Below are positions 1 to 64,000 of a stretch of 64,000 nt of DNA, one piece after another. The DNA comes from an uncultured virus (IMG/VR IMGVR_UViG_3300027668_000009) (taxonomy: Duplodnaviria; Heunggongvirae; Uroviricota; Caudoviricetes): IMG/VR virus record IMGVR_UViG_3300027668_000009; one strand, 5' to 3'. The notes below the pieces were generated by a model. The model saw only the letters and a program-made list of their open reading frames with translations, ran no database searches and had not been told where the DNA came from. How positions within the stretch are numbered: the first letter of the stretch is position 1; every line of letters begins with the position of its first letter. Position numbers and translations under genes: made by a program.

Positions 1-227
1 TCATTTGATTTAGGTTTCCCATCAATCACTCCATATGGTAGTTCTCTTAATGCTTCACTCTTCTGAAAATCTGAACCACATGTGTATATTCGTACTTCAT
101 GTGTATCTTTATTCAATGTTTTTGCAACATGGGTTAATCTCATGTCCATAGCATGTTGACTATGAGGCATGTTGAGATATACGTGTACACTTGAATACTT
201 GTGGAATTTATCAAATGTTTTAGTCAT
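1..227 (-). CDS. hypothetical protein (runs off the left edge)
   Basis: Read by hand: ATG at 227 overlaps the glutaredoxin 3' end; open frame MTKTFDKFHKYSSVHVYLNMPH... continues to position 1. Confidence 0.65.
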   Translation of the reverse strand, partial: MTKTFDKFHKYSSVHVYLNMPHSQHAMDMRLTHVAKTLNKDTHEVRIYTCGSDFQKSEALRELPYGVIDGKPKSN

Positions 228-471
228 GGTTACTCTCTTGACCCCAAAATTCCATCTTGTGCCATTCCACTAGGTTGTCGTATCCACCTATTGCTTCTCC
301 GTCAATCCTAATTTGTGGGAATGTCCTTGCAGTTGGGAACTGTTCAAATAGTTCCTCTCTTGTAAAGTCTGACCCTAACTGTGAATAGGTGTAGGTGTAT
401 CCTTCCTTCTCACAAAACCATTTAGCTTTGTCGCAGTATGGACATTGTGGTTTACCGTATATTTCTATCAT
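220..471 (-). CDS. grx: glutaredoxin
   Basis: CPYC active site, TFPQI and IGGY motifs; downstream of nrdAB. Confidence 0.93.
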   Translation of the reverse strand: MIEIYGKPQCPYCDKAKWFCEKEGYTYTYSQLGSDFTREELFEQFPTARTFPQIRIDGEAIGGYDNLVEWHKMEFWGQESNHD

Positions 472-1079
472 AATCCTTTTCTTTCATTCTCTTTCAATTT
501 GTTGAATTCGATACACTTGTTACATGTACCACATCTTACATCACCACCCTCACTACATGAATTGACATATTGTCTTAACGGTATAGGTATACTACACCAT
601 TGTTCCCATTTTGTCATTCCACCAAGTGGTGGTTCTAATCTCATTCCGTGTTCAGTATTCATCAACCTTGCATAGAACTCAAATACTATATTGAATTCCC
701 AAGCCCTTGATAACCATGGGAAATCTGATTTGTTTAAATCACCATAGTTAGTCATACCACTGTTCACCCCCCAAAAGTATTCCTTTATGTGTGGGAACTG
801 TGTCATGGAACTCATCAATGCAAGGAACCAATGTCTAGAAGAGTGGAAGTATTCTTCCGACACTTCTTCATGGTCGTATTTAGGATGTTTGTGAACTATA
901 AGTTCTACACCCAGTTCTGCACATATATCAGTGACGTTGTCGTGTAATACATTTGCAGTAGTGATAGGGTTATCCCACACTGAGTGTAATGCAATGGGTT
1001 TATAACCATTGTTTACTGTCCAATTTAGTAATGCAGTTGACTCAACTCCACCACTGAACATAACAACACATTGTTTCAC
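468..1079 (-). CDS. QueC/ExsB-like PP-loop ATP pyrophosphatase
   Basis: N-terminal VVMFSGGVEST PP-loop and C-terminal C-x7-CGTCNKC Zn site as in QueC. Confidence 0.75.
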   Translation of the reverse strand: MKQCVVMFSGGVESTALLNWTVNNGYKPIALHSVWDNPITTANVLHDNVTDICAELGVELIVHKHPKYDHEEVSEEYFHSSRHWFLALMSSMTQFPHIKEYFWGVNSGMTNYGDLNKSDFPWLSRAWEFNIVFEFYARLMNTEHGMRLEPPLGGMTKWEQWCSIPIPLRQYVNSCSEGGDVRCGTCNKCIEFNKLKENERKGL

Positions 1080-2176
1080 TATAATTCAAACCCTGCGAAT
1101 GTATTATCATCTACGTCTTGTTTGATACCACCAATTAGATAGGATTCTATCTCCGTCTCTTGTGGTGCATTCTGTAACCCTCTACTGTTAAACCAATGTT
1201 TAGTCCATGGTAATGGGTTGTTTGTTGACGATATATCGTACAGTGGTTGCATACCTAATGCACGAAGTCTTTTGTTTGCTGTGTACTCTACGTACTGACC
1301 AAGTAATGGAGTAGATAGTCCAATCATTGAACCGTCTTTGAATAGGAACTCAGCCCATTCTTTCTCTTGTTTTACTGCATCTCTGTACATGTCATATACT
1401 TCATCCTCACACTCTTTCATGATTTTAGTCATCATCTCATCACCTTCCTGTTTCTGATAAGCTTTGATGATGTGCTGTGTGATTGCTAGATGTTGTGCTT
1501 CGTCTCTTGCAATAAGAGAGATAATCTTTGCACTTCCTTCCATCTGTTTTAACTCACCAAAGGCAAATGAACATGCAAAGGATACAAAGAAACGTACTCC
1601 TTCTAAGATGTTAACTGATACCAGTGCAAGGAACAATGCTTTCTTAAGCTCGTATTCATCCACTTTAAGACCTAATAATCTACGTCTTCCTAGGTCAATG
1701 AACTTGTCGTACTTCTCTGTTACCTGTTCTGCTCTAGCGACGATTGCTGGTTCGTCTAGGATAGTGTCAAATATTACACTTGGGTCACTATACACATTCT
1801 TTATAATGTGAGTGTAACTTCGTGAATGTATTGTCTCCATGAAATCCCATGTAATGATACATGATTCTAATTCGGGGATACTTACAAATGGTAGAAATGC
1901 AATCGAAGGAGCTCTTCCTTGAACTGAATCAAGTAATGTCTGATACCTCAAGTTCGAGGTAAAGATGTGCTTCTGTGCATCTGTTAGGTTTTGGTAATCA
2001 CCTCTATCTTTCTGTAAGGAAATCTCTTCGGGTCTCCAAAAGAATGATAGTTGTGTCTGCGTTAGTTTATCAAATACAGGGTATTTGAAAGTGTCGAATC
2101 TTTGGGTGTTCAACTGTTCACCAAAGAACATAGCTTCTTTTGTAAAGTCTACGTTGTTTTTGTTAAATACTGTCAT
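1079..2176 (-). CDS. nrdB: ribonucleotide reductase class Ia beta subunit
   Basis: FFWRPEE, LLDSVQGR, ETIHSRSY, EGVRF, RDEAQH diiron/tyrosyl radical motifs. Confidence 0.97.
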   Translation of the reverse strand: MTVFNKNNVDFTKEAMFFGEQLNTQRFDTFKYPVFDKLTQTQLSFFWRPEEISLQKDRGDYQNLTDAQKHIFTSNLRYQTLLDSVQGRAPSIAFLPFVSIPELESCIITWDFMETIHSRSYTHIIKNVYSDPSVIFDTILDEPAIVARAEQVTEKYDKFIDLGRRRLLGLKVDEYELKKALFLALVSVNILEGVRFFVSFACSFAFGELKQMEGSAKIISLIARDEAQHLAITQHIIKAYQKQEGDEMMTKIMKECEDEVYDMYRDAVKQEKEWAEFLFKDGSMIGLSTPLLGQYVEYTANKRLRALGMQPLYDISSTNNPLPWTKHWFNSRGLQNAPQETEIESYLIGGIKQDVDDNTFAGFEL

Positions 2177-3129
2177 CTTTTTCTTTTCTCTTTCTCAATT
2201 GCTAATTCAAATCCATCATAGTTATTTGCAAACTCACTCTTCGTAACTCTGTTGTGATATACGTCTGCAAACTTCATAAATTGGTCTTTAGTTCGTTTAC
2301 ACTCTTCATCATTCTCATCTGCATATCTATGTGGTCTACCATCAAATGATAATGCAAGATGGTCTGTCTCTGGCTTCTCGCTGGGGTGTGGATGCATCTC
2401 ATTGATATCCAGTAGTCTACTGTCTTCATTAAAGAAGTGTAGAAAGATATGGTATGAGTAATCACCCACTAGATAATCTCTCCAGTGAATTACGTTTGGC
2501 CCTTGATATAATAGTACATCGCCAGGCTCTAAAGATATAGGGATACCTCTTCTGTTTCTATGTGGTAGTCCTTGTGATATTGCAAATGCTTCATCCATGT
2601 CACCCATGTCCACATAGTTACCATCGTTCTGTACCCATATCTTCCAAGGTGCATTGTCATCTGTCTTATAATCTAGACATATGGTTGCACTTATCTCACA
2701 TGATGGTCTATCAGTATGAGCTCTTAGGTATGCACCTCTATCATATTTCCTTGTATAGGAATATGTTTCCCTTAGACCCATGTCAATGACACCGTCTAAT
2801 TTATCCTTTAGCCATCTATGTAGGGAAACTGCCATTGGAGTACAGTAGTTTGCTTTGGACTTTCCTAGTGAATCTTTAGGTGAGTTTTGAGTAATCTCAT
2901 GTTCTGTCTTGAATATGGCTTCATCCCATTTTTTGTTACCTTCAATGGTTTTCCATGCATCTAATGACATGTTGATAATGTCTTTGGGTATAAAGTTTTT
3001 TAGTACTACGTACCTGTCCTTCATCAATGACCATGTCTCGGGATTGGTCACACCAGCAATACTAGTGCCTGGTCTTTCATCGTCGGGGTATGTATATTTT
3101 ACTGTCTTTGCATCATATGGCACAGGCAT
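2173..3129 (-). CDS. 2OG-Fe(II) oxygenase-like protein
   Basis: HTDRPSCEIS HxD motif and distal GDVLLYQG..HWR; start likely MPVPY at 3129. Confidence 0.7.
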   Translation of the reverse strand: MPVPYDAKTVKYTYPDDERPGTSIAGVTNPETWSLMKDRYVVLKNFIPKDIINMSLDAWKTIEGNKKWDEAIFKTEHEITQNSPKDSLGKSKANYCTPMAVSLHRWLKDKLDGVIDMGLRETYSYTRKYDRGAYLRAHTDRPSCEISATICLDYKTDDNAPWKIWVQNDGNYVDMGDMDEAFAISQGLPHRNRRGIPISLEPGDVLLYQGPNVIHWRDYLVGDYSYHIFLHFFNEDSRLLDINEMHPHPSEKPETDHLALSFDGRPHRYADENDEECKRTKDQFMKFADVYHNRVTKSEFANNYDGFELAIEKEKRKR

Positions 3130-5434
3130 CGCAATCTTCCTCATCGTCACTGTTTGTTGGTGAATGCATCATTGGTGGTATGTAATCGTTAGACGCTGAA
3201 TTAGGGTCTGTGATTACATCCTCTACCTTACCATCCATTGTGTTTTGGTAGTATGATGTCTTCCAACCGTACTTGTATGTGTTCAACATGTCCTGTGCCA
3301 TTACTGATACTGGTACTTCACCCTTGTCATAATTCTCGGGGTTGTAACTCCAGTTACCACTAATTGCTTGGTCAAAGAACTTCTGCATCACTGCAAGTAC
3401 TTTAATATATCCATCATTACTAGGCATATCCCATAGTAATGTGTAGTTGTTTTTCAGTATAGAATACTGTGGAACTACCTGTTTAAGTGTTCCTTTTTTA
3501 CTCTTCTTGACACTGAGGTAGTCTCTTGGTGGTTCTACACCATTCGTTGCATTAGAGACGACGCTAGAGGACTCTGAAGGCATCTGTGCAGTCAATGTGG
3601 AGTGTCTTAAACCATGTACTTTGATTCTAGTCCTTAGTACATCCCAATCACATTGTAACACGTTAGGTATGATTGTGTCAACCTCTTTCTTGTACGTATC
3701 AATAGGTAATATACCCTTTGAATACTTAGTCTTGTGGAACCAATCACATGGCCCTTTCTCGGATGCAATTTGATTAGATGCTTTAAGTAGTTCGTACTGG
3801 AATCTTTCTGATAAATCATGCACCAATTGATGTGCTTGTGGGTCATCATACTTGACCTTGTTCTTTGCAAGGAAATGTGCAAGACCAATGTAACCTATTC
3901 CTAGGGAACGTCTTGCTTTTGTTGATACTTCAGCTGCTACGACTGGGTACTTTTGATAGTCTATTAGTTCTTCCAACCCTCTAACTGCAAGGTCACATAG
4001 ATTACTAAGTTCATCTAAGTTCTTAATAATACCTACGTTAACTGCAGAAAGGATACACAACGCAATCTCACCTTCCCCATCGATATGACTGATAGGGTCG
4101 GTGGGTAGTGTTATCTCTTGACATAAGTTACTCATGTTAACCTTGTCGATAAAACTACTGTGCGTATTGCAATGGTCGATATTCATAATGTAAATACGGC
4201 CAGTCTCTGCTCTTTCTTTTAATAAACTTGTAAATAATTGTCTTGCACCAATCTTCTGTTTAGGAACACTGGTTGCACGTTCGTACTTCTCATAGAGTTC
4301 ATCAAACTCGGGTGTTCCAAATGCTTCATATAATCCAGGCACACTATGTGGACTGAACAATGTGATGTCTTCATTCTTTAAGAATCTCTTATAGAATAGT
4401 TCTGATAACTGTATAGAGTAGTCTAGTTTTCTTACTCTGTTGTCTTCTGTACCTTTGTTGTTTTTGAGAACAAGGATGTCTTCGATTTCTTGATGCCAGA
4501 TTGGAAAATGTACCGTGGCACTTCCGCCCCGTACTCCGTTTTGGGTGCAGCTTCGAACTGTGGCTTCAAACTTTTTAAGAAATGGTATGACTCCAGTATG
4601 TTGGACTTCACCCCCTCTAATTTTACTACCAATTCCCCTAATTCGTCCAGCGTTGATTCCAATTCCAGCTCTCTGAGCAACGTACTTACCGATTGCCATG
4701 TCACTTGAGAAGATGGAGTCGAGGGTGTCTGCGGAATCGACGAGAACGCAACTTGCAAACTGTCGAAGTGGTGTTCTGACGCCTGCCATAATGGGTGTGG
4801 GTATGTTGATTTTAAATTGTGATATTGCATCGTAGTATCCTCTAACATAACTTAATCTATTCTCTCCGTAATCTTTAAATAATGTCATTGCAATCAACAT
4901 GTACATGAACTGTGGTGTCTCAAATAATGTGTTGGATGACCTGTCTTGAACCAAATACTTGTCTACTATCTGTTGTAGACCTGCGTATGTGAAGTCTAAA
5001 TCTCTTGTGTGTCTGATAAACTTGTTACACTGTTCTATATCATCTTCTGTGTAATGTGTAAGGATGTCTTTATCATACACACCATTTTTGATGTTTCTTT
5101 GTATGATGTCTCCAAGGGGTGGATATATTTCACTGTCTTTCCATCTAGTGTTAAATACTTGTTTCTGTACACCGTATAGTAATAATCTTGCAGCCACGAA
5201 CTGATAGTTTGGGGACTCTAGTGATATCAAATCACTTGCAGACTTAACTAGAATCTTTTGAATGTCACCTGTGGTGATACCATCATAGAACTGCAGTCCA
5301 CTGTTCATTTCTACAGAAGATTCACTCACACCTGTAAGACCTCTACATGCTCTTTCTACCATTCTATGAATCTTATCTAAATCAATGTGTCTCTTTGACC
5401 CATCTGACTTAATTACTGTAACCTGTGCATTCAT
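3113..5434 (-). CDS. nrdA: ribonucleotide reductase class Ia alpha subunit
   Basis: ATP cone, PTPIMAG, QFASC, SNLCQEI, C-terminal CDAC. Confidence 0.97.
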   Translation of the reverse strand: MNAQVTVIKSDGSKRHIDLDKIHRMVERACRGLTGVSESSVEMNSGLQFYDGITTGDIQKILVKSASDLISLESPNYQFVAARLLLYGVQKQVFNTRWKDSEIYPPLGDIIQRNIKNGVYDKDILTHYTEDDIEQCNKFIRHTRDLDFTYAGLQQIVDKYLVQDRSSNTLFETPQFMYMLIAMTLFKDYGENRLSYVRGYYDAISQFKINIPTPIMAGVRTPLRQFASCVLVDSADTLDSIFSSDMAIGKYVAQRAGIGINAGRIRGIGSKIRGGEVQHTGVIPFLKKFEATVRSCTQNGVRGGSATVHFPIWHQEIEDILVLKNNKGTEDNRVRKLDYSIQLSELFYKRFLKNEDITLFSPHSVPGLYEAFGTPEFDELYEKYERATSVPKQKIGARQLFTSLLKERAETGRIYIMNIDHCNTHSSFIDKVNMSNLCQEITLPTDPISHIDGEGEIALCILSAVNVGIIKNLDELSNLCDLAVRGLEELIDYQKYPVVAAEVSTKARRSLGIGYIGLAHFLAKNKVKYDDPQAHQLVHDLSERFQYELLKASNQIASEKGPCDWFHKTKYSKGILPIDTYKKEVDTIIPNVLQCDWDVLRTRIKVHGLRHSTLTAQMPSESSSVVSNATNGVEPPRDYLSVKKSKKGTLKQVVPQYSILKNNYTLLWDMPSNDGYIKVLAVMQKFFDQAISGNWSYNPENYDKGEVPVSVMAQDMLNTYKYGWKTSYYQNTMDGKVEDVITDPNSASNDYIPPMMHSPTNSDDEEDCDACAI

Positions 5435-6468
5435 ATCTTCTTGTACTCCATTAATTTTAGTTTTGCTGAAAGACCTTCAAACGTACAAGCATTAATGATA
5501 CCTATTATTTCACTCTGAGTCATTCCCTTCATTATCATATCATTGATATCCTTACAATCTGCAACGGACTTATCGTCCCATATACAAACAGAATATCCCA
5601 ACTCAATAACCTCTTCTAGTTTCTTGAGTATCTCTCCATTACGAGGCTCGTTATCATAAATGATAACTGCATTAGGTTTTATACCATCGTCTATCTTCTT
5701 AAAATCACTACCCCCGACTGCGATGCTGTTAGGTAGGAATAAACTATCTATAGGCCCTTCAGTCACATAGATGGTTTTTGTTTTGTCCACATTTTGTATG
5801 TTATAGATGAGTGGGTCGTCATCTAGGAACCTCATAGTTAGGTATCTAAGAGGTGAGTCATTGATTGCTCTACCACTGATACCAACTAGTTCCCCATCCT
5901 CTCTAAAGAACGGTAAAACGATTCTAGGGTCGTTACCAAGAACTCTGTCCTTATACTTAGGTGATAAGAGACTTAGTGTCTGAGCCGATTCTACGAACCA
6001 TAAATCATCGATTTTATTGTCGGGAACCTTACGTGCTTGTAAGTATTCTCGTGCAACTATCTTCTCCTTGGCGGGGAACATTATTGCAGACAAATCGACT
6101 TTAATCATATTTAGTAATTCTGTTTTTGGAGTGAATTTGAACTCATTGGAACTGGGCATCTTATGATTAGATGCATGTTTCTTAGGTTTTCTTCCACTCT
6201 CGGTTAACCATTCTTTTATATACTCTTTATGTAGTACAGGAAAATGGTCTTTCAAAAAGTTGACACTGGATGTGGATTTACCACAATTATGACACTTGAA
6301 TATGAAGCTCTGCTCTATTGCAAAGTGATATCCTCGGGCCTTATGTTTGTTTTTTGAAGAATCACCGCAGTATAAACATCTGTGATTCAACGTTGTATCG
6401 CCTTTCCATTTTGCAAGTTCTAGAGAACTTACACACATTGAAAGATATTTTCTTTCTAACCATAGCAT
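5431..6468 (-). CDS. gp61: T4-like DNA primase
   Basis: Zn finger RCLYCGDS...KCHNC and TOPRIM EGPIDS, YDNEPRN, KDINDM; start likely 6468. Confidence 0.93.
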   Translation of the reverse strand: MLWLERKYLSMCVSSLELAKWKGDTTLNHRCLYCGDSSKNKHKARGYHFAIEQSFIFKCHNCGKSTSSVNFLKDHFPVLHKEYIKEWLTESGRKPKKHASNHKMPSSNEFKFTPKTELLNMIKVDLSAIMFPAKEKIVAREYLQARKVPDNKIDDLWFVESAQTLSLLSPKYKDRVLGNDPRIVLPFFREDGELVGISGRAINDSPLRYLTMRFLDDDPLIYNIQNVDKTKTIYVTEGPIDSLFLPNSIAVGGSDFKKIDDGIKPNAVIIYDNEPRNGEILKKLEEVIELGYSVCIWDDKSVADCKDINDMIMKGMTQSEIIGIINACTFEGLSAKLKLMEYKKI

Positions 6469-6520
6469 ACATCCATTATACATGGATATATGCTATTTTA
6501 CAAGGTGGTTTTTACTCTAT

Positions 6521-6706
6521 TTAAGCGTCGATTAGGGTTTGAACTCGTGCAAGTTCAGTGTCCCAAGCAGCTTTAGACGTATCGTAAGATGATTGTGCTA
6601 AAGTTCTACCGTCTGTTCCTTCTGCAGGAGCTCCAGTCATAGTAGGTTCTGTTGCAACTAGTTCTGCTTTGAATTCAGCAAGAGTCATGTTTTCTGATAT
6701 GGCCAT
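6521..6706 (-). CDS. hypothetical protein
   Basis: ORF with AAGGAG SD, coupled to the upstream gene. Confidence 0.7.
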   Translation of the reverse strand: MAISENMTLAEFKAELVATEPTMTGAPAEGTDGRTLAQSSYDTSKAAWDTELARVQTLIDA

Positions 6707-7188
6707 TATACTTCTCCTTCGGTTTTAGGTGTCATTGTTTCTTCGTGATGTTCGTCAGCAAGTTCATGATGCATATCTTCGATATGTTCGTCATGTTCCA
6801 TGTTCATGTGTTCTGTCCAAGTGTTTGACCAGTCATTTTCTTCTGTTCTCATCCACTCATCTGCAACTACATCATAGTTTGCATCTGTATCGATGTTAGT
6901 AGCCAAGTTATACTCGTCTTCGTCATCGCTGTTTGGCATCATCCAACACTGGTAGATACAATCCCAATAAGCTTCTTCACCAAACCCTTCTGGGCATTCG
7001 TGTGTAGGTGTTTCGGGATGAATGTAATCACCTTCAGTACACGGTGTGTATACTATAGAGTAATCTTCAAATTTTTCTTCTTCGTGTGGTATGTTACCAA
7101 GTGAGTGTTCGATATCTAATAACATTCCTTTGATGTCATACAACGTCTGTGTAATTTTTAGACGTGGGTCTAAGTGTTTATCTTCCAT
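6706..7188 (-). CDS. hypothetical acidic, His/Cys-rich protein
   Basis: ORF with GGAG SD; very D/E-rich with a His-rich C-terminus. Confidence 0.7.
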   Translation of the reverse strand: MEDKHLDPRLKITQTLYDIKGMLLDIEHSLGNIPHEEEKFEDYSIVYTPCTEGDYIHPETPTHECPEGFGEEAYWDCIYQCWMMPNSDDEDEYNLATNIDTDANYDVVADEWMRTEENDWSNTWTEHMNMEHDEHIEDMHHELADEHHEETMTPKTEGEV

Positions 7189-7226
7189 TTTATTTCTCCA
7201 AGAAATGTTTTTTGTTATAAGTTTAT

Positions 7227-8402
7227 TTAGGACTTTTGCAAGTTCTTCAGCTTGCTTTTTGGTACTTGAAGCACAATTCTTTGTGTTTCTCGTAACTTTT
7301 TAGTATTGCCTTTACCTTGTATCAGTCCTAAAGATGTTACCAGTAATAATATTGCCAGCGGGTCAAATACGAATATAAGCATGTAAATTACCCATCTTAC
7401 AGCGTTGTCAAGGTACTTGACAGCATTCTCCTGTCCGTATATTACCTCTGCAATGTACTTAATTGGGCCCACTTCACGTTCTAGTGTAAGTATAATCTGT
7501 TTACTTTCAAACATTTCGTCCTTATACCCATCTATTATATCATATGATTGGTCTATCAACAAGTTGAATTCATCTGTTTTTACAATCAGTTCGTCTACAT
7601 CTCCAGTAGATGACTGTTGTAATCTCTTAATCTCTACGTTAGCACCGTCAATAGTTTCCTGTGCTTGTGACCTGTAGTTGTCTATGTTACCCTGTTGTTC
7701 CCCAATGTCGTCTCTTATCTGTTCTCTCTGACCGTTCTGTTGAGTGAACAAGGTGTTTGCCTGTGCAACGTAATCTATGACCTCTAACTCGTCCTGTGAG
7801 AACACACCACCCTCTTGTGTAGTGATTGTCTCGACACCCTTGACTCTTAGTTCATTTACTGCAGTATCTAAGGTCGTTAGTTGACCTCTAAGAGATGTTA
7901 TTTGTCCCTTTGCATAGTCAATGTCACCCTGTACTCGCTCCCATGAGCCGTCTCTAATCTCTTCCTGTTGGGTGATAGACGCACTTACATCTATCTTAGA
8001 CCCACTAAGATTCTCAATCCTATCTTGATAGGTTATTATCTTATTCTCTTCTCTTGCTATCTGTGACTCGATACGTTGTACTACTGATTGTGCTTGTGCA
8101 GTGTCACCTGTTGTTTCTGAATGTGCTTTGGATAGGTAACCGAATATACCAAGGGATGTAATGAACATGAGAACAACCACTGAAAATACTAGGTAGTACT
8201 TCATGTAGTTTAGTTTGTCCCATGCAAGGTGTAGATAGGCTGCAGTTACAACCTTACCGAACTCTAAAGCACCTGCCATGATTACGATACCCATGAAAGC
8301 ACCAGCAAATATAGTTGCAAGTCCTAACACTGAGAAATATGCAGCGATTGATGCAATTCCTAGGGACGTAATTACCGCGAGGTAATTCAAAAATCTATCC
8401 AT
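7227..8402 (-). CDS. membrane protein with long coiled-coil region
   Basis: Three N-terminal hydrophobic helices, a long heptad-rich region and a C-terminal TM (FVFDPLAILLL). Confidence 0.75.
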   Translation of the reverse strand: MDRFLNYLAVITSLGIASIAAYFSVLGLATIFAGAFMGIVIMAGALEFGKVVTAAYLHLAWDKLNYMKYYLVFSVVVLMFITSLGIFGYLSKAHSETTGDTAQAQSVVQRIESQIAREENKIITYQDRIENLSGSKIDVSASITQQEEIRDGSWERVQGDIDYAKGQITSLRGQLTTLDTAVNELRVKGVETITTQEGGVFSQDELEVIDYVAQANTLFTQQNGQREQIRDDIGEQQGNIDNYRSQAQETIDGANVEIKRLQQSSTGDVDELIVKTDEFNLLIDQSYDIIDGYKDEMFESKQIILTLEREVGPIKYIAEVIYGQENAVKYLDNAVRWVIYMLIFVFDPLAILLLVTSLGLIQGKGNTKKLRETQRIVLQVPKSKLKNLQKS

Positions 8403-8405
8403 AAT

Positions 8406-8597
8406 TTACCTTTTTATGTTTCTACGCAAGAGTTGAAATAGTGCATGGGGTTCATACTTCTTATTTCTCTTCTTGTAACCAATGCTTGATGCATCGGTTG
8501 AAACAGCTGCTCCAGTTGCGTTAACTGGTGCATCTTCACTTAGGTTGTCTTCAACCATTTTCTTATTCATGTCAAATAGTGTACTAATATACGTCAT
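8406..8597 (-). CDS. small conserved T4-like hypothetical protein
   Basis: LSEDAPVNATG motif followed by a basic tail. Confidence 0.6.
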   Translation of the reverse strand: MTYISTLFDMNKKMVEDNLSEDAPVNATGAAVSTDASSIGYKKRNKKYEPHALFQLLRRNIKR

Positions 8598-9177
8598 TTT
8601 CGGTTACCAATACCCTGTCTTCGTTGAGTCCGTTCATATAACCGATATACACATCAATCCCGAAGACTTTCGAATGATGTTCGGCTATTACGATTTCTGT
8701 TTTGTGAGCGTATTCTTTATCTAAGACTTCAAGTCTTCTACGTAAGTTGTATGTACCTACCTCTAGTTTACCGACTGACATGGATTCTTCTAGAACCTCT
8801 CCATCTATCTTACCTAATTCCTTTAGATGACGATAGAACTTTTCACATAGTTCTTCCATTTGGTTTTCGTCCATCTCATTTGATTCTTTTAACATGAGTA
8901 ATGCAACAGCGTATGATGCAAATTGGGATTTACCGAATGGTACCTTGTTTATTATTTTCTTTAGATTGAATACAAGTCTGTGTAACGGTGTTAGGGAAGA
9001 TTTCTCTGCAGAAGTTTCGGGGTTGTTGGGGATAGACACACCTACTTCATTGTCTATCATTTTGATTCGTGTCCCTTTGTTATCAATGAACCCGAATTTG
9101 TATGCCTGCATTTTTTCCCAAGGTGTAGTTAACATCTTGAGGATTCTAAAAGTTATTAGCGTATCTACGATTCTCAT
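8584..9177 (-). CDS. conserved T4-like hypothetical protein
   Basis: FRILKMLTTPWEK..AYKFGFID motif typical of T4-like phages; late-promoter-like CTAAATA upstream. Confidence 0.7.
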   Translation of the reverse strand: MRIVDTLITFRILKMLTTPWEKMQAYKFGFIDNKGTRIKMIDNEVGVSIPNNPETSAEKSSLTPLHRLVFNLKKIINKVPFGKSQFASYAVALLMLKESNEMDENQMEELCEKFYRHLKELGKIDGEVLEESMSVGKLEVGTYNLRRRLEVLDKEYAHKTEIVIAEHHSKVFGIDVYIGYMNGLNEDRVLVTENDVY

Positions 9178-9202
9178 ATATCTATTTAGGTGATTTTAAA
9201 GG

Positions 9203-9278
9203 TGGAGCTCCCAGTCTGATTCGAACAGACCACCTAATGCTTACAAAGCATTTGCTCTACCGAATGAGCTATGGGAGC
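9203..9278 (-). tRNA. tRNA-Thr (anticodon UGU)
   Basis: 76 nt: acceptor GCTCCCA/TGGGAGC, D arm GCTC..GAGC, anticodon arm AATGC-TT-TGT-AA-GCATT, T arm GTCTG-TTCGAAT-CAGAC, encoded CCA. Confidence 0.95.
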
Positions 9279-9650
9279 TTAGAGGTCTCTTAACCTTTGT
9301 ACAATTTCATCATCTAGGGGTAAGTCTGACTTAAAGTCCTGTGTGATGTACTCTAGGTATAATAAGAGGGTTTTAATTGAAGACCAATACCTATCTTCCT
9401 TAATTTTAAACTCCAACATCCTCATACATGCATCGTATCCAAAGACATTGAATAGACAAATAAGGTGATTGAGTAGTAGACGTTCCCTTAGTTCACCACT
9501 TTCATGGTATCTAAATAGAAGTCTCTTGAGGTATCTAAACCTGCGTAAGTCCTCTTGGAAGTCTTCCATGTCCTCACACTGAGGGTCATCGTAATGCTTC
9601 AGTGCAAATGCTGAAAAGTTTTTGGCTGTTAGTTTATCAAAAAGACTCAT
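9279..9650 (-). CDS. conserved T4-like hypothetical protein
   Basis: DFQEDLRRFRYLKRLL...RLLLNHLI..NVFG motif common in marine T4-like phages. Confidence 0.75.
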   Translation of the reverse strand: MSLFDKLTAKNFSAFALKHYDDPQCEDMEDFQEDLRRFRYLKRLLFRYHESGELRERLLLNHLICLFNVFGYDACMRMLEFKIKEDRYWSSIKTLLLYLEYITQDFKSDLPLDDEIVQRLRDL

Positions 9651-9706
9651 AATGTAATATAAAGTTAGTTGGTCTACCTTTATTTAGTAGACGCAACTAA
9701 AAGGTT

Positions 9707-10105
9707 TTAGACCAAAGAACCGTATACTTTGTAACTGTTGTTCTGTAGTCGTTCGTATTTCACTTTTAGTGAAACTGTTTTTTCTTCTTTTTCAAACTCA
9801 TCATGTGGAGTATCAACGGTCTTACCGAAAGATTCCCCATAGAGAGAGAAAGATAGGTCAAACTCACCACTTTCATTGAATTCCATGTCATATTCATTAC
9901 ATGTTAAACCCAATTGACCGAGTTTTGCCTTCATTTGTTCAACAGCAGCGTTAGGATTCATGTATTCTGAAGAAGCAGTATGTCCTAGAATTGCATTTAT
10001 CTTAGACTTAACAACAGCATCATCTATATTGTGAGGAACGTTCTCTGAAGAAAGTCCTGCTGGGGATGTACTGTGTTCTACCATAAATTCGTTGAATTTT
10101 TTCAT
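9707..10105 (-). CDS. hypothetical protein, possibly head-associated
   Basis: N-terminus MKKFNEFMVE resembles the T4 capsid-targeting sequence. Confidence 0.65.
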   Translation of the reverse strand: MKKFNEFMVEHSTSPAGLSSENVPHNIDDAVVKSKINAILGHTASSEYMNPNAAVEQMKAKLGQLGLTCNEYDMEFNESGEFDLSFSLYGESFGKTVDTPHDEFEKEEKTVSLKVKYERLQNNSYKVYGSLV

Positions 10106-10109
10106 AATT

Positions 10110-10391
10110 TTATCCTGTTATTGCAACACCAACACCAAGTACTTCTGCGTGAGCAGCGAATACTTCATGGGTGGAGTCTTTCTGAATGATTTCAGATTGA
10201 CCACCACCTAGTGTGAATGTTCCTATTAAAGTTGGTGACGCATCACCAGTTTCTATTGAGACTAGTCTTGCTGTTGTGCCTGAGTTTACAACTCTCACTG
10301 CAGTTGAAACTGTGAAGTTACTACCGTTAGTCGATGAAACTCCACAAGCTGCTTCTGAACCTAATACTCTAATTTTCATCTGATTATGCAA
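10110..10391 (-). CDS. hypothetical protein, possibly virion-associated
   Basis: Small beta-rich ORF coupled to the upstream gene. Confidence 0.6.
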   Translation of the reverse strand: MHNQMKIRVLGSEAACGVSSTNGSNFTVSTAVRVVNSGTTARLVSIETGDASPTLIGTFTLGGGQSEIIQKDSTHEVFAAHAEVLGVGVAITG

Positions 10392-10956
10392 CCGCTGTTA
10401 CGTTACCAGCTGCAGAACCGATTCCTGCTACTGAAGTGATAACCGATACTGTTGCAATACCTTTATCTTTAATCGTTCCACCTGCTAATGCTAATGGGTT
10501 TGCACCAATTACTAGTACATCATTGGCTGCGATTGCAGCGTTGGCTGCACCGTATACAATTGAGAATGTAAGTTCGTTAGTTCCAGTTCCACTTGCATAT
10601 GTAAGTGAATGTGGGCCTCTACCTGTTCCAGCACCTTGGTTTCCGTTAGTTACTGATAAAGTAGGTGTACCTGTTACGTCAACTGCTTCGTTGAATATAA
10701 CTTTTGCAGATAATGTTCCACCTGCTGATACGTCCCATGCTGTAGATACCCAATCGATATCCGTAATGTTCGCTGCCCCAAGAGCAGTAGTAAGTGCTGA
10801 ACTTGACCATGCAACTAATGTTTCAGTCAATGTTCTACTTCCTACGATTTTCTTAAGTTCCCAGCCGTGTGGTTTTGCTGATGTGTTGGTTTTTTCAGCA
10901 TCTGATAACCAGTTAGGTTTAGATTCTGTACCACTTGTATGTCCCCAAAGTGCCAT
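10384..10956 (-). CDS. putative virion structural protein (MALWG N-terminus)
   Basis: MALWG start, G/T/A-rich, F.EAV.VTGTP.L...Y.SG.GT..LTF Ig-like segment. Confidence 0.65.
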   Translation of the reverse strand: MALWGHTSGTESKPNWLSDAEKTNTSAKPHGWELKKIVGSRTLTETLVAWSSSALTTALGAANITDIDWVSTAWDVSAGGTLSAKVIFNEAVDVTGTPTLSVTNGNQGAGTGRGPHSLTYASGTGTNELTFSIVYGAANAAIAANDVLVIGANPLALAGGTIKDKGIATVSVITSVAGIGSAAGNVTAVA

Positions 10957-10977
10957 GATTTTCTCCGTTTTTTTCCG

Positions 10978-11523
10978 TTATTTAGCAACCTTCAACACTG
11001 CGTCGAAGGTCTTTTTAAAAGATTTTATATCTTTTTGTAATAGTCGTGAGTATTTATCTCTTAAGGCGGGCTTAACAGACATTAATGCCTTATAAACTTT
11101 TTCTGCATCCGTATGCTTCACCTTCAACTTTTTCATATCATCTGTTCTTACTTCTGTATCTCGTTTAGTGTCCATCATTTTGGATAACTGAACTAATACA
11201 TTTGCATCGGGTCTTAATTGCATACCCTTTGCTTTCGAGTTAAAAGCATCGATTGCTCTATCGATAACCTCGTCCTCTTGTGCTTCTGAATACTTTCCAC
11301 CAGCCATTGTACTGATTTTCTCTATCGCTGCACGCAATTCTTTCTCTGATTTTGCTTTTGATACTGCACGTGCAATTTTCTTATTGCCACCGTCACTCAT
11401 CATTGCAAAGTCTGAAGACTTCTCCATTATGGCACTAGTCTTCTTTGCAGCGTCTTTGATATATCCTAACTTCTTAAGTTTTTCCTTAAAAAGTGAATAT
11501 CTTGCATCGCCCTTTACGCTCAT
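10978..11523 (-). CDS. hypothetical basic protein
   Basis: K-rich ORF within a coupled cluster. Confidence 0.7.
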   Translation of the reverse strand: MSVKGDARYSLFKEKLKKLGYIKDAAKKTSAIMEKSSDFAMMSDGGNKKIARAVSKAKSEKELRAAIEKISTMAGGKYSEAQEDEVIDRAIDAFNSKAKGMQLRPDANVLVQLSKMMDTKRDTEVRTDDMKKLKVKHTDAEKVYKALMSVKPALRDKYSRLLQKDIKSFKKTFDAVLKVAK

Positions 11524-12308
11524 TATTTACTCAAATCTGATTGTTTCATTGATGAAGGGTCACCATATGATGATTTTCCTCTTGCCACTCCATCAAAGTC
11601 ATTGAGTTTCTTCTTAGTTCCATGCATAGCAACTATTGTATAACCTCTGTGCATACCTTTGTTACGTGTATCCATGGTAAGCTTTAGACCCATCAATTTT
11701 GCAGATTGTTCGAATTTCTTTTCTTCGGGTGTTGTCATACCTTTAACTCTGTAAAACATTATAGCTTCGTCAATAGACTCTTCAGAGATAGTCTCTTCTT
11801 TCATACCCATGATACGTTGTGCAAGACCTACAAGTTTTTTAACATCGGACTTTTCCATGTTTGCTTTGTTCTTGTCATTTACCTTTTCGTATGCTTGAGT
11901 GATAACACTTGCAGTGAACATGTCTACCATGATTCCACCGATTTTCTTTGCACCCTTAGTCTTAACGATTTCTTGAAAAGCAGGTATTAAGTTCTTACCT
12001 TCTTCAAGAGATTCTCCCTGCTCTGCTATGTATGATTCGTTTGCATATCGTAATGCTTGTTTGACATCTTTGTTGTCTCTTACTGCTTTACCGAAGAACT
12101 TTTGTATCTCTTTCCCTGCTATATCCATAGCACCACCCATGTCAAGTGCAACTTCAATTGCTTTCTTAACTTGTGGGTCTGTAATCTTGTTTCTTCTAAA
12201 GTACGTTGCAACTTCTCTACCAGTCAGCTTCTGCTTACCGTAAGGCCCTAAAGGATTTACCTTTCCGTCCTTATCTAATATTTTCTTTGCTTCGTGAAAA
12301 AGATTCAT
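11523..12308 (-). CDS. hypothetical protein, putative internal head protein
   Basis: Start likely MNLFHE at 12308; several IxE/LxE motifs separate small modules. Confidence 0.65.
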   Translation of the reverse strand: MNLFHEAKKILDKDGKVNPLGPYGKQKLTGREVATYFRRNKITDPQVKKAIEVALDMGGAMDIAGKEIQKFFGKAVRDNKDVKQALRYANESYIAEQGESLEEGKNLIPAFQEIVKTKGAKKIGGIMVDMFTASVITQAYEKVNDKNKANMEKSDVKKLVGLAQRIMGMKEETISEESIDEAIMFYRVKGMTTPEEKKFEQSAKLMGLKLTMDTRNKGMHRGYTIVAMHGTKKKLNDFDGVARGKSSYGDPSSMKQSDLSK

Positions 12309-12312
12309 TGGA

Positions 12313-13194
12313 TTATGCTCCGTATGGTGCAAGTATGGCTGACATAGCATCGTCATCATGTTTCTTCATGATGTAATAGATTTCGTCTCTTACGAATGTA
12401 TCCATTCTACCCCAAACTTTATCCCACTGGTCGAGACCTTTCTTACTAATGACTGCTGGTTCCCCATCATCACTCTCTACTTCAATGCCTTTTTTAAGTT
12501 GTGCTATGATTGCGCCAACTTCTTTGTCATTGATAGTCTCTTCTTTCTCTAATTTCTGTAGGTCTTTATAGACTTTTGAATTGATTTTTAACTTAGACTT
12601 AACAACTTTCTCTGAGATATCTTCTTCACCCATGTTAAGTTTAGGTTTTCTATACTTACCCACTGGTGATTTTGCTTTATCTCTTGAACCCTCTTCTATC
12701 TGTCCTTCAAATACAGACATAAGAATTCTTTCAAATCCTTTGTCTTCTTTGATACCTAATTTTTTGATTTCGGCTGCAATCTTCTTATTGATGTCACCGA
12801 CTTCTTTTGTTGCAGCGGGGCCTTGTGCAACTAGTCTTGCTTTTTGCATAAGAAGGTCTGAGTATTTTCCATACTTTCCAGCTTTCTCATTGAATGTCTC
12901 GGATTCTGCAACTCCGTCTAGGGGTGTAGGTAAGATTTCTTCTATCTTATATGCTTTCTTCTTTGATGCATACAGTCCTTCACTCTTTTCGTCTTTACCT
13001 TTCCAGTTTGCATCGATATAATCGTAGAACTCTTTCTCTTTGTCACCCTTAAGTTCTGCTGGAGATGTAACTCCAAACTTCTTAAGTGCAGCGTTAAAGA
13101 AATCCTTATAGTCTTTACCTTCAGTAACGATTTTACCAGCAGCTGCTAGTAAGTCGTCTGATAGACCGTGTCCTAATCCTTTGAAATTGTTCAT
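12313..13194 (-). CDS. hypothetical protein, putative internal head protein
   Basis: YKDFFNAALKKFGV.SPAEL...KKEF module; repeated (I/V/F)xE motifs. Confidence 0.65.
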   Translation of the reverse strand: MNNFKGLGHGLSDDLLAAAGKIVTEGKDYKDFFNAALKKFGVTSPAELKGDKEKEFYDYIDANWKGKDEKSEGLYASKKKAYKIEEILPTPLDGVAESETFNEKAGKYGKYSDLLMQKARLVAQGPAATKEVGDINKKIAAEIKKLGIKEDKGFERILMSVFEGQIEEGSRDKAKSPVGKYRKPKLNMGEEDISEKVVKSKLKINSKVYKDLQKLEKEETINDKEVGAIIAQLKKGIEVESDDGEPAVISKKGLDQWDKVWGRMDTFVRDEIYYIMKKHDDDAMSAILAPYGA

Positions 13195-13640
13195 TGTTTG
13201 AGTTCCCCTTTTTCGAAATAGTCGAACATCTTCTCTTTGCCTTGTTCATCAAGACGTAAAGACTTTGCAAGTCTACCTAACATGTTTTTTTCTGTAAGTT
13301 TTTCAGCTGTTTTAGCTAACGATAATTTTTCTTCTTCTACTATGACTGGTACTTCGGGTAGTTTATCTTCTGTATCCCCGATTATCTCTTCAGTACCTTC
13401 TGCAAGAGCTATGATTTTAGCTTCAACTAGTTTTAATTCGTCTTGTAATTTAGTTTTTTCTTCATGAAGTTTCTGCAATGCTCCGACACTTACATCTTCT
13501 TCTAAGTGTGCAATTAAGAGTTCTATCTCTTCATTTACAATGTCTTCAGCCGTTTTTTCTACCGAACCCTCTTTGCGTGGTTCAACGTAGTTACGAACTT
13601 CGTCTAGTTTTTCCTTCCAGTTTTCTGATTTATAACTCAT
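13191..13640 (-). CDS. hypothetical acidic coiled-coil protein
   Basis: E-rich ORF with ATAAATA upstream. Confidence 0.65.
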   Translation of the reverse strand: MSYKSENWKEKLDEVRNYVEPRKEGSVEKTAEDIVNEEIELLIAHLEEDVSVGALQKLHEEKTKLQDELKLVEAKIIALAEGTEEIIGDTEDKLPEVPVIVEEEKLSLAKTAEKLTEKNMLGRLAKSLRLDEQGKEKMFDYFEKGELKQ

Positions 13641-13648
13641 AGTCTTAT

Positions 13649-13876
13649 TTATGTTATTTGTATCCTAACGACGAGATTCCCCTCACCTTTTACTAACCTG
13701 TGATAGGTCATTCCTTGGATAAAATGGTCTTCTCCTCTGTTCATTTGTATTGGTAACTGGTCATCTATTTGCAGTTCCCAATGTTCACCTTCTAGAACAT
13801 GTACCATTCGAGACTCCGTGTCTCTATGCCATACAAGTTCTGCTTCATTTACGGTATCAGTGAAAGTACGTATCAT
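13649..13876 (-). CDS. small cupin-fold protein
   Basis: WHRD.E...YHRL metal-binding cupin-like motifs; the frame stays open to 13933. Confidence 0.6.
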   Translation of the reverse strand: MIRTFTDTVNEAELVWHRDTESRMVHVLEGEHWELQIDDQLPIQMNRGEDHFIQGMTYHRLVKGEGNLVVRIQIT

Positions 13877-13925
13877 GTACTTTGTTCCTGTTCCGTGTTG
13901 TTCTAAAATTTGTTCAGTATACGGT

Positions 13926-14210
13926 TTAATCGTCTAACCCTTTAACATAAGTGTTATCATCTTTATAAGGGTTACCACCCTCATACCAACTACCTTCTTT
14001 CTTTTCCGTTGTTTCTATGTCTGTTAATCTAATCTGGCCTGATACCCAGTTCTCTGCACAATTCTCTGCATATGATTCTGAATGATTATGCACCTTTCTT
14101 GTTGCTAACCAGTCATCTACTTCATGTAAATCAACTTCCCAACCTTTTGGGGTCTTAAATACCTCGGCCAACCTGTTGTTGTCGCGATAAGTGTGATACA
14201 ATTCTCTCAT
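13926..14210 (-). CDS. hypothetical protein
   Basis: ORF; HSESYAENCAENWV motif. Confidence 0.65.
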   Translation of the reverse strand: MRELYHTYRDNNRLAEVFKTPKGWEVDLHEVDDWLATRKVHNHSESYAENCAENWVSGQIRLTDIETTEKKEGSWYEGGNPYKDDNTYVKGLDD

Positions 14211-14239
14211 AATATTTATTTCCTACACCTATATTTAGA

Positions 14240-14773
14240 CTACCAAAAAAAGTCTCCACCACCCGACAAACCTAATTGTTTTGCATAGTATGGTAGTCTG
14301 CAAGCCCAATAACCTGCTGTAGTCTTATCATTCTTCGTGTCGCATTGGTGTCTTGCAACAAAACTTTTACGGGCCTTATCGTTCTTTAACTTAACTTTCA
14401 GTCCTGTAGTATCACCCCAAGATATCTTCTTTACCTTGTCTCCGTCCTTAACGTAAACGTAATACTTCTTTGAACCACCCACTTTGGGTTTGTTCAACTC
14501 GGGTTCCTTCTCGTCTTCTTCTAGAATCATTGGACAATCCAATGGTACGAGTTCTCCTTCATGCACATCAAAATTACCGAGTTCTGTTTCGATGATGTTT
14601 CTATCAACTTCTGTAAGTCGATATTTGTTCTCTGCAACAAGTCTTCTTGCTTCATTGATAGTTTCAAAATACATCAATGACCCCAATCTAAATGGGTTAT
14701 CAGTGAGGTTAGTTCCTTCTATCTGAAGCGTCTCTAGAGTTTCGTCTATTGCAACTTCCTTAAGTGTCTTCAT
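14240..14773 (-). CDS. conserved hypothetical protein
   Basis: KKYYVYVKDGDKVKKISWGD...ARKSFVARHQC...AGYWAC motif common in large DNA viruses. Confidence 0.75.
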   Translation of the reverse strand: MKTLKEVAIDETLETLQIEGTNLTDNPFRLGSLMYFETINEARRLVAENKYRLTEVDRNIIETELGNFDVHEGELVPLDCPMILEEDEKEPELNKPKVGGSKKYYVYVKDGDKVKKISWGDTTGLKVKLKNDKARKSFVARHQCDTKNDKTTAGYWACRLPYYAKQLGLSGGGDFFW

Positions 14774-14786
14774 AATTTAAGTTATT

Positions 14787-15110
14787 CTACTCTTCGGATT
14801 CTGACATATGGTATCCACTACCATCACAATGAGTACACTCTTTATCGTCTACTTCACCAGAGCCTTTACATTCAGGGCATACAACTTTGTCTGCTTCTGC
14901 AACGTCTAATGACTCCTTCTGATATGGATATCCTTTTAGGGGGTTAGGAAACTTAGTAGAGAAATGTTTCTTTTGCACTTCTTCGTTTACTGTTTTGATA
15001 GCCATCAAGTATTTCTCAACTGCTTGGCCTGGAGTATCCTCTTGATATGAAACTACTGCTTCATCTGTACCAATTTCTAGTACTCCGTTGTCTGTTTTAT
15101 TACCTGTCAT
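14787..15110 (-). CDS. hypothetical protein with DnaJ-type zinc finger
   Basis: CPECKGSG and CTHCDGSG (CxxCxGxG repeats). Confidence 0.7.
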   Translation of the reverse strand: MTGNKTDNGVLEIGTDEAVVSYQEDTPGQAVEKYLMAIKTVNEEVQKKHFSTKFPNPLKGYPYQKESLDVAEADKVVCPECKGSGEVDDKECTHCDGSGYHMSESEE

Positions 15111-16492
15111 CTTATACCCCTTAAATTTCTTAATGCTTCTGTATTGAATTCTTTGATTGGTTTTCCATAACCACCACCGTGGTCTTCTGCAGTTTTAAGT
15201 TTTGCAAGTTGGTCAACCAAAGGTCTTAAATCGTGATTCTTATCGTTAGTGTTGTTTTTTGCAAAGACACCTACTTTGAATGCACTTGAACCTTTTCTTG
15301 GGTCACTGTATAAAGGAGCTCCGTTTGCATCTTTGATGTTTAACTTATGTGTCTTACTGTATGCAGATACGATTTTCTTTGCTTGATTCCAGTCTTTCTC
15401 GGTTTGTTTATCATCACCTCTGAACTGAATTTCAAAATCTGTTATTCTTTCAGAACCTTTAATCTTATCAGGCCTGAACTTCTCGCCTAAAGACTCATTT
15501 GCCTTTCTGTCTGCATCTCTCTTTTTATCTATTGCATCGTTTGCTGATTCTTTCTCTTTTTGACCAGCCATCTTGTCGTTGTCACGGTCATGTCTTTTCT
15601 GTAGTGCTTCGACTTCTTGTTCTTGTTTGTCCTTAAGTCTCTCAATCTCTTCTGCTTGTTTTGCTTTTAGATTTGCAGAATCTACGGCTGCATCTTCCTG
15701 TATCTCTACCTCTTCACCAAATTTAAGGAATAGTTTACCCTTTTCTTGTGATTGAGATGTAACTTTATGTTTAACCATTGCACCAATGCTGTTTAGCATA
15801 CTTTCTGCAGATTCGGGATTCTTTGCATAGGTCTTCTCTATCTTATCTGAGACTTTCTTAAGAATGACATCTGTGATATGTTGAATACCCGATACTAGTT
15901 TACCTTCTGAGGTGTCTTCTATTACAGTATTCTTTGGGTATGATTTCTTGATATATCTAAGAATCTCTTGTACTCTTCTACCATCAATTACTGCAAAGAC
16001 TCTAAACTTACCTTGGTGTTTCTTTAGTATGACTTGAGCACCCATACCAGTAGTTTCTAGTTTATCACCCTTTGCTATAACGGATTTACCGACCATGTCT
16101 TTACCATCATAGAATGCATCAATGACCTTCTTATCTTTAGGAGATAATGCTTCTGTTAGGGTTGATTCACTCATTACTAGAGCACTCAACTGTTGTGCAA
16201 TGACTTGCATCTGTGCAGCTGGAATGCTTTGGAGTGCTTTCACTTGGTCTTTAGTAAGACCTTTGATTTTCTTGAAGACATTTGACACTTTACTTTCATT
16301 GTGTACTAGGTCATTAAAGGTAACAGACTCTTTCGGTACACAATTAGGGACATCCTTTCCACCCTTCTTCTTCATACCGATTTGCTTATAGTTCTTCCAA
16401 CATGGGTCATCTTCCGTCATCGGAGTTTTGCATGTATCACAACTACATTTAGGTGTTTTCTTTTCTTGTAATATCTTATCTAATATATCCAT
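15107..16492 (-). CDS. modular hypothetical protein, putative internal head protein
   Basis: DPCWKNYKQIGMKKKGGKDVPNCVP module and many xxE-delimited modules. Confidence 0.7.
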   Translation of the reverse strand: MDILDKILQEKKTPKCSCDTCKTPMTEDDPCWKNYKQIGMKKKGGKDVPNCVPKESVTFNDLVHNESKVSNVFKKIKGLTKDQVKALQSIPAAQMQVIAQQLSALVMSESTLTEALSPKDKKVIDAFYDGKDMVGKSVIAKGDKLETTGMGAQVILKKHQGKFRVFAVIDGRRVQEILRYIKKSYPKNTVIEDTSEGKLVSGIQHITDVILKKVSDKIEKTYAKNPESAESMLNSIGAMVKHKVTSQSQEKGKLFLKFGEEVEIQEDAAVDSANLKAKQAEEIERLKDKQEQEVEALQKRHDRDNDKMAGQKEKESANDAIDKKRDADRKANESLGEKFRPDKIKGSERITDFEIQFRGDDKQTEKDWNQAKKIVSAYSKTHKLNIKDANGAPLYSDPRKGSSAFKVGVFAKNNTNDKNHDLRPLVDQLAKLKTAEDHGGGYGKPIKEFNTEALRNLRGIR

Positions 16493-16500
16493 AGTGTTAT

Positions 16501-17787
16501 TTATCGTTTTTTAGCATCTAATTCTGCTTGTTTCCAAGCTAATGCTTTCTTGTTAGAAGGTAATGACCCACTCCATCCCAATAGTTTGGCATAGAGACCA
16601 CTTGCTTTCTTTTTGATAGCAGATAAGTCGTCGTCGTTTGTTACGTGTATGAAGTTCTGACCAAAGATTGACTTCATTTCTTTTGCATTCTTTTGCGCTG
16701 CAGTCCAGTCTGATTTAACTATCTCAGCAGGTACGACACGAGGTCTACCTAAATTTCTTTTCTGTGCATTTTCTAGTGATGCATCCACGTATACCATTTT
16801 GTAATCATAACCCATTTGGTCTAATAATTTCTTATAATTCTTAATCTTCTGTGCCTTTGCACTAGTAGTATCAAAGATAAGACCTAGTCTTCCTCTGAGA
16901 TATGCATCTAGGTTCTTACCAGTAATCTTCTTAGCTTTTGCTCTGAGAGGGTCTCTGTCCTTTGCATCTACCTTTGAAAGGTCAAGACTTAGTCCTGCCT
17001 TCTTTAATCCGTGTTCAAACGCTGCATCGGTATTGACCATCTTAAGTCCTAATGACTTTAGTGACAATGCATCAACTACTGTTGACTTACCACTGCCTGG
17101 GCCACCCATAAGGAATACTGCCTTAAAGATACCTTGGTCGTAAACACCTTCGGTTATAAGGTCTTCAATCATGTAGTCGGGTAGGTGTGACTCAACGATT
17201 CCCATTCCTTTACGAATATCTTTGTATAGACCTTCTACATCCTTTTTATTTGTTGATGGAACACCTTGTGCAAATGCTTTAAAGTCACCGATTTCTGCAA
17301 GAGCTCTTAACTTGGATGCACTCATACCACTTAGGTCATCTGCATCGGGGTCTCTCTCCCCTGCTGATACAATTTGAATGTCCTCAAACTTGTAGTAACC
17401 GTGTCTTGCTTTGACACCATTGTATTTGTTCAGTAACATTTCGAATTCTTTGATTCTGTCTGAACCAACTACCATCTTAACTCGTGAGAATCCCTGTCTA
17501 TGGAGTTCATTTGCAATATCAAATACAGTTCTTGCCTGTACGTCTGCAACTATCCTACCAAAGAACTTCTTAAGGTATCTTACTTTGACTTTATGGTCTA
17601 GAGGGTTTTTCTGTTTGTCGTTTGAATGGGATGAGAAAAGCATTGGTTGATAACCACCGCTAGATTCTTTTTTAAGCTTTGTAACTAACTTTGCATGACC
17701 AGTGGTTGGTGGATTGAATCTACCAAATGTGAATACAACACCTTTGTCTTTTGCTTCAGTTAAGAATTTTCCGAATGTTTTACTCAT
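16501..17787 (-). CDS. cytidyltransferase-like (HxGH) domain fused to zeta-toxin-like P-loop kinase
   Basis: FTFGRFNPPTTGH, GSDR, SAGERDPDA, MSASK; C-terminal GGPGSGKS, NTD, IFDTT. Confidence 0.8.
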   Translation of the reverse strand: MSKTFGKFLTEAKDKGVVFTFGRFNPPTTGHAKLVTKLKKESSGGYQPMLFSSHSNDKQKNPLDHKVKVRYLKKFFGRIVADVQARTVFDIANELHRQGFSRVKMVVGSDRIKEFEMLLNKYNGVKARHGYYKFEDIQIVSAGERDPDADDLSGMSASKLRALAEIGDFKAFAQGVPSTNKKDVEGLYKDIRKGMGIVESHLPDYMIEDLITEGVYDQGIFKAVFLMGGPGSGKSTVVDALSLKSLGLKMVNTDAAFEHGLKKAGLSLDLSKVDAKDRDPLRAKAKKITGKNLDAYLRGRLGLIFDTTSAKAQKIKNYKKLLDQMGYDYKMVYVDASLENAQKRNLGRPRVVPAEIVKSDWTAAQKNAKEMKSIFGQNFIHVTNDDDLSAIKKKASGLYAKLLGWSGSLPSNKKALAWKQAELDAKKR

Positions 17788-18989
17788 TATTTGTCCCAGT
17801 TCTTAATTGCAGTAAAGTTATTGAATGCAAACTCCATACGGTCTACTAGTTTCACAGCTTTACCTGTTCTATCGATTGCAACGTAACCTTCGGGGTTGAC
17901 TGCTTCAAATCCCTTATCAGTTTTCTTAAACGTTCCAATACTCTTTACTCTATTTAGGGCAACGATAATTATCTGTTTTGCAACTACCAAATGACCCATG
18001 AAACTAGTGAGGTTTGTTACGAACTTCTTAAGTCCTCTTATCTCTCTTGATAAGTCATCACCGATTTCTTTCTTAATTTGTTTATGTTTTTCTGTCTTAA
18101 CACCACCGACAACCTTATCTGCCCATATCTTCTCAAAGTGATTCAAGTATCCAACATAGGATGGGTTGAACTTACCTTGTCTGATTAATGAGTTACAGTA
18201 CGTCTTGTAAGATGCACCAGCACCTTTCTTTGTGATAGTCATCTGTATGTCTTGGAACTTCTGTAGGTCTTTCTTAGTGATACCGTGGAATGCTTTACCT
18301 GTTACAGTCAACTCTTTGGTCAAGTTAGCAGTCTCCATTGCAGTCATTGAACTGTTACCAGTGACATCTTTGTATGTTGCATCGTCTAACCACACATCGG
18401 TACTAGAACCTAACTTAGATATGTTTGCACCGAATGATGCACCCAATCCTTCTATAGTGGCACCTTCGTATGTAGTATGGAATACAATTCCCATCTTAGA
18501 GTTTGCAATTACTTTACCGAGCTGAGAATCTACGTCAACTGCATATAAAATTGTGTTGGGTTGGAATGTAATGTATGACTTACCATCTATCTTTTGTGTC
18601 TTGGTGTCGTTAGTGTACATCAAGTCACCTTGCATGACTGTGTTCCAAGATAGTTTAGATAAGCATTTGAATGAGGTTAAGAATTTCTCTTTGAGGTTAC
18701 CACTGAGGTCGGGACTGTTGTTTATCTCGTCTTCTGAGGTATAAAATAACGGTGTCTTGTTGAATAGGGATTTCTTTGCAACAAAGAACTGACCTGTTTC
18801 GGGATGTTTTCCACAAAATATAGCAGGAGCTCCATCCCATTTTACAGTCATGTTAACTGAAGATGAAGAATGCCCCTTCATCATATCTCTAAGACCTTGT
18901 AAGAAGTTAATTGCACCTCTGCCACCATCAATACCTTGATTGATGATTTCGTCTTCTAGATGTTCTAAATGTAGATTTTTTGCACTCAT
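17787..18989 (-). CDS. conserved T4-like hypothetical protein (KNLHLEHLED family)
   Basis: KNLHLEHLED, TVKWDGAPA, QGDL, EGYV, KLVDR motifs resemble ligase-type nucleotidyltransferase motifs (KxDG). Confidence 0.75.
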   Translation of the reverse strand: MSAKNLHLEHLEDEIINQGIDGGRGAINFLQGLRDMMKGHSSSSVNMTVKWDGAPAIFCGKHPETGQFFVAKKSLFNKTPLFYTSEDEINNSPDLSGNLKEKFLTSFKCLSKLSWNTVMQGDLMYTNDTKTQKIDGKSYITFQPNTILYAVDVDSQLGKVIANSKMGIVFHTTYEGATIEGLGASFGANISKLGSSTDVWLDDATYKDVTGNSSMTAMETANLTKELTVTGKAFHGITKKDLQKFQDIQMTITKKGAGASYKTYCNSLIRQGKFNPSYVGYLNHFEKIWADKVVGGVKTEKHKQIKKEIGDDLSREIRGLKKFVTNLTSFMGHLVVAKQIIIVALNRVKSIGTFKKTDKGFEAVNPEGYVAIDRTGKAVKLVDRMEFAFNNFTAIKNWDK

Positions 18990-18996
18990 AGTAGAT

Positions 18997-19025
18997 ATTA
19001 TACCACAGTTTGTGGTTCCTGTCTA
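18997..19025 (-). promoter_or_regulatory. sigma70-like promoter
   Basis: TAGACA-17-TATAAT with extended TG just upstream of the 18989 ATG. Confidence 0.6.
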
Positions 19026-19046
19026 CTATTTATGGTTCTTTTTTAG

Positions 19047-19433
19047 CTACGGTGCTATGGTAGTTTCACCAGCATCGATTCTTGCTTGGATAGCAGCGAT
19101 GTCGGTTACGTATGAATCTATTGATGCAGTAATGACTGCTGAGATTTCAGAATTCATTGCAATTGCATTTGCTGGAGAACTGTTTTCAGTCGAAGCTCTT
19201 TCTGCAACCATATCAACAAACATTTGGTCTAAATCATCTGCATTAACACCTTGTGTGTCATGCCAAGTTAGGAATGCATCTCTTCCAGCTCCTGTCCATT
19301 CTGCTGGAGTTGATGATGATTTTGTTGCACCAGTGAAATAAGTCTTATTGACTCCATTATGCCAATCTTTTTGATTAACTAGTGATTGATGATGTGCAGT
19401 TTGTTCTGCTAATAGGTCTGTAAGTTCTGACAT
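19047..19433 (-). CDS. hypothetical protein
   Basis: ORF with GGAG SD. Confidence 0.65.
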   Translation of the reverse strand: MSELTDLLAEQTAHHQSLVNQKDWHNGVNKTYFTGATKSSSTPAEWTGAGRDAFLTWHDTQGVNADDLDQMFVDMVAERASTENSSPANAIAMNSEISAVITASIDSYVTDIAAIQARIDAGETTIAP

Positions 19434-19463
19434 GTATAACTCCGTGTGTGTTTACAGGATTAT

Positions 19464-19640
19464 TTATGTTTTAGACAGCGGTGTCGAGTGCAATTTGTCC
19501 TCAATTTTATCAATTTTTTTCGATATTTTCTTAGATGCTGAGGTGTCGTGGTCTTTTTTTGCTTCTCTGAGTTTCTTCTTCAAAGCAATCTTCTCTTCTA
19601 TTGCAGAGATAACGTCTGTGGATTTCAAATTAGTAGTCAT
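19464..19640 (-). CDS. small basic hypothetical protein (58 aa, not in ORF track)
   Basis: MTTNLKSTDVISAIEEKIALKKKLREAKK...; perfect TATAAATA 10 nt upstream. Confidence 0.6.
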   Translation of the reverse strand: MTTNLKSTDVISAIEEKIALKKKLREAKKDHDTSASKKISKKIDKIEDKLHSTPLSKT

Positions 19641-19650
19641 AATATAACTG

Positions 19651-19658
19651 TATTTATA
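19651..19658 (-). promoter_or_regulatory. T4-type late promoter
   Basis: TATAAATA; gp55 is encoded in the window. Confidence 0.7.
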
Positions 19659-21171
19659 GCACTTCAGAACACCTGTTATAAGCTTCTGTTCCTGTAGTGC
19701 GTTCTATTTGTGTTCTTGTATCCCAATCGTATTGTGTGCATTCTTCAGTAAGGGAACCATTTGTCATCTGTTGTCTAAACAACCACGAATTGATAGAGGA
19801 ATTACCACCTTCATATAGGTTGAAGTCATCTGCATATAAAAGATACGTGTTGCTTTGTGACCCACTCATAGACATATCAATTGTAGTGATATCATTATAT
19901 AACTGTACTATATCTGAGGTGTTCCTAGTACTCATTAGAGTAACAATGTTATCTGTGTAGTATGGGTTATCACTGGCTCGGATTCTTAATTCAAAACCAC
20001 TAGTTGTGGCATTCTTACCACTCATAATGACTGAACGATAACTATCCCTAACTGCAAGTTCTATGGAATGGTCACCTATAAATCTTACGAAAGTTTTCTC
20101 ATAGTTATATCCACCAACTTGTTTTTGTTGTTCTACGGATATGTGTACTCTGTAACCACTTACAATAGTTTCACTCTCTTTATTCTCTTCATAGTTCTCT
20201 GATATGATTACTGAAGCGTTTGCTTCTAGATTTGCCATAGTAATTGCAATGGGTAGACCATTTTGGTCTAATATCTGACCTAGAGAGTTACCCTTAACAT
20301 CGTTAAAGTTATGTCTACGGTTGTATCTAAACCACTCGTCTTGTTGTGTACTGATACTTTGATTTTGTATGTCGAAGGTAACAGAAGTGAATTCTTGGTT
20401 TTGTAGTATTTTACCAATGATTGTTTCTGTTAAGATTCCTCTGAATCCCATGTTGTATTGTTGTTTGAGAACATTCTCGACTTTGTGTAGTGTGGTAAGG
20501 AAATCTACAACTTTTTCACCTATGGCTTGTTGTGTGGTATCACCCGACGCTATGAAATCGTCATAGAAATAGTATCTACTGATATTGAAATTGGTTTCTA
20601 GGTTGTATAAGAAATTGTTGACATCCTGTTTAATGTTATCTGCAACACTGTTTGCACTAGAACCACAACCATCTGCAACTGTTATGCCACTAGGTAATAG
20701 TTCATTGATTGATGTGACCAACATAGTAGTGAATGGGGTAACATTTGCTTTACCTGTACCCATTTCATGTGGGAAGTACAACATAGTGTATGCATCGTTC
20801 ACATATCCCCTTGTTGAATCCCATGCACCTACTGGTACCTCTGCAACTCTTGGACGGTTTAACCCACAATTGGTAGTGAAGTTTGTTACTGCACTAAATT
20901 CTGTTGCAAGGAATTCATACTCATTGTTATCAGTATTGTAGGTTCCCGAAGGTTCACCTTCATCCTGTACTAGGTTGAAGTTAAAGTCGACAAAGACATT
21001 TGCACCTTCGACGTATCCATCAATGACTTTGGTGCCATATATCGGGGACGAGGAAACTGGGGTGGTAGTGGGAAACTGAAGTTCTGCAAGGGTAGGTGTA
21101 ACTGCTGTACCACCACCGCCACATGATGATAATATCACCACTCCAGCAAGTAAAGTTAATTTATTTTTCAT
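19654..21171 (-). CDS. lipoprotein, bacterial-like
   Basis: Lipobox signal ...VILSS-CGGGG followed by VIDGYVEGANVFVD.N.N and NVTPFTT motifs. Confidence 0.8.
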   Translation of the reverse strand: MKNKLTLLAGVVILSSCGGGGTAVTPTLAELQFPTTTPVSSSPIYGTKVIDGYVEGANVFVDFNFNLVQDEGEPSGTYNTDNNEYEFLATEFSAVTNFTTNCGLNRPRVAEVPVGAWDSTRGYVNDAYTMLYFPHEMGTGKANVTPFTTMLVTSINELLPSGITVADGCGSSANSVADNIKQDVNNFLYNLETNFNISRYYFYDDFIASGDTTQQAIGEKVVDFLTTLHKVENVLKQQYNMGFRGILTETIIGKILQNQEFTSVTFDIQNQSISTQQDEWFRYNRRHNFNDVKGNSLGQILDQNGLPIAITMANLEANASVIISENYEENKESETIVSGYRVHISVEQQKQVGGYNYEKTFVRFIGDHSIELAVRDSYRSVIMSGKNATTSGFELRIRASDNPYYTDNIVTLMSTRNTSDIVQLYNDITTIDMSMSGSQSNTYLLYADDFNLYEGGNSSINSWLFRQQMTNGSLTEECTQYDWDTRTQIERTTGTEAYNRCSEVL

Positions 21172-21200
21172 TGTAAAGACCTCTCATAATCTATAGTACT

Positions 21201-21230
21201 ATTATACACTATAAGTAGTGGTCATGTCTA
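21201..21230 (-). promoter_or_regulatory. sigma70-like promoter of the lipoprotein gene
   Basis: TAGACA-18-TATAAT. Confidence 0.6.
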
Positions 21231-21236
21231 GAGGCT

Positions 21237-21428
21237 TTAGTCTTTAGTCTTAAACTCTTCTCTTAGTTCGGGGAATTCCGATAAGAATCGCATCATTATA
21301 TGAAGGTTATTATCGTCCTGTGCTAGTTTTGTAAGCATCTCTCTGAGAGCCATATAGTTGTCCATAGAGACATCTCTTCGTATCTCTGCAACCATCTCTT
21401 CTACTAATATATTAGGTTTGTAAGTCAT
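21237..21428 (-). CDS. hypothetical protein
   Basis: Short ORF coupled to the upstream gene. Confidence 0.6.
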   Translation of the reverse strand: MTYKPNILVEEMVAEIRRDVSMDNYMALREMLTKLAQDDNNLHIMMRFLSEFPELREEFKTKD

Positions 21429-22047
21429 TTTGTGGACTTACTTTTACGTTGCCTGAGATTGTTATCCTAGGACTGTCGCTTTTGTTTGGGGACACTGCAT
21501 GTAAAACTGTTGATGGAAAGATGTATAAAGTACCTTTACCTTTTAGGTCGGGAACATAATCCATATGTGCTTCATATGTGTCAAAGTATTCCTTTAAACA
21601 GTTGTCACTATTGGTTGCATTTCTATTCTTGAATACAATATGTGAATCACCTGCTTGATGAATATAACACCAAGAGAAATCTGAATTTCGTGTTCCTTGG
21701 TGGTCATGTGCATCTTGGAATCCATTCTTCTCATAGACATTAACCCATGGTACTTCGAATTGACTGGACATTAACATCTTAGGCCCTAATGCATCTAAGA
21801 ATTGACTGAACTCGTCATAGACTTTGTCCATAGGAACTCTGTAATCAATTTTATAGTTTGCATCTACACCGTTAGATGTCTTACAATTACTAAATGTAAA
21901 TTCTTCCGTACATAGAACTTCAGTATCAATGAATTCATCAAACCAATCATCAATTTCACTTGCTGAGATTTGGATGGCTGTAATGGGCTGACCCCATAAT
22001 AGAATATCAGACCTTGAAGTCTGCAAAATCTCGTTTTTGTCCGTCAT
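21412..22047 (-). CDS. 2OG-Fe(II) oxygenase
   Basis: WVN.Y...GFQDAHDH, IFPS.VLHAV.PN, RITISGN; start likely 22047. Confidence 0.8.
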   Translation of the reverse strand: MTDKNEILQTSRSDILLWGQPITAIQISASEIDDWFDEFIDTEVLCTEEFTFSNCKTSNGVDANYKIDYRVPMDKVYDEFSQFLDALGPKMLMSSQFEVPWVNVYEKNGFQDAHDHQGTRNSDFSWCYIHQAGDSHIVFKNRNATNSDNCLKEYFDTYEAHMDYVPDLKGKGTLYIFPSTVLHAVSPNKSDSPRITISGNVKVSPQNDLQT

Positions 22048-23407
22048 TTCTTCCCCTATCAAACACTGGTGTGTCGTCACTAATATTCGTTGAATCGTGT
22101 AACTCTTCTTGTGCTTCTTGTTCACAATCGTATAACTTCATACGACTTCTATCTACTCCAATGACAAACCTTTTAAATATGGTTGGGTCATTGTATCTGT
22201 TCTTTAACTGTTTAACGACCATTTGGTCTAGTTCTTCCAACTCTTCGGATGTAATCAGTGCAAACATAAAGTCGGCTGTTGCTGGTAATCCGAATGACTC
22301 TGAGGTATCTGTTAGTTCCACATCTGTAGAACCATAACCACTACGAGTCGTTTGTGTTGCACTCATGATTGGTACATTAAACTCTACTGCAAGTCCTCTG
22401 AGTTCTTCTGCAATACTCTTAACCAGTGTATAACTGTTTGCACCAGCTCCTGGCTTTACTCTTGCACTTGAACATATATTTAGGTAATCGATATAAATCA
22501 TATCGGGTTTGAAATCTTTCTTAATACTCAACTCTTGTAGTAGATGTCTAAAGTGACCAACGTGAGCTGATGCAGTAGGATATTCCTTTATAATCAACTT
22601 ACCTTTGGTCTTCTCTTTAATCTTATCAATCTTCTTATCAAACATTTTCTTAGATAAGTCGGGTAAATCTTGCATAGGGATATTCAATGTGTTTGCATCG
22701 ATTCTTTCTGCAATCCTTTCCTCTGACATTTCCATGGTAATGTATAAGACATTCTTGTTCATCATTAAGTTAGCAGATGCCATGTGACACATGAAAAGGG
22801 ACTTACCCACACCTGTTCCTGCCAAGCAGATATTCAAGGTTTTATTGGGTAAGCCTCCCTTAGTAACTTTGTTGAAGTATTCCAAATCAAATGGTAACTT
22901 CTCTTCTTCTGTGTGATAGAATTCCCATCTATCATCGGAATTTTCTATGAAATCATGACCAATATTGGTATCGAATGATACAGACAATGCATCCTTTAAA
23001 AGGTCGGGTATTTCTCCAGTCGAGCGTTGGGACTTCTTATCGATGACTTCGATACTGTCCATCACTGCAATATAGATTGCTCTATCTTTGCACCATGATT
23101 CAGTTTCGTTTACCAACCAATCGGTTGGTGTCGCTTCGGTAAGTTTTCCTATACTATCTACAATAGTTTTGCTTTGAGATAACAGTCCATCATTCAATGA
23201 CGTGTTGTTATCTAGATTTATGAGAAGTGCTTCCACTGTAGGTGGTTTAGTGTACTTATCGAAATAAGATATTATCTCGTTAAATACAGTCTTCTCGTCC
23301 GACTCGGAGAAATACTCTTCCTTAAGGAACGGTATTACCTTCCTTGTAAAGGGTTCATTCTGAACTAAGTTCTTCAGTATTGTCTGTTCTAATCTCACTT
23401 GTTCCAT
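22007..23407 (-). CDS. gp41: replicative DNA helicase
   Basis: [37 protein letters not shown]; start likely 23407. Confidence 0.96.
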
Positions 23408-24410
23408 ACTTAAAATATTCCTGTGCTTTCTCTTCAAGTAACGCCATTACATCGGGTGTAAAGTGTTTCTCGGGATTGTTATTAATTGTCTTTCCGAATT
23501 CGGTTTTACCTGTAGGTAGTTTAACACGAGTTCCTTCTTTTGTAAAGACGCCAAATGCAAGTGCCATGTCTAAAAGACCATAGTACCTGTCCAATCCTTT
23601 CTCATAAGAAAGTCTTACATCCACCACTCTATTCTCAACTGTCATCCTTGACTTTGCATTCTTGCAATGGATGATGTTTCCGATTACCTCTGTACCCTCT
23701 TTCTCTTTCTTCTTAGAAAGATAGATGATTGATGATGCAGCGTACTTGAGTCCACTACCACCACCCATCTCTTTTTGAGGGAACATTGACCCAATCACAT
23801 CATATGTGTGATTAGTGACAATCATGGGGACACCAACTCTACCTAATTTCAATGTCAAGACTCTGAATGCACCTTTGGTGATTTGAGCTCTTGTCATATC
23901 TTTGGTTTCCTTACCTTCTGCAGTGTCTTCGATTTCTTTAGTAGTTGATAACATACCAAGTGAATCTAAACAAAACATCATTTTAGGACGTTTGGTTTTG
24001 GGGGTATCATTATACTTATCCAGTATACTGATTGCTTGATTTCTGAATTCCTGTACTGTAACAACTGGAACAATAACAACTCTTGACGAGTCTATTCCTC
24101 TTGATTCAATCATATCTCTCGATATTGCAGATTCAGATTCAAAGTAAATCACTGCTGAATCGGGATGGTCTTCAAGGAATTGTTTTACCATGCCGAGGGC
24201 AAAGTAAGTTTTTCCTGTTGCAGATTCTCCAGCGATTGCTGTGATTTTGTTTGCTGGTAGACCACCGTATAGTGACCCACTTAATAGTGCATTAAAAATA
24301 TGACTTCCAGTATCAATAAAGGAATCCACATCTCCAGCTGCGACACCGTCGGAAACTATACTTGCGTATTCGTTGCCCGATGCTTTTACTAAATCTTTTA
24401 AAAATGACAT
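23355..24410 (-). CDS. uvsX: RecA-like recombinase
   Basis: [20 protein letters not shown]; start likely 24410. Confidence 0.95.
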
Positions 24411-24435
24411 AACACTTCTCCTAATGTATACATCT

Positions 24436-24465
24436 ATTATACACAAAGGGTGGTGAAATTGTAAG
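24436..24465 (-). promoter_or_regulatory. sigma70-like promoter of uvsX
   Basis: CTTACA-18-TATAAT. Confidence 0.55.
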
Positions 24466-24471
24466 AGGGTT

Positions 24472-24651
24472 TTAGAGTTTTTTTTCTATTTCTTTTAGAG
24501 ACTTACCAACTTGAGACATTTTTTGGTCGAACTTGGTATGTTCTTTCATCATTGCTGTAAGCTTAGTCATAGATATTTCTAGATGAAAGATACAACCAAA
24601 GATAATCATAATCATTCCTATATAGAAACAATCCATGATAGTAATCAACAT
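24472..24651 (-). CDS. small membrane protein (59 aa, not in ORF track)
   Basis: [25 protein letters not shown]... N-terminal TM followed by a coiled coil; start overlaps the upstream stop. Confidence 0.55.
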
Positions 24652-25142
24652 TAGGAAACCTCGTCTATTTGCTCTTGTGTAACGGTACCGTTACTGAGTA
24701 ATAGAGCTCTATGTTCCATGTGTCTTTCTTGAGTAGTGTCTTTGTTTTCACCAGTGTATAATACTGCGTGATGGTCAAAAATCATTCGTTGATTGACTGA
24801 AACTCTTTCGTCTGTTTGAACGATTGGATTTCCTTCTTCGTCAAGTGGAGTAACAAATAGTTCTCCAAGTATTCTTCCGAACTTTCCTTTGTCATGACTA
24901 ACGAGTGTGACATCACCTTGTGCAAGTAATTTTGTAAGATGATACTTAGATGCTTTACCAAAAACCTTCTCCACTAAGTCTCTTGTACGTGACTCGGGGG
25001 TATCGATTCCCATAAGACGCACTCTTTGTTTTTTTAGTACAGTTGAAAACCCTAAATCTATATCAACGTCAATTGTGTCGCCGTCAACGATTTTGGTTAC
25101 TGTTACGTGAAATTCTGCTTGTTTAAATAATTTTTTACCCAT
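24651..25142 (-). CDS. thermonuclease (SNase-like)
   Basis: IVDGDTIDV, RVRLMGIDTPE, KGKFGRILG. Confidence 0.88.
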   Translation of the reverse strand: MGKKLFKQAEFHVTVTKIVDGDTIDVDIDLGFSTVLKKQRVRLMGIDTPESRTRDLVEKVFGKASKYHLTKLLAQGDVTLVSHDKGKFGRILGELFVTPLDEEGNPIVQTDERVSVNQRMIFDHHAVLYTGENKDTTQERHMEHRALLLSNGTVTQEQIDEVS

Positions 25143-25150
25143 GATTCTAT

Positions 25151-25621
25151 TTAGGAGTTCGCTAACTTAGGGGGGTTATTATGACCAATCATTGAATGGT
25201 CTAAGATGGGATGTTTGTAGTCTTCTGCTTGTTTGGACTCATAGTCTACCATCGCCTGTTTAATAGCATCTTCTGCTAGTACTGAACAATGTAATTTGAT
25301 TGGTGGTAGTTGCAGTGCATCTGCAATGTCTTTGTCTTTGATGAGTTTTGCTTCATCGATAGTCTTACCCATCATCAAGTCCACGAACAACGAAGAAGAT
25401 GCAATTGCACTCCCACATCCGTAAGTCTTGAATTTTACGTCGACAATCTTTTCGTTGTCATCGAGTAAGAGTTGAAGTTGCATTACATCACCACACGCAG
25501 GAGCTCCTGCAAGTCCTGTTGCAACCTTGGGATTGTTTCTATCCAGTGAACCAACAGCGTGTTTTTGTGGGTTAGCGAGTACGGCTTCGAACCGTTGTAC
25601 TACTTCTTTTGAGTATGCCAT
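25151..25621 (-). CDS. iscU: Fe-S cluster scaffold protein
   Basis: GAPACGDVM, FKTYGCGSAIASSS, LPPIKLHCSVLAE. Confidence 0.95.
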   Translation of the reverse strand: MAYSKEVVQRFEAVLANPQKHAVGSLDRNNPKVATGLAGAPACGDVMQLQLLLDDNEKIVDVKFKTYGCGSAIASSSLFVDLMMGKTIDEAKLIKDKDIADALQLPPIKLHCSVLAEDAIKQAMVDYESKQAEDYKHPILDHSMIGHNNPPKLANS

Positions 25622-25629
25622 ATAGTTAT

Positions 25630-28122
25630 TTATCCAAAAAACGCATCAAGCGACGCAACTGGTTCAACATTCCAGCCAATCTTCTCAATAACCACCTTCA
25701 ATGGTTCTATGAATGACTTGTCAAATTGCATGTCGTAGTTGATATATTTGTGTAATTCCAACTCTCTCGGAAGTACATTCAAGAACGATATGACGTTCTC
25801 GTTAATTGGGTTAGGTGTTGTGAGGTATGTGAAGTGTAACTTCTCTCCACTCTTAATCAACTCGTAACGTTTGTGTATGTTCTTCTTCTTGAGATGATGG
25901 TTGTAAAGTAAAGCACCGCGTACGTGTATGGGTGTACCCTTTCCGTAAATCATCGATGGGTCTGCATACTGTTGTAGATTGTTGCAACCTCTTGGTGATG
26001 ACATGTCTTCGGGTGGTAACCTTCTGAAGTCCATACGAGCATTCTCTACGAAATCCCATAGTTCTTGTTCGTCACCTTGCATCACAATCTTGAATGCATC
26101 CGTAAGTCTACCTCTAACCCATTGTGGTGTACTAGACTTTGCAGTCTCAATACCCATCATCTTGAGTTTAGGTACGGCTAGTCGGACTCCTTCGTTGTCG
26201 ATGACGTTGAGGATATATCTTTTCTTTGCTGTCCATATTCCTCTGTCGGCGATGACCTCTCGTCCCATCTCCATTTTTTGTTCGTATGCGTTGGTGTATT
26301 CTGCAAGGTCTTCGAAACCTTTTTCAAGAACGCTCTCCATGTGTGACTTGGCGATGGAGTCGATGAAGTTAGTGATTTTGGTTTTATCTGTTTCATTGGG
26401 CATGACCTGTTGTATCAATTTGTCTAGTGTAATATAAACAGAATCAGTATCCATTGCAACAACATAATCTTCGTCTGTCTTTAGAGTTGTGTTTAACCAA
26501 TCATTGATTGTCTTCTCTGCATGTTTGATAATCAACTGACCCGACAATGTGATTGCCTCGGCAAGTTGTGGGTCAAAGAATGCAAAGTATTGATTGGCCA
26601 ATGCACCATAAGCTGAGTTAAGTGCAATCTTTCTAACCTGTTGGTTATTGTAAGAACGTTTGATTAATGTATTGAGTTCGTTCTTACGTGTCTTGTCTTT
26701 ACAAGTTTGCAGTTCCTTCTGATACTCAATCATCTTACCCTTCCACATCTTACGTTCGTCATAGAACTTCTGCATAAGTTCGGGAAGGAAACCTTGTTTG
26801 TCGTTAGAGAACCTAGCACCGTTTGGTGTGATACCGAATGCACCGTCAACTACTGTTTCTTTGTTGAATAGTTTCTCTACGGATGTATCTGTTAGTCCTC
26901 TCTGCATCTTCTCGGGTGAGATGTTGTACTGCATAATGATGTGAGGATACAGTGAGTTTAAATCGAATGAGACAACCCATTCATGTTTACCCACGATAGG
27001 TTCTTTAACATATGCACCTTGAATCCTGTCACCTTTTATCTGACCAAGTCTCTGAGGTGGTGTAGCAATGTTCTGTTCTTTAAGGAAGTTGTAGATGATT
27101 GTTTCCCAATACTTAACCATACCAAATGTATCATTGTAGTTACATTTTGCATTGTAAGACATTGCAAGAATCAATTCCATCAATCCTAGTTTGTCTTCTA
27201 AGTCTTCTACCAAGGTAACATCCTTTACATTATATGCAAGGAACTTAGAATAGTTGTTTCTGTATAGATGGTGAAGAGAACCTTCCTCTTCATAGCTTAT
27301 CTTGGTCTTACCTAACTCTACCTTTGCAATATGGTCTAGTCTGTAAGACTCTTGGTTTACGAATGTATGTTTTTTGTATAGTTCTAGGTAATCAATTACA
27401 TTGATTCCGTACAGATTAAAAACCTGTTGCTGAGAACCCCAATTGGTTTTGAATTCTCTGACATCGCACATGTTCCATGGTGAGAACTTTTTGTGTGATT
27501 CTGTACCAAAGACTCTGTCCACACGATTACACAAATAAGTAATGTCAAAAGTATTAACATTCCAACCTGTGATGATATCGAACTTCTCTTTTCTCCAGTA
27601 CTTGATAAACTGTTCAAGTAAGTCTTTTTCATCCTGTGCTTCATGATAAGTCACATTCGCTGGTTTTTCATCCCATGGGCCGATACCAAAAGTATGTGCC
27701 ATGAATCTGAAGGGTTTGATTGTTATTGCATTGACCTTTTCCAAAGCTTGCATAGGTTCGGGGAACCCATCTTCACATTCACACTCAATGTCGAGTGTTG
27801 CAATCTTGATTACTTTGGGGTCGTATTTGATGTCACCTTGAAACTTGTCGGCAATGTAGGTGTAGATATATCTATCATAACCATGAATGTCCATTCCAGC
27901 AGTTCCTGCGAACTTCTCTCGGAACTTCCTTGCACCACCCATTGAATTTAGGTTCACTGGTTCTAGGTTTCTACCATCCAATGACTTGAATGCAGAGTCC
28001 TTTTTAGTCGGGACGTAATGAGTTGGACGGTAATCCACAGACATTTGCACCTGTTTCTTACCTTGGTAACCCTTTACGAGTATCTTGTCGCGTGTACGAC
28101 ATACGTTTGTATAAAAATCCAT
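25630..28122 (-). CDS. gp43: family B DNA polymerase
   Basis: Exonuclease DIE and GWN; SFDLNSLYP, KIALNSAYG, MDTDS. Confidence 0.97.
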   Translation of the reverse strand: MDFYTNVCRTRDKILVKGYQGKKQVQMSVDYRPTHYVPTKKDSAFKSLDGRNLEPVNLNSMGGARKFREKFAGTAGMDIHGYDRYIYTYIADKFQGDIKYDPKVIKIATLDIECECEDGFPEPMQALEKVNAITIKPFRFMAHTFGIGPWDEKPANVTYHEAQDEKDLLEQFIKYWRKEKFDIITGWNVNTFDITYLCNRVDRVFGTESHKKFSPWNMCDVREFKTNWGSQQQVFNLYGINVIDYLELYKKHTFVNQESYRLDHIAKVELGKTKISYEEEGSLHHLYRNNYSKFLAYNVKDVTLVEDLEDKLGLMELILAMSYNAKCNYNDTFGMVKYWETIIYNFLKEQNIATPPQRLGQIKGDRIQGAYVKEPIVGKHEWVVSFDLNSLYPHIIMQYNISPEKMQRGLTDTSVEKLFNKETVVDGAFGITPNGARFSNDKQGFLPELMQKFYDERKMWKGKMIEYQKELQTCKDKTRKNELNTLIKRSYNNQQVRKIALNSAYGALANQYFAFFDPQLAEAITLSGQLIIKHAEKTINDWLNTTLKTDEDYVVAMDTDSVYITLDKLIQQVMPNETDKTKITNFIDSIAKSHMESVLEKGFEDLAEYTNAYEQKMEMGREVIADRGIWTAKKRYILNVIDNEGVRLAVPKLKMMGIETAKSSTPQWVRGRLTDAFKIVMQGDEQELWDFVENARMDFRRLPPEDMSSPRGCNNLQQYADPSMIYGKGTPIHVRGALLYNHHLKKKNIHKRYELIKSGEKLHFTYLTTPNPINENVISFLNVLPRELELHKYINYDMQFDKSFIEPLKVVIEKIGWNVEPVASLDAFFG

Positions 28123-28128
28123 ACTGTT

Positions 28129-28157
28129 ATTATAACAGAAAAAGGATTATTCTACAA
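28129..28157 (-). promoter_or_regulatory. sigma70-like promoter of gp43
   Basis: TTGTAG-17-TATAAT with extended TG; the transcript would be nearly leaderless. Confidence 0.5.
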
Positions 28158-28368
28158 GTGTATTTCTAGAGGGATTCAGTAATTCTTTTACTGCTTTGAG
28201 TTTGTCCTGTGCATCGGCTAAGTTAGCGACCAATTCATCAACAGCACCAACGACATCGGGATGTTCTCCGATACCGACTGGGTTTTGCTGATAGACTGAG
28301 ATGTTTGCAGTATGAACTGCAATATCACCTTGGTACTTCTTTTCTAATGCTCTTAATATATCTGCCAT
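28147..28368 (-). CDS. conserved hypothetical protein
   Basis: NPVGIGEHPD motif common in marine T4-like phages. Confidence 0.75.
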   Translation of the reverse strand: MADILRALEKKYQGDIAVHTANISVYQQNPVGIGEHPDVVGAVDELVANLADAQDKLKAVKELLNPSRNTLVE

Positions 28369-28369
28369 T

Positions 28370-28636
28370 CTACTTATTGCCTGTTAGAACCTTGAAATTT
28401 TGTGCAAGATTTGGTCTTGGTTCAAATGCAGCTACTACTCTGACTTTTTTAATGTTAAAGGTATAATCCTTTGCATAAGGTATCCATGGTGCAAGACCTA
28501 CTTCCATATTGGTTCCCTTTAATTCTACGATACATGCGTGTGCTTCTTTTACTGTATAACTAGTTACGTTTTCGGAAACTAAACCTATTACAACATCGCC
28601 ATTTTCTAGACGTAAACACTTTATAATTTCAGACAC
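28370..28636 (-). CDS. hypothetical protein, Sm-like beta fold
   Basis: IKCLRLENGDVVIG..LAPWIPY; resembles 56710..57165. Confidence 0.65.
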   Translation of the reverse strand: MSEIIKCLRLENGDVVIGLVSENVTSYTVKEAHACIVELKGTNMEVGLAPWIPYAKDYTFNIKKVRVVAAFEPRPNLAQNFKVLTGNK

Positions 28637-29084
28637 TTCTTACTTGCTCCTGTAATTCGAGAGAACGTCTCCCAACTTGTTTAAACCATCGAGAGTCTTC
28701 CATCTCAACAGCCATTCCTTCCCAATTCTCCGATACAACTGCTTTCCACATGTTGTTAAATTTACCAAAACGACTTCCACCTAAGTTGAATGTCATGTTA
28801 ACCAATACGTGTTGTATTGCTTCGGGTAGACTATAGAAGTCCTTCCCACCTTTTGATTCAAATACATGGATAGTTTCATCTACATGCTTGTCAAAATCAG
28901 ATTCGTAATACGCATCTACTGTTGATTGACTAACTGGAGTTCCAGCTGGTTTACCTTGTTCTGCATCACCATCTTTAATAAGATGACCAACACCTAGTGT
29001 TAGATAACCTAATGAGTCTGCATAGACTTCAAGGACTTCACCTTCATGTCTTTTAATTTGTTCTTTTAATATTTCTTTATTCAT
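28629..29084 (-). CDS. T4-type lysozyme (GH24)
   Basis: HEG..E.Y.D..GYLT.G.GH catalytic E/D/T; NMTFNLG, SRWFKQVGRR. Confidence 0.9.
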   Translation of the reverse strand: MNKEILKEQIKRHEGEVLEVYADSLGYLTLGVGHLIKDGDAEQGKPAGTPVSQSTVDAYYESDFDKHVDETIHVFESKGGKDFYSLPEAIQHVLVNMTFNLGGSRFGKFNNMWKAVVSENWEGMAVEMEDSRWFKQVGRRSLELQEQVRSV

Positions 29085-29385
29085 CCTGTTCCTGTTCCCT
29101 TTTCAATTGTTCATCCACGAGTTCCATCAAAATGTCACCCATGAGGTCGTTTAATTCACTATTATTTAGGAGTTCCTCAAGTCCAATATCTGTCTTTTGT
29201 TGACCGTGAGGGAACCTTCTTATAGTTCTTTGGAAATTAATGTTGGGTTTTCCATCTTCGAATTGTAACTTACCATATTGGTATACAAGTCCGTCCCATT
29301 CTCCACCTGTCATCTCGATAGCAGCGTCGTTTTCACTTGGATTCTCGACTACCATGTAGACTTTGTTATCGAATAATTTTGGCAT
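29077..29385 (-). CDS. hypothetical protein
   Basis: Coupled ORF; GLVYQYGK motif. Confidence 0.65.
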   Translation of the reverse strand: MPKLFDNKVYMVVENPSENDAAIEMTGGEWDGLVYQYGKLQFEDGKPNINFQRTIRRFPHGQQKTDIGLEELLNNSELNDLMGDILMELVDEQLKREQEQDE

Positions 29386-29902
29386 GTATTTCCTCTTCGA
29401 TTCTCATAGAATCATGTATAGAATTGTTATCATGTATATTTAGTTGTCCTAAAAGATTCATGTTTGTTAGTATGTTATTTATCTGTGTTCGTCTTCCCTT
29501 CAGCCATACTTCTGATTGTGTGTCTCCACGTTCTGCGTGACGATTGTGTTCTTCGGTTATGTCTACTGTTAGAACGTAAACTAATGCTTCGTGATTTTGC
29601 ATTAACCATTCTATGTCTACTCCTCTAAAGTATCTATCACCTTCTATTAGAACATGTTTGTAGGCAATGTTTGCCCACTCAATGAATTCTCTAAATTGTG
29701 GTATAGAACCGTGAGAGAGCTTATCAGTTCCACCGAATGTCTCTCCCTCGGGATATTGACCGACTACTAATATGTCACCATGTTCTTGGCACTTAAATAG
29801 TTTCATCGGTTCAATTAGGTTGGGTTCATCTAACCTAGAGATAAGTCTTCTCATGAGAGTTGACTTTCCCGAACATGGAACTCCACCAACCATGATAATC
29901 AT
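29366..29902 (-). CDS. P-loop kinase, candidate modified-base DNA kinase
   Basis: GGVPCSGKST Walker A; VGQY...FGGTD and HVLIEGDR motifs; located in the modification cluster. Confidence 0.7.
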   Translation of the reverse strand: MIIMVGGVPCSGKSTLMRRLISRLDEPNLIEPMKLFKCQEHGDILVVGQYPEGETFGGTDKLSHGSIPQFREFIEWANIAYKHVLIEGDRYFRGVDIEWLMQNHEALVYVLTVDITEEHNRHAERGDTQSEVWLKGRRTQINNILTNMNLLGQLNIHDNNSIHDSMRIEEEIHAKIIR

Positions 29903-30897
29903 ACTGAACTACCGTCCAAGTTGACTACCACATCTTCCAGTGGAAGACCATCATTAAGAGGGTCTGCTGTAGTAATCTGACCTATGAATCCTCTGAATTC
30001 AAAGATGTGATGATACTTTCTATTAAGATGCTGGGTTACCCACAACATAGTTCTGTCAAAAGAATCCATCCAGTTACTTCTTTGGTCTGCAATTTTTGAA
30101 GGGTCTACATTTAAAATGTAACCATAGATTTGAACTGGTACTAAGTACGTATCATACAAATCTATCATCTGTTTTATTTTAGTTCCAAAGTCCCCATTTG
30201 GTCTTGCAAAACCTATCTGCTGTAAGTCAAGAACATACCCTTTCGATGGGAATTGATTCTCAGCAAGAATCCTGTTTGCAACTCCAGCGTCTACATCTAT
30301 CACATTTTCAAATACAGAAAGACTTGACCTAAATCTATTAAAGATTGCAGTCCTTTGTGCTGGTGACTTTGTTGGGGTCATATCTTTTAATCTATCCTTC
30401 AAATAAGAAGTGTTATCTCTTGTACAAGAACCTTGGGCTACAAGTATCTTTAAAGCTTTAACATAGTCTTTGTCATCATTATCCTGTGCTGGTAAATGAC
30501 ATTCATTGGATTGAATCATAAACATGATTTCATTAGCTGGTGTATCAAAAGTTACAACATCTACTATGACCATAGTTTGCTCAAGTTCTGTAAATGCTTC
30601 TAGTCTATTGAAACCTGCTTTCAGATAGTACTTTTCATCTGCACCAAGTTCGACTACCAATGGTGGTTCTGAATAGACCCAACCTAGGTTTTGAAATGAA
30701 TCTACTAACTTAAGAACGTTTGCTCTTAAATGGTTGTAGACTCTAATGTTTAAAGATGGGCCTTTCTTTACAGAATGTATGATATCTTCAAGTGGGATTA
30801 GTTTCCTAGTGGTGAAGTTTACACCTTTAGGATACTTTGGTTTACACTCTTTGAGTGACCTATTCACGTCGAATAGGATTTGATTATTGTTTGACAT
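29899..30897 (-). CDS. ParB/Srx-like N-terminal domain protein
   Basis: LVDSFQNLGW...PPLVV...YYLKAGFNRLEA resembles the ParB GxxR motif. Confidence 0.55.
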   Translation of the reverse strand: MSNNNQILFDVNRSLKECKPKYPKGVNFTTRKLIPLEDIIHSVKKGPSLNIRVYNHLRANVLKLVDSFQNLGWVYSEPPLVVELGADEKYYLKAGFNRLEAFTELEQTMVIVDVVTFDTPANEIMFMIQSNECHLPAQDNDDKDYVKALKILVAQGSCTRDNTSYLKDRLKDMTPTKSPAQRTAIFNRFRSSLSVFENVIDVDAGVANRILAENQFPSKGYVLDLQQIGFARPNGDFGTKIKQMIDLYDTYLVPVQIYGYILNVDPSKIADQRSNWMDSFDRTMLWVTQHLNRKYHHIFEFRGFIGQITTADPLNDGLPLEDVVVNLDGSSV

Positions 30898-30986
30898 AGT
30901 TGTTCTCCATAGTCGTTAGTTTGGAACGACACCCATAAAAAAGGGTCTCTTTTTTATTTCAAGTGTAACTCCACTATTATTTAGGT

Positions 30987-31988
30987 CTAAAAGAAACTGT
31001 CCAGTGAACCTTTGTCTTCATACTTTCCAGCATGAGGGCCGATAGGGTTCTCTGTCTTTCCAGCTCTTCCTTTAGTTGCAACATGTTCATCACAATATGC
31101 AACACATGATAACCTTACTCCTTCACCAGTGATAGGGGTAACACCGTGCAATTCATTTGAATCTGCAATCAGTACGTCTCCATCATCTGCTTCAATAGCA
31201 ATACCATATCTAGGGAAACATAAGTATGCACCCCCAAATTCTCCAATACGGAAGACACACATAGTTGTCATTCCGAACTCTAAATCTTTACCATCCAAAT
31301 GTGCAGACATCTTTACAGTGCCACCAGTTGAATACTTGTTTGCAGATAACGCTGTCATCGGTGAACCACCAATGTGATACTTCTCATCTATACACTCATC
31401 TGCAAAAGTTTTTTGTAAGTTGTATACTTCGGGAACTGCACTCTTCAATGCTTCTTCATTGACGTTTGCAATCTGTGATAAGGTTTCAAACTTTTCTGCG
31501 TTAGATTTCTTTTGCATCCAACCACTTGCCTTAATCATTCCTGTGAATCTGCCACGTTTATACCCGATTAGAACTGAATGAATCTCGTTTGCTTCTGCAA
31601 TACGATTGAACTCACCATTCTTCTTTAGTGGGTAATAACTGTTAGGTGTTCTTAGGACATAGTCCTTACCTTCGATTAATCCTTTTGCCTTCATATCTTC
31701 GTGGTCGATAGGCCCGGCTGCATTTGCTCTCATTGTAGATGTATCATCGATAGAGAACAAAGTATCTTTAACTGTTTGGTAAGTCTTACCTTTGTATGCA
31801 TTCTTTACAATACATGCAAGTAAGGTTTCACCCATAAGAGTACCATGTGGTTTATAGATTTTGATAACATCACCATCATATTCGATAGATGATATAACAG
31901 TATCATAGGAATCTTCGGTAAGATATTTACCGTTCCACTCTTTGAAGGTTTCTTTAAACCCTAAGTCTTTTGTTGCAGTGAATTCCAT
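30987..31988 (-). CDS. TET/JBP-family 2OG-Fe(II) dioxygenase
   Basis: SAHLDGKD (HxD), GGAYLCFPRYGIA, GDVLIAD..ELHGVTP, RLSCVAY; start at 31988 overlaps the MTase end. Confidence 0.8.
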   Translation of the reverse strand: MEFTATKDLGFKETFKEWNGKYLTEDSYDTVISSIEYDGDVIKIYKPHGTLMGETLLACIVKNAYKGKTYQTVKDTLFSIDDTSTMRANAAGPIDHEDMKAKGLIEGKDYVLRTPNSYYPLKKNGEFNRIAEANEIHSVLIGYKRGRFTGMIKASGWMQKKSNAEKFETLSQIANVNEEALKSAVPEVYNLQKTFADECIDEKYHIGGSPMTALSANKYSTGGTVKMSAHLDGKDLEFGMTTMCVFRIGEFGGAYLCFPRYGIAIEADDGDVLIADSNELHGVTPITGEGVRLSCVAYCDEHVATKGRAGKTENPIGPHAGKYEDKGSLDSFF

Positions 31989-33247
31989 GGTTCTATTATT
32001 TGTCCTTTTATGCTTTGAACGAGGTAGTATAAACAAAGTGGTGCAACCATCAATCCGATTCTTGCTCCCTTGTCGTCGTAATCACCTGTCATTTTATAAT
32101 CATTAGGTAAAGTCATTATCCTTACCATTTCTTGAGGTGTATAAATTCTTTTACCACCATGGTGGAAATGATTACCACCCATAAACTTTGGTTGACACCC
32201 TGCTTCAGTCAATGAATGAGCTGGAAGATGTTTAGGAACGATTCTTGACATGTAGTAAGAATGTTTCTCATCTTCGGGTTTGATATGTCCAAGTCTAATG
32301 TTCTCTTGGAACCATGGTTTTACGATATGGTCTCCGATAGATGTATATGCTTGGTTCTCTCTTTCTTTAAGTACAGGGGTGAGTCCAAGACATGGAGTAC
32401 ACTCTGCAAATTCTTCCTTTGGGTGTACATCAAATCCATTTACCCAATGTCCTTTGGAAGATTCATCCATTGCAGTTTCTAAATAAGCTGCATCAATAAT
32501 GTTCTGTTCGTCTGTTTCTAAATCGTGAATTGCATCTTCAATGGATGCAAATTCTTTTACTGGGTCGGGGAAAACTGAAGACATGCACATCCAAGGCATT
32601 CCAATTCCTTCTAGTACATCATCACGTACACCAACCATGAATACTCTTTCTCTCTTCTGAGGTACACCATGCTGATGTCCCTTCATAACTTTCCAAGTCA
32701 CTGAGTATCCTAGTGCTTCGAAGTCGTTTACCATCCTGTTTAGATGGTCTCTTGCATAGTCCATTGAAAGACCCTTCACGTTCTCACATATTATAACTTT
32801 AGGCATTAACCCTTCGGCAATCCTAATCATTTCCCATGTAAGGTCTTCAATGTTCTGTTGCTTCATACCATAAGCCATCTTCTCTTTGTTCCAACCTTCT
32901 TTCTTGGAACCTGCCATAGAAAATGGTGGACAAGGTGGTGACCCATCCATGATATCTAATTCGTATTTCTTAAGTCCACTAAGCTCCATGATACCTTCTG
33001 CAGTGACTTCTTTGATGTCTCTACATTCGTGTACTGTGTTAGGGAAGTTTTCTAGGTAGGTGTCAACATGTAACTGTTGGAACTCGTTCATGTAACGAAC
33101 GTCACCACCTGCTAGTTTGTAACCACATGAAGAACCCCCACCACCAGCAAAGAAAGTAATGTAATTAAACTGTTTACTTTCACTGTTACGGTGAAGGTCT
33201 TCTAGGTTGTATTGAAAATATTTATTATCACTCATCATAGACTCCAT
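31961..33247 (-). CDS. DNA (cytosine-5) methyltransferase
   Basis: FAGGGG (motif I), GSPPC (IV), ENV (VI), PQKRER (VIII), motifs IX/X. Confidence 0.93.
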   Translation of the reverse strand: MESMMSDNKYFQYNLEDLHRNSESKQFNYITFFAGGGGSSCGYKLAGGDVRYMNEFQQLHVDTYLENFPNTVHECRDIKEVTAEGIMELSGLKKYELDIMDGSPPCPPFSMAGSKKEGWNKEKMAYGMKQQNIEDLTWEMIRIAEGLMPKVIICENVKGLSMDYARDHLNRMVNDFEALGYSVTWKVMKGHQHGVPQKRERVFMVGVRDDVLEGIGMPWMCMSSVFPDPVKEFASIEDAIHDLETDEQNIIDAAYLETAMDESSKGHWVNGFDVHPKEEFAECTPCLGLTPVLKERENQAYTSIGDHIVKPWFQENIRLGHIKPEDEKHSYYMSRIVPKHLPAHSLTEAGCQPKFMGGNHFHHGGKRIYTPQEMVRIMTLPNDYKMTGDYDDKGARIGLMVAPLCLYYLVQSIKGQIIEPWNSLQQKT

Positions 33248-33283
33248 TATACTATATTTAGCACAACTCTGTCAAGGCGATTT

Positions 33284-33808
33284 CTAAAGATTTTTCAATA
33301 TATTTTCAGGGCTTGAAACTTCATAAGGGTCGGACTCTGCATTATCAGTGTATCCTTCTTCAATGAATGCTTTTTCAATTACACCATCGTTAACAACGAC
33401 TGCATATCTCCAAGACCTATATCCGAAACCAAGATTTGATTTAGAACATTCTGCACCAATCAAATGTGTGAACTCACCATTACCATCGGGTAGTGGGTAA
33501 ACATTCTTGATACCTAATGATTCAAACCATGTGTTCATAACGAATGTATCGTTAACTGAAACACAATAAATCTCATCGATTCCTTTTGCTCTGAACTCTT
33601 CGAATTTCTCTTCAAAGCCAGGCAGTTGTTGTGTAGAACATGTTGGTGTGAATGCGCCAGGCAATCCAAATATGATTACTCTTTTACCAGCAAACTGTTC
33701 TTTAGTGTCTAGTGATACAAACTCACCGTCAATTCTCTGAGGTATAATTACTTCGGGAACTGTTGTAGTCCCTTCGATAATTTCTAATCCCATTGTTACT
33801 TCTGTCAT
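33284..33808 (-). CDS. peroxiredoxin (Prx5-type)
   Basis: LPGAFTPTCS, SVNDTFVM, RSWRYA. Confidence 0.93.
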   Translation of the reverse strand: MTEVTMGLEIIEGTTTVPEVIIPQRIDGEFVSLDTKEQFAGKRVIIFGLPGAFTPTCSTQQLPGFEEKFEEFRAKGIDEIYCVSVNDTFVMNTWFESLGIKNVYPLPDGNGEFTHLIGAECSKSNLGFGYRSWRYAVVVNDGVIEKAFIEEGYTDNAESDPYEVSSPENILKNL

Positions 33809-33839
33809 AATCTATACTCCATAATAAATAGATACACCC

Positions 33840-33868
33840 ATTGTAACATCAATGAGTATATCTTTCAA
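33840..33868 (-). promoter_or_regulatory. sigma70-like promoter of the peroxiredoxin gene
   Basis: TTGAAA-17-TACAAT. Confidence 0.5.
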
Positions 33869-33877
33869 GGGGGTTTC

Positions 33878-34315
33878 TTAAGAAATTTTGATTTCTTGAG
33901 GTTTATCTTCTTCGGGTATAATCCTTTCTAAAGACACACTCAAAATACCATTCTTCATGTCTGCACCTTTAACGACAATGTCGTCTGCAAGTGTGAATGT
34001 TCTTTTGAATGAACGAGATGCAAGTCCTCTATGGACATACTCAAGTTCTTCTCCACCCTTTTGTTTACCTTCGATAAGAAGTACATTTTTCTCTTTTGAG
34101 ATTGTGATATCTTTCTTATCAAATCCAGCCAGTGCAAGTTCGATACTGAAGTTCTCTGCATCGTGTTTTACAATATTGTAAGGTGGATAGTTTGTATTAG
34201 TCGGTGACTGATTGGCACGTTCTAATAGTTGAAGAGTTCTGTCGAACCCGATTGCGAATGGGAATTCTTTCCCGAAATTGAAGATGTCGAAATCTCCGAG
34301 CTGTTTACTTGTCAT
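33878..34315 (-). CDS. hsp20: small heat shock protein (IbpA-like Hsp20)
   Basis: IGFDR, NYPPYNI, ALAGF, HRGLASRSF, NGIL, IPEEDKP. Confidence 0.95.
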   Translation of the reverse strand: MTSKQLGDFDIFNFGKEFPFAIGFDRTLQLLERANQSPTNTNYPPYNIVKHDAENFSIELALAGFDKKDITISKEKNVLLIEGKQKGGEELEYVHRGLASRSFKRTFTLADDIVVKGADMKNGILSVSLERIIPEEDKPQEIKIS

Positions 34316-34322
34316 AGTGTTT

Positions 34323-34370
34323 CTCCTTTATTAAGCAAGTTATGTTATGTAACCCCTAATGGGCATTACA
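34323..34370 (-). promoter_or_regulatory. ROSE-like RNA thermometer in the hsp20 leader
   Basis: CUUGCUU pairs with the SD AAGGAG with a bulged G; upstream hairpin UGUAAUGCCC/GGGGUUACA. Confidence 0.65.
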
Positions 34371-34374
34371 ATAG

Positions 34375-34382
34375 TATTTATA
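34375..34382 (-). promoter_or_regulatory. T4-type late promoter
   Basis: TATAAATA upstream of hsp20. Confidence 0.65.
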
Positions 34383-34386
34383 GCAT

Positions 34387-34414
34387 ATATGGGGACGAAT
34401 TTAAAAACTTCAAG
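34387..34414 (-). promoter_or_regulatory. sigma32 (RpoH)-type promoter
   Basis: CTTGAA-14-CCCCATAT matches the RpoH consensus, upstream of hsp20. Confidence 0.75.
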
Positions 34415-36287
34415 TCTTTTTAAGTAATCTAGTTTTACCATCGAATAATGGTGCATAGATTTTGACTGGTATCTCCTTACCTTTAACCTTGATTTCGTCG
34501 ATGAACTTCCAGTCAATATCGATTTGGTCTTTGGTAAACTCTGAGAATAGAATTGGAGTATCGTATTGTCTAGTCTGAACTTCAAGTCTGGCTGCAAGGT
34601 TGACTGCATCACCGACCACTGAGTAATCGAACCTAAGTTCTGACCCCATATTACCTACGATACATGGGCCTGTGTTGACCCCTGTGCCGATTACAACTGG
34701 TGGTAGGTCTAATCCTTCCTCTACAATATCCTTATTCATCTGTTCAGTAAGTATCTCTATTTCCATTGCAGTTCTGATAGCCATCTCTGCATGGTTCGGA
34801 CAATCCAAAGGAGCATTCCAAAATGCCATTAGACAATCGCCCATATATTTGTCGACGGTTCCACCGTTCTTGATTACTATCTTAGTCATACCATCGAGGA
34901 ATCTATTGATGAGTAGGACTAATCCCTCGGGGTCATCGTTTTTCATGTAAGCTTCACTGATTGGAGTGAATCCTACGATGTCTGCGAAGAGGAATGAAAG
35001 TTCCTTTCTGTCTCCACCTAATCGTAATTTAGAGGGGTCTTTTTGTAGCTCTTCAATCATGTCGGGAGATAAATACTTTTGGAACTGCTTCTTGATTTGT
35101 TGCTTTTCTTGGAAAGTCACATAGTATTTGTTAAACGAAGCATGACCGAAAACTACTAAGGAGGCCAACGATGAAAAGAAGGTATCGAAAAGAACGAGCT
35201 CTGAAGTCCAAATATAATAACTCCCGCCAATCTGGCATACTACAAGTAATAGAAACCCTGTCCCCGAAAGAACTGTGGGAAGCTTGTAAACCATCGCAAG
35301 TATCATTAGCAAAACTATCAGAAGAAGAGCAGTCTCTAGTGATTCAAGATAGTAGGATTGTTGTATTTGAACTCCTGTCAAAACGGTTTGAAGCAGGTTC
35401 GCTTGCACTTCGTGGGGATACATTACACCCCTTGGGGTTGAAACTGGATTATTCAAACCCTCTGCGGTTAGACCCCATACAAGTATTTTATTCTCAACAT
35501 TAGAATCGGGTAAGTCTACAGCAGAAATCCTTTGGAAAGTGTTCCAATAGGATATCATTACGTCACTGGTTGGAGTGGTGGTTATCGGTTTGTCTCTTCC
35601 CATCCGAACCCACTCCACTCCAGTCTCGGGTGTGATTCTAGTTTGATAACTTGGTTGTTCTCTAAGGGCTCTTAAAGCTTCTAACATTAGTGAGGGGTAC
35701 ACTTCACCGTTTGCCGTAACCAATAGTGGTACAGACCGCGTGGTACCGTCAAAATTGGGTGTTCCAGTGACCGCTGGGGTAGCCGTCACAACTCCAACTC
35801 CATAGGTGTTACTCATCAAAATTTCAATCGGACTAACAATCCCATCGAAGTTCCATAGAAAATCTTTAGGTTCCCCACCCCCAAACGTTGAGTTACCAAC
35901 AAATGGTGCAGAACCTTTTTGAGTTTGTGAGGTTGGAGCAGCTCCGAGTATTGTGAGACGGTTTACTAATCCTTCTGCGAATACCGCGTCTTGTGTTGGG
36001 TCTCTATCGGGTTTTGAAAATAGCATACCAAAAATATGAGTGTTGCTATAATGGGTATTAAGAAGCAAGTCACGATAAATCCCACGACGAATAGGATACT
36101 GTCCGTAAGTTTCAAGAGATTTTTCGTCAATGTCGACGAGAATGATGTTATCGACATAGAATTCTTCCTGTTGTTGGTGTAAGTAATCGAACCATGACCA
36201 TGATATGTTCTCTATAAAATATGGGTTCCATATCTTAAGTGCAAAGAGAGCTAGTATAGTTACTAATACTGTTTTCCAAGTATACAT
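34410..36287 (-). CDS. CHASE2-domain class III adenylate cyclase
   Basis: VDIDEKSL..YGQYP, TP.G.MYPHEVQAN (CHASE2), three TM helices, FADIVGFT, DKYMGD, GNMGS..RFDYSVVGDAVNLAARLE. Confidence 0.92.
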   Translation of the reverse strand: MYTWKTVLVTILALFALKIWNPYFIENISWSWFDYLHQQQEEFYVDNIILVDIDEKSLETYGQYPIRRGIYRDLLLNTHYSNTHIFGMLFSKPDRDPTQDAVFAEGLVNRLTILGAAPTSQTQKGSAPFVGNSTFGGGEPKDFLWNFDGIVSPIEILMSNTYGVGVVTATPAVTGTPNFDGTTRSVPLLVTANGEVYPSLMLEALRALREQPSYQTRITPETGVEWVRMGRDKPITTTPTSDVMISYWNTFQRISAVDLPDSNVENKILVWGLTAEGLNNPVSTPRGVMYPHEVQANLLQTVLTGVQIQQSYYLESLETALLLIVLLMILAMVYKLPTVLSGTGFLLLVVCQIGGSYYIWTSELVLFDTFFSSLASLVVFGHASFNKYYVTFQEKQQIKKQFQKYLSPDMIEELQKDPSKLRLGGDRKELSFLFADIVGFTPISEAYMKNDDPEGLVLLINRFLDGMTKIVIKNGGTVDKYMGDCLMAFWNAPLDCPNHAEMAIRTAMEIEILTEQMNKDIVEEGLDLPPVVIGTGVNTGPCIVGNMGSELRFDYSVVGDAVNLAARLEVQTRQYDTPILFSEFTKDQIDIDWKFIDEIKVKGKEIPVKIYAPLFDGKTRLLKKT

Positions 36288-37091
36288 CTAGTTTTGTGTG
36301 ACTGATATATTACAACCACCTGCTGTTTGACAACTTTGAGTTAGTGTATAGTTTTGTACGCTATTACTTTGTTGAGTTAGATTTATGTTAGTTGAGTATG
36401 TTCCTGTTAGGGTTATGTTTGCGTTATGAGCTCCTGAACCACTTTGGGATATAGTACCTGTATTACCATCAACATATGATTTTAATGAAAGAGTTTTCTT
36501 TCCATCTGTTTCTTGGACTACATAAAATGAATTATCGTCTGCATACAAGTATACTGTAGCATCATGTTCTGAATAGGCATTATTGTTACCATTTCTTTGA
36601 TACCCTGCTAATGCATTATTACTACCGTGGATATCTAGAGTAAGTGTCACTCCACCACCTTCATCACCGTCACTAGTAAATGTAGTATCGGATGACCCAC
36701 TTAAAGTAACACCTTGACCCCATCGAACAGAATTACTGTCACCCAAGATATGAAAATCTATATTTGATTCTTTACATGAAGAACCCCTAGTGCAATTTTG
36801 TTCAAAGTGAAGTGAATTGGAATCACCATTTAAGTCTCCACCCGAACCTTGTTGAGTACCCCAAGTAGGAACAAAGGAAATAAAATTCTTGTTTCCTGTT
36901 TGTTTGATTAGTATTTGATTTGATGCACCACCTAGTGAAAAGATAGTGTCGTTGTTGAACCCAATTTGAGTTACATTGAAGACAAGATTGTCATTGGACT
37001 GACTCCCTGTCGTTTCCACATCAACCTTGTTGTTATCGTTTGCGACAACAAACAAGGGTAACATAATTAATAATGATAAAAACTTTTTCAT
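36288..37091 (-). CDS. curlin-like secreted repeat protein
   Basis: Signal peptide; N-x-hydrophobic-x-hydrophobic-x-Q-x-G repeats (TQIGFNN, KQTGNKN, SQSGSGAHN). Confidence 0.75.
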   Translation of the reverse strand: MKKFLSLLIMLPLFVVANDNNKVDVETTGSQSNDNLVFNVTQIGFNNDTIFSLGGASNQILIKQTGNKNFISFVPTWGTQQGSGGDLNGDSNSLHFEQNCTRGSSCKESNIDFHILGDSNSVRWGQGVTLSGSSDTTFTSDGDEGGGVTLTLDIHGSNNALAGYQRNGNNNAYSEHDATVYLYADDNSFYVVQETDGKKTLSLKSYVDGNTGTISQSGSGAHNANITLTGTYSTNINLTQQSNSVQNYTLTQSCQTAGGCNISVTQN

Positions 37092-37098
37092 AATCCTT

Positions 37099-37245
37099 TT
37101 AGATTAACCATTGAAACAATAAGCATAAAATAACTCCTTCAGAAAATGATAACCAATACATATGGTAATCATCTAGTCGCATAGCTTTTTGAAATCCAAA
37201 GATTTGGTTCTCATGCCATACACGGAATTTTTCTGATATGTTCAT
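37099..37245 (-). CDS. small membrane protein (48 aa, not in ORF track)
   Basis: AGGAG SD; MNISEKFRVWHENQ...YWLSFSEGVILCLLFQWLI. Confidence 0.6.
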   Translation of the reverse strand: MNISEKFRVWHENQIFGFQKAMRLDDYHMYWLSFSEGVILCLLFQWLI

Positions 37246-37253
37246 ATATTCTC

Positions 37254-38393
37254 CTAGTTTGTTTGTGTGATGGTAATATTTAGAGACGAACCATCACCCA
37301 CCTGTATTGATGACTCTTTTTCGTCTGTTATGGTTCTAATGGATGCTTGTGCAAACATCGGTAACTTAATAGATATAATTCCATTAACTTCCCTGTAGAA
37401 CCATATTTGACCAAGACCCTTGTCTACAATAGTAGAATATTGTGTGTCTTTGTCAAAGCCTGGCAGAGTTCCGTCAATACGAACCACTCCGAAGGCATTA
37501 GATTGTTGTCTGTCGAGACCAACCTTACGGTCAATGTCTAAAACTACATCTAATAAATCTTGTAAGAAATCGACATCAAGTAAATCTCTGTCGAGCTCTG
37601 TGTATTCTAACTCATCATCTTCAAAGTACTGTTCTTCCAAGTCATTAAACTCTAGGAAGTCCACGTCAAGAACGTTACTTGTATCGTTCTCTTTACTACT
37701 CTGTTCTTCTGCAACCTGTTTGTTCACCTCTTCGGGTGGACTGACAATGAATAAGTTGTCAATCAAGTTGGGTGTAATTCCATTAACCACTATTGGTTTA
37801 GTTGGTGAATCATCGTATGTAGAAACCATTGTTGCTTGATACGCTTCATCCAATAATACCTGTCCGCCTGCATTACTAACTAGGATACTTCCCGAAGGAG
37901 CTCCCCATTTATCGGGTAGCAGTATCACAAGTGACCTTCCGATTTCATCAATAGATGTTGTGAAGTCGGTGCCGTTAACTGTTATCTGTGCAGTCGGTGT
38001 AGTTATATTTATGTTAGCTTTCTTAATCTTTCCACCAAAACCCGAAGCAAATCGAGCGGTGCCTTGTGCCATACGAATGGCCATCTTGGACTTTGAAGGG
38101 TCGGGGTCATAGTAAACCTCGTCTATCCATACCTTTGAATGTTCTGTTAAATCCAGTTGTTCCGTACCTTGGAATTGGATTTTCATTCTGCCGTTCTGAG
38201 TCTGTGCTGTATCATACATCAGCACATCGGATTCATCTGTTGCAGATATCACGGAAGTTTCTCCGTCTCTCTGAAGACCAGCTGAACCCTTGTATTCGAT
38301 AATCTGACCTATCGGTTCACCATATGATAGTGAACTGATAAGTAAGAGATTAACTATCGTTGTCGTCTTTCTGAATAATGTCGATGTTAGCAT
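37254..38393 (-). CDS. FecR-domain protein
   Basis: IG.I....G, D...T..GRM.I.F, L.E.S...ID, I.TPTAQI.V.GTDF; exact start uncertain. Confidence 0.8.
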   Translation of the reverse strand: MLTSTLFRKTTTIVNLLLISSLSYGEPIGQIIEYKGSAGLQRDGETSVISATDESDVLMYDTAQTQNGRMKIQFQGTEQLDLTEHSKVWIDEVYYDPDPSKSKMAIRMAQGTARFASGFGGKIKKANINITTPTAQITVNGTDFTTSIDEIGRSLVILLPDKWGAPSGSILVSNAGGQVLLDEAYQATMVSTYDDSPTKPIVVNGITPNLIDNLFIVSPPEEVNKQVAEEQSSKENDTSNVLDVDFLEFNDLEEQYFEDDELEYTELDRDLLDVDFLQDLLDVVLDIDRKVGLDRQQSNAFGVVRIDGTLPGFDKDTQYSTIVDKGLGQIWFYREVNGIISIKLPMFAQASIRTITDEKESSIQVGDGSSLNITITQTN

Positions 38394-39081
38394 TAGAGGT
38401 CACAAATGATACGTCAATGATACCACTACAAGATTGACCACTCGGACAACTTGTATCTGAACCACTCTTCTGAATGATATCAATATCATTGCCTGAACCA
38501 GTTAAGATTGCAGTGATTTTATTATCAGTCGCGTCAGCTTGAATGGTATTAATGTCGTTTGATGAACCACTTACAGTCCAGTTCCAAACAGCATTATCCG
38601 AATCAACTTTGGTTGTGAATACGTTACTTGAACCACCTACTACTAAGTCCCAGTTTAAGTATTCTGCTGATGCAGTGTAACCGACATCTATATCAAACGT
38701 GTTAGATGAACCTGTTACAGCACCTGCCATGTTTAAGTTGTCTGCACTACCTTGATAACCTATGTTCCAATCCATTGAGTTCGAACCACCAGTAAATGTT
38801 AAATTTACTGTTGAACTATCTGCAATGAAAGGGCCGTATAGTTTGTTGACATCACCAAATTGTACTAGTGTGAAACTGTTGTTTGCACCAGTAAGAATCA
38901 TGTCAGCAGATGTTCCCGAGAAATTATCTAAACCGACTTTGTTTCCGTAACCTTTCTGAGTGAAGTTCAACGTTAGGGCTGTACCACTTTGTTGTAACCA
39001 TATTTCGTTATCGTCTGCTCCTGCAAATGCAGTAGTCGATAATCCTAATGTTAACATAATCAATAATAATTTATTCTTCAT
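38350..39081 (-). CDS. curlin-like secreted repeat protein
   Basis: Signal peptide (AFA); DNEIWLQQSG, TQKGYGN, VQFGDVN and multiple GSSN repeats. Confidence 0.8.
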   Translation of the reverse strand: MKNKLLLIMLTLGLSTTAFAGADDNEIWLQQSGTALTLNFTQKGYGNKVGLDNFSGTSADMILTGANNSFTLVQFGDVNKLYGPFIADSSTVNLTFTGGSNSMDWNIGYQGSADNLNMAGAVTGSSNTFDIDVGYTASAEYLNWDLVVGGSSNVFTTKVDSDNAVWNWTVSGSSNDINTIQADATDNKITAILTGSGNDIDIIQKSGSDTSCPSGQSCSGIIDVSFVTSNANIDIIQKDDNDS

Positions 39082-39979
39082 GTTTTTCTCCTATTGAATG
39101 TAACTCGTTTCTTCCATGTGTTCCATGGGGGTGACGATGTTCATCTTTAATTACCCAAAAACTTCTATCGTGTCCTTGGTATATTAGTTCTAGAACGGCA
39201 AGTTCAATTGCTGAACGTGTTGCTTTCGTAACACCTTCATTTTCTGCTCTGCCATCTTCCATTTCAATTAACTTCGTATCCATATCAACGAAGCGGAATA
39301 CATCATAACCACCACCTGTACTTAGAATCGTTTTCTGAGTCTGTACATTCAGTAAAATCTCACCAGTTAAAGTTGATATTCCTCTCAACGATACGGTGAT
39401 AACATCCCTACGATATGAAATAGAACTGCCAATACCTAAGTATCTTGCGCCTCTTCCACCGCTTTCGATGTTCGAATCATAACCAATAATCCCACCTTCC
39501 AGTAGGATTCCTGCGAAGAGCAAGGGTTGAATTCCTGTTGGGGAACCCTCATTACCTTCCTGTTCTGCAAAACTTTCTCTAGTAGAACGAATGATTTGAC
39601 GCTCTCTTACTAGTGCATCTAAACTTGTTCTCTCTACTACTCTAAACCATTTACCCTTCCCTGCTGTCTTAAGTGCATCAATCAAAAATGATTCAGCTCC
39701 TTGTGTGACTGCAGTGGAGAAAGATGCAATTCCATCTTTACTCTTACGTTGTCCTGTCTTATCCATGAAAGCGTAGACTGCAACGACTGGCATTACATCT
39801 GCTGGTGGTAACAGTAACAACTCTTTATAAGTAGGTATATTTACTACTTCTGCCTTCTCAATGCACTCACCCACCTTACTCATTACAAGAGAGGTGCAAC
39901 TGTCGGTCATAGACGGAATACTTGCACACCCAGTGGTGAACAAGACCGTTATCAGTCCTATAATTGCCCATTGCTTCAT
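39071..39979 (-). CDS. csgG: curli secretion channel lipoprotein
   Basis: Lipobox TTG-C; VAVYAF.DKTGQRK, FSTAVTQG, WFRVVER..L..L..ERQIIR, EGGIIGYD. Confidence 0.93.
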   Translation of the reverse strand: MKQWAIIGLITVLFTTGCASIPSMTDSCTSLVMSKVGECIEKAEVVNIPTYKELLLLPPADVMPVVAVYAFMDKTGQRKSKDGIASFSTAVTQGAESFLIDALKTAGKGKWFRVVERTSLDALVRERQIIRSTRESFAEQEGNEGSPTGIQPLLFAGILLEGGIIGYDSNIESGGRGARYLGIGSSISYRRDVITVSLRGISTLTGEILLNVQTQKTILSTGGGYDVFRFVDMDTKLIEMEDGRAENEGVTKATRSAIELAVLELIYQGHDRSFWVIKDEHRHPHGTHGRNELHSIGEKHEE

Positions 39980-40474
39980 TTAGAAACTTCCTGTACCAAC
40001 TGGTATATCTAAAATCGTTGTTGTCCCATCCTCGGTCACTATCGTTAATCGAATGAAGTCTACTCCATCCTCTCCAGTCATCCTTTCATATGTGACTGTA
40101 TTACCTTCCATTACGAAAGTACCGTAGGCAGCTGCTGTTCCGTTAGAGAACATGTTCTCTACTAACTGTTTTGCTAACTGAGCATAAATTCTGCTCTCTA
40201 CGTTTCTTAAAAATTTTGCAAGTGTTGTGTTCTGTGCTTCTCTGTCTGCCTTTGCAATGGCATCTTCTAAATCTTGTTTTATCTTATCACGTCTAGACTT
40301 CTCTTGATTTTCTATAGTCAAATAGTGAGCAGATATCCCTATCCCATTAAAGGATGGACTCTTAAACTTGTGTACTATCTCGTCTGCATTGGCATAGTTG
40401 ATACCAAGACCACATGCTGTTACCAACATTATTAGTCTTACAACGTGCAATTTACTTTCTATTTTTCTCAACAT
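39980..40474 (-). CDS. csgF: curli assembly protein
   Basis: Signal peptide followed by EIVHKFKSPSFNG (CsgF N-terminal F.NP.F.G-like); ESRIYAQL; adjacent to csgG. Confidence 0.8.
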   Translation of the reverse strand: MLRKIESKLHVVRLIMLVTACGLGINYANADEIVHKFKSPSFNGIGISAHYLTIENQEKSRRDKIKQDLEDAIAKADREAQNTTLAKFLRNVESRIYAQLAKQLVENMFSNGTAAAYGTFVMEGNTVTYERMTGEDGVDFIRLTIVTEDGTTTILDIPVGTGSF

Positions 40475-40727
40475 TCTGTGACTCCTGCTTCTTGCTGTTC
40501 TCTTTCATTTCGAGAACCACATTTACTTTCTGCTGTAAACGGATTAAATCTTGGTCTAACATTCTGACTTGGTCAATAACTTTAATCAATGCAAAATGCT
40601 GTTTCTCTATCTCGGGTTCTAGTTTTTCACCTACGAACCACCAAATAAAATATATGAAATATCCTAGACCCACCATCATTACAATTGGGAATCCGTAATC
40701 AGATATTACTTGAACGAGACCTTCCAT
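40452..40727 (-). CDS. small membrane protein
   Basis: YGFPIV TM followed by a coiled coil; paralog-like to 40728..41024. Confidence 0.7.
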   Translation of the reverse strand: MEGLVQVISDYGFPIVMMVGLGYFIYFIWWFVGEKLEPEIEKQHFALIKVIDQVRMLDQDLIRLQQKVNVVLEMKENSKKQESQNVEKNRK

Positions 40728-41024
40728 TTAGTCTCTCCTTACATCTAGTTTACCGTCTTCTATAAAGTTCTCTGCTCTTGCAACCCTGTCTATATCGGGT
40801 CTAAGTTCTAACGCTGCAGAGACTAGTAAATCTATCTTAATCATTTCATTGGACATTGTTCTTGCACGATTCTCTAGGGATGTACAGAACATTGTAAGGG
40901 TTTTGATATCATCAACAACACCTTCAAGTATTTGTTTTATGACAAGGAATATGAAAAAGCCCATTACTAAACTTCCAGCAATCGGAGCTCCCACTTCACC
41001 TATCAATACAAATATATCATTCAT
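40728..41024 (-). CDS. small membrane protein
   Basis: VGAPIAG TM followed by a coiled coil; ATAAATA upstream. Confidence 0.7.
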   Translation of the reverse strand: MNDIFVLIGEVGAPIAGSLVMGFFIFLVIKQILEGVVDDIKTLTMFCTSLENRARTMSNEMIKIDLLVSAALELRPDIDRVARAENFIEDGKLDVRRD

Positions 41025-41070
41025 GCATTTATTTATGTTTTTTCTTTATTAGTAAGCACTTACATGGGCT

Positions 41071-41094
41071 AAAAAAAAGAGACGTTTCCATCTC
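41071..41094 (-). terminator. rho-independent terminator
   Basis: GAGATG-GAAA-CGTCTC followed by T8 on the minus strand. Confidence 0.8.
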
Positions 41095-41114
41095 TTTTTC
41101 AAACTCGTATAGAG

Positions 41115-41363
41115 TTACTTCAATTGTTCACGGATTTCACTAATCACAGCAGCCTTGGAGCCAGACTTCTTAACCTTAAGGTTCTTCTTGTCTGCAAGTT
41201 CTACTAGTTGATTCTTAGTCAATTTCTTAAGGTCTGCAACGGTAGTTGGTTTCTCTTGAGTTGACTTGGTCGCTGGTTTCGAAACGGCTTGTTTCTTGTC
41301 ACCTTTGACAGCGAAAAACAAGAATGCAACAGCGAGTATTGCTACTATAACTATTCCGTCCAT
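41115..41363 (-). CDS. membrane-anchored protein with Rho-N-like helical domain
   Basis: N-terminal TM; DLKKLTKNQLVELA...K..VI pattern. Confidence 0.65.
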   Translation of the reverse strand: MDGIVIVAILAVAFLFFAVKGDKKQAVSKPATKSTQEKPTTVADLKKLTKNQLVELADKKNLKVKKSGSKAAVISEIREQLK

Positions 41364-41377
41364 AATGTTCTCCTAAT

Positions 41378-41572
41378 TTATTTATCCAACAATGGATTTT
41401 TATCTTTTGCTTTACCAATGGCAAGTGCAAAGACTTCTATGTATTTATAGCACTTCGCCCAGACGGCATCGTCCTTCGGTGTGTCGGTCATCATTACAAT
41501 GACTGAACATATAGATATGATTGCTGGTATCGCTGACATGAATGCCCAGATACTACTGATTAAATCCCACAT
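41378..41572 (-). CDS. small membrane protein (possibly holin-like)
   Basis: Hydrophobic N-half, TDTPKDD, ALAIGKAK. Confidence 0.6.
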   Translation of the reverse strand: MWDLISSIWAFMSAIPAIISICSVIVMMTDTPKDDAVWAKCYKYIEVFALAIGKAKDKNPLLDK

Positions 41573-41607
41573 AAGTTTCTCCTATTAAAGTTAACAGAAG
41601 TATTTAT

Positions 41608-42018
41608 CTATTTAGTACCACCAATGGAGTACTTTGTTGTAAGTTTCCAGTTAGTTTTTTCTTTGTAAGGTATAATTTTGATTTGTGAAAGGGGTGCAGT
41701 TGGTTCTTCTATCATAGAAGGTGTAACTACTGTGACAAGTTTCCACTGTGCTAGCAGCTGACAGATAGTGTTTCTTCTACCTATATCAGACTCATCTATG
41801 TTAGTGGGTTTACCGTCGAGTTTGAATAACTCTTTGAAGTGAGTGATGTAATACTTACCACGTTTGTGTAGTATGTGACAAGATTGAAATAACTCTTGGT
41901 CTCTTCTAGATGCAACACCTATGCGTGAAAGTGTCTCCCTAATCTTTAGGAAGTCGTCTTTTTCGGGGAAGGTTACCTCAACGAGGTCTTTTACTATTTT
42001 TTCTTGTCCATCATCCAT
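41608..42018 (-). CDS. regA: translational repressor
   Basis: DDFLKIRETLSRIGVAS, QSCHILHKRGKYYITHFKELF. Confidence 0.95.
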   Translation of the reverse strand: MDDGQEKIVKDLVEVTFPEKDDFLKIRETLSRIGVASRRDQELFQSCHILHKRGKYYITHFKELFKLDGKPTNIDESDIGRRNTICQLLAQWKLVTVVTPSMIEEPTAPLSQIKIIPYKEKTNWKLTTKYSIGGTK

Positions 42019-42409
42019 TGTTATTACCACCAATATTCATTCTGTTCTTCAACTCACGTATTTCTTTATCAGACAATAGAGTAAACAATTCTTTTGCTTC
42101 TCTTGTTGACATCTGATAATAGTCTTTTACGACAGTGAGTTTTTTACTAACGTATGGTTTAGCCCATTTTGAAAATCTCTGTCGTTTTCGTAAAGTATTT
42201 AGGAAAAATACGTATTGAAGACGATTGTCTAGACCGTGGCGACAGTTCATTTCGTTAGTAAAGAAAACAGAATCTTGGTGGTAAGACAAAGATTTGTTTA
42301 TAAGGAATGGTTGATATGCTTTCTCTTCGATATCATCAACCATGATATCTTTTTTGTCGGAAGAGACCGACTTAACAAAGTCAAAAGGATTTCGTTTGTT
42401 AGGGTTCAT
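42011..42409 (-). CDS. gp62: clamp loader small subunit
   Basis: YQPFLINKSLS, NEMN, RKRQRFSKW; synteny. Confidence 0.9.
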   Translation of the reverse strand: MNPNKRNPFDFVKSVSSDKKDIMVDDIEEKAYQPFLINKSLSYHQDSVFFTNEMNCRHGLDNRLQYVFFLNTLRKRQRFSKWAKPYVSKKLTVVKDYYQMSTREAKELFTLLSDKEIRELKNRMNIGGNNNG

Positions 42410-42675
42410 TACTTACCTGTTACAGCAGAAAATGAATTGAGTAGGTCATCACCATAAAGAGGTTCACCAAAGAAAACAATTTCACCTGTCTCTCTAATCT
42501 CTCTCTTGACGACACCGTTGTTGTATTCAATATCCAATACTGAACCATCGTTTCCCCTAGTGTCGTACCAGCAGGAGTTTAAGGAATGTGCGTGAAGGGA
42601 TTTGACCTTGTTAGACCACTCCTCTGCGAGAAGTAATCGTCTTTGTTTGTCTACTACTGAATCGTATTCACTCAT
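42409..42675 (-). CDS. hypothetical protein
   Basis: ORF coupled to gp62. Confidence 0.65.
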   Translation of the reverse strand: MSEYDSVVDKQRRLLLAEEWSNKVKSLHAHSLNSCWYDTRGNDGSVLDIEYNNGVVKREIRETGEIVFFGEPLYGDDLLNSFSAVTGK

Positions 42676-42749
42676 TTTTTAATCCCCCATCCTAGGCACC
42701 AACAAGTGGTGACTGTAATTGCAAGTAGTAACATCACTACATCAATCAT
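42672..42749 (-). CDS. 25-aa hydrophobic micropeptide (not in ORF track)
   Basis: MIDVVMLLLAITVTTCWCLGWGIKK with ATGA overlaps at both ends. Confidence 0.5.
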   Translation of the reverse strand: MIDVVMLLLAITVTTCWCLGWGIKK

Positions 42750-43684
42750 TTGAATTTGCATTCTCCCATGACTTCTGTTAGACATGCAACAAAGTTAATC
42801 TCTGAGTCCATTGCAAAAGCTGCTTTGTATTGATAGTCTGCAATTATTAAAACTGCAGCTGGTATTGATTGTGGTTCGAGTTTAGTTTCAAGTGCATTGA
42901 AAACTTTTCGGAATAATGTATTGAAGTCATTGTCGGAATTAGTTCCAACCCACTTCCTCATTGCCGACCAGTTCTTTGACTTAATCATATCGACCAGTGG
43001 TGTTAACTTCTCTTCCGATAAGGTTGAGATGAGTCCACTATCAATTACACCACTTACACCGTAACGTTGAATCTCATTGAGACATCTACGGAAATCGGGG
43101 AAGAACTTCATGATTAATTCTGCAAGGACTTTAGGGTCTGCCTCAATCTTTTCTATCTCACAAATGTTCTTACATCTTGACAACATCTGTTGTGCAAGTT
43201 GAGGTCTTTGTGTTGGTGTTATTGAAAAATCTATAACTGTAGTTCTAGAATGTAATGGTGGAATAATTCTATTCTTGTAATTACATGTAAAGATAAATCT
43301 ACAATTGGACGAGAACTCTTCTATGAAGTTTCTCAAAGCTGGTTGAACTGAGTCTGCAGATATGTAATCTGCTTCGTCTAAGATAACGACCTTTGCACCA
43401 CCCGATAATGAAACCGAAGATGCAAAGTTCTTAATCTTTGTTCTGAGTGTGTCAATCAAACGTCCTTCATCGGAACCGTTGATTACTATAAAGTCTGCAT
43501 CGAGTTCATTACACAATGCTTTTGCAACCGTTGTTTTACCAACACCTGCTGACCCACACAATAATAGGTTAGGTATCTCTCCCTGCTTTACAAATTCCTT
43601 AAAGGTTTCTTTAAGTTCTTTTGGTAGTATGGTGTCCTCAATTGTTTGAGGACGATACTTTTCTACATAGAGAAATTCATTCAT
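42746..43684 (-). CDS. gp44: clamp loader large subunit
   Basis: VEKYRP, GSAGVGKT, ILDEAD, HSR; start 43684. Confidence 0.96.
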   Translation of the reverse strand: MNEFLYVEKYRPQTIEDTILPKELKETFKEFVKQGEIPNLLLCGSAGVGKTTVAKALCNELDADFIVINGSDEGRLIDTLRTKIKNFASSVSLSGGAKVVILDEADYISADSVQPALRNFIEEFSSNCRFIFTCNYKNRIIPPLHSRTTVIDFSITPTQRPQLAQQMLSRCKNICEIEKIEADPKVLAELIMKFFPDFRRCLNEIQRYGVSGVIDSGLISTLSEEKLTPLVDMIKSKNWSAMRKWVGTNSDNDFNTLFRKVFNALETKLEPQSIPAAVLIIADYQYKAAFAMDSEINFVACLTEVMGECKFK

Positions 43685-43781
43685 AGGAGCAAACCCCCCA
43701 CCGAGTTTGCAGTGCAGACAACCCATTGATGAGTGAAGTCTACTCCCGCGTATATTGCAGAGACTGGCACAATATTCACAC
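43685..43781 (-). ncRNA. putative structured cis-regulatory RNA in the gp44 leader
   Basis: Three hairpins and a closing GGGA/UCCU helix that ends at the AUG. Confidence 0.5.
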
Positions 43782-43795
43782 TATTAATATATAGG

Positions 43796-44467
43796 TTAGG
43801 CATTGTATTTGCTGTCTGGCTCCAGTGCAATAAAGTACTCAAGTTCTACATCTACATTATTGAAATGAGATATACCTTTTGATGATACTTGAACATCATA
43901 GTTACCGTCTAGAATTTTAAGATTCTCCATCTTGAAATTCATTTCATAAGATGTACCATCACTCTCTGCTTCTACGATTCTTGAGAACGTATTAGAAGAA
44001 GGACTCTTCTTATCTGTAACAACTAATGTTACGACTGTACCATCTGACTTAAGAACTAAATCATTAACACCTAGAACTGCAGCTGCTTTCTTCAAGTCAC
44101 CTAACAATGTGGATGTTACTTTGAATTCAATCTCTGCCTCTGGCATAGTTATCATCTTGTCGGGTGCAGTCACCATACCTTCCGCTGCATAGAAATATGC
44201 GAGAGAGGAATTGTTATCTGCCACAGACAATGACGAAGCATTGAATTGGAAGTCGGGGTCATCCATTAAGGATGTTGCACCTAAGAATTCTGGCAAGTTG
44301 TATATACTGAAGTCTTGAGGGAATTCCTCAGACACAGTTGCAACTGCAAGAATGTTTTTCATATTGGAAATAGTTTCCAGTTTGTTGCCTGTTTTGACTC
44401 GAATGCCCGAGTTTATAGTCGAGAAGTTCTTTAGAACATCTTTTGTATCATTACTAATTTTCATCAC
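43796..44467 (-). CDS. gp45: sliding clamp
   Basis: LKNFSTINS, IYNLPEFL, YFIALE; synteny. Confidence 0.93.
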   Translation of the reverse strand: MMKISNDTKDVLKNFSTINSGIRVKTGNKLETISNMKNILAVATVSEEFPQDFSIYNLPEFLGATSLMDDPDFQFNASSLSVADNNSSLAYFYAAEGMVTAPDKMITMPEAEIEFKVTSTLLGDLKKAAAVLGVNDLVLKSDGTVVTLVVTDKKSPSSNTFSRIVEAESDGTSYEMNFKMENLKILDGNYDVQVSSKGISHFNNVDVELEYFIALEPDSKYNA

Positions 44468-44790
44468 TAGTTAGTCTCCTTTTTGTAGCCCGATTCCTCG
44501 AGCAATAATTTATCGTGGTTGTTAAGGGCAAGGAATCCATAATGGATTACCTTCAATAGGTCGGCACGATTCTTCCCACCCTTTTTCCCATATCTCTGGG
44601 CATATTTCATAATATTCCCAACACAGAATCCTTCACCGTGACCTGCGTCCATGATAAACTCTGTTGCTTGATATTTGTTAAGACTATAATGTTGGTCGTA
44701 AGTCGAGTCAACATATGAAGTGAACTCCTTTAAGAGTTCTCCTTCATTGTATTTGTAGTCTACAGTCTTAATAGTTTTATTCCAATACAT
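44467..44790 (-). CDS. conserved hypothetical protein (DUF3310-like)
   Basis: TYDQHY, GFCVGNIMKYAQRYGKK, DLLKVIHY. Confidence 0.75.
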   Translation of the reverse strand: MYWNKTIKTVDYKYNEGELLKEFTSYVDSTYDQHYSLNKYQATEFIMDAGHGEGFCVGNIMKYAQRYGKKGGKNRADLLKVIHYGFLALNNHDKLLLEESGYKKETN

Positions 44791-44805
44791 GATACTAGTA
44801 TACTC

Positions 44806-46044
44806 CTAGTAGTCCGATTGGTCAATAGTGTTTTCTGAACTTTCTGCATTCAAGTCGATGCCTGCATCAATCTTGGAGTAGAGGTCAAGAATACTGTTTC
44901 TAGTTTCTTCGTCGAACCTAGAGATACACATTGTAATTGACTTGAGTTTGTCATTGAACATTCTGAATGCATTGACAATGTGAACAAGTCTTCTAGTCGT
45001 AACAACATCGTCGATACCACCTTCGTAATATGTTTTTCTAATGATGTCAGCCCAGTCAACAAGTTTCTCACAGAACTCTGTGTCAACTTCACCAGTAAGA
45101 CCCATCTCTTTTGTAAGGATTGTCTTCTCAATTTTCACTGGTGGATATTCTTGTTGCATCGTAATTGCAAACCTTTCCAACATCGCTTCGTTCATGATTT
45201 GAGTTCCAATGAACTTTCCATCGTCTGAACCTTGACCTTTAGTGTTTGCAGTTGCAAGAACTGTAAACCCAGCAGTAGGTGAAACCCACTCACCAGTCTT
45301 CTTAATAAGGTAACCTTTACCTTCTAGAACTGATTGTAGACACATCAACTTGTTAGAACCTAAGTCCACTTCGTCAAGAAGTAACACGGCACCTTTTCTC
45401 ATTGCTTTGATAACTGGGCCTTCTCTAAAGATGACGTTACCATTCTGCAAAGTGTGACCACCCATTAGGTCGTCCTCATCGGTCTCGATAGTAATGTTAA
45501 CTCTGTAAAGTTCTCTCTTCAATTGAGCACAAGTTTGTTCTATCATTAACGTTTTACCATTACCACTCAGACCAGTAACGAATACTGGAAAGAACAATTT
45601 GGATTTGATAATGTTCTTGACATCTTTGAAATGTCCGAAAGGAACATAGTTAGACATAATCTCGGGGATGATTTTAACACCATCGTCGAGTAGATTGACT
45701 GACTCTGTTTGAGCTGCAACTGGCATATTACTTGGGGAAGCAATTGATGTAATTGGAGCAGCCTTTGTAGAAACTGCAACTGGAACATCATCTGAATACC
45801 CACCGTTATAACCAGTGATAACTGCTTGAAGGTTGTACAACAAAGGCCCAGTCTCTTGGGTTTCTTTGAAGTCATACTTCGAGGATTTTATCCATGAAGG
45901 GAAATATCCATCAAAGGCATCTTTGATTTCTTTCCTTCCAAAGGAAGTTTGGTTAGGGAATTTCGTAACGAGTTCTCCCAAAAACTCAGCCCTGTCGGGT
46001 GTGTAAGAAAATTTCTTACCGTTAACATCAATTGAATTTGTCAT
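44806..46044 (-). CDS. cobS: CobS/MoxR-like AAA+ ATPase
   Basis: GLSGNGKT, LLLDEVD, ATANTKG, ERF; start likely 46044. Confidence 0.88.
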   Translation of the reverse strand: MTNSIDVNGKKFSYTPDRAEFLGELVTKFPNQTSFGRKEIKDAFDGYFPSWIKSSKYDFKETQETGPLLYNLQAVITGYNGGYSDDVPVAVSTKAAPITSIASPSNMPVAAQTESVNLLDDGVKIIPEIMSNYVPFGHFKDVKNIIKSKLFFPVFVTGLSGNGKTLMIEQTCAQLKRELYRVNITIETDEDDLMGGHTLQNGNVIFREGPVIKAMRKGAVLLLDEVDLGSNKLMCLQSVLEGKGYLIKKTGEWVSPTAGFTVLATANTKGQGSDDGKFIGTQIMNEAMLERFAITMQQEYPPVKIEKTILTKEMGLTGEVDTEFCEKLVDWADIIRKTYYEGGIDDVVTTRRLVHIVNAFRMFNDKLKSITMCISRFDEETRNSILDLYSKIDAGIDLNAESSENTIDQSDY

Positions 46045-46084
46045 ATAGTCTCCTTGTCTTTCAATTTGTTTTCTCATCATGTAT

Positions 46085-46114
46085 ATAATAACAAAAAGCT
46101 GGGGGCATTGTCAA
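46085..46114 (-). promoter_or_regulatory. early promoter (conserved family)
   Basis: GCC-TTGACA-ATGCCCCCAGCTTTTTGT-TATTAT. Confidence 0.75.
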
Positions 46115-46116
46115 GG

Positions 46117-46389
46117 CTACTTTAGCGACTCGAATCTAGTTCCCATTTTCTCTAAGCATTTCACAACGCCCTTCTTGTTTCTTTCGGTCAAATAGTTCTC
46201 ACCTTTGTTGACCCATATTCTGAATGCAAAGCATTCCTTTTCTTCAGACTTACATTCTTGTATCTTTGGACAATCATGGAATGTACATGGGGCAGGCCCA
46301 ACATCCATAACTGCATCTGCAAATTTGGAATAGTCTGATTGGTGGTTTATGTAATACGCCTCGTCTACTCTAAGTGGGTCTCTATTCAT
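46117..46389 (-). CDS. Cys-rich hypothetical protein
   Basis: PC...CP....C......C motif. Confidence 0.65.
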   Translation of the reverse strand: MNRDPLRVDEAYYINHQSDYSKFADAVMDVGPAPCTFHDCPKIQECKSEEKECFAFRIWVNKGENYLTERNKKGVVKCLEKMGTRFESLK

Positions 46390-48758
46390 TATGATATCTC
46401 CTTGATAAATTCATTTGTTAAAAATCTTGATGTAGTTTTTGCTCTCTGATTTCTTTTGAAAGCTGCCATGACTTTTGACTTCTTGGCATCGAACAATTCG
46501 TCGGACAGTTCGTCTGAACCTTCAGCCGATAACGATGAGGTTGCAGTCAAGAATAATTTTCCGTATCCGTGAGCCTCAACAACCAATCCGTTTTTTCTAA
46601 TCTCCATCCAAAGAGCTCTGTCGTTATGGTAAACTGTATCTTTATGTTCTGTGTATTGCATGATGTCCATCATGTCTGCTTTCTTGTCTAGGCAGAAGTA
46701 ACCAGTGACAGTAACGTTACAAGTTTTTGACAACCAAGACAAAAGGTTCTGAGTCTTTTTGAAGTCATTGCTGTATCTTGCACTGTATCTGTTACTTCTC
46801 TGAATTTCTTGATAAGGAAATACTTTGTTATCGTAAGGGTCAATGATTTCTGTCATCTCATTCATATCCCAAGAATCTATTCCTTGTGCTTTTGCCCAGT
46901 CGTATTTCTCATCTCTATCCCCATCATTAAGAAGTGGAGAAGAGTGTGAGTAACCATCTGTGATAACTGTTAAGATTGACTTCTCGATACTGTATGCAGT
47001 GTTGAACTCAGGCAGTAACTTTCTCATTGCAACTAAACAATGGTTCAGAGGAGTGCCACCTAATCTGTAATTGACAGGTCTGCAACCAGTGTTGAAGTGA
47101 ACGTAGTACTCATTCTCGTCAAGTAGTAACTCAGAGTCATTGTAAAACTCATTATGTTTTGCAATAGTCTTCTCAGAACTTCTCCATCCAAACTTTCCTA
47201 GGAAGTGATTGTTCCAAAGAGCTGCAACGTTCTTCATCATCTTTGTATATTTTTTGTTGTTCATTTCGTTAGAGAATATTTCTACAAGGTTTCCTGCGTC
47301 GGTACCGTAAGTGTATTCTTCTTCCGCTGCATATGCATCTGAGAACAAGTAGATTCTGTGAGGGATGTTAGTCGCTCTACAGAATTCTGAAAGGATAATT
47401 GTTTGTTCTAATAAGTCAGCACAACTGTTACCAATTGAACCACTCCAATCAAGTAAAACATTCACACCATGATTTTGTCCATCTGGCAAGTAAGTAACTC
47501 TTTTGAAAACGTCATCGACGATTTGATACTTTGCAAGTTTGTTCATGTCTAACTTTCCAGTTTTACCACTGAAAGCTTTAACACTTCTCATTGCAGTCTG
47601 TCTCATTTCAAATTCTTTTGCCATGTGCATAACAAGTTTCTTGTTCTTGTCTCTAAGTTTCTTAGAAGTGAACTCTGCTCTGTAATCTGATTTCGACTTG
47701 TTTTCTTTGACCCAAAAAGTATCCCAGTCAGCAAGAACTTTATCATGACCGATAACTAAATCAACATTTGATTTCTTTTTGAAAACTTCTCTTAAGTTTA
47801 TTTGAGTTCTCCATGTTGGAGTGTCTTCTTGAAACATCTCTTCATTGTTATGTGCATTATGTTCAGTGATTGATTCCCTTGCTCCTTGAGCATCGTCGAA
47901 GTCTTCGGCAGTACCTTGACTACCCTCTTTACCACCAGTAGATTTTCTACCTTCTTCTTCTGACTCGTCATCGTCTTCATCGGTGTCATCTGAATCATCA
48001 CCACCGTCACCGTACTCGGGTGCTTCTGGCAGGTTGTCTTCACTATCGTCTTCGTCTTCTTCTTCTGAGTCTGAAGTATCATCGTTCCACTCTTCAGAAC
48101 CAGTTGACTCGTCACCTTCTTCTTGGTCTTCGTCGTCGTCTCCCTCGGAAGGAATGTAAGTCTGAGGAACTAATGCTTCGTCGTCTTCAGTTCTTGTCTC
48201 GTTTTCTTTAGACCACTCATAGATAGCAGTTGCACAAACCACAACGTCTTCCCAAGTCTGACAAGCTTCTGCCATGTCTAGGAATACTTGTTCTTCTTTT
48301 GTTAGGTTGATTGTAATTCTTGAACCACACTTAGTAATAAGATTAATCTTATCAATTATTGAAAGTTCCTGTAAGTCTCTTTTTGCAATTCCGAAGAAGT
48401 CCTTTTCCATCAACTCATTGTATGCAGTGTAGAAAGATTTTCTTAGTCCTTGAAATTTTAGTTTGATTGCTTTCTCAATTCTGACATCCTCAACAACGTT
48501 AAGGTAACCTTTAAGAGTTTTGTTTTTAGTCAATGCATTATGAAGACCCTCGTAAGGTGTGTTCAATGCATGACCAACTTCGTGACCCATGAACAAGTCA
48601 TAAAGTTCATTACTAATTCCTTCTTTGAAAGTAGGACAAGCAAGTATCCTATTCTTGACATCGAAGTATGCAGTAGGTATTGGTTTGTGAACAATAGTAA
48701 TGTTCTCAGTCGCCATTAACTTTGCAAGTTGGTCTTTTTGGTTTCTAGTATTTGTCAT
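46389..48758 (-). CDS. CobT-like protein: HExxH domain, acidic linker, VWA domain
   Basis: HEVGH, NVVEDVRIE, DWSGS (MIDAS), GGTPL, ITDG. Confidence 0.85.
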   Translation of the reverse strand: MTNTRNQKDQLAKLMATENITIVHKPIPTAYFDVKNRILACPTFKEGISNELYDLFMGHEVGHALNTPYEGLHNALTKNKTLKGYLNVVEDVRIEKAIKLKFQGLRKSFYTAYNELMEKDFFGIAKRDLQELSIIDKINLITKCGSRITINLTKEEQVFLDMAEACQTWEDVVVCATAIYEWSKENETRTEDDEALVPQTYIPSEGDDDEDQEEGDESTGSEEWNDDTSDSEEEDEDDSEDNLPEAPEYGDGGDDSDDTDEDDDESEEEGRKSTGGKEGSQGTAEDFDDAQGARESITEHNAHNNEEMFQEDTPTWRTQINLREVFKKKSNVDLVIGHDKVLADWDTFWVKENKSKSDYRAEFTSKKLRDKNKKLVMHMAKEFEMRQTAMRSVKAFSGKTGKLDMNKLAKYQIVDDVFKRVTYLPDGQNHGVNVLLDWSGSIGNSCADLLEQTIILSEFCRATNIPHRIYLFSDAYAAEEEYTYGTDAGNLVEIFSNEMNNKKYTKMMKNVAALWNNHFLGKFGWRSSEKTIAKHNEFYNDSELLLDENEYYVHFNTGCRPVNYRLGGTPLNHCLVAMRKLLPEFNTAYSIEKSILTVITDGYSHSSPLLNDGDRDEKYDWAKAQGIDSWDMNEMTEIIDPYDNKVFPYQEIQRSNRYSARYSNDFKKTQNLLSWLSKTCNVTVTGYFCLDKKADMMDIMQYTEHKDTVYHNDRALWMEIRKNGLVVEAHGYGKLFLTATSSLSAEGSDELSDELFDAKKSKVMAAFKRNQRAKTTSRFLTNEFIKEIS

Positions 48759-48786
48759 AATTAATTTGTTTCCCGATTCAGACTAT

Positions 48787-48816
48787 AGTATATCAAAATA
48801 GCTGATGCATTGTCAA
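48787..48816 (-). promoter_or_regulatory. early promoter (conserved family)
   Basis: GCC-TTGACA-ATGCATCAGCTATTTTGA-TATACT. Confidence 0.75.
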
Positions 48817-48819
48817 GGC

Positions 48820-49002
48820 TTAGATTGTAATAAATTTTCGTCTTGATTTTGAGAATTGTTTCATTGGAGACTTGAAGATGATTTCTTCAGTGGTTCCTTG
48901 TTTGATATAACCAACTAACTGTAAAGCTTTGTTTACTATGTAAGTGTGGTTCTTGCATGGGTATTCACCCCAATCTGTAATCTCTTTTAAATAAGTATTC
49001 AT
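48820..49002 (-). CDS. hypothetical protein
   Basis: LKEITDW..NHTY...FSKSRRKF. Confidence 0.7.
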   Translation of the reverse strand: MNTYLKEITDWGEYPCKNHTYIVNKALQLVGYIKQGTTEEIIFKSPMKQFSKSRRKFITI

Positions 49003-49166
49003 TATACAGTATCCAAATGTGTTCTAAGTTGATTGAAATATACCTTTCCAATATTTGGATAATTCATAACCTGTCTATAGTGTTGAACAATATTTTCCTT
49101 AGTAAGTTTGACACCAAGGTCACTTTCAATCCAAGACAATACTATTAAGAATTTTTGATGTTTCAT
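49002..49166 (-). CDS. hypothetical protein (54 aa, not in ORF track)
   Basis: MKHQKFLIVLSWIESDLG...; TAATG coupling at both ends. Confidence 0.6.
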   Translation of the reverse strand: MKHQKFLIVLSWIESDLGVKLTKENIVQHYRQVMNYPNIGKVYFNQLRTHLDTV

Positions 49167-49462
49167 TATGCAGCGACCTTTAAGTAGGTAGTGTATGATT
49201 CGTAGTGACCACTTGTTCCGATTGCAGAGTTGTCACATCCTCTTCCGTCTGTCCACATTTCTAACTCGATGTTATCATATGAAGTTGAAGGGATTAACAC
49301 TTTAGGATATTTTTGTTTAAGGTTCCAATCATACTCGTGGTTGATTGATGTAATCTTGACGACTAGATGGTCGTCATGAATTTCTTTGAGGTAACCATTG
49401 TAGTAGTCACCGTTCTGTTTCCACTGTACTTGTTCGTACTCTTCTAACCACTCATCCCACAT
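49166..49462 (-). CDS. hypothetical protein
   Basis: Start MWDEWLEE at 49462 with AAGGAG SD. Confidence 0.65.
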   Translation of the reverse strand: MWDEWLEEYEQVQWKQNGDYYNGYLKEIHDDHLVVKITSINHEYDWNLKQKYPKVLIPSTSYDNIELEMWTDGRGCDNSAIGTSGHYESYTTYLKVAA

Positions 49463-49587
49463 TATGACTGACTCCTTAAAAGTGCAGTTGCATATTCCGT
49501 CATGGAAACACCCTCGGCACCAGTGTACTTTGATAACTTGCTGATGTTTACAGCAGTAAGTTTCATACAGATTTCTTGAATAGTCAT
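49462..49587 (-). CDS. hypothetical protein (41 aa)
   Basis: MTIQEICMKL... with GAGG SD, first gene after an early promoter. Confidence 0.55.
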   Translation of the reverse strand: MTIQEICMKLTAVNISKLSKYTGAEGVSMTEYATALLRSQS

Positions 49588-49620
49588 ATTTGTTCCTCTT
49601 TGATTTTTCATTATATACAT

Positions 49621-49650
49621 AGTATAACAAAAAGCCAGAGGCATCGTCAA
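49621..49650 (-). promoter_or_regulatory. early promoter (conserved family)
   Basis: GCC-TTGACG-ATGCCTCTGGCTTTTTGT-TATACT. Confidence 0.75.
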
Positions 49651-49657
49651 GGCATGA

Positions 49658-50263
49658 TTAGCGAAGGATGTGGGAGTTTCTTTCTCGGATTTGGTGTTGG
49701 TTTTCGTCTAGGTTTAGACGTTCGTCGACTAGGATTCTGTCCTCGATATCTGTGAACCACATTGAAATGGTGTGTCTCGAGCCCCTTCTCACAGTTTGTA
49801 CGCCATGTTCAAGGTATAGACCTTGGAATAGAAGACCCCCAGCGGTCTCTATGGGATGCTCATGGCCTATTGGGAAGGTGTCACTGGGTGGAAAATAAGT
49901 TGTTCCACCACGGAAATTGTCGTTTAAATAAAGGATGCACGTCCATTCTCTAGAGTTTCCTTTCTCGGGAACTGCATTTTCATTAATCTCTGAATTAGAA
50001 TAGGTATCGTAGTGTGGTTTTTGTACTCCACCAATTTCCCATTCGTTAAGTGCAATCATTTCGGGATAGAAATGTTGTCCTGTTTCTTTGTATATTTCGG
50101 ATGTACATTGCTGAGCTGCACGTCTAATACAATCACGAACCCATGGGGTTTTTATGTGAACGTAATCAATAGCACGGTAATCTGTACCGTCACCAATTGT
50201 TCTTAGATGTTTATGCTTTAGATGATACGTTATCAGACTCTTGCAGTCTTGTGGACTCAACAT
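49658..50263 (-). CDS. 2OG-Fe(II) oxygenase, prolyl-4-hydroxylase-like
   Basis: PHYD, ILYLNDNFRGG, EHGV, RHTISMW; start likely 50263. Confidence 0.85.
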   Translation of the reverse strand: MLSPQDCKSLITYHLKHKHLRTIGDGTDYRAIDYVHIKTPWVRDCIRRAAQQCTSEIYKETGQHFYPEMIALNEWEIGGVQKPHYDTYSNSEINENAVPEKGNSREWTCILYLNDNFRGGTTYFPPSDTFPIGHEHPIETAGGLLFQGLYLEHGVQTVRRGSRHTISMWFTDIEDRILVDERLNLDENQHQIRERNSHILR

Positions 50264-50825
50264 GTTCTGAAGACTTATCGGCTGATACACTTTGGATGTA
50301 TTTGGCAAGTGCTTGTCGTTTCTCATACTCTATTCTCTTAGCTTTTTCTTTAGGTCGTGATTTCAATGCACGGTCTAGTTTCAATTTTGAAGCACGTTGT
50401 AAAAAGATGATACCATTAAGATGGTCAACTTCATGTTGAACACATCTTGATGCGAGTCCATCTAGACTTATAACTATTTCTTCACCTTGTGCAGTCTGAT
50501 ATTTTAGTTCTATCATCTTTGCACGTTTAATCATAAGGTACATATCGGGGAACGATAAGCAACCTTCTTTCATCAAATCTGTTTCTTGGGATATCTTTGT
50601 TATCTCGGGATTAAAGAAACATACATTTCCTTGGTCTTGAGATTTCATTACAAAGACTCTTGCATCCAGTCCTACTTGGTTTGCACTCAAACCTATTCCA
50701 CCGAATCTACCCATTGCATCTGACAATGCTTTTTCTATTTCTTCTGCATCCGTTCTTTTTTCAAAGTCGAAAGTTTGTGGTGGGGTTCTTAAAACCTTTG
50801 AGGCTTCTTCTATCAATTGATACAT
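50211..50825 (-). CDS. def: peptide deformylase
   Basis: GIGLSANQVG, EGCLS, QHEVDHLNG. Confidence 0.95.
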   Translation of the reverse strand: MYQLIEEASKVLRTPPQTFDFEKRTDAEEIEKALSDAMGRFGGIGLSANQVGLDARVFVMKSQDQGNVCFFNPEITKISQETDLMKEGCLSFPDMYLMIKRAKMIELKYQTAQGEEIVISLDGLASRCVQHEVDHLNGIIFLQRASKLKLDRALKSRPKEKAKRIEYEKRQALAKYIQSVSADKSSEHVESTRLQESDNVSSKA

Positions 50826-50827
50826 AT

Positions 50828-52171
50828 TTATTTCTTAAGTAGACCGTTATATTTAACGGCAAGGTTATAATATTGCCCGAGTTTCTTAAGTCCAGCATGT
50901 CCTGCCTTGTTAGTCCTCACTGACATCTGCATGGTATACGTTGTATCTTTCGATGCAAGATGTATAAACCAATTTTGTTTTGATGATTTAGAAGCTTCTG
51001 CTTTAATGAACTTAACTACTGGTAAAAATACTCCGAGTTCATCATCATCTGTAACCTGCTCATACGTGGAACCAATTCCTTTAATAACTTTGGTTGGAAC
51101 GCCTGGGGCTTCACGTAAAATTTCTTTCTTTATATAGTCAAATGATTTGCCACCTTGTTTCCCATTCTTATTGAATAGGTCTATCAGTGATTGACGGACT
51201 ATCTCTAGTACTTGATTGTAGTACTCTTCATATTGTTTGTTGTTATTTTTATCTAAGTCCTTTAGAACTTGTTGTGTAGTCTTTCTATCTTTACTATCAT
51301 ACGTTGCAGAAGAAGGCATACCTTCAATCTTTGAGTATACTTTCTTATGTAAGTCTAGTGATAGTTTCTTAACATCTTTACCACTTGAAAATGCTTGGAA
51401 TACTGGATTCACATATGTGTTAAGTTTTGGTTCTGAAGTTTTCTTACCACCTGCTTTAAGAGAGGTTCCTAAGAGAGCTCCATCTGTAAATTGTAAAAAG
51501 ATATCGCCTGGATGTTTGGGTGGGACTCCAGCTGGTTTTGCACGGTACCCCCAAAAGACACTCTTGATTGATTTTTCTTTCATCTCATCATAGATATACT
51601 TTGTAATACCTATTGCATTCTCAACCTTCTCTGTAAACTTGGATGACTCTTCTGCTTGTGCAATGAAATCTTTTGCTGATTGTTTGTCTGAAGCACCAAC
51701 ACATTTTAACTTGTCAACGTCCTGTGTAAGTATCCACTCATAGAATGATGGTACCGACTTAGGTTTGTAACGTTTTTCCCATGCAATGCAAGGGAAGAGT
51801 TCTGTGATACTTGAATTCAGTGTTGTCTCATTCATGCCACCACTCTTGGGTTTAAACATGATGATTGCACGGTCTCCATTCAATGATGGGATAAAGATAG
51901 GGTCAAAACTTGATAGAGAACTTCCTTTAACTTCTGCAGTAATATCTGCATTCCTTAATTTCTTTTCCATCTCATCTCTATCAGCATCTCTGTCCTGTGT
52001 CTTAACAACAAAAACTGTAGTCTTAGTATTAGATTTCTTATGCTTCTCAATCGTCAACCCATCTATTACTTCCGAAGGTAGGTCATTGACTTCTAATGCT
52101 TCGTCGAGTGAAGGAATATCTAGTCTGATATCCTCAAGTTTGGGGTCGAGTAATTCGTTGAATGATTTCAT
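50828..52171 (-). CDS. hypothetical protein, possible PD-(D/E)xK-fold nuclease
   Basis: ITELFP...HPGDIF...GTSLK pattern; MKSFNE N-terminus; ATAAATA upstream. Confidence 0.55.
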   Translation of the reverse strand: MKSFNELLDPKLEDIRLDIPSLDEALEVNDLPSEVIDGLTIEKHKKSNTKTTVFVVKTQDRDADRDEMEKKLRNADITAEVKGSSLSSFDPIFIPSLNGDRAIIMFKPKSGGMNETTLNSSITELFPCIAWEKRYKPKSVPSFYEWILTQDVDKLKCVGASDKQSAKDFIAQAEESSKFTEKVENAIGITKYIYDEMKEKSIKSVFWGYRAKPAGVPPKHPGDIFLQFTDGALLGTSLKAGGKKTSEPKLNTYVNPVFQAFSSGKDVKKLSLDLHKKVYSKIEGMPSSATYDSKDRKTTQQVLKDLDKNNNKQYEEYYNQVLEIVRQSLIDLFNKNGKQGGKSFDYIKKEILREAPGVPTKVIKGIGSTYEQVTDDDELGVFLPVVKFIKAEASKSSKQNWFIHLASKDTTYTMQMSVRTNKAGHAGLKKLGQYYNLAVKYNGLLKK

Positions 52172-52184
52172 AATACTATTTATC

Positions 52185-53900
52185 CTATTCTGCTAGTCTA
52201 GAGAAGTTTTTGTACTTCTCAAATCTTAACACATTACTGAACTTATCATATAATGTATCTCCTTTATGACTAATGATAAATGCATTTACTCCATCTGTCA
52301 AGGTGTTTAACAGCTTTAAAAATTCATCTGTACCTGTAACGTCTAGAGATGAGTCAAATACTTCATCTAAAATAAGTAGATTAGTGTTCACACTGTTCTT
52401 CATTCTTGCAACACTTCTCCATGTGAATAGTAGTGCAAGGTCGATTCTCATCTTCTCACCTTGAGAAAAGTTTTCGTATTTGAATACGTCACGGAATCTT
52501 GATTTAATTGTTTCATCGAATGATTCGTCCAATTCAAACCCAACATAGAACTCAAGTTGTGCTAGATACTTATTAATAAGCTTGTTCATGATAGGAACGT
52601 ACTGTTTAATAATCTTCTCTTTAACACCTTGGTCTCTGAGAAGCATGGTTGCAATCTCATAGTAATGTGTTTTGTCTATTAAGGATTTGTTTTTGGTGTG
52701 TAGGATATCTAATTGGTCTTCACCTTCAGTAATTCTTTCATGTACGTCTGAACCACCAGTGGTCTCTACCTTTAAGGTTTCTATCTCTTCACTAATCTTT
52801 TGAATGTACTTTTGATTAGATAGAATTTCAGTTTGATGTAACCCTACTTGTCTTTGTATTTGGTCGATGCCGTGTTGGATGTCACAGATTTCAATGATAC
52901 GGTTTGAACAATTCCATAATCCTTCTTCAATCTGTTTGAGCGCAGAAGCAATCTCCGTTGCCTTCGTACTCTTTGATTTGAGATGTTCTTTCTTATGTTC
53001 CTCATCTAACCCCTGTTTGCATGTTGGACATTCGTCGTTCTCTTCATAAAACTCAACTTCTTTCAATGCTTTATTACGTGCATTCGTGAGTTGCTTTTCC
53101 ACATCTTGTAAGTCTTTCAACTTCTTATTGATGGAATCTCTATCAGAAATTGTCAACTGAATAGTATTAATTTCTGTGGTATTACTATCTATGACTTCTA
53201 AAAGCTCACCGATATTTTTATTGGTATCAATAATGGTTTCTTGGAACTGGGTAATCTTTTGCATTCTATTCTCAGTCATCACTTTAACTTGTTCGTTTAA
53301 GCCACTGAGTCTTTCTTCTAGAATTTCAACTTGATGTTGGGTATCCTTCAAGTCAATTTGATGAGCAGCTTTCTTCTTACGAAGTAGTTGCATCATGGTT
53401 GTAAAGATGTTTATATCAAGTAAGTCTTCTACCAGTTTCCTTCTATCCTTTGCTCTCAATTGCATAAAGGGTGTGAAGTTGGCAGAACCTAGGATTGCAA
53501 CCTGTGTAAATGAGCGATAAGACATCTTTAGAATGTTACGTTCTAGATGGTCTTGGTAGTCTCTTACTGTTGCATCTTGGTTTACAAATACGTCATCGAC
53601 ATACAGTTCAAAGATGTTTGGTTTGATACCACGGATTATTTTGTATTCTCTTTTACCAATATAAAAGAACACCTCAACGACCATAGCTTTCTCGTTGATA
53701 CTATTAATGAGTAGTTCTTTTTTTAGATTTCTAAATCCACGTCCATACAATCCGAAACATAATGCATCTAATAGTGTGGACTTACCAGCACCATTCTCTC
53801 CTAAGATAAGGGTAGTTTGATGTGAGTCTAATTGTATTTCAGTAAATTTATTACCCGATGAAAGTAAGTTCTTCCATCGTACTTTTGTAAAATTTATCAT
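52185..53900 (-). CDS. gp46: Rad50/SbcC-like recombination endonuclease subunit
   Basis: GENGAGKS, CPTC zinc hook, FSQGE, LDEVFD. Confidence 0.96.
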   Translation of the reverse strand: MINFTKVRWKNLLSSGNKFTEIQLDSHQTTLILGENGAGKSTLLDALCFGLYGRGFRNLKKELLINSINEKAMVVEVFFYIGKREYKIIRGIKPNIFELYVDDVFVNQDATVRDYQDHLERNILKMSYRSFTQVAILGSANFTPFMQLRAKDRRKLVEDLLDINIFTTMMQLLRKKKAAHQIDLKDTQHQVEILEERLSGLNEQVKVMTENRMQKITQFQETIIDTNKNIGELLEVIDSNTTEINTIQLTISDRDSINKKLKDLQDVEKQLTNARNKALKEVEFYEENDECPTCKQGLDEEHKKEHLKSKSTKATEIASALKQIEEGLWNCSNRIIEICDIQHGIDQIQRQVGLHQTEILSNQKYIQKISEEIETLKVETTGGSDVHERITEGEDQLDILHTKNKSLIDKTHYYEIATMLLRDQGVKEKIIKQYVPIMNKLINKYLAQLEFYVGFELDESFDETIKSRFRDVFKYENFSQGEKMRIDLALLFTWRSVARMKNSVNTNLLILDEVFDSSLDVTGTDEFLKLLNTLTDGVNAFIISHKGDTLYDKFSNVLRFEKYKNFSRLAE

Positions 53901-54967
53901 AGGTAAGTGTGTTCATCCAATGCTTCATTATATAAGGTCTTCATAATCTCGTCGAGCTTCTCTTTCTTACCTTGTATTTCTAACCCATCAACATACTTGG
54001 ATAATATGGTTAGGGTATCGTCGACACCTTCGATTTCATCATCGTCAAAGAAATCCATGTGTTTGTTATCATCTACAACTGCAACATGTATCGGGTTAGA
54101 TGCATGTACCTTGTCTAGGTATGAGTCAAACCAATAAGGATTGTCTTTATTAACAACAATAACCTTTACAAATTTACCCTCAAATCTTGAGTAGTCAATA
54201 TCGTTTAAGGCTTCGAACGTTTCTATCTTACCATCATCATAGTATCCCTTCTCGAACATAGTTAAAGGGTTGTGTACTGGTGTAAGTTCTTTTGTTTCTG
54301 TATCAAAAATGTGGAAGTACTTCTTGTCATTATAATCTGACCAAGTGAATTCCATTTGTGAACCTAAGTATCTGCAGTTCTTTACTTCTGATTTGTGATG
54401 GAAGTGACCACTGTATACCTGTTCAAACCTCTTGAGGTAGGATATGTCGAGTCCGTGTTGACACGTCATGTTAGGTAATAGTAATGCACCTTCTATCTCG
54501 AAATGTCCCATACAGTGTGTAGCAGCTGCCGTCTGCATGAATTCTACCATGTCTGCATAGTTATCATTGTTAATCCATGGGACTAATGCAATTGGGAAGT
54601 CATCGTAATCCTTTACAATAGGGTCGGCGTATACGGTAATATTAGGTTGATTGTAAAGAAGTAACTCGGGTGAGTTAACATCATTTGTGTTCTTATAATA
54701 TGTATCATGGTTACCTAGAATCAAGTCCATCTTGATTCCCCTTTCGTTAAGTGGGTTTACAAAGTGTTCGATGTTTGCTTTCATCGATGCAAAGTTTACA
54801 TACTTACGTCTATCAAAGTAATCACCCATGTGGATAATCTGTTTGATATTATGTTCGTCTAGATATGGGAAGAAAACTTCTTCATAAAAACGTCCTTGGT
54901 ACTTGGACATCTCAACCATGTCTGAACGGACACCACAATGGGTGTCATTTAGAATAGCTATTTTCAT
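53897..54967 (-). CDS. gp47: Mre11/SbcD-like recombination endonuclease subunit
   Basis: DTH, GDYFD, GNHD, SGHFH. Confidence 0.95.
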   Translation of the reverse strand: MKIAILNDTHCGVRSDMVEMSKYQGRFYEEVFFPYLDEHNIKQIIHMGDYFDRRKYVNFASMKANIEHFVNPLNERGIKMDLILGNHDTYYKNTNDVNSPELLLYNQPNITVYADPIVKDYDDFPIALVPWINNDNYADMVEFMQTAAATHCMGHFEIEGALLLPNMTCQHGLDISYLKRFEQVYSGHFHHKSEVKNCRYLGSQMEFTWSDYNDKKYFHIFDTETKELTPVHNPLTMFEKGYYDDGKIETFEALNDIDYSRFEGKFVKVIVVNKDNPYWFDSYLDKVHASNPIHVAVVDDNKHMDFFDDDEIEGVDDTLTILSKYVDGLEIQGKKEKLDEIMKTLYNEALDEHTYL

Positions 54968-55530
54968 TCAGTCGGTTCTTCGAATTTTTCTAGTGACTTT
55001 TTCTCTTTTGCTTTTTTGGATTTTGATTTACGTGGTTCATACTCAACACGGTTCATATTCTCTTGCATCCATTCAACGTTTGAGTTTGTAAGGGTGGGGT
55101 CATGTTGACCATCGATAGTAGAGAATGAATCCATAGTAAGGGATGATTCCATAATTTGTTTCTGTTTAATATAGACCTGCTTCTTTTCCTTCTGAATCCT
55201 TCTCAAGAAAGCGTAGTAACAAATCTGAGTAACATATGCAAATGCATTACTTGATTTTTCAACGTTGAAGTTACCGATGTATTGAATACAATTTTCGATT
55301 GCATCACAAATCATTTCGTCACGGTAAGTATAGTTGATGAAATTTGGTCGAGTGGATAATCGGGTTGCAATCTTATAGATGCACTCACCAATGTATTCAG
55401 TCATACGTGGTTTGATGTTTCCTTCGAGAAGTTCTGCCTTTACCAAATTATTATACTCTGCAACAGCAGCTGTAAACTCTTTGTTATTGACGTAATGTTC
55501 TGCTTTCTTTGGGTCTTTTTTAGTAGTCAT
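54964..55530 (-). CDS. gp55: late transcription sigma factor
   Basis: HYVNNKEF, NFINYTYRDEMI.D, NAFAYVTQI..AFLRRI. Confidence 0.95.
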   Translation of the reverse strand: MTTKKDPKKAEHYVNNKEFTAAVAEYNNLVKAELLEGNIKPRMTEYIGECIYKIATRLSTRPNFINYTYRDEMICDAIENCIQYIGNFNVEKSSNAFAYVTQICYYAFLRRIQKEKKQVYIKQKQIMESSLTMDSFSTIDGQHDPTLTNSNVEWMQENMNRVEYEPRKSKSKKAKEKKSLEKFEEPTE

Positions 55531-55536
55531 GTATAC

Positions 55537-55565
55537 ATTATACCTGTTTTAACTGGTATTGTAAG
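55537..55565 (-). promoter_or_regulatory. sigma70-like promoter of gp55
   Basis: CTTACA-17-TATAAT. Confidence 0.55.
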
Positions 55566-55577
55566 TGGCTTTCTCAA

Positions 55578-55838
55578 TTAATTCATTTGAGTAATGTTGG
55601 GGGATACTTCGGATAGTCTTGCATTGATTTCTATGTAATGAATTTGATTCTTGGGGACTTCATCTTCTGAGAATATAGCATCTACTGGACACTCTGCAAC
55701 ACATAGACCACAATCAATACATTCGTCGGGATGGATAACTAACATGTCATCTGCTTCATAGAAACAATCTACTGGACATATCTCTACACAATCTGTGTAT
55801 TTACATCCAATGCATGGTTCTGTTATAATAAAAGCCAT
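55578..55838 (-). CDS. fdxA: 7Fe-type ferredoxin
   Basis: [39 protein letters not shown]. Confidence 0.92.
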
Positions 55839-55907
55839 TTAGTTTTAAAAGCCTATAGACATATGAGAAAAGTGTGATAAAATGAATATGTCCCAAGGGG
55901 GATATAC

Positions 55908-56177
55908 TTAGCTAGTAGGTAGATTAGTTCCTAGATTGATGACTGCAAACATCATAAACATCATTCCCATTACTGTTATTTGTATTAAGGTAGGAATTAC
56001 GACGAACATTACCAAGGGGTCGAATTTCATTGACATGAAGAAGTCTTCTTCTAACCAATCATTTGCTTCTTTGTCTGTCGCGTCTTTCACAGTATTATTT
56101 AGGTAAGTTAAATCACCCTGTTTTAAATCAGTCAAATCGAATACGGATTGTTTAGGTTTTCCCCATGCATCTTTCAT
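55908..56177 (-). CDS. small membrane protein
   Basis: Hydrophobic C-terminal helix. Confidence 0.65.
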   Translation of the reverse strand: MKDAWGKPKQSVFDLTDLKQGDLTYLNNTVKDATDKEANDWLEEDFFMSMKFDPLVMFVVIPTLIQITVMGMMFMMFAVINLGTNLPTS

Positions 56178-56293
56178 AGAGCTTTACATACCATTTTGAA
56201 TTGTTCCAACTCTCTGACTGCTCGAAGAGCTCCAGGCTCTCTATCCATTAACATCCATCCCATAAAGAATACAATCATTAAAGTGTATTTCAT
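56174..56293 (-). CDS. 39-aa membrane peptide (not in ORF track)
   Basis: MKYTLMIVFFMGWMLMDREPG...; ATGA overlaps. Confidence 0.55.
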   Translation of the reverse strand: MKYTLMIVFFMGWMLMDREPGALRAVRELEQFKMVCKAL

Positions 56294-56376
56294 TTACGGA
56301 CTCTGATTGAATAGATTACTGCAATGATTAAAGCTTGCATTGACAATGCTGTCAATAGAAATTGGATATCAGACAC
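56290..56376 (-). CDS. 28-aa membrane peptide (GTG start, not in ORF track)
   Basis: MSDIQFLLTALSMQALIIAVIYSIRVRK; overlaps both neighbours. Confidence 0.45.
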   Translation of the reverse strand: MSDIQFLLTALSMQALIIAVIYSIRVRK

Positions 56377-56470
56377 TTGGCATAATCCCCAAAATTGAGA
56401 TGATAAAGATTAGGCAGAGACATAAAGTCTCTACCGTATCTCGTAAAACATTTAGTTTATTTCTTATCAT
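56369..56470 (-). CDS. 33-aa membrane peptide (not in ORF track)
   Basis: MIRNKLNVLRDTVETLCLCLIFIISILGIMPSV; TAATG coupling. Confidence 0.55.
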   Translation of the reverse strand: MIRNKLNVLRDTVETLCLCLIFIISILGIMPSV

Positions 56471-56625
56471 TATGCTACTGTAGCGACGATAATCAATACT
56501 GGTAATGCGAAAGGAAGAGTCAACAGCACTAGAAATTCGATAGTGTCACAAACTTTACATTCAAAGATTGAAACTTCTCTAGCTTTTCGTACCATGCTCT
56601 TCGCAATGTAAGTTGCTGTGGACAT
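56470..56625 (-). CDS. 51-aa membrane peptide
   Basis: Start MSTATY at 56625 with AGGA SD; C-terminal TM. Confidence 0.65.
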   Translation of the reverse strand: MSTATYIAKSMVRKAREVSIFECKVCDTIEFLVLLTLPFALPVLIIVATVA

Positions 56626-56709
56626 GGTTTTCCTATAGGTTATTATAAAAGTCATGTATAATATGATATAAACCAAAATTATACGGTACTATGTATACAA
56701 ATTAAAATC

Positions 56710-57165
56710 CTAATGAATAATTCTGTCGTCGTCGATATCATAATCAAAATCCTCTAAGAGGTCATCATCATTTTCAATCAAAGATTCCATTACTTTATTC
56801 ATGTATTTTCTTTGTACGTCTTCAATACCAATTTTCTTATTAGTAAGAGGGATGGTTCCCTGTTCTACCATTTCTAACCAACGACTAGAAGCTTCATCAT
56901 AGAAAGGTATGAACTGTTGGTTCATATCACTCCTATGTAATACTTCTGTTGCTGGTATTAAAACAATAGAGTCTTCACTCAAAGGTGCATACGGATAAAA
57001 CGTAGCAAGAGTCTGAGTTAAGTTTTGAACTGTGAGTTGGCATATCATAGGTAAGGTTATTTCCAATCCAACATGGGTATCTCTAACCATGCCTACAAGT
57101 TCACTACCAGTCTTTAGTTTAATAACTTCGTACTTTTGTGGTGTTAAATCTGAGGGTCTTGTCAT
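56710..57165 (-). CDS. conserved hypothetical protein (Sm-like fold)
   Basis: VIKLKTGSELVG; typically found downstream of uvsW. Confidence 0.7.
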   Translation of the reverse strand: MTRPSDLTPQKYEVIKLKTGSELVGMVRDTHVGLEITLPMICQLTVQNLTQTLATFYPYAPLSEDSIVLIPATEVLHRSDMNQQFIPFYDEASSRWLEMVEQGTIPLTNKKIGIEDVQRKYMNKVMESLIENDDDLLEDFDYDIDDDRIIH

Positions 57166-58562
57166 TTTAAGTCAAACTGCCTTATCTCGTATGTAAAGTT
57201 CTCTTCGTTGTATATATTTATACGTTCTCTAAGGTGGTTCAGCGTATGATTCTCACATTGTAAGTCGTCTGATATATCAAACAACCTCATGGAATCTTTA
57301 CCGTCGGCCTTACGAAGTCCTCTACCTATCGATTGAAGGTTTCTAATTCGACTCTTTGATGGGGATGCAAAAACAATGTTGTCTATCTTCTTAATGTTCA
57401 CACCAGTTGAGAAGGTTCCGTATGATGCTAGTATGACATTGTCATTTGCTTTCTCTACTAACCCTCTGACTGCTTCCCTGTCTATTACATCCGTACCACC
57501 ATATACATAATGCAACTTATCTCCCAAACGAGGGAACATCTTTTTCTGTAGAACTGCACCGTGCTTCTCTACAAACTGGAATAAGACTAGGGTGTTACCT
57601 TTTAAACTGTATACAAGATTACATAAGAAGTCGTTACGAAGTTCACTTGAAACTAGGTAATCCATCTCATCTTGGTAGGACATTTTCTTCTGTTTAGTAT
57701 GACGTAGTATGACACAATCTATAGAAAGATTTGCAATCGTACCCTCGTCCATTAATTCTTTTGTTGTGATAACCTTTTTAACTGGGCCGAAGAGACCTTC
57801 TAGTTGTAGTCTGTGTACCTCTGTTCCGTCTAGTGTACCAGTGCAACCAATTCTTATAGAAGTCTTCTTCATCTTCTCTAGGATACCTTTCAGTACATTT
57901 GCTTTGAATAGATGGGCTTCATCTCCGACAACCATCTCAAAAGATTCTAAAACTTCCTTCGGTGCTTTAGCAAACGATTGCCATGTAGTAACTGTGATGG
58001 GTGCATCAAACACTGGTTGTTTAGAATAGATTTTACAGATAGGTTCTTTGTATCCATAGTCTTGGAAATCTTTAGTCATCTGTTCTACCAGTGAGGTAGT
58101 AGGAACGATAACAACGGTTTTACAATCGTAGTATCTTGCTAGCATATAAATGATAAGAGACTTACCACTTGCAGTAGGTGACAATAGTAACTGTCTTCCA
58201 TACTTAACTGCAGACTCGAATGCTTCTATCTGATAATCTCTAGGTTTGAATGGTAGATTCAAATCCTCAATGTGCCAGTCTTTTAGTTTGTGTTTGTAAC
58301 CGATGACATCTTGGATACCTTCAAACTCATACCCACGTTCTCTACAGAACTCATCCACGTATGGAAGTAATCCTATGTAGACCTTGTGTGTTTTGATTGA
58401 GAAAAGATATACCTTACCATCCCACCATTTGTTTTTATAACTTGGCATGAATTTTGCGTTAGGTACGGTGAAGGAAAAATAATCGTGAAGGTCTTTAGCC
58501 AAACCATCATCACAATCTACCTTCATGAAACATTCATCCACTTTAGAGACGGTGACTTTCAT
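57162..58562 (-). CDS. uvsW: SF2 DNA/RNA helicase
   Basis: SPTASGKS, DEAH, TGT, QSIGRGLR. Confidence 0.95.
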   Translation of the reverse strand: MKVTVSKVDECFMKVDCDDGLAKDLHDYFSFTVPNAKFMPSYKNKWWDGKVYLFSIKTHKVYIGLLPYVDEFCRERGYEFEGIQDVIGYKHKLKDWHIEDLNLPFKPRDYQIEAFESAVKYGRQLLLSPTASGKSLIIYMLARYYDCKTVVIVPTTSLVEQMTKDFQDYGYKEPICKIYSKQPVFDAPITVTTWQSFAKAPKEVLESFEMVVGDEAHLFKANVLKGILEKMKKTSIRIGCTGTLDGTEVHRLQLEGLFGPVKKVITTKELMDEGTIANLSIDCVILRHTKQKKMSYQDEMDYLVSSELRNDFLCNLVYSLKGNTLVLFQFVEKHGAVLQKKMFPRLGDKLHYVYGGTDVIDREAVRGLVEKANDNVILASYGTFSTGVNIKKIDNIVFASPSKSRIRNLQSIGRGLRKADGKDSMRLFDISDDLQCENHTLNHLRERINIYNEENFTYEIRQFDLK

Positions 58563-59276
58563 TTATCTGTATGGTTGTCCTATGTACCAGCCGACTAGAC
58601 TAGTTCTAGTTCCTTGGGTAACTGGAGTAACTTGGTGATGTACAAATGAGGGGAACATTATTAATGAACCTTTTTGCTTTGCAGAATTAGGAATCTGCCT
58701 CATGTAATCTCTCATGTCTCTTGTATAATCTGTTGAGGTTAACGTATCTTTTGCACGGATGTCTTCCATCCATTGGAAGTTACCACCCTCGTATTCTAAA
58801 GGGTCTGTTAACTGTATGGAGAAACTAATCTTTCTAAACATACCACTGTTTGCATATGGTTTGTCACTGGCATCTGTGTGCCATGTATAGAAACCACCAC
58901 GACTTCCTTGTTGTGCATTATATGTTGTATGTTGTAATGGTTCTAATCTGTCTAAGTCGAAGTTCCAACCACTCTGTTTCATTCCCATGTGGACTGCATT
59001 TTCTACCTTCTCCCAAACCTCACCCATGAGAACTTTTGCATCACCAGTCATCCATCTTATGTCGGATGCTCTGATATTGTTTACAACTTCACCACCTTCT
59101 CCACCACCAGCTCTTTCTGCACCTCGGGATTCATCGTCGGGGTCTAAGTCTAGTCTACCACCTTGGCCAACTGCACCTGCCTCTAACGGAAACTCCATTG
59201 CCTTTCCGTTGATTAATTCAACTTCAGCTGAGGATAGTAGTTCGGGGTATGTAAAAATATGGGTATTCAGATTCAT
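58563..59276 (-). CDS. 2OG-Fe(II) oxygenase (PKHD-type)
   Basis: YTWHTD, RKISFSIQL, YEGG, FPSFVHHQVTPV..GTRTSLVGW. Confidence 0.88.
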   Translation of the reverse strand: MNLNTHIFTYPELLSSAEVELINGKAMEFPLEAGAVGQGGRLDLDPDDESRGAERAGGGEGGEVVNNIRASDIRWMTGDAKVLMGEVWEKVENAVHMGMKQSGWNFDLDRLEPLQHTTYNAQQGSRGGFYTWHTDASDKPYANSGMFRKISFSIQLTDPLEYEGGNFQWMEDIRAKDTLTSTDYTRDMRDYMRQIPNSAKQKGSLIMFPSFVHHQVTPVTQGTRTSLVGWYIGQPYR

Positions 59277-59719
59277 TATTGTCCAGCCATAAACTTTCTC
59301 CAATCGATTGTGTTCTTAATCGTTTGGTGTCTCCATGTTATATTCTGCATACATTCCTTAAGGAAGTCTACAGTCACTTTAAGGTACTCAATCTTTGCAT
59401 TGAGTTCTTGTAAATCTTTATCTGCATTAAAAAATATCTGCATGTCATTCTTCATGATTTTTAAACCATTGAATGGGTCGGGTTCCCAACCAAGTTCTCG
59501 GATTGTATCGTCATCCATTTTTCCGTTGAACCACAACCACTTATCTTTAAGTAGAGTGTTGTATTTTGTTTGGTAGTTTTTAAGGACGAGAATCTTACTT
59601 GTTAGTAAGTCTTGATATTTTGCATGGAGTTTAGGTACTTCTAACGAAGCAGTATCCAATTCGATATCATCTATTTCACAGTCATTAACCCATTGGGCTT
59701 TCAATTCATCTAAGTTCAT
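59276..59719 (-). CDS. uvsY: recombination mediator
   Basis: PKLHAKY, IKNTIDW; synteny. Confidence 0.9.
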   Translation of the reverse strand: MNLDELKAQWVNDCEIDDIELDTASLEVPKLHAKYQDLLTSKILVLKNYQTKYNTLLKDKWLWFNGKMDDDTIRELGWEPDPFNGLKIMKNDMQIFFNADKDLQELNAKIEYLKVTVDFLKECMQNITWRHQTIKNTIDWRKFMAGQ

Positions 59720-59748
59720 AATATATATTATACCACAAAAAGGGTCTT

Positions 59749-60285
59749 TTAACTAGTGGTTTCTATGTCGTAGTAAGTAAATTTAAACTCTACGGTGGCA
59801 ACCACTGCCTCTCCGTCTGCACCCGATTCAAACTCTAGACCACTCAAACTGATTGGAAAACAGTCGTGGAATCTAAAGAACTTATTAGGTATGTTTTTGT
59901 TAGTTGTTGTAATCAAAGTGATGTCCGACATCTCATTGTCTGTTGCACCGAGAGATGCCATCTGTCCAGTAGCAGTTTGTTTACTACCGACATAATCTGC
60001 ATAATCTTTAGGGTCTTTGATTGGTACAATTGCATTCATCCAATCGTAGATTTCTTTAAAGTTTTGAATATCTTCATCGACTAAAAAGTCAACTGATAAA
60101 TTTTCGAACGTAACCTTGTCGCCTGGAAAATATGCATCCAATCCGACTCCAGCACCCTGTGCAATTTCAGAAAACTGCAGGCCTGGAATATTACACTTCT
60201 TAATGTAGTATTCAGTAGTAGGTACCTTGTCAATAAGAAGTCTAAAATTATTCTTATTGAGAATGGATTTATTGATATCAACCAT
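59749..60285 (-). CDS. gp3: tail tube terminator / sheath stabiliser
   Basis: NIPG, PGDK..F, FLVDED..N, FHDCFP.SLSGLEF; synteny. Confidence 0.85.
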   Translation of the reverse strand: MVDINKSILNKNNFRLLIDKVPTTEYYIKKCNIPGLQFSEIAQGAGVGLDAYFPGDKVTFENLSVDFLVDEDIQNFKEIYDWMNAIVPIKDPKDYADYVGSKQTATGQMASLGATDNEMSDITLITTTNKNIPNKFFRFHDCFPISLSGLEFESGADGEAVVATVEFKFTYYDIETTS

Positions 60286-60496
60286 TTATTTTTGTTATCC
60301 GTTTGTTACGTACAGAGTCTTGGTAGTCTCCGTCTCTGTAATCTCGTGTCGTTGTTGATTCACAAAGATATCCATCTTGGATATAAGTTGTAATCGTTTT
60401 TCTAGAGATGACATTGGTTGTCTCTTCACCATTTGGGAATGTAACATCTACCCATGGGCCCTCTAGAACCTTCACTTGTTTTTCAAATTCTTTCAT
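60278..60496 (-). CDS. hypothetical protein
   Basis: ORF with GGAG SD. Confidence 0.65.
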   Translation of the reverse strand: MKEFEKQVKVLEGPWVDVTFPNGEETTNVISRKTITTYIQDGYLCESTTTRDYRDGDYQDSVRNKRITKING

Positions 60497-60513
60497 AATT
60501 TCTCCGTATACCT

Positions 60514-61308
60514 TTATTTAGGTGTTTCGATATGCCAGAACCTACGAAAGTGTACATAGTTTGGTGGTATAGATGCATATTTAACTGGAGTCTTTGGGTC
60601 TTTTGGTACAACTTCTTCTTGTGTCCAGTTATAAACGTCTCTTCTGTAACACTCATGTTCTATAACAACACCAAAATCAGTATTCATATCTTCGTCATCG
60701 TGTCTTGTATAAGTCTTACCTAATTGTTCTAGGTATTCTTCCACATGGTAGTCATTGAATGCAGCTTCCCAGTGTTCATATCCATTGAAGACTCTTTTTT
60801 GTTTTATAACATCCCCACATCTAAGGGTATTGTTGTCTGCATGGAACACTTGTGAGAGATGTACCTCTGTCTTACTTGGGTGTACTGCAGTCTCTAAAAA
60901 CATTTCGTCTGCATGATTGAATGCCCTTCTTAAATCATCGTAAGGACTTTCAACATGATAGAGTGTACCAAAGTGAATAATTAAATCCCACTTTCTGTCA
61001 TAACTCCACTCATCGTTATGGTTGATACATAACTTCTCTGAGTCTGTATCAATTACATCTAATAGTTCTTGTCTTGCATCTGCATAAGTAACTGTTGCAC
61101 CTAGTTTCTCAAAGTGTTTACTAACCAATCCATGTGCAGTTCCTAGTTCTAGGATAGTCTTCCCATCAAACCAGTCTTCTCCCTTACAATCGATAACCTT
61201 TTGGGCTCTCTTTTCTGTTGGAAGGAACATTGTATGGTCTTCACCCTGTGCATCTGTAAATCTGTAGAACCCTTCGAGTCCGTCTGAGTATTTAATCATC
61301 TTTATCAT
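60514..61308 (-). CDS. class I SAM-dependent methyltransferase
   Basis: ILELGTAHG, YADAR, WDLIIHFGTLYH; start likely 61308. Confidence 0.75.
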   Translation of the reverse strand: MIKMIKYSDGLEGFYRFTDAQGEDHTMFLPTEKRAQKVIDCKGEDWFDGKTILELGTAHGLVSKHFEKLGATVTYADARQELLDVIDTDSEKLCINHNDEWSYDRKWDLIIHFGTLYHVESPYDDLRRAFNHADEMFLETAVHPSKTEVHLSQVFHADNNTLRCGDVIKQKRVFNGYEHWEAAFNDYHVEEYLEQLGKTYTRHDDEDMNTDFGVVIEHECYRRDVYNWTQEEVVPKDPKTPVKYASIPPNYVHFRRFWHIETPK

Positions 61309-61334
61309 ACAGGTATTTATCGCTTTCAAATGCC

Positions 61335-61364
61335 TTGACAACGACACCAGCTTTTTGTTATACT
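61335..61364 (+). promoter_or_regulatory. early promoter (conserved family)
   Basis: GCC-TTGACA-ACGACACCAGCTTTTTGT-TATACT. Confidence 0.8.
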
Positions 61365-61373
61365 ATGTATATA

Positions 61374-61820
61374 ATGAAAAAACAAACTATAATTTTTGAC
61401 GTTGATGGAACTATTGCTGATGTAGAGCATAGGAGACATCACGTAACACAACAACCTACTGACTGGAAATCGTTTAAAGAACAAACTGTTTTTGATACTC
61501 CTGTACAATGGGTGTGTGATATTGCAAAGAGACACATTGAAGAGGGACACGATGTTGTATTCTTCAGTGCAAGAAACGAATCACAAAGAAGTCTTACTGA
61601 AGCTCAGATTGATGAGTGGATTGGTAAGGGTCATCAAGGATTGTTCCTTAGACCCGAAGGTGACTTCAGACCCGACGAGATATTCAAATCAGAACTTGCA
61701 GATAAGTTCGAAGAGTTTGGTGGTAAGATTGACCTTGTATACGATGACAGGAATAAAGTTGTTGCAATGTGGAAGGCAAGAGGTATCACTACTGTTCAAG
61801 TTGCCGAGGGTGATTTCTGA
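61374..61820 (+). CDS. HAD phosphatase (PseT/PNK 3'-phosphatase-like)
   Basis: FDVDGT, FSAR, LRP.GD.RPD...K, YDDR. Confidence 0.85.
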   Translation: MKKQTIIFDVDGTIADVEHRRHHVTQQPTDWKSFKEQTVFDTPVQWVCDIAKRHIEEGHDVVFFSARNESQRSLTEAQIDEWIGKGHQGLFLRPEGDFRPDEIFKSELADKFEEFGGKIDLVYDDRNKVVAMWKARGITTVQVAEGDF

Positions 61821-61845
61821 TACTGCAACGTGTTTCTGCAAGACC

Positions 61846-61875
61846 AAAAAAAAACCCCTCGAAAGAGGGGTTTTT
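61846..61875. terminator. bidirectional rho-independent terminator
   Basis: A9-CCCCTC-GAAA-GAGGGG-T5 between the convergent HAD and gp23 genes. Confidence 0.85.
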
Positions 61876-61906
61876 AGTATCACCGAAGTGATTAGAACCG
61901 AAGTCC

Positions 61907-63208
61907 TTACAGAATGTTTGACACTGCAAATTTTCTGTAGTACTGGTTAGTTCCCGCAGTTGCAAGTCCGTCTGCTGGTGTAGCACCAACGAAAGGATTT
62001 GAAACCATACCATATCTAGTTTTGAAACCGATTTTTGGTTGGAAAGTATTCTCACCGACAGCACGAACCATTTGTAATGGTACGTAAGGACAGTAGAAAA
62101 GACCAGCATCATAAGGGTTAGTTCCTCTATAACCTACAGTCAAGTAATCAACACCAGCATATGGGTCGACGTATACTTTAACTCTTCCGTTTAGGATACC
62201 AGCAAATGTATTGCCAGTGTCGTCAACGTTTAAGTTTGTAGATAAAGCAGGTGCGTAATCTAATACTCCTGCCATTGAAAGAGCAGATGCTACGTCTGAA
62301 GAACATAGGATAAAGTTACCTTTTCCTCTTCTTGTTTCTTTAGCTATCTTGTTTGACTCTCTTTCGATTTGGAACAATAATCCTTTAAATTTCTCAACAG
62401 ACCATCTTCCGTTTGCGTCAACGTCTAAGTTGAACGTTCCAGCAGTAGCAGTTGCAGCTGCACCTACTTTAGCTTGAACGTTAACATTTCTGATAACTTC
62501 ACGGTTGATTTCTGCAAGAATTTCTGATGAAAGAATATTTGCAAGTTCTGATTCTGCATCAAGACCGTGGATTGCTTTGAGGTCTTGTGCTAATTCGAGT
62601 GTGTACTCTGCTTTTAATGCTCTGGATTTTGCAGTTACGGTTGCTTTCTCAATGCTGAATGCCATTTGAGCGAAACCGTTTGATGCTTCAACGTCTCCAA
62701 GTGCTTCTGCACTTGCTGTTGACATACCCGCACCTGTATCAGTCGCATATGAACCATTGAATGGGTCATTATTACGTGCTGCTAAAGGGCCGTCAGCGAC
62801 AACTTGGTTGTCATTGGAATACTTAGTATCTGCTTCGTTAAATAACGCTTCAGTTTTACCTTCTCTTCCTGCTGATGGATAGTCATTGTATCTTGCTTTC
62901 ATAGCAAAGATAAGCCCTGTTGGGCCAGTCATTGGTTGAACACCACAAATGTCGTATGCAACGAGATTTGGCATGGCTCTACGTACTAATGAAATCAAGA
63001 TTGGATTCCAGTTAGATACTGCAGAACTTCCAGTAGCATTTAAAGGTGCTGCTTCGTCAAGAGTTTGACCTTCTTCGAAAAGGGCCTTCTCTTGGTTTTC
63101 AAGAATAACAGCAGTAACGGCACGCTTGTAGTTGTCTTCGATTTTTGGTAAATCGGAGTGTTCTAGAATCGGCTGCCACTTCTCTTGTAAGTTTTCTGAT
63201 AAAAACAT
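61907..63208 (-). CDS. gp23: major capsid protein
   Basis: LVRRAMPNL.AYDICGVQPM.GPTG, KSRALKAEY, YCPYVPL, QPKIGFKTRYG. Confidence 0.98.
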   Translation of the reverse strand: MFLSENLQEKWQPILEHSDLPKIEDNYKRAVTAVILENQEKALFEEGQTLDEAAPLNATGSSAVSNWNPILISLVRRAMPNLVAYDICGVQPMTGPTGLIFAMKARYNDYPSAGREGKTEALFNEADTKYSNDNQVVADGPLAARNNDPFNGSYATDTGAGMSTASAEALGDVEASNGFAQMAFSIEKATVTAKSRALKAEYTLELAQDLKAIHGLDAESELANILSSEILAEINREVIRNVNVQAKVGAAATATAGTFNLDVDANGRWSVEKFKGLLFQIERESNKIAKETRRGKGNFILCSSDVASALSMAGVLDYAPALSTNLNVDDTGNTFAGILNGRVKVYVDPYAGVDYLTVGYRGTNPYDAGLFYCPYVPLQMVRAVGENTFQPKIGFKTRYGMVSNPFVGATPADGLATAGTNQYYRKFAVSNIL

Positions 63209-63223
63209 AATTTTTCCTTTAAA

Positions 63224-64000
63224 TTAACCTAATGGTTTTAGTTTTGTTATTGCTTGAGTGTACTGTTGCATATCGGGTGCAAGTGTTGGTGCAGATTGCT
63301 CTGAGATAACACCTGTTCCTTCTTCTACAATAGTATCCTCAACTAGTTTGTCAATGTCATTTGGGAAGTAAGCTTCTGCAATTTCAGCAATCTTCTCAGC
63401 GAAGTCTGCCTCATCTTTAAAGTCTACACCATTTGACAATGATTCTAGCTTCTCTTTTTGTGATTCGGACAAACTGTCACCAGCTGCCGTTACCACGTTA
63501 CTTCTCTTGAGGGCATCTAACTCTTCTGTGATGTCAATATTTCTACTAACTTCACCATCAAGTTTCTGTTCCATCTCGTCGAGACGATTTGCGAGTTCAT
63601 CGATAACGTTGTACTTATCTTCTGGCACGTCAACATAATGTTCTGTGAACAATGTTTTCAAACCATCGATGAAGTTTTCTGTCATCTCTGCTCTCAATCC
63701 TCTTTCTATTGCAAGTTCGTTTTCTTTCGTCCACTCTTCTGCAACATATGAAAGATATTTATCAACACCTTCCGCTAGGTCGGTTTTGATTTTTTCCACT
63801 GAGGATTTTAATTCTTCTGTGTACTGAGTCTCTAGGGACTCTTTAATTTCTGCAACTTTTGAAGTCACTGCAGCTTTGAAGATAGTTCTAGCTTTGTCAG
63901 AATTCTCGTCTGATAAATCTAATGCTTCTGAGATTTTAGATAGGTCGTCTTCTACTTCAATCTCGATTAGATTTGCTTCGAGCTCTGCAGAAGTTTCTTC
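63224..64000 (-). CDS. gp22: prohead core scaffold protein (5' end outside window)
   Basis: VDKYLSYVAEEW..ENELA, F.EHYVDVPE; upstream of gp23; frame open to the window edge. Confidence 0.92.
   Translation of the reverse strand, partial: EETSAELEANLIEIEVEDDLSKISEALDLSDENSDKARTIFKAAVTSKVAEIKESLETQYTEELKSSVEKIKTDLAEGVDKYLSYVAEEWTKENELAIERGLRAEMTENFIDGLKTLFTEHYVDVPEDKYNVIDELANRLDEMEQKLDGEVSRNIDITEELDALKRSNVVTAAGDSLSESQKEKLESLSNGVDFKDEADFAEKIAEIAEAYFPNDIDKLVEDTIVEEGTGVISEQSAPTLAPDMQQYTQAITKLKPLG

Follow-up and report, generated by a model that had tools for sequence, protein, structure and literature searches.

Phage gene clusters that pair a C5-cytosine methyltransferase with a TET-type dioxygenase, the C5-MT/TET (5mYOX) clusters, were described by Burke et al. 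2021 (PMC8256090). The tested members prefer GpC[C/T], and the relatives covered in that account methylate GpC[C/T], or GpC[C/T/G] but not GpCA. A 2023 preprint (10.1101/2023.12.21.572611) doubts that a modification limited to GpC protects broadly. In phage CAjan, dPreQ0 at GA and GGC blocks HaeIII and EcoRV (PMC7544227), and virus-encoded m4C enzymes dominate among the marine Myoviridae-like genomes reported by Hiraoka et al. 2022 (PMC8919816). Here, we analysed a 64,000-nt stretch (the window) of a 97,368-nt contig from an uncultured phage, a marine myovirus that is T4-like and falls in the Melnitz/pelagimyophage group. The contig is 54% complete by CheckV.

Like the described clusters, the window carries parallel, adjacent genes for a C5-MTase, a TET/JBP protein and a P-loop kinase, and, as in the C5-MT/TET contigs, their neighbours are an AhpC-type redoxin, Hsp20, lysozyme and T4-type genes (PMC8256090). 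The genes of the locus lie on the minus strand. The C5-cytosine DNA methyltransferase (31964-33247; PF00145, E=7.5e-47; TIGR00675, E=5e-42) shows motifs I (FAGGGG), IV (PPCPPFS), VI (ENV) and VIII (QKRER) by eye. Its 3′ end is overlapped over 73 nt by the TET/JBP-type 2OG-Fe(II) dioxygenase ORF (30990-32036; PF12851, E=1e-13, 51.3 bits against a cut-off of 34.9), in whose translation the H-L-D, distal His and Arg are visible. A P-loop nucleotide kinase of the P-LK type follows (29369-29902; PF18751, E=1.8e-7); it is 54% identical to its homologue in the Melnitz cassette and is likely a candidate activator of the 5-hydroxymethyl group. Between TET and kinase lies a 332-aa ORF (29902-30897) with no Pfam match even at E<=10 and a weak ParB-like lead, as ParB_N occurs in 12% of the members of an Atlas neighbour cluster. 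In relatives, the ORF at this position is 23-53% identical or missing. The cassette is bordered upstream by peroxiredoxin (33287-33808) and Hsp20 (33881-34315), and downstream by a conserved 102-aa ORF (29080-29385), beyond which stand lysozyme (28632-29084) and DNA polymerase (25633-28122). Judged from their sequences, the MTase, TET and kinase genes are intact and of the published GpC[C/T] cassette type.

The preliminary description had proposed, from inspection by eye, that restriction-type sites survive only where they overlap GpC; all the coordinates it quoted proved correct. We compared site counts with a null made by shuffling synonymous codons gene by gene (136 minus-strand ORFs that cover 92% of bases; 500 shuffles for the window and 1000 for the whole contig), calling CCWGG flanked when G precedes it or C follows it, and CCWGA when G precedes it. 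In the window, GATC occurred 0 times against a shuffle mean of 170.5 (minimum 143) and GGWCC, already reported as absent, 0 times against 36.2 (minimum 24). Unflanked CCWGG was found 0 times against 28.1 (minimum 19), CCWGA/TCWGG without 5′ G 9 times against 135.9 (minimum 112), CCTCC/GGAGG without G 0 times against 55.5, and CCGG once against 35.0. The flanked forms numbered 14 against 9.0 for CCWGG (14/14 copies in the window, as had been claimed), 21 against 19.8 for CCWGA/TCWGG, and 2 against 4.5 for CCTCC/GGAGG with G. The pattern is thus stronger than first stated. The whole contig gave a matching picture: CCWGG numbered 0 against 44.2 when unflanked, 18 against 14.7 with one flank and 7 against 1.1 with two, and CCWGA 12 against 214.2 without G and 30 against 32.1 with G. 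None of 1000 shuffles reached the contig lows of unflanked CCWGG and CCWGA.

A hypothesis-free 5-mer scan returned only 12 rows at least 4-fold depleted in GpC-free context, comprising GATC words, GGWCC, CCWGG, CCGG words, CCTCC, CCWGA and ACGGG. GTGCAC (0 against 14.4) and CCGCA (5 against 41) were also depleted and TGCA was enriched (856 against 573), consistent with GCA being unmodified. GCAGCA, which has GCT on the lower strand, was still purged (2 against 57.7). The null is well calibrated, the control Pelagibacter phages HTVC008M and Mosig lying near expectation for GGWCC (73/68 and 79/76, observed/expected), unflanked CCWGG (112/102 and 90/88) and flanked CCWGG (24/26 and 35/35). HTVC008M, Mosig and G014 leave these motifs unpurged and are therefore uninformative on whether rescue needs a cassette. 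Purge and GpC rescue together are very unlikely by chance.

Performing a distance analysis, we find that survivors follow the position of the nearest GpC. The observed/expected values were 30/32 for overlapping GpC, 11/12 for abutting GpC, 1/20 (19.7) one base off and 0/184 farther away. GCCAGA at 41160 has the 5′ G, GCCCAGA at 41544-41550 is rescued by a 5′-abutting GpC, and CCAGA|GC at 14857-14863 by a 3′-abutting one. The lone survivor with a one-base gap, GCTCCTGA at 36430-36437, belongs to a class with 9.5 expected. Thus, the suggested protection from 1-2 nt outside a site holds for directly abutting GpC only. A C at -1 gives no rescue (the H class includes C), so the rule concerns the GpC step and not G+C content. 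The purge is motif-specific, and the data support survival near expected numbers only with GpC overlapping or abutting.

Two motifs qualify the first account. GGSCC was enriched in the window (27 against 11.4, shuffle maximum 23), its survivors including those at 2498, 3750, 5753, 17099 and 62922; the first lies close to a gCCAGGc at 2521-2527. The account had read this as a purge of GGNCC sites, yet absent GGWCC with enriched GGSCC suits a blocked GGNCC enzyme and a plain GGWCC enzyme alike. The only CCGG of the window does lie within GGCCCGGC (31711-31718, site at 31714) inside the TET ORF, some 250 nt short of the MTase stop, but GpC rescues CCGG poorly here, with 3 flanked copies against 17.0 on the contig.

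The avoidance is written into codon choice. Gly-Pro uses GGC or GGG in 28/28 cases, which account for 7% and 8% of the Gly codons genome-wide; the rule had been noticed before, although on 22 dipeptides where the window ORF set, with the TET ORF left out, holds 19. Pro-Gly uses GGC in 24/26, the remaining two being gCCWGGA; Pro-Asp uses CCC in 36/39 and Pro-Glu in 55/69, against 16% CCC among Pro codons genome-wide. Pro-Gly itself is reduced to 26 dipeptides against 61.8 expected (117/103 and 110/98 in the control phages), so the avoidance extends to the protein level.

The same rule governs different motifs in other lineages. In Melnitz, a GpC overlaps or abuts the site in 15/15 CCGG and 16/16 CCTCC survivors, as it does in 17/17 CCAGA survivors of G007. 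Unflanked CCWGG, in all H/D flank combinations, is absent from Melnitz, G007 and G006, for which 63, 70 and 31 copies respectively are expected. CCGG is unrescued in G011 (0 against 11) and G012 (0 against 21). One rule for different motifs in different lineages suggests a property of the phage DNA.

The slot between Hsp20/peroxiredoxin and the 102-aa ORF-lysozyme-polymerase block is a swap hot spot. Sister phages carry there, in place of MTase/TET (type A), a protein like N4-cytosine MTases with the TSPPY motif typical of such enzymes (type B), a DruA-like/radical-SAM set (type C), or a FolE/QueD/QueE/QueC set for 7-deazaguanine synthesis (type D). A C5-MTase (PF00145) search of the relatives with the other cassettes gave no match, including in three long records of 151 kb (83% complete), 153.5 kb (81%) and 94.8 kb (52%), yet their overlap rescue equals that of the MTase/TET carriers. 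The footprint had been offered as a prediction of the MTase/TET target. The intact GpC[C/T]-type cassette agrees with this, but overlap rescue is not specific to its carriers, and the footprint alone fails to identify the pair as the cause. The first observation is therefore confirmed and its interpretation partly supported.

The reach of rescue does differ with the cassette. Abutting GpC rescued 20 sites against 18.3 expected in MTase/TET phages and 3 against 44.6 with the other cassettes. The observed/expected values for CCAGA were 8/6.3, 7/5.0 and 5/7.0 in type A, whose A_hi loci have a common ancestry with the window and thus give counts that are not independent of it; 0/2.0, 2/6.0, 0/2.5 and 0/4.4 in type B; 0/4.7 and 0/14.5 in type C; and 0/5.8 and 1/4.7 in type D. 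The A_lo polymerase is nearer to that of type B (82-84%) than to that of the window phage (71%). Thus, abutting rescue tracks the MTase/TET cassette and fits a bulkier adduct, in line with the earlier idea of a bulky group.

We consider it fairly probable that the interchangeable slot cassettes modify GpC and that the genome has co-adapted to that target. It is unlikely, though the best-surviving alternative, that a real GpC modification is made by a conserved host orphan methyltransferase or by an unrecognised common phage gene. Overlap rescue is alike whichever cassette is present, incomplete records (54% for the window contig, 81-83% for G007 and G011) could hide a common gene, and remote homologues escape the tblastn comparison. 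Viral methylation motifs in marine metagenomes, however, are reported to be rarely shared with prokaryotic ones (PMC8919816). By BLAST, no other enzyme was common to the footprint-bearing genomes and absent from the rest; the comparison yielded just a cell-wall hydrolase and some ORFs 58-94 aa long. A single common modifier would predict neither the cassette-dependent reach nor the tolerance of GTGCAC, seen in C-type phages alone (20/16.6 and 65/38.7 observed/expected; 0 elsewhere).

Somewhat less likely still, nothing is modified and the nucleases simply fail at GC-flanked sites, the avoided words being longer, such as HCCWGGD and HCCWGA. Restriction enzymes are known to respond to the bases that flank a site, SexAI, BsaWI and Cfr10I have fixed flanks around CCWGG or CCGG, and the rule does hold among phages with unrelated cassettes. 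But "not GpC" would be needed independently for CCWGG, CCWGA, CCTCC, CCGG (in Melnitz) and GGNCC. One flank suffices at palindromic CCWGG while the H/D combinations are all empty, GpC outside the site rescues on either side, and the reach varies with the cassette.

We regard as improbable that the phage's own nucleases, degrading unmodified host DNA as in chlorella viruses and T4, are the selective agent. The phage genome would then have to be free of their targets or keep them shielded. A staphylococcal-nuclease-like gene (24654-25142 in the window) is conserved in every footprint-bearing lineage that was checked, and tblastn gave no match to it in HTVC008M or Mosig. Enzymes of the SNase family, however, are not sequence-specific, and a profile search of the window found no restriction-type nuclease. 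The purged sets differ among close lineages (GTAC, 0 against 262, only in type B; ACGT and CGACG in A_lo), which suits varying host repertoires better. The cultured relatives infect streamlined bacteria (PMC9004378), a point in favour; against it, the purged motifs overlap the methylation motifs given for marine myoviruses (RGCY, CCWGG, GGWCC, CCNGG, CTCC; PMC8919816). That the pattern merely reflects codon usage, amino-acid composition or the choice of null is very improbable, since the null, though built on crude gene calls (longest ORFs), retains codon usage already shaped by avoidance and is thereby conservative, control genomes under the same code lie near expectation, and counts are zero where 28-255 copies were expected, a level that none of the shuffles came near.

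Under the favoured reading of cassette-borne GpC modification, host nucleases recognising GATC, GGWCC (or GGNCC), CCWGG, CCGG, CCWGA, CCTCC and a few hexamers would exert the selection. Nearly all copies have been lost through the choice among synonymous codons and, in part, through a reduction of Pro-Gly dipeptides. Where GpC lies in a site or directly against it, the phage would modify it after replication: the C5-MTase may write 5mC at GpC (GCC/GCT), TET may oxidise it to 5hmC, a larger adduct would probably be made by the kinase and the variable gene beside it, and the modified base would block the nuclease. From the slot swaps that keep the overlap rule, we infer that all the cassettes may be alternative GpC (GCC/GGC)-directed modules for one co-adapted genome. 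That four unrelated enzyme sets share one target is a strong assumption and the counterpoint to this reading, and given the 54% completeness another enzyme could lie outside the contig. The weak CCGG rescue and the GCAGCA purge count against it, as does the fact that streamlined bacteria are the hosts of the cultured relatives. If it is true, the genome sequence itself records what the phage modification protects.

The footprint fits the GpC[C/T] preference measured for the C5-MT/TET enzymes (clade I: C/T/G, not A; PMC8256090). That account, in its treatment of enzyme activity in E. coli, is silent on phage genome sequence, where we read a sequence footprint. As for the doubt raised in the preprint (10.1101/2023.12.21.572611), the window genome has lost what the modification would leave uncovered. 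As in classical restriction-site avoidance, short palindromes (GATC, GGWCC, CCWGG, CCGG, GTGCAC, GACGTC) are absent or nearly so. Unlike it, avoidance here is conditional, with GpC-overlapped copies at expected frequency and a measurable protective radius; a full-text literature search found no description of conditional avoidance of this kind. The CAjan/DpdA system is motif-limited, and its dPreQ0 is a precedent for a guanine module at the same trinucleotide (PMC7544227); cassette D of the sister phages encodes FolE, QueD, QueE and QueC, with no recognisable DpdA and a 448-aa partner without family match, whereas the window lacks a 7-deazaguanine pathway. The m4C motifs of Hiraoka et al. (RGCY, CCWGG, GGWCC, CCNGG, GGHCC, CTCC; PMC8919816) are the same contested motifs, but the phages in that report methylate the sites themselves and the window lineage deletes them, keeping GpC-overlapped copies. 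An RGCY specificity would not by itself account for B-type rescue, as a pyrimidine precedes the G in 10/15 gCCAGA survivors of the B-type phage G007. T4, with its glucosyl-hydroxymethylcytosine, likewise sets a bulky cytosine adduct against nucleases in a T4-like phage. However, in T4 every cytosine is substituted before the DNA is copied, and sites need not be avoided. In the window phage, modification would come after replication and be confined to GpC cytosines, with site loss making up the remainder of the defence.

Permuting synonymous codons inside each of 136 minus-strand ORFs (92% of bases), we obtained a null that keeps protein sequence and codon usage; counts below are given as observed vs the mean of these shuffles. 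Restriction-type sites were under-represented against this null. The preliminary description had read by eye that GGNCC, CCNGG and CCWGA sites survive only where they overlap GpC; every coordinate it quoted was correct on checking, and counting the sites by flank bore the pattern out. With 500 shuffles of the window, GATC was observed 0 times vs 170.5, GGWCC 0 vs 36.2, CCWGG without a GpC flank 0 vs 28.1, and CCWGA/TCWGG without a 5' G 9 vs 135.9. GGSCC stood at 27 vs 11.4, CCWGG with a GpC flank at 14 vs 9.0, and CCWGA/TCWGG with a 5' G at 21 vs 19.8. CCGG was seen once (vs 35.0), and CCTCC/GGAGG gave 0 vs 55.5 without G and 2 vs 4.5 with it. We call footprint this purging of nuclease-type motifs unless a GpC overlaps the site (overlap rescue) or abuts it (abutting rescue).

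The window corresponds to positions 10294-74293 in a virus record of 97,368 nt, rated 54% complete, and 1000 shuffles of this whole contig gave GATC 0/254.8, GGWCC 0/53.9, GGSCC 39/15.6, GTGCAC 0/14.4 and GACGTC 0/10.2. CCWGG was 0/44.2 as HCCWGGD, 18/14.7 with one flank and 7/1.1 with two; CCWGA was 30/32.1 with G and 12/214.2 without; CCGG was 3/57.8 in total, 0/40.8 unflanked and 3/17.0 flanked. Scanning all 5-mers, split by the presence of GC in the word plus one base on either side, we found that those depleted at least 4-fold in GC-free context (12 rows) were only GATC words, GGWCC, CCWGG, two CCGG words, CCTCC, CCTGA, CCAGA and ACGGG. Depletion among all 64 CCNNN words was confined to those from the scan, with CCWGT at 1.17-1.24 and CCACC at 1.34.

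The same pattern is written in the codons. Gly-Pro was GGC-CCN or GGG-CCN in 28/28 cases, so it never forms GGWCC, as had been claimed from 22 dipeptides; GGC and GGG make up 7% and 8% of Gly codons. Any Pro-Gly dipeptide unavoidably produces CCNGG, and the 26 present were CCW-GGC (22), CCS-GGC as gCCGGGC or gCCCGGC (2) and gCCW-GGA (2). CCC, which is 16% of Pro codons genome-wide, was used in 36/39 Pro-Asp and 55/69 Pro-Glu pairs. Pro-Gly itself was observed 26 times vs 61.8 expected from composition. Other footprint-bearing genomes gave 29/55.7, 50/101.7, 40/102.1, 45/75.5 and 69/107.8, so that the dipeptide is about 2-2.5 times rarer than predicted in these phages but not in the control Pelagibacter phages HTVC008M (117/103.1) and Mosig (110/98.3). 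Nuclease avoidance thus seems to have altered protein sequences; Gly-Pro is uninformative at this level because it is low in all genomes. As a separate observation, the asymmetric hexamer GCAGCA/TGCTGC, whose lower strand carries GCT, was also purged on the contig (2 vs 57.7). GCAGCG (36 vs 10.9), GCAGCT and GCAGCC were enriched, and GCA-GCA is almost never used for Ala-Ala.

We measured how far the protection reaches by placing GC at increasing distance from CCWGA on the contig (300 shuffles). Sites with G at -1 (GCCWGA) were kept (30 vs 32.1), and so were those with GC directly 5' (7 vs 5.4) or directly 3' (4 vs 6.6). With GC one base off on either side, the count fell to 1 vs 19.7; with GC farther away (-4/-3 or +3/+4) it was 0 vs 8.7, and with no GC within 4 nt 0 vs 175.1. 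Therefore, GpC must lie in the site or touch it, and the reach is one position, shorter than the 1-2 nt proposed at first. G+C content or duplex stability does not explain the rescue, because C at -1 (CCCWGG, or CCCWGA without a preceding GC) gives none.

The genome has 38.2% G+C in the window, with every gene on the minus strand. Pfam searches identified T4-type genes (gp23, a prohead scaffold protein, gp44/62/45-type clamp and clamp loader, RegA, UvsW/X/Y and a family-B polymerase) together with ribonucleotide reductase, Hsp20, peroxiredoxin, NifU, peptide deformylase, CsgG/CsgF and a CHASE2 cyclase. Among cultured phages, those closest in the major capsid protein are Methylophilales phage Melnitz (67%) and HTVC008M and Mosig (63-66%), which grow on OM43 strain H5P1 and Pelagibacter HTCC1062. 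When 12 kb were compared with the phage collection by megablast, there was no match. A block at 34413-40474 (minus strand) holds the CHASE2-adenylate/guanylate cyclase, a FecR-domain protein, CsgG and CsgF (curli-type secretion parts), and HTVC008M is annotated likewise.

The C5-MTase gene (31964-33247) matches PF00145 over residues 27-414 (E=7.5e-47), and motifs I, IV (Pro-Cys), VI (ENV) and VIII can be read by eye in its translation. A TET/JBP 2OG-Fe(II) oxygenase gene (30990-32036; PF12851, 51.3 bits vs a cut-off of 34.9) shows H-L-D, a distal His and an Arg, residues picked by eye in the translation. The two ORFs lie on the same strand and overlap by 73 nt. No glycosyltransferase was found beside them in the window; the tailoring-type enzyme there is a P-loop kinase (Ploopntkinase3, 29369-29902; PF18751, E=1.8e-7). 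Between TET and kinase, the ORF at 29902-30897 (minus strand) has no Pfam match at E<=10. In other A-type loci (those with this MTase/TET/kinase set), its position is taken by unrelated or distant ORFs (23-53% identity) or is empty, and this replacement suggests that it could be a variable tailoring or regulatory partner.

Using the MTase and the polymerase as queries, we fetched 113 related loci and found in them a conserved order of cyclase, Hsp20, (peroxiredoxin), a slot, a 102-aa ORF, lysozyme and polymerase. The slot, between Hsp20/peroxiredoxin and the 102-aa ORF, acts as a hot spot for swapping and holds one of at least four mutually exclusive DNA-modification gene sets (window 29080-34315; L082 6794-8740; L100 1880-4621; L067 1429-5631). 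Cassette A, consisting of MTase, TET, the variable ORF and kinase, occurs in three polymerase lineages. Cassette B is a 472-482-aa protein (L082 7281-8726, P0001; L199 10001-11395, P0002) with a weak N6_N4-MTase match and DTSCGWGDR followed by DCAFTSPPYFS; since TSPPY is presumably an N4-cytosine MTase signature, the protein looks like such an enzyme. Its 300-aa N-terminal part belongs to no family, and phmmer against PDB sequences returned nothing useful; at least 600 IMG/VR matches make it very common in marine phage contigs. Cassette C (L100 1880-4594; also G012) encodes a DruA-like protein (phrog_19197), a radical-SAM/SPASM enzyme and an SDR-like protein. Cassette D (L067 1429-5620) encodes QueD, QueE, QueC, FolE, a small membrane protein of the CBU_0592 type and, finally, a 448-aa protein (phrog_10773) that matches no family. 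No recognisable DpdA was present in the L067 cassette, and the 448-aa protein may be a DNA transglycosylase.

Overlap rescue was seen in all four cassette groups. In loci of at least 6 kb, unflanked and flanked CCWGG were 4/186.9 and 110/61.5 in A_hi (the A-type loci sharing ancestry with the window), 0/103.1 and 46/32.9 in A_lo (the other A-type loci), 0/61.0 and 52/29.2 in B, 0/15.6 and 18/7.8 in C, and 0/9.0 and 5/3.5 in D. Long records agreed: for GGWCC, unflanked CCWGG and flanked CCWGG, respectively, B-like G007 (151 kb, 83% complete) gave 0/84, 0/70 and 52/20; B-type G006 (80 kb) 0/31, 0/31 and 31/9; D-type G011 (153.5 kb, 81% complete) 1/64, 3/55 and 39/14; and C-type G012 (94.8 kb) 0/49, 0/46 and 46/17. 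None of these four carries PF00145, and PF01555 occurs in G007 only. The cultured A-type phage Melnitz, a complete genome with its cassette after the polymerase, gave GGWCC 0/58, CCWGG 0/63 unflanked vs 68/26 flanked, and CCTCC 3/131 vs 13/22; an overlapping or abutting GpC accompanied 15/15 of its surviving CCGG and 16/16 of its CCTCC. HTVC008M and Mosig, both complete and with neither kind of MTase, do not purge these motifs, which validates the null; for the same reason, they cannot tell whether rescue requires a cassette. G014 (C-like, 69% identity) did not purge either (GGWCC 46/63, CCWGG 62/75) and was uninformative as a C-type test.

Several lineages showed avoidances of their own. The B lineage additionally purged GTAC (0/262), GTAAC (2/148) and CATCC (8/106), A_lo purged ACGT (27/259), CGACG (1/75) and AACGTT (0/30), and the D lineage purged GCG-containing words. 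RGCY was low in HTVC008M (262/818) and G014 (275/744), as was GGSCC in HTVC008M (1/16) and Mosig (0/19). The GCAGCA purge recurred in A_lo, B, C and D, and the hexamer was low in Mosig (10/61).

Abutting rescue distinguishes the cassettes. CCAGA abutted by GpC was 8/6.3 in the window's own contig, 7/5.0 in four other A_hi contigs, whose shared ancestry makes their counts not independent of it, and 5/7.0 in nine A_lo loci (sum 20/18.3). The B sets gave 0/2.0, 2/6.0, 0/2.5 and 0/4.4, the C sets 0/4.7 and 0/14.5, and the D sets 0/5.8 and 1/4.7 (B, C and D summed, 3/44.6). The A_lo polymerase is sister to that of B (82-84% identity) and only 71-72% identical to the window's; therefore, abutting rescue tracks the cassette and not the lineage. 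Phages without the MTase/TET cluster thus still show overlap rescue, and abutting rescue is confined to those that carry it.

A second difference concerns GCA. On the window's contig, the purged GC-containing motifs with A or G after every GpC include GTGCAC and CCGCA (5/41), and TGCA, a context free of GCY on either strand, is in excess (856/573), consistent with GCA being left unmarked. GTGCAC is tolerated in C-type phages only (20/16.6, 65/38.7); none of the A, B and D sets has a single copy. C-type phages also tolerate CCGCA and, unlike A, B and D, show no TGCA excess, as expected if the cassette-C mark also covers GCA.

Host differences could contribute to these cassette comparisons, whose figures are uncorrected for how many motifs were considered. 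As for a common factor outside the slot, presence/absence by tblastn yielded no other enzyme common to the footprint-bearing genomes and missing from the rest, only 58-94-aa ORFs and a cell-wall hydrolase. Nor did we find a second MTase common to all footprint-bearing phages: PF01555 is missing from record G000 and from Melnitz, and a search of 15 records of types B, C and D found PF00145 in none. That an RGCY-specific m4C accounts for rescue in B types is contradicted by T or C preceding the G in 10/15 gCCAGA survivors of G007. A staphylococcal-nuclease-like gene (window 24654-25142, minus strand) is kept across the lineages that show the footprint, Melnitz among them, and tblastn gave no match to it in HTVC008M or Mosig; both this nuclease and a 2OG oxygenase were eliminated as common factors once G014 joined the controls. 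Nor can the window's Methyltransf_23 gene (60517-61347) be one, since none of the compared genomes has a homologue.

The most economical account would be that a base modified at GpC keeps several nucleases from cutting. In the window phage, the MTase/TET/kinase cassette would make the mark, the adduct being large enough to act from a neighbouring position; sister phages would gain equal overlap protection through other chemistries. Two observations stand against this account: flanked CCGG is poorly rescued in the window phage (3/17.0, contig), and GCAGCA is purged (2/57.7) despite GCT on its lower strand. Tentatively, and at somewhat less than an even chance, we propose a broader reading of these sequence patterns. 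The marine T4-like hot spot would take at least four chemically unrelated modification cassettes (5hmC-derived, N4-methylcytosine, 7-deazaguanine and a radical-SAM product). Each would act on the same GpC (GCC/GGC) step, since the genome would have been rewritten with unavoidable nuclease sites only under GpC. This landscape would limit which cassettes can be swapped in, and sequence alone would reveal the specificity of an unseen mark and how far it reaches sterically: small marks protecting by overlap only, the MTase/TET/kinase adduct reaching one extra position and the radical-SAM cassette including GCA.

For the authors who described phage MTase/TET pathways (10.1101/2023.12.21.572611), broad protection of a genome by a GpC-limited, post-replicative modification seems improbable, and they leave its function open. 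Our results suggest an answer in which modification and site loss cooperate, uncoverable targets being deleted and GpC-shielded ones kept; this cooperation would go as far as to fix rare codons, namely GGC following Pro and CCC preceding Asp or Glu, and to make Pro-Gly dipeptides scarcer. Frequent m4C at RGCY, CCWGG, GGWCC, CCNGG, GGHCC and CTCC is described for marine Myoviridae-like genomes (PMC8919816), and the purged motifs are therefore ones contested in that habitat. The kind of cassette and site avoidance are already known. What appears new is conditional avoidance with a sharp, cassette-dependent radius; a full-text literature search yielded no earlier description of it, which is weak evidence of absence. 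The footprint could offer a way to read from sequence alone how specific a modification is and how far it reaches in uncultured phages, a supply of natural 'protected' and 'unprotected' substrates for assaying enzymes, and an example of a hot spot swapping whole chemistries with the protected motif unchanged. Since Melnitz, cultured on OM43 strain H5P1, has the same footprint, experiments are feasible.

Comparing with known systems, the gene content and neighbours of the window cassette match clusters that Burke et al. (PMC8256090) describe from ocean viromes, where AhpC redoxin, HSP, lysozyme and T4 genes likewise lie close by. Most MTases measured there act at GpC[C/T]; clade I enzymes, which include a kinase-bearing contig, act at GpC[C/T/G] and not GpCA. 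ParB-dependent 5mYOX (T-dioxygenase) systems (PMC13229309) have a ParB-like partner adjoining the oxygenase; the ORF at 29902-30897 has a weak ParB-like lead (only one Atlas neighbour cluster includes ParB_N, in 12% of its members). 7-Deazaguanine DNA modification requires FolE, QueD, QueE, QueC and a DpdA-type transglycosylase, whereas the window has only a PP-loop ATPase (471-1079, minus strand) with a weak, N-terminal QueC-like match, the remaining genes being absent from the 97,368-nt contig. Phage CAjan provides a guanine-directed precedent: dPreQ0 is placed at GA and GGC and HaeIII is blocked (PMC7544227).
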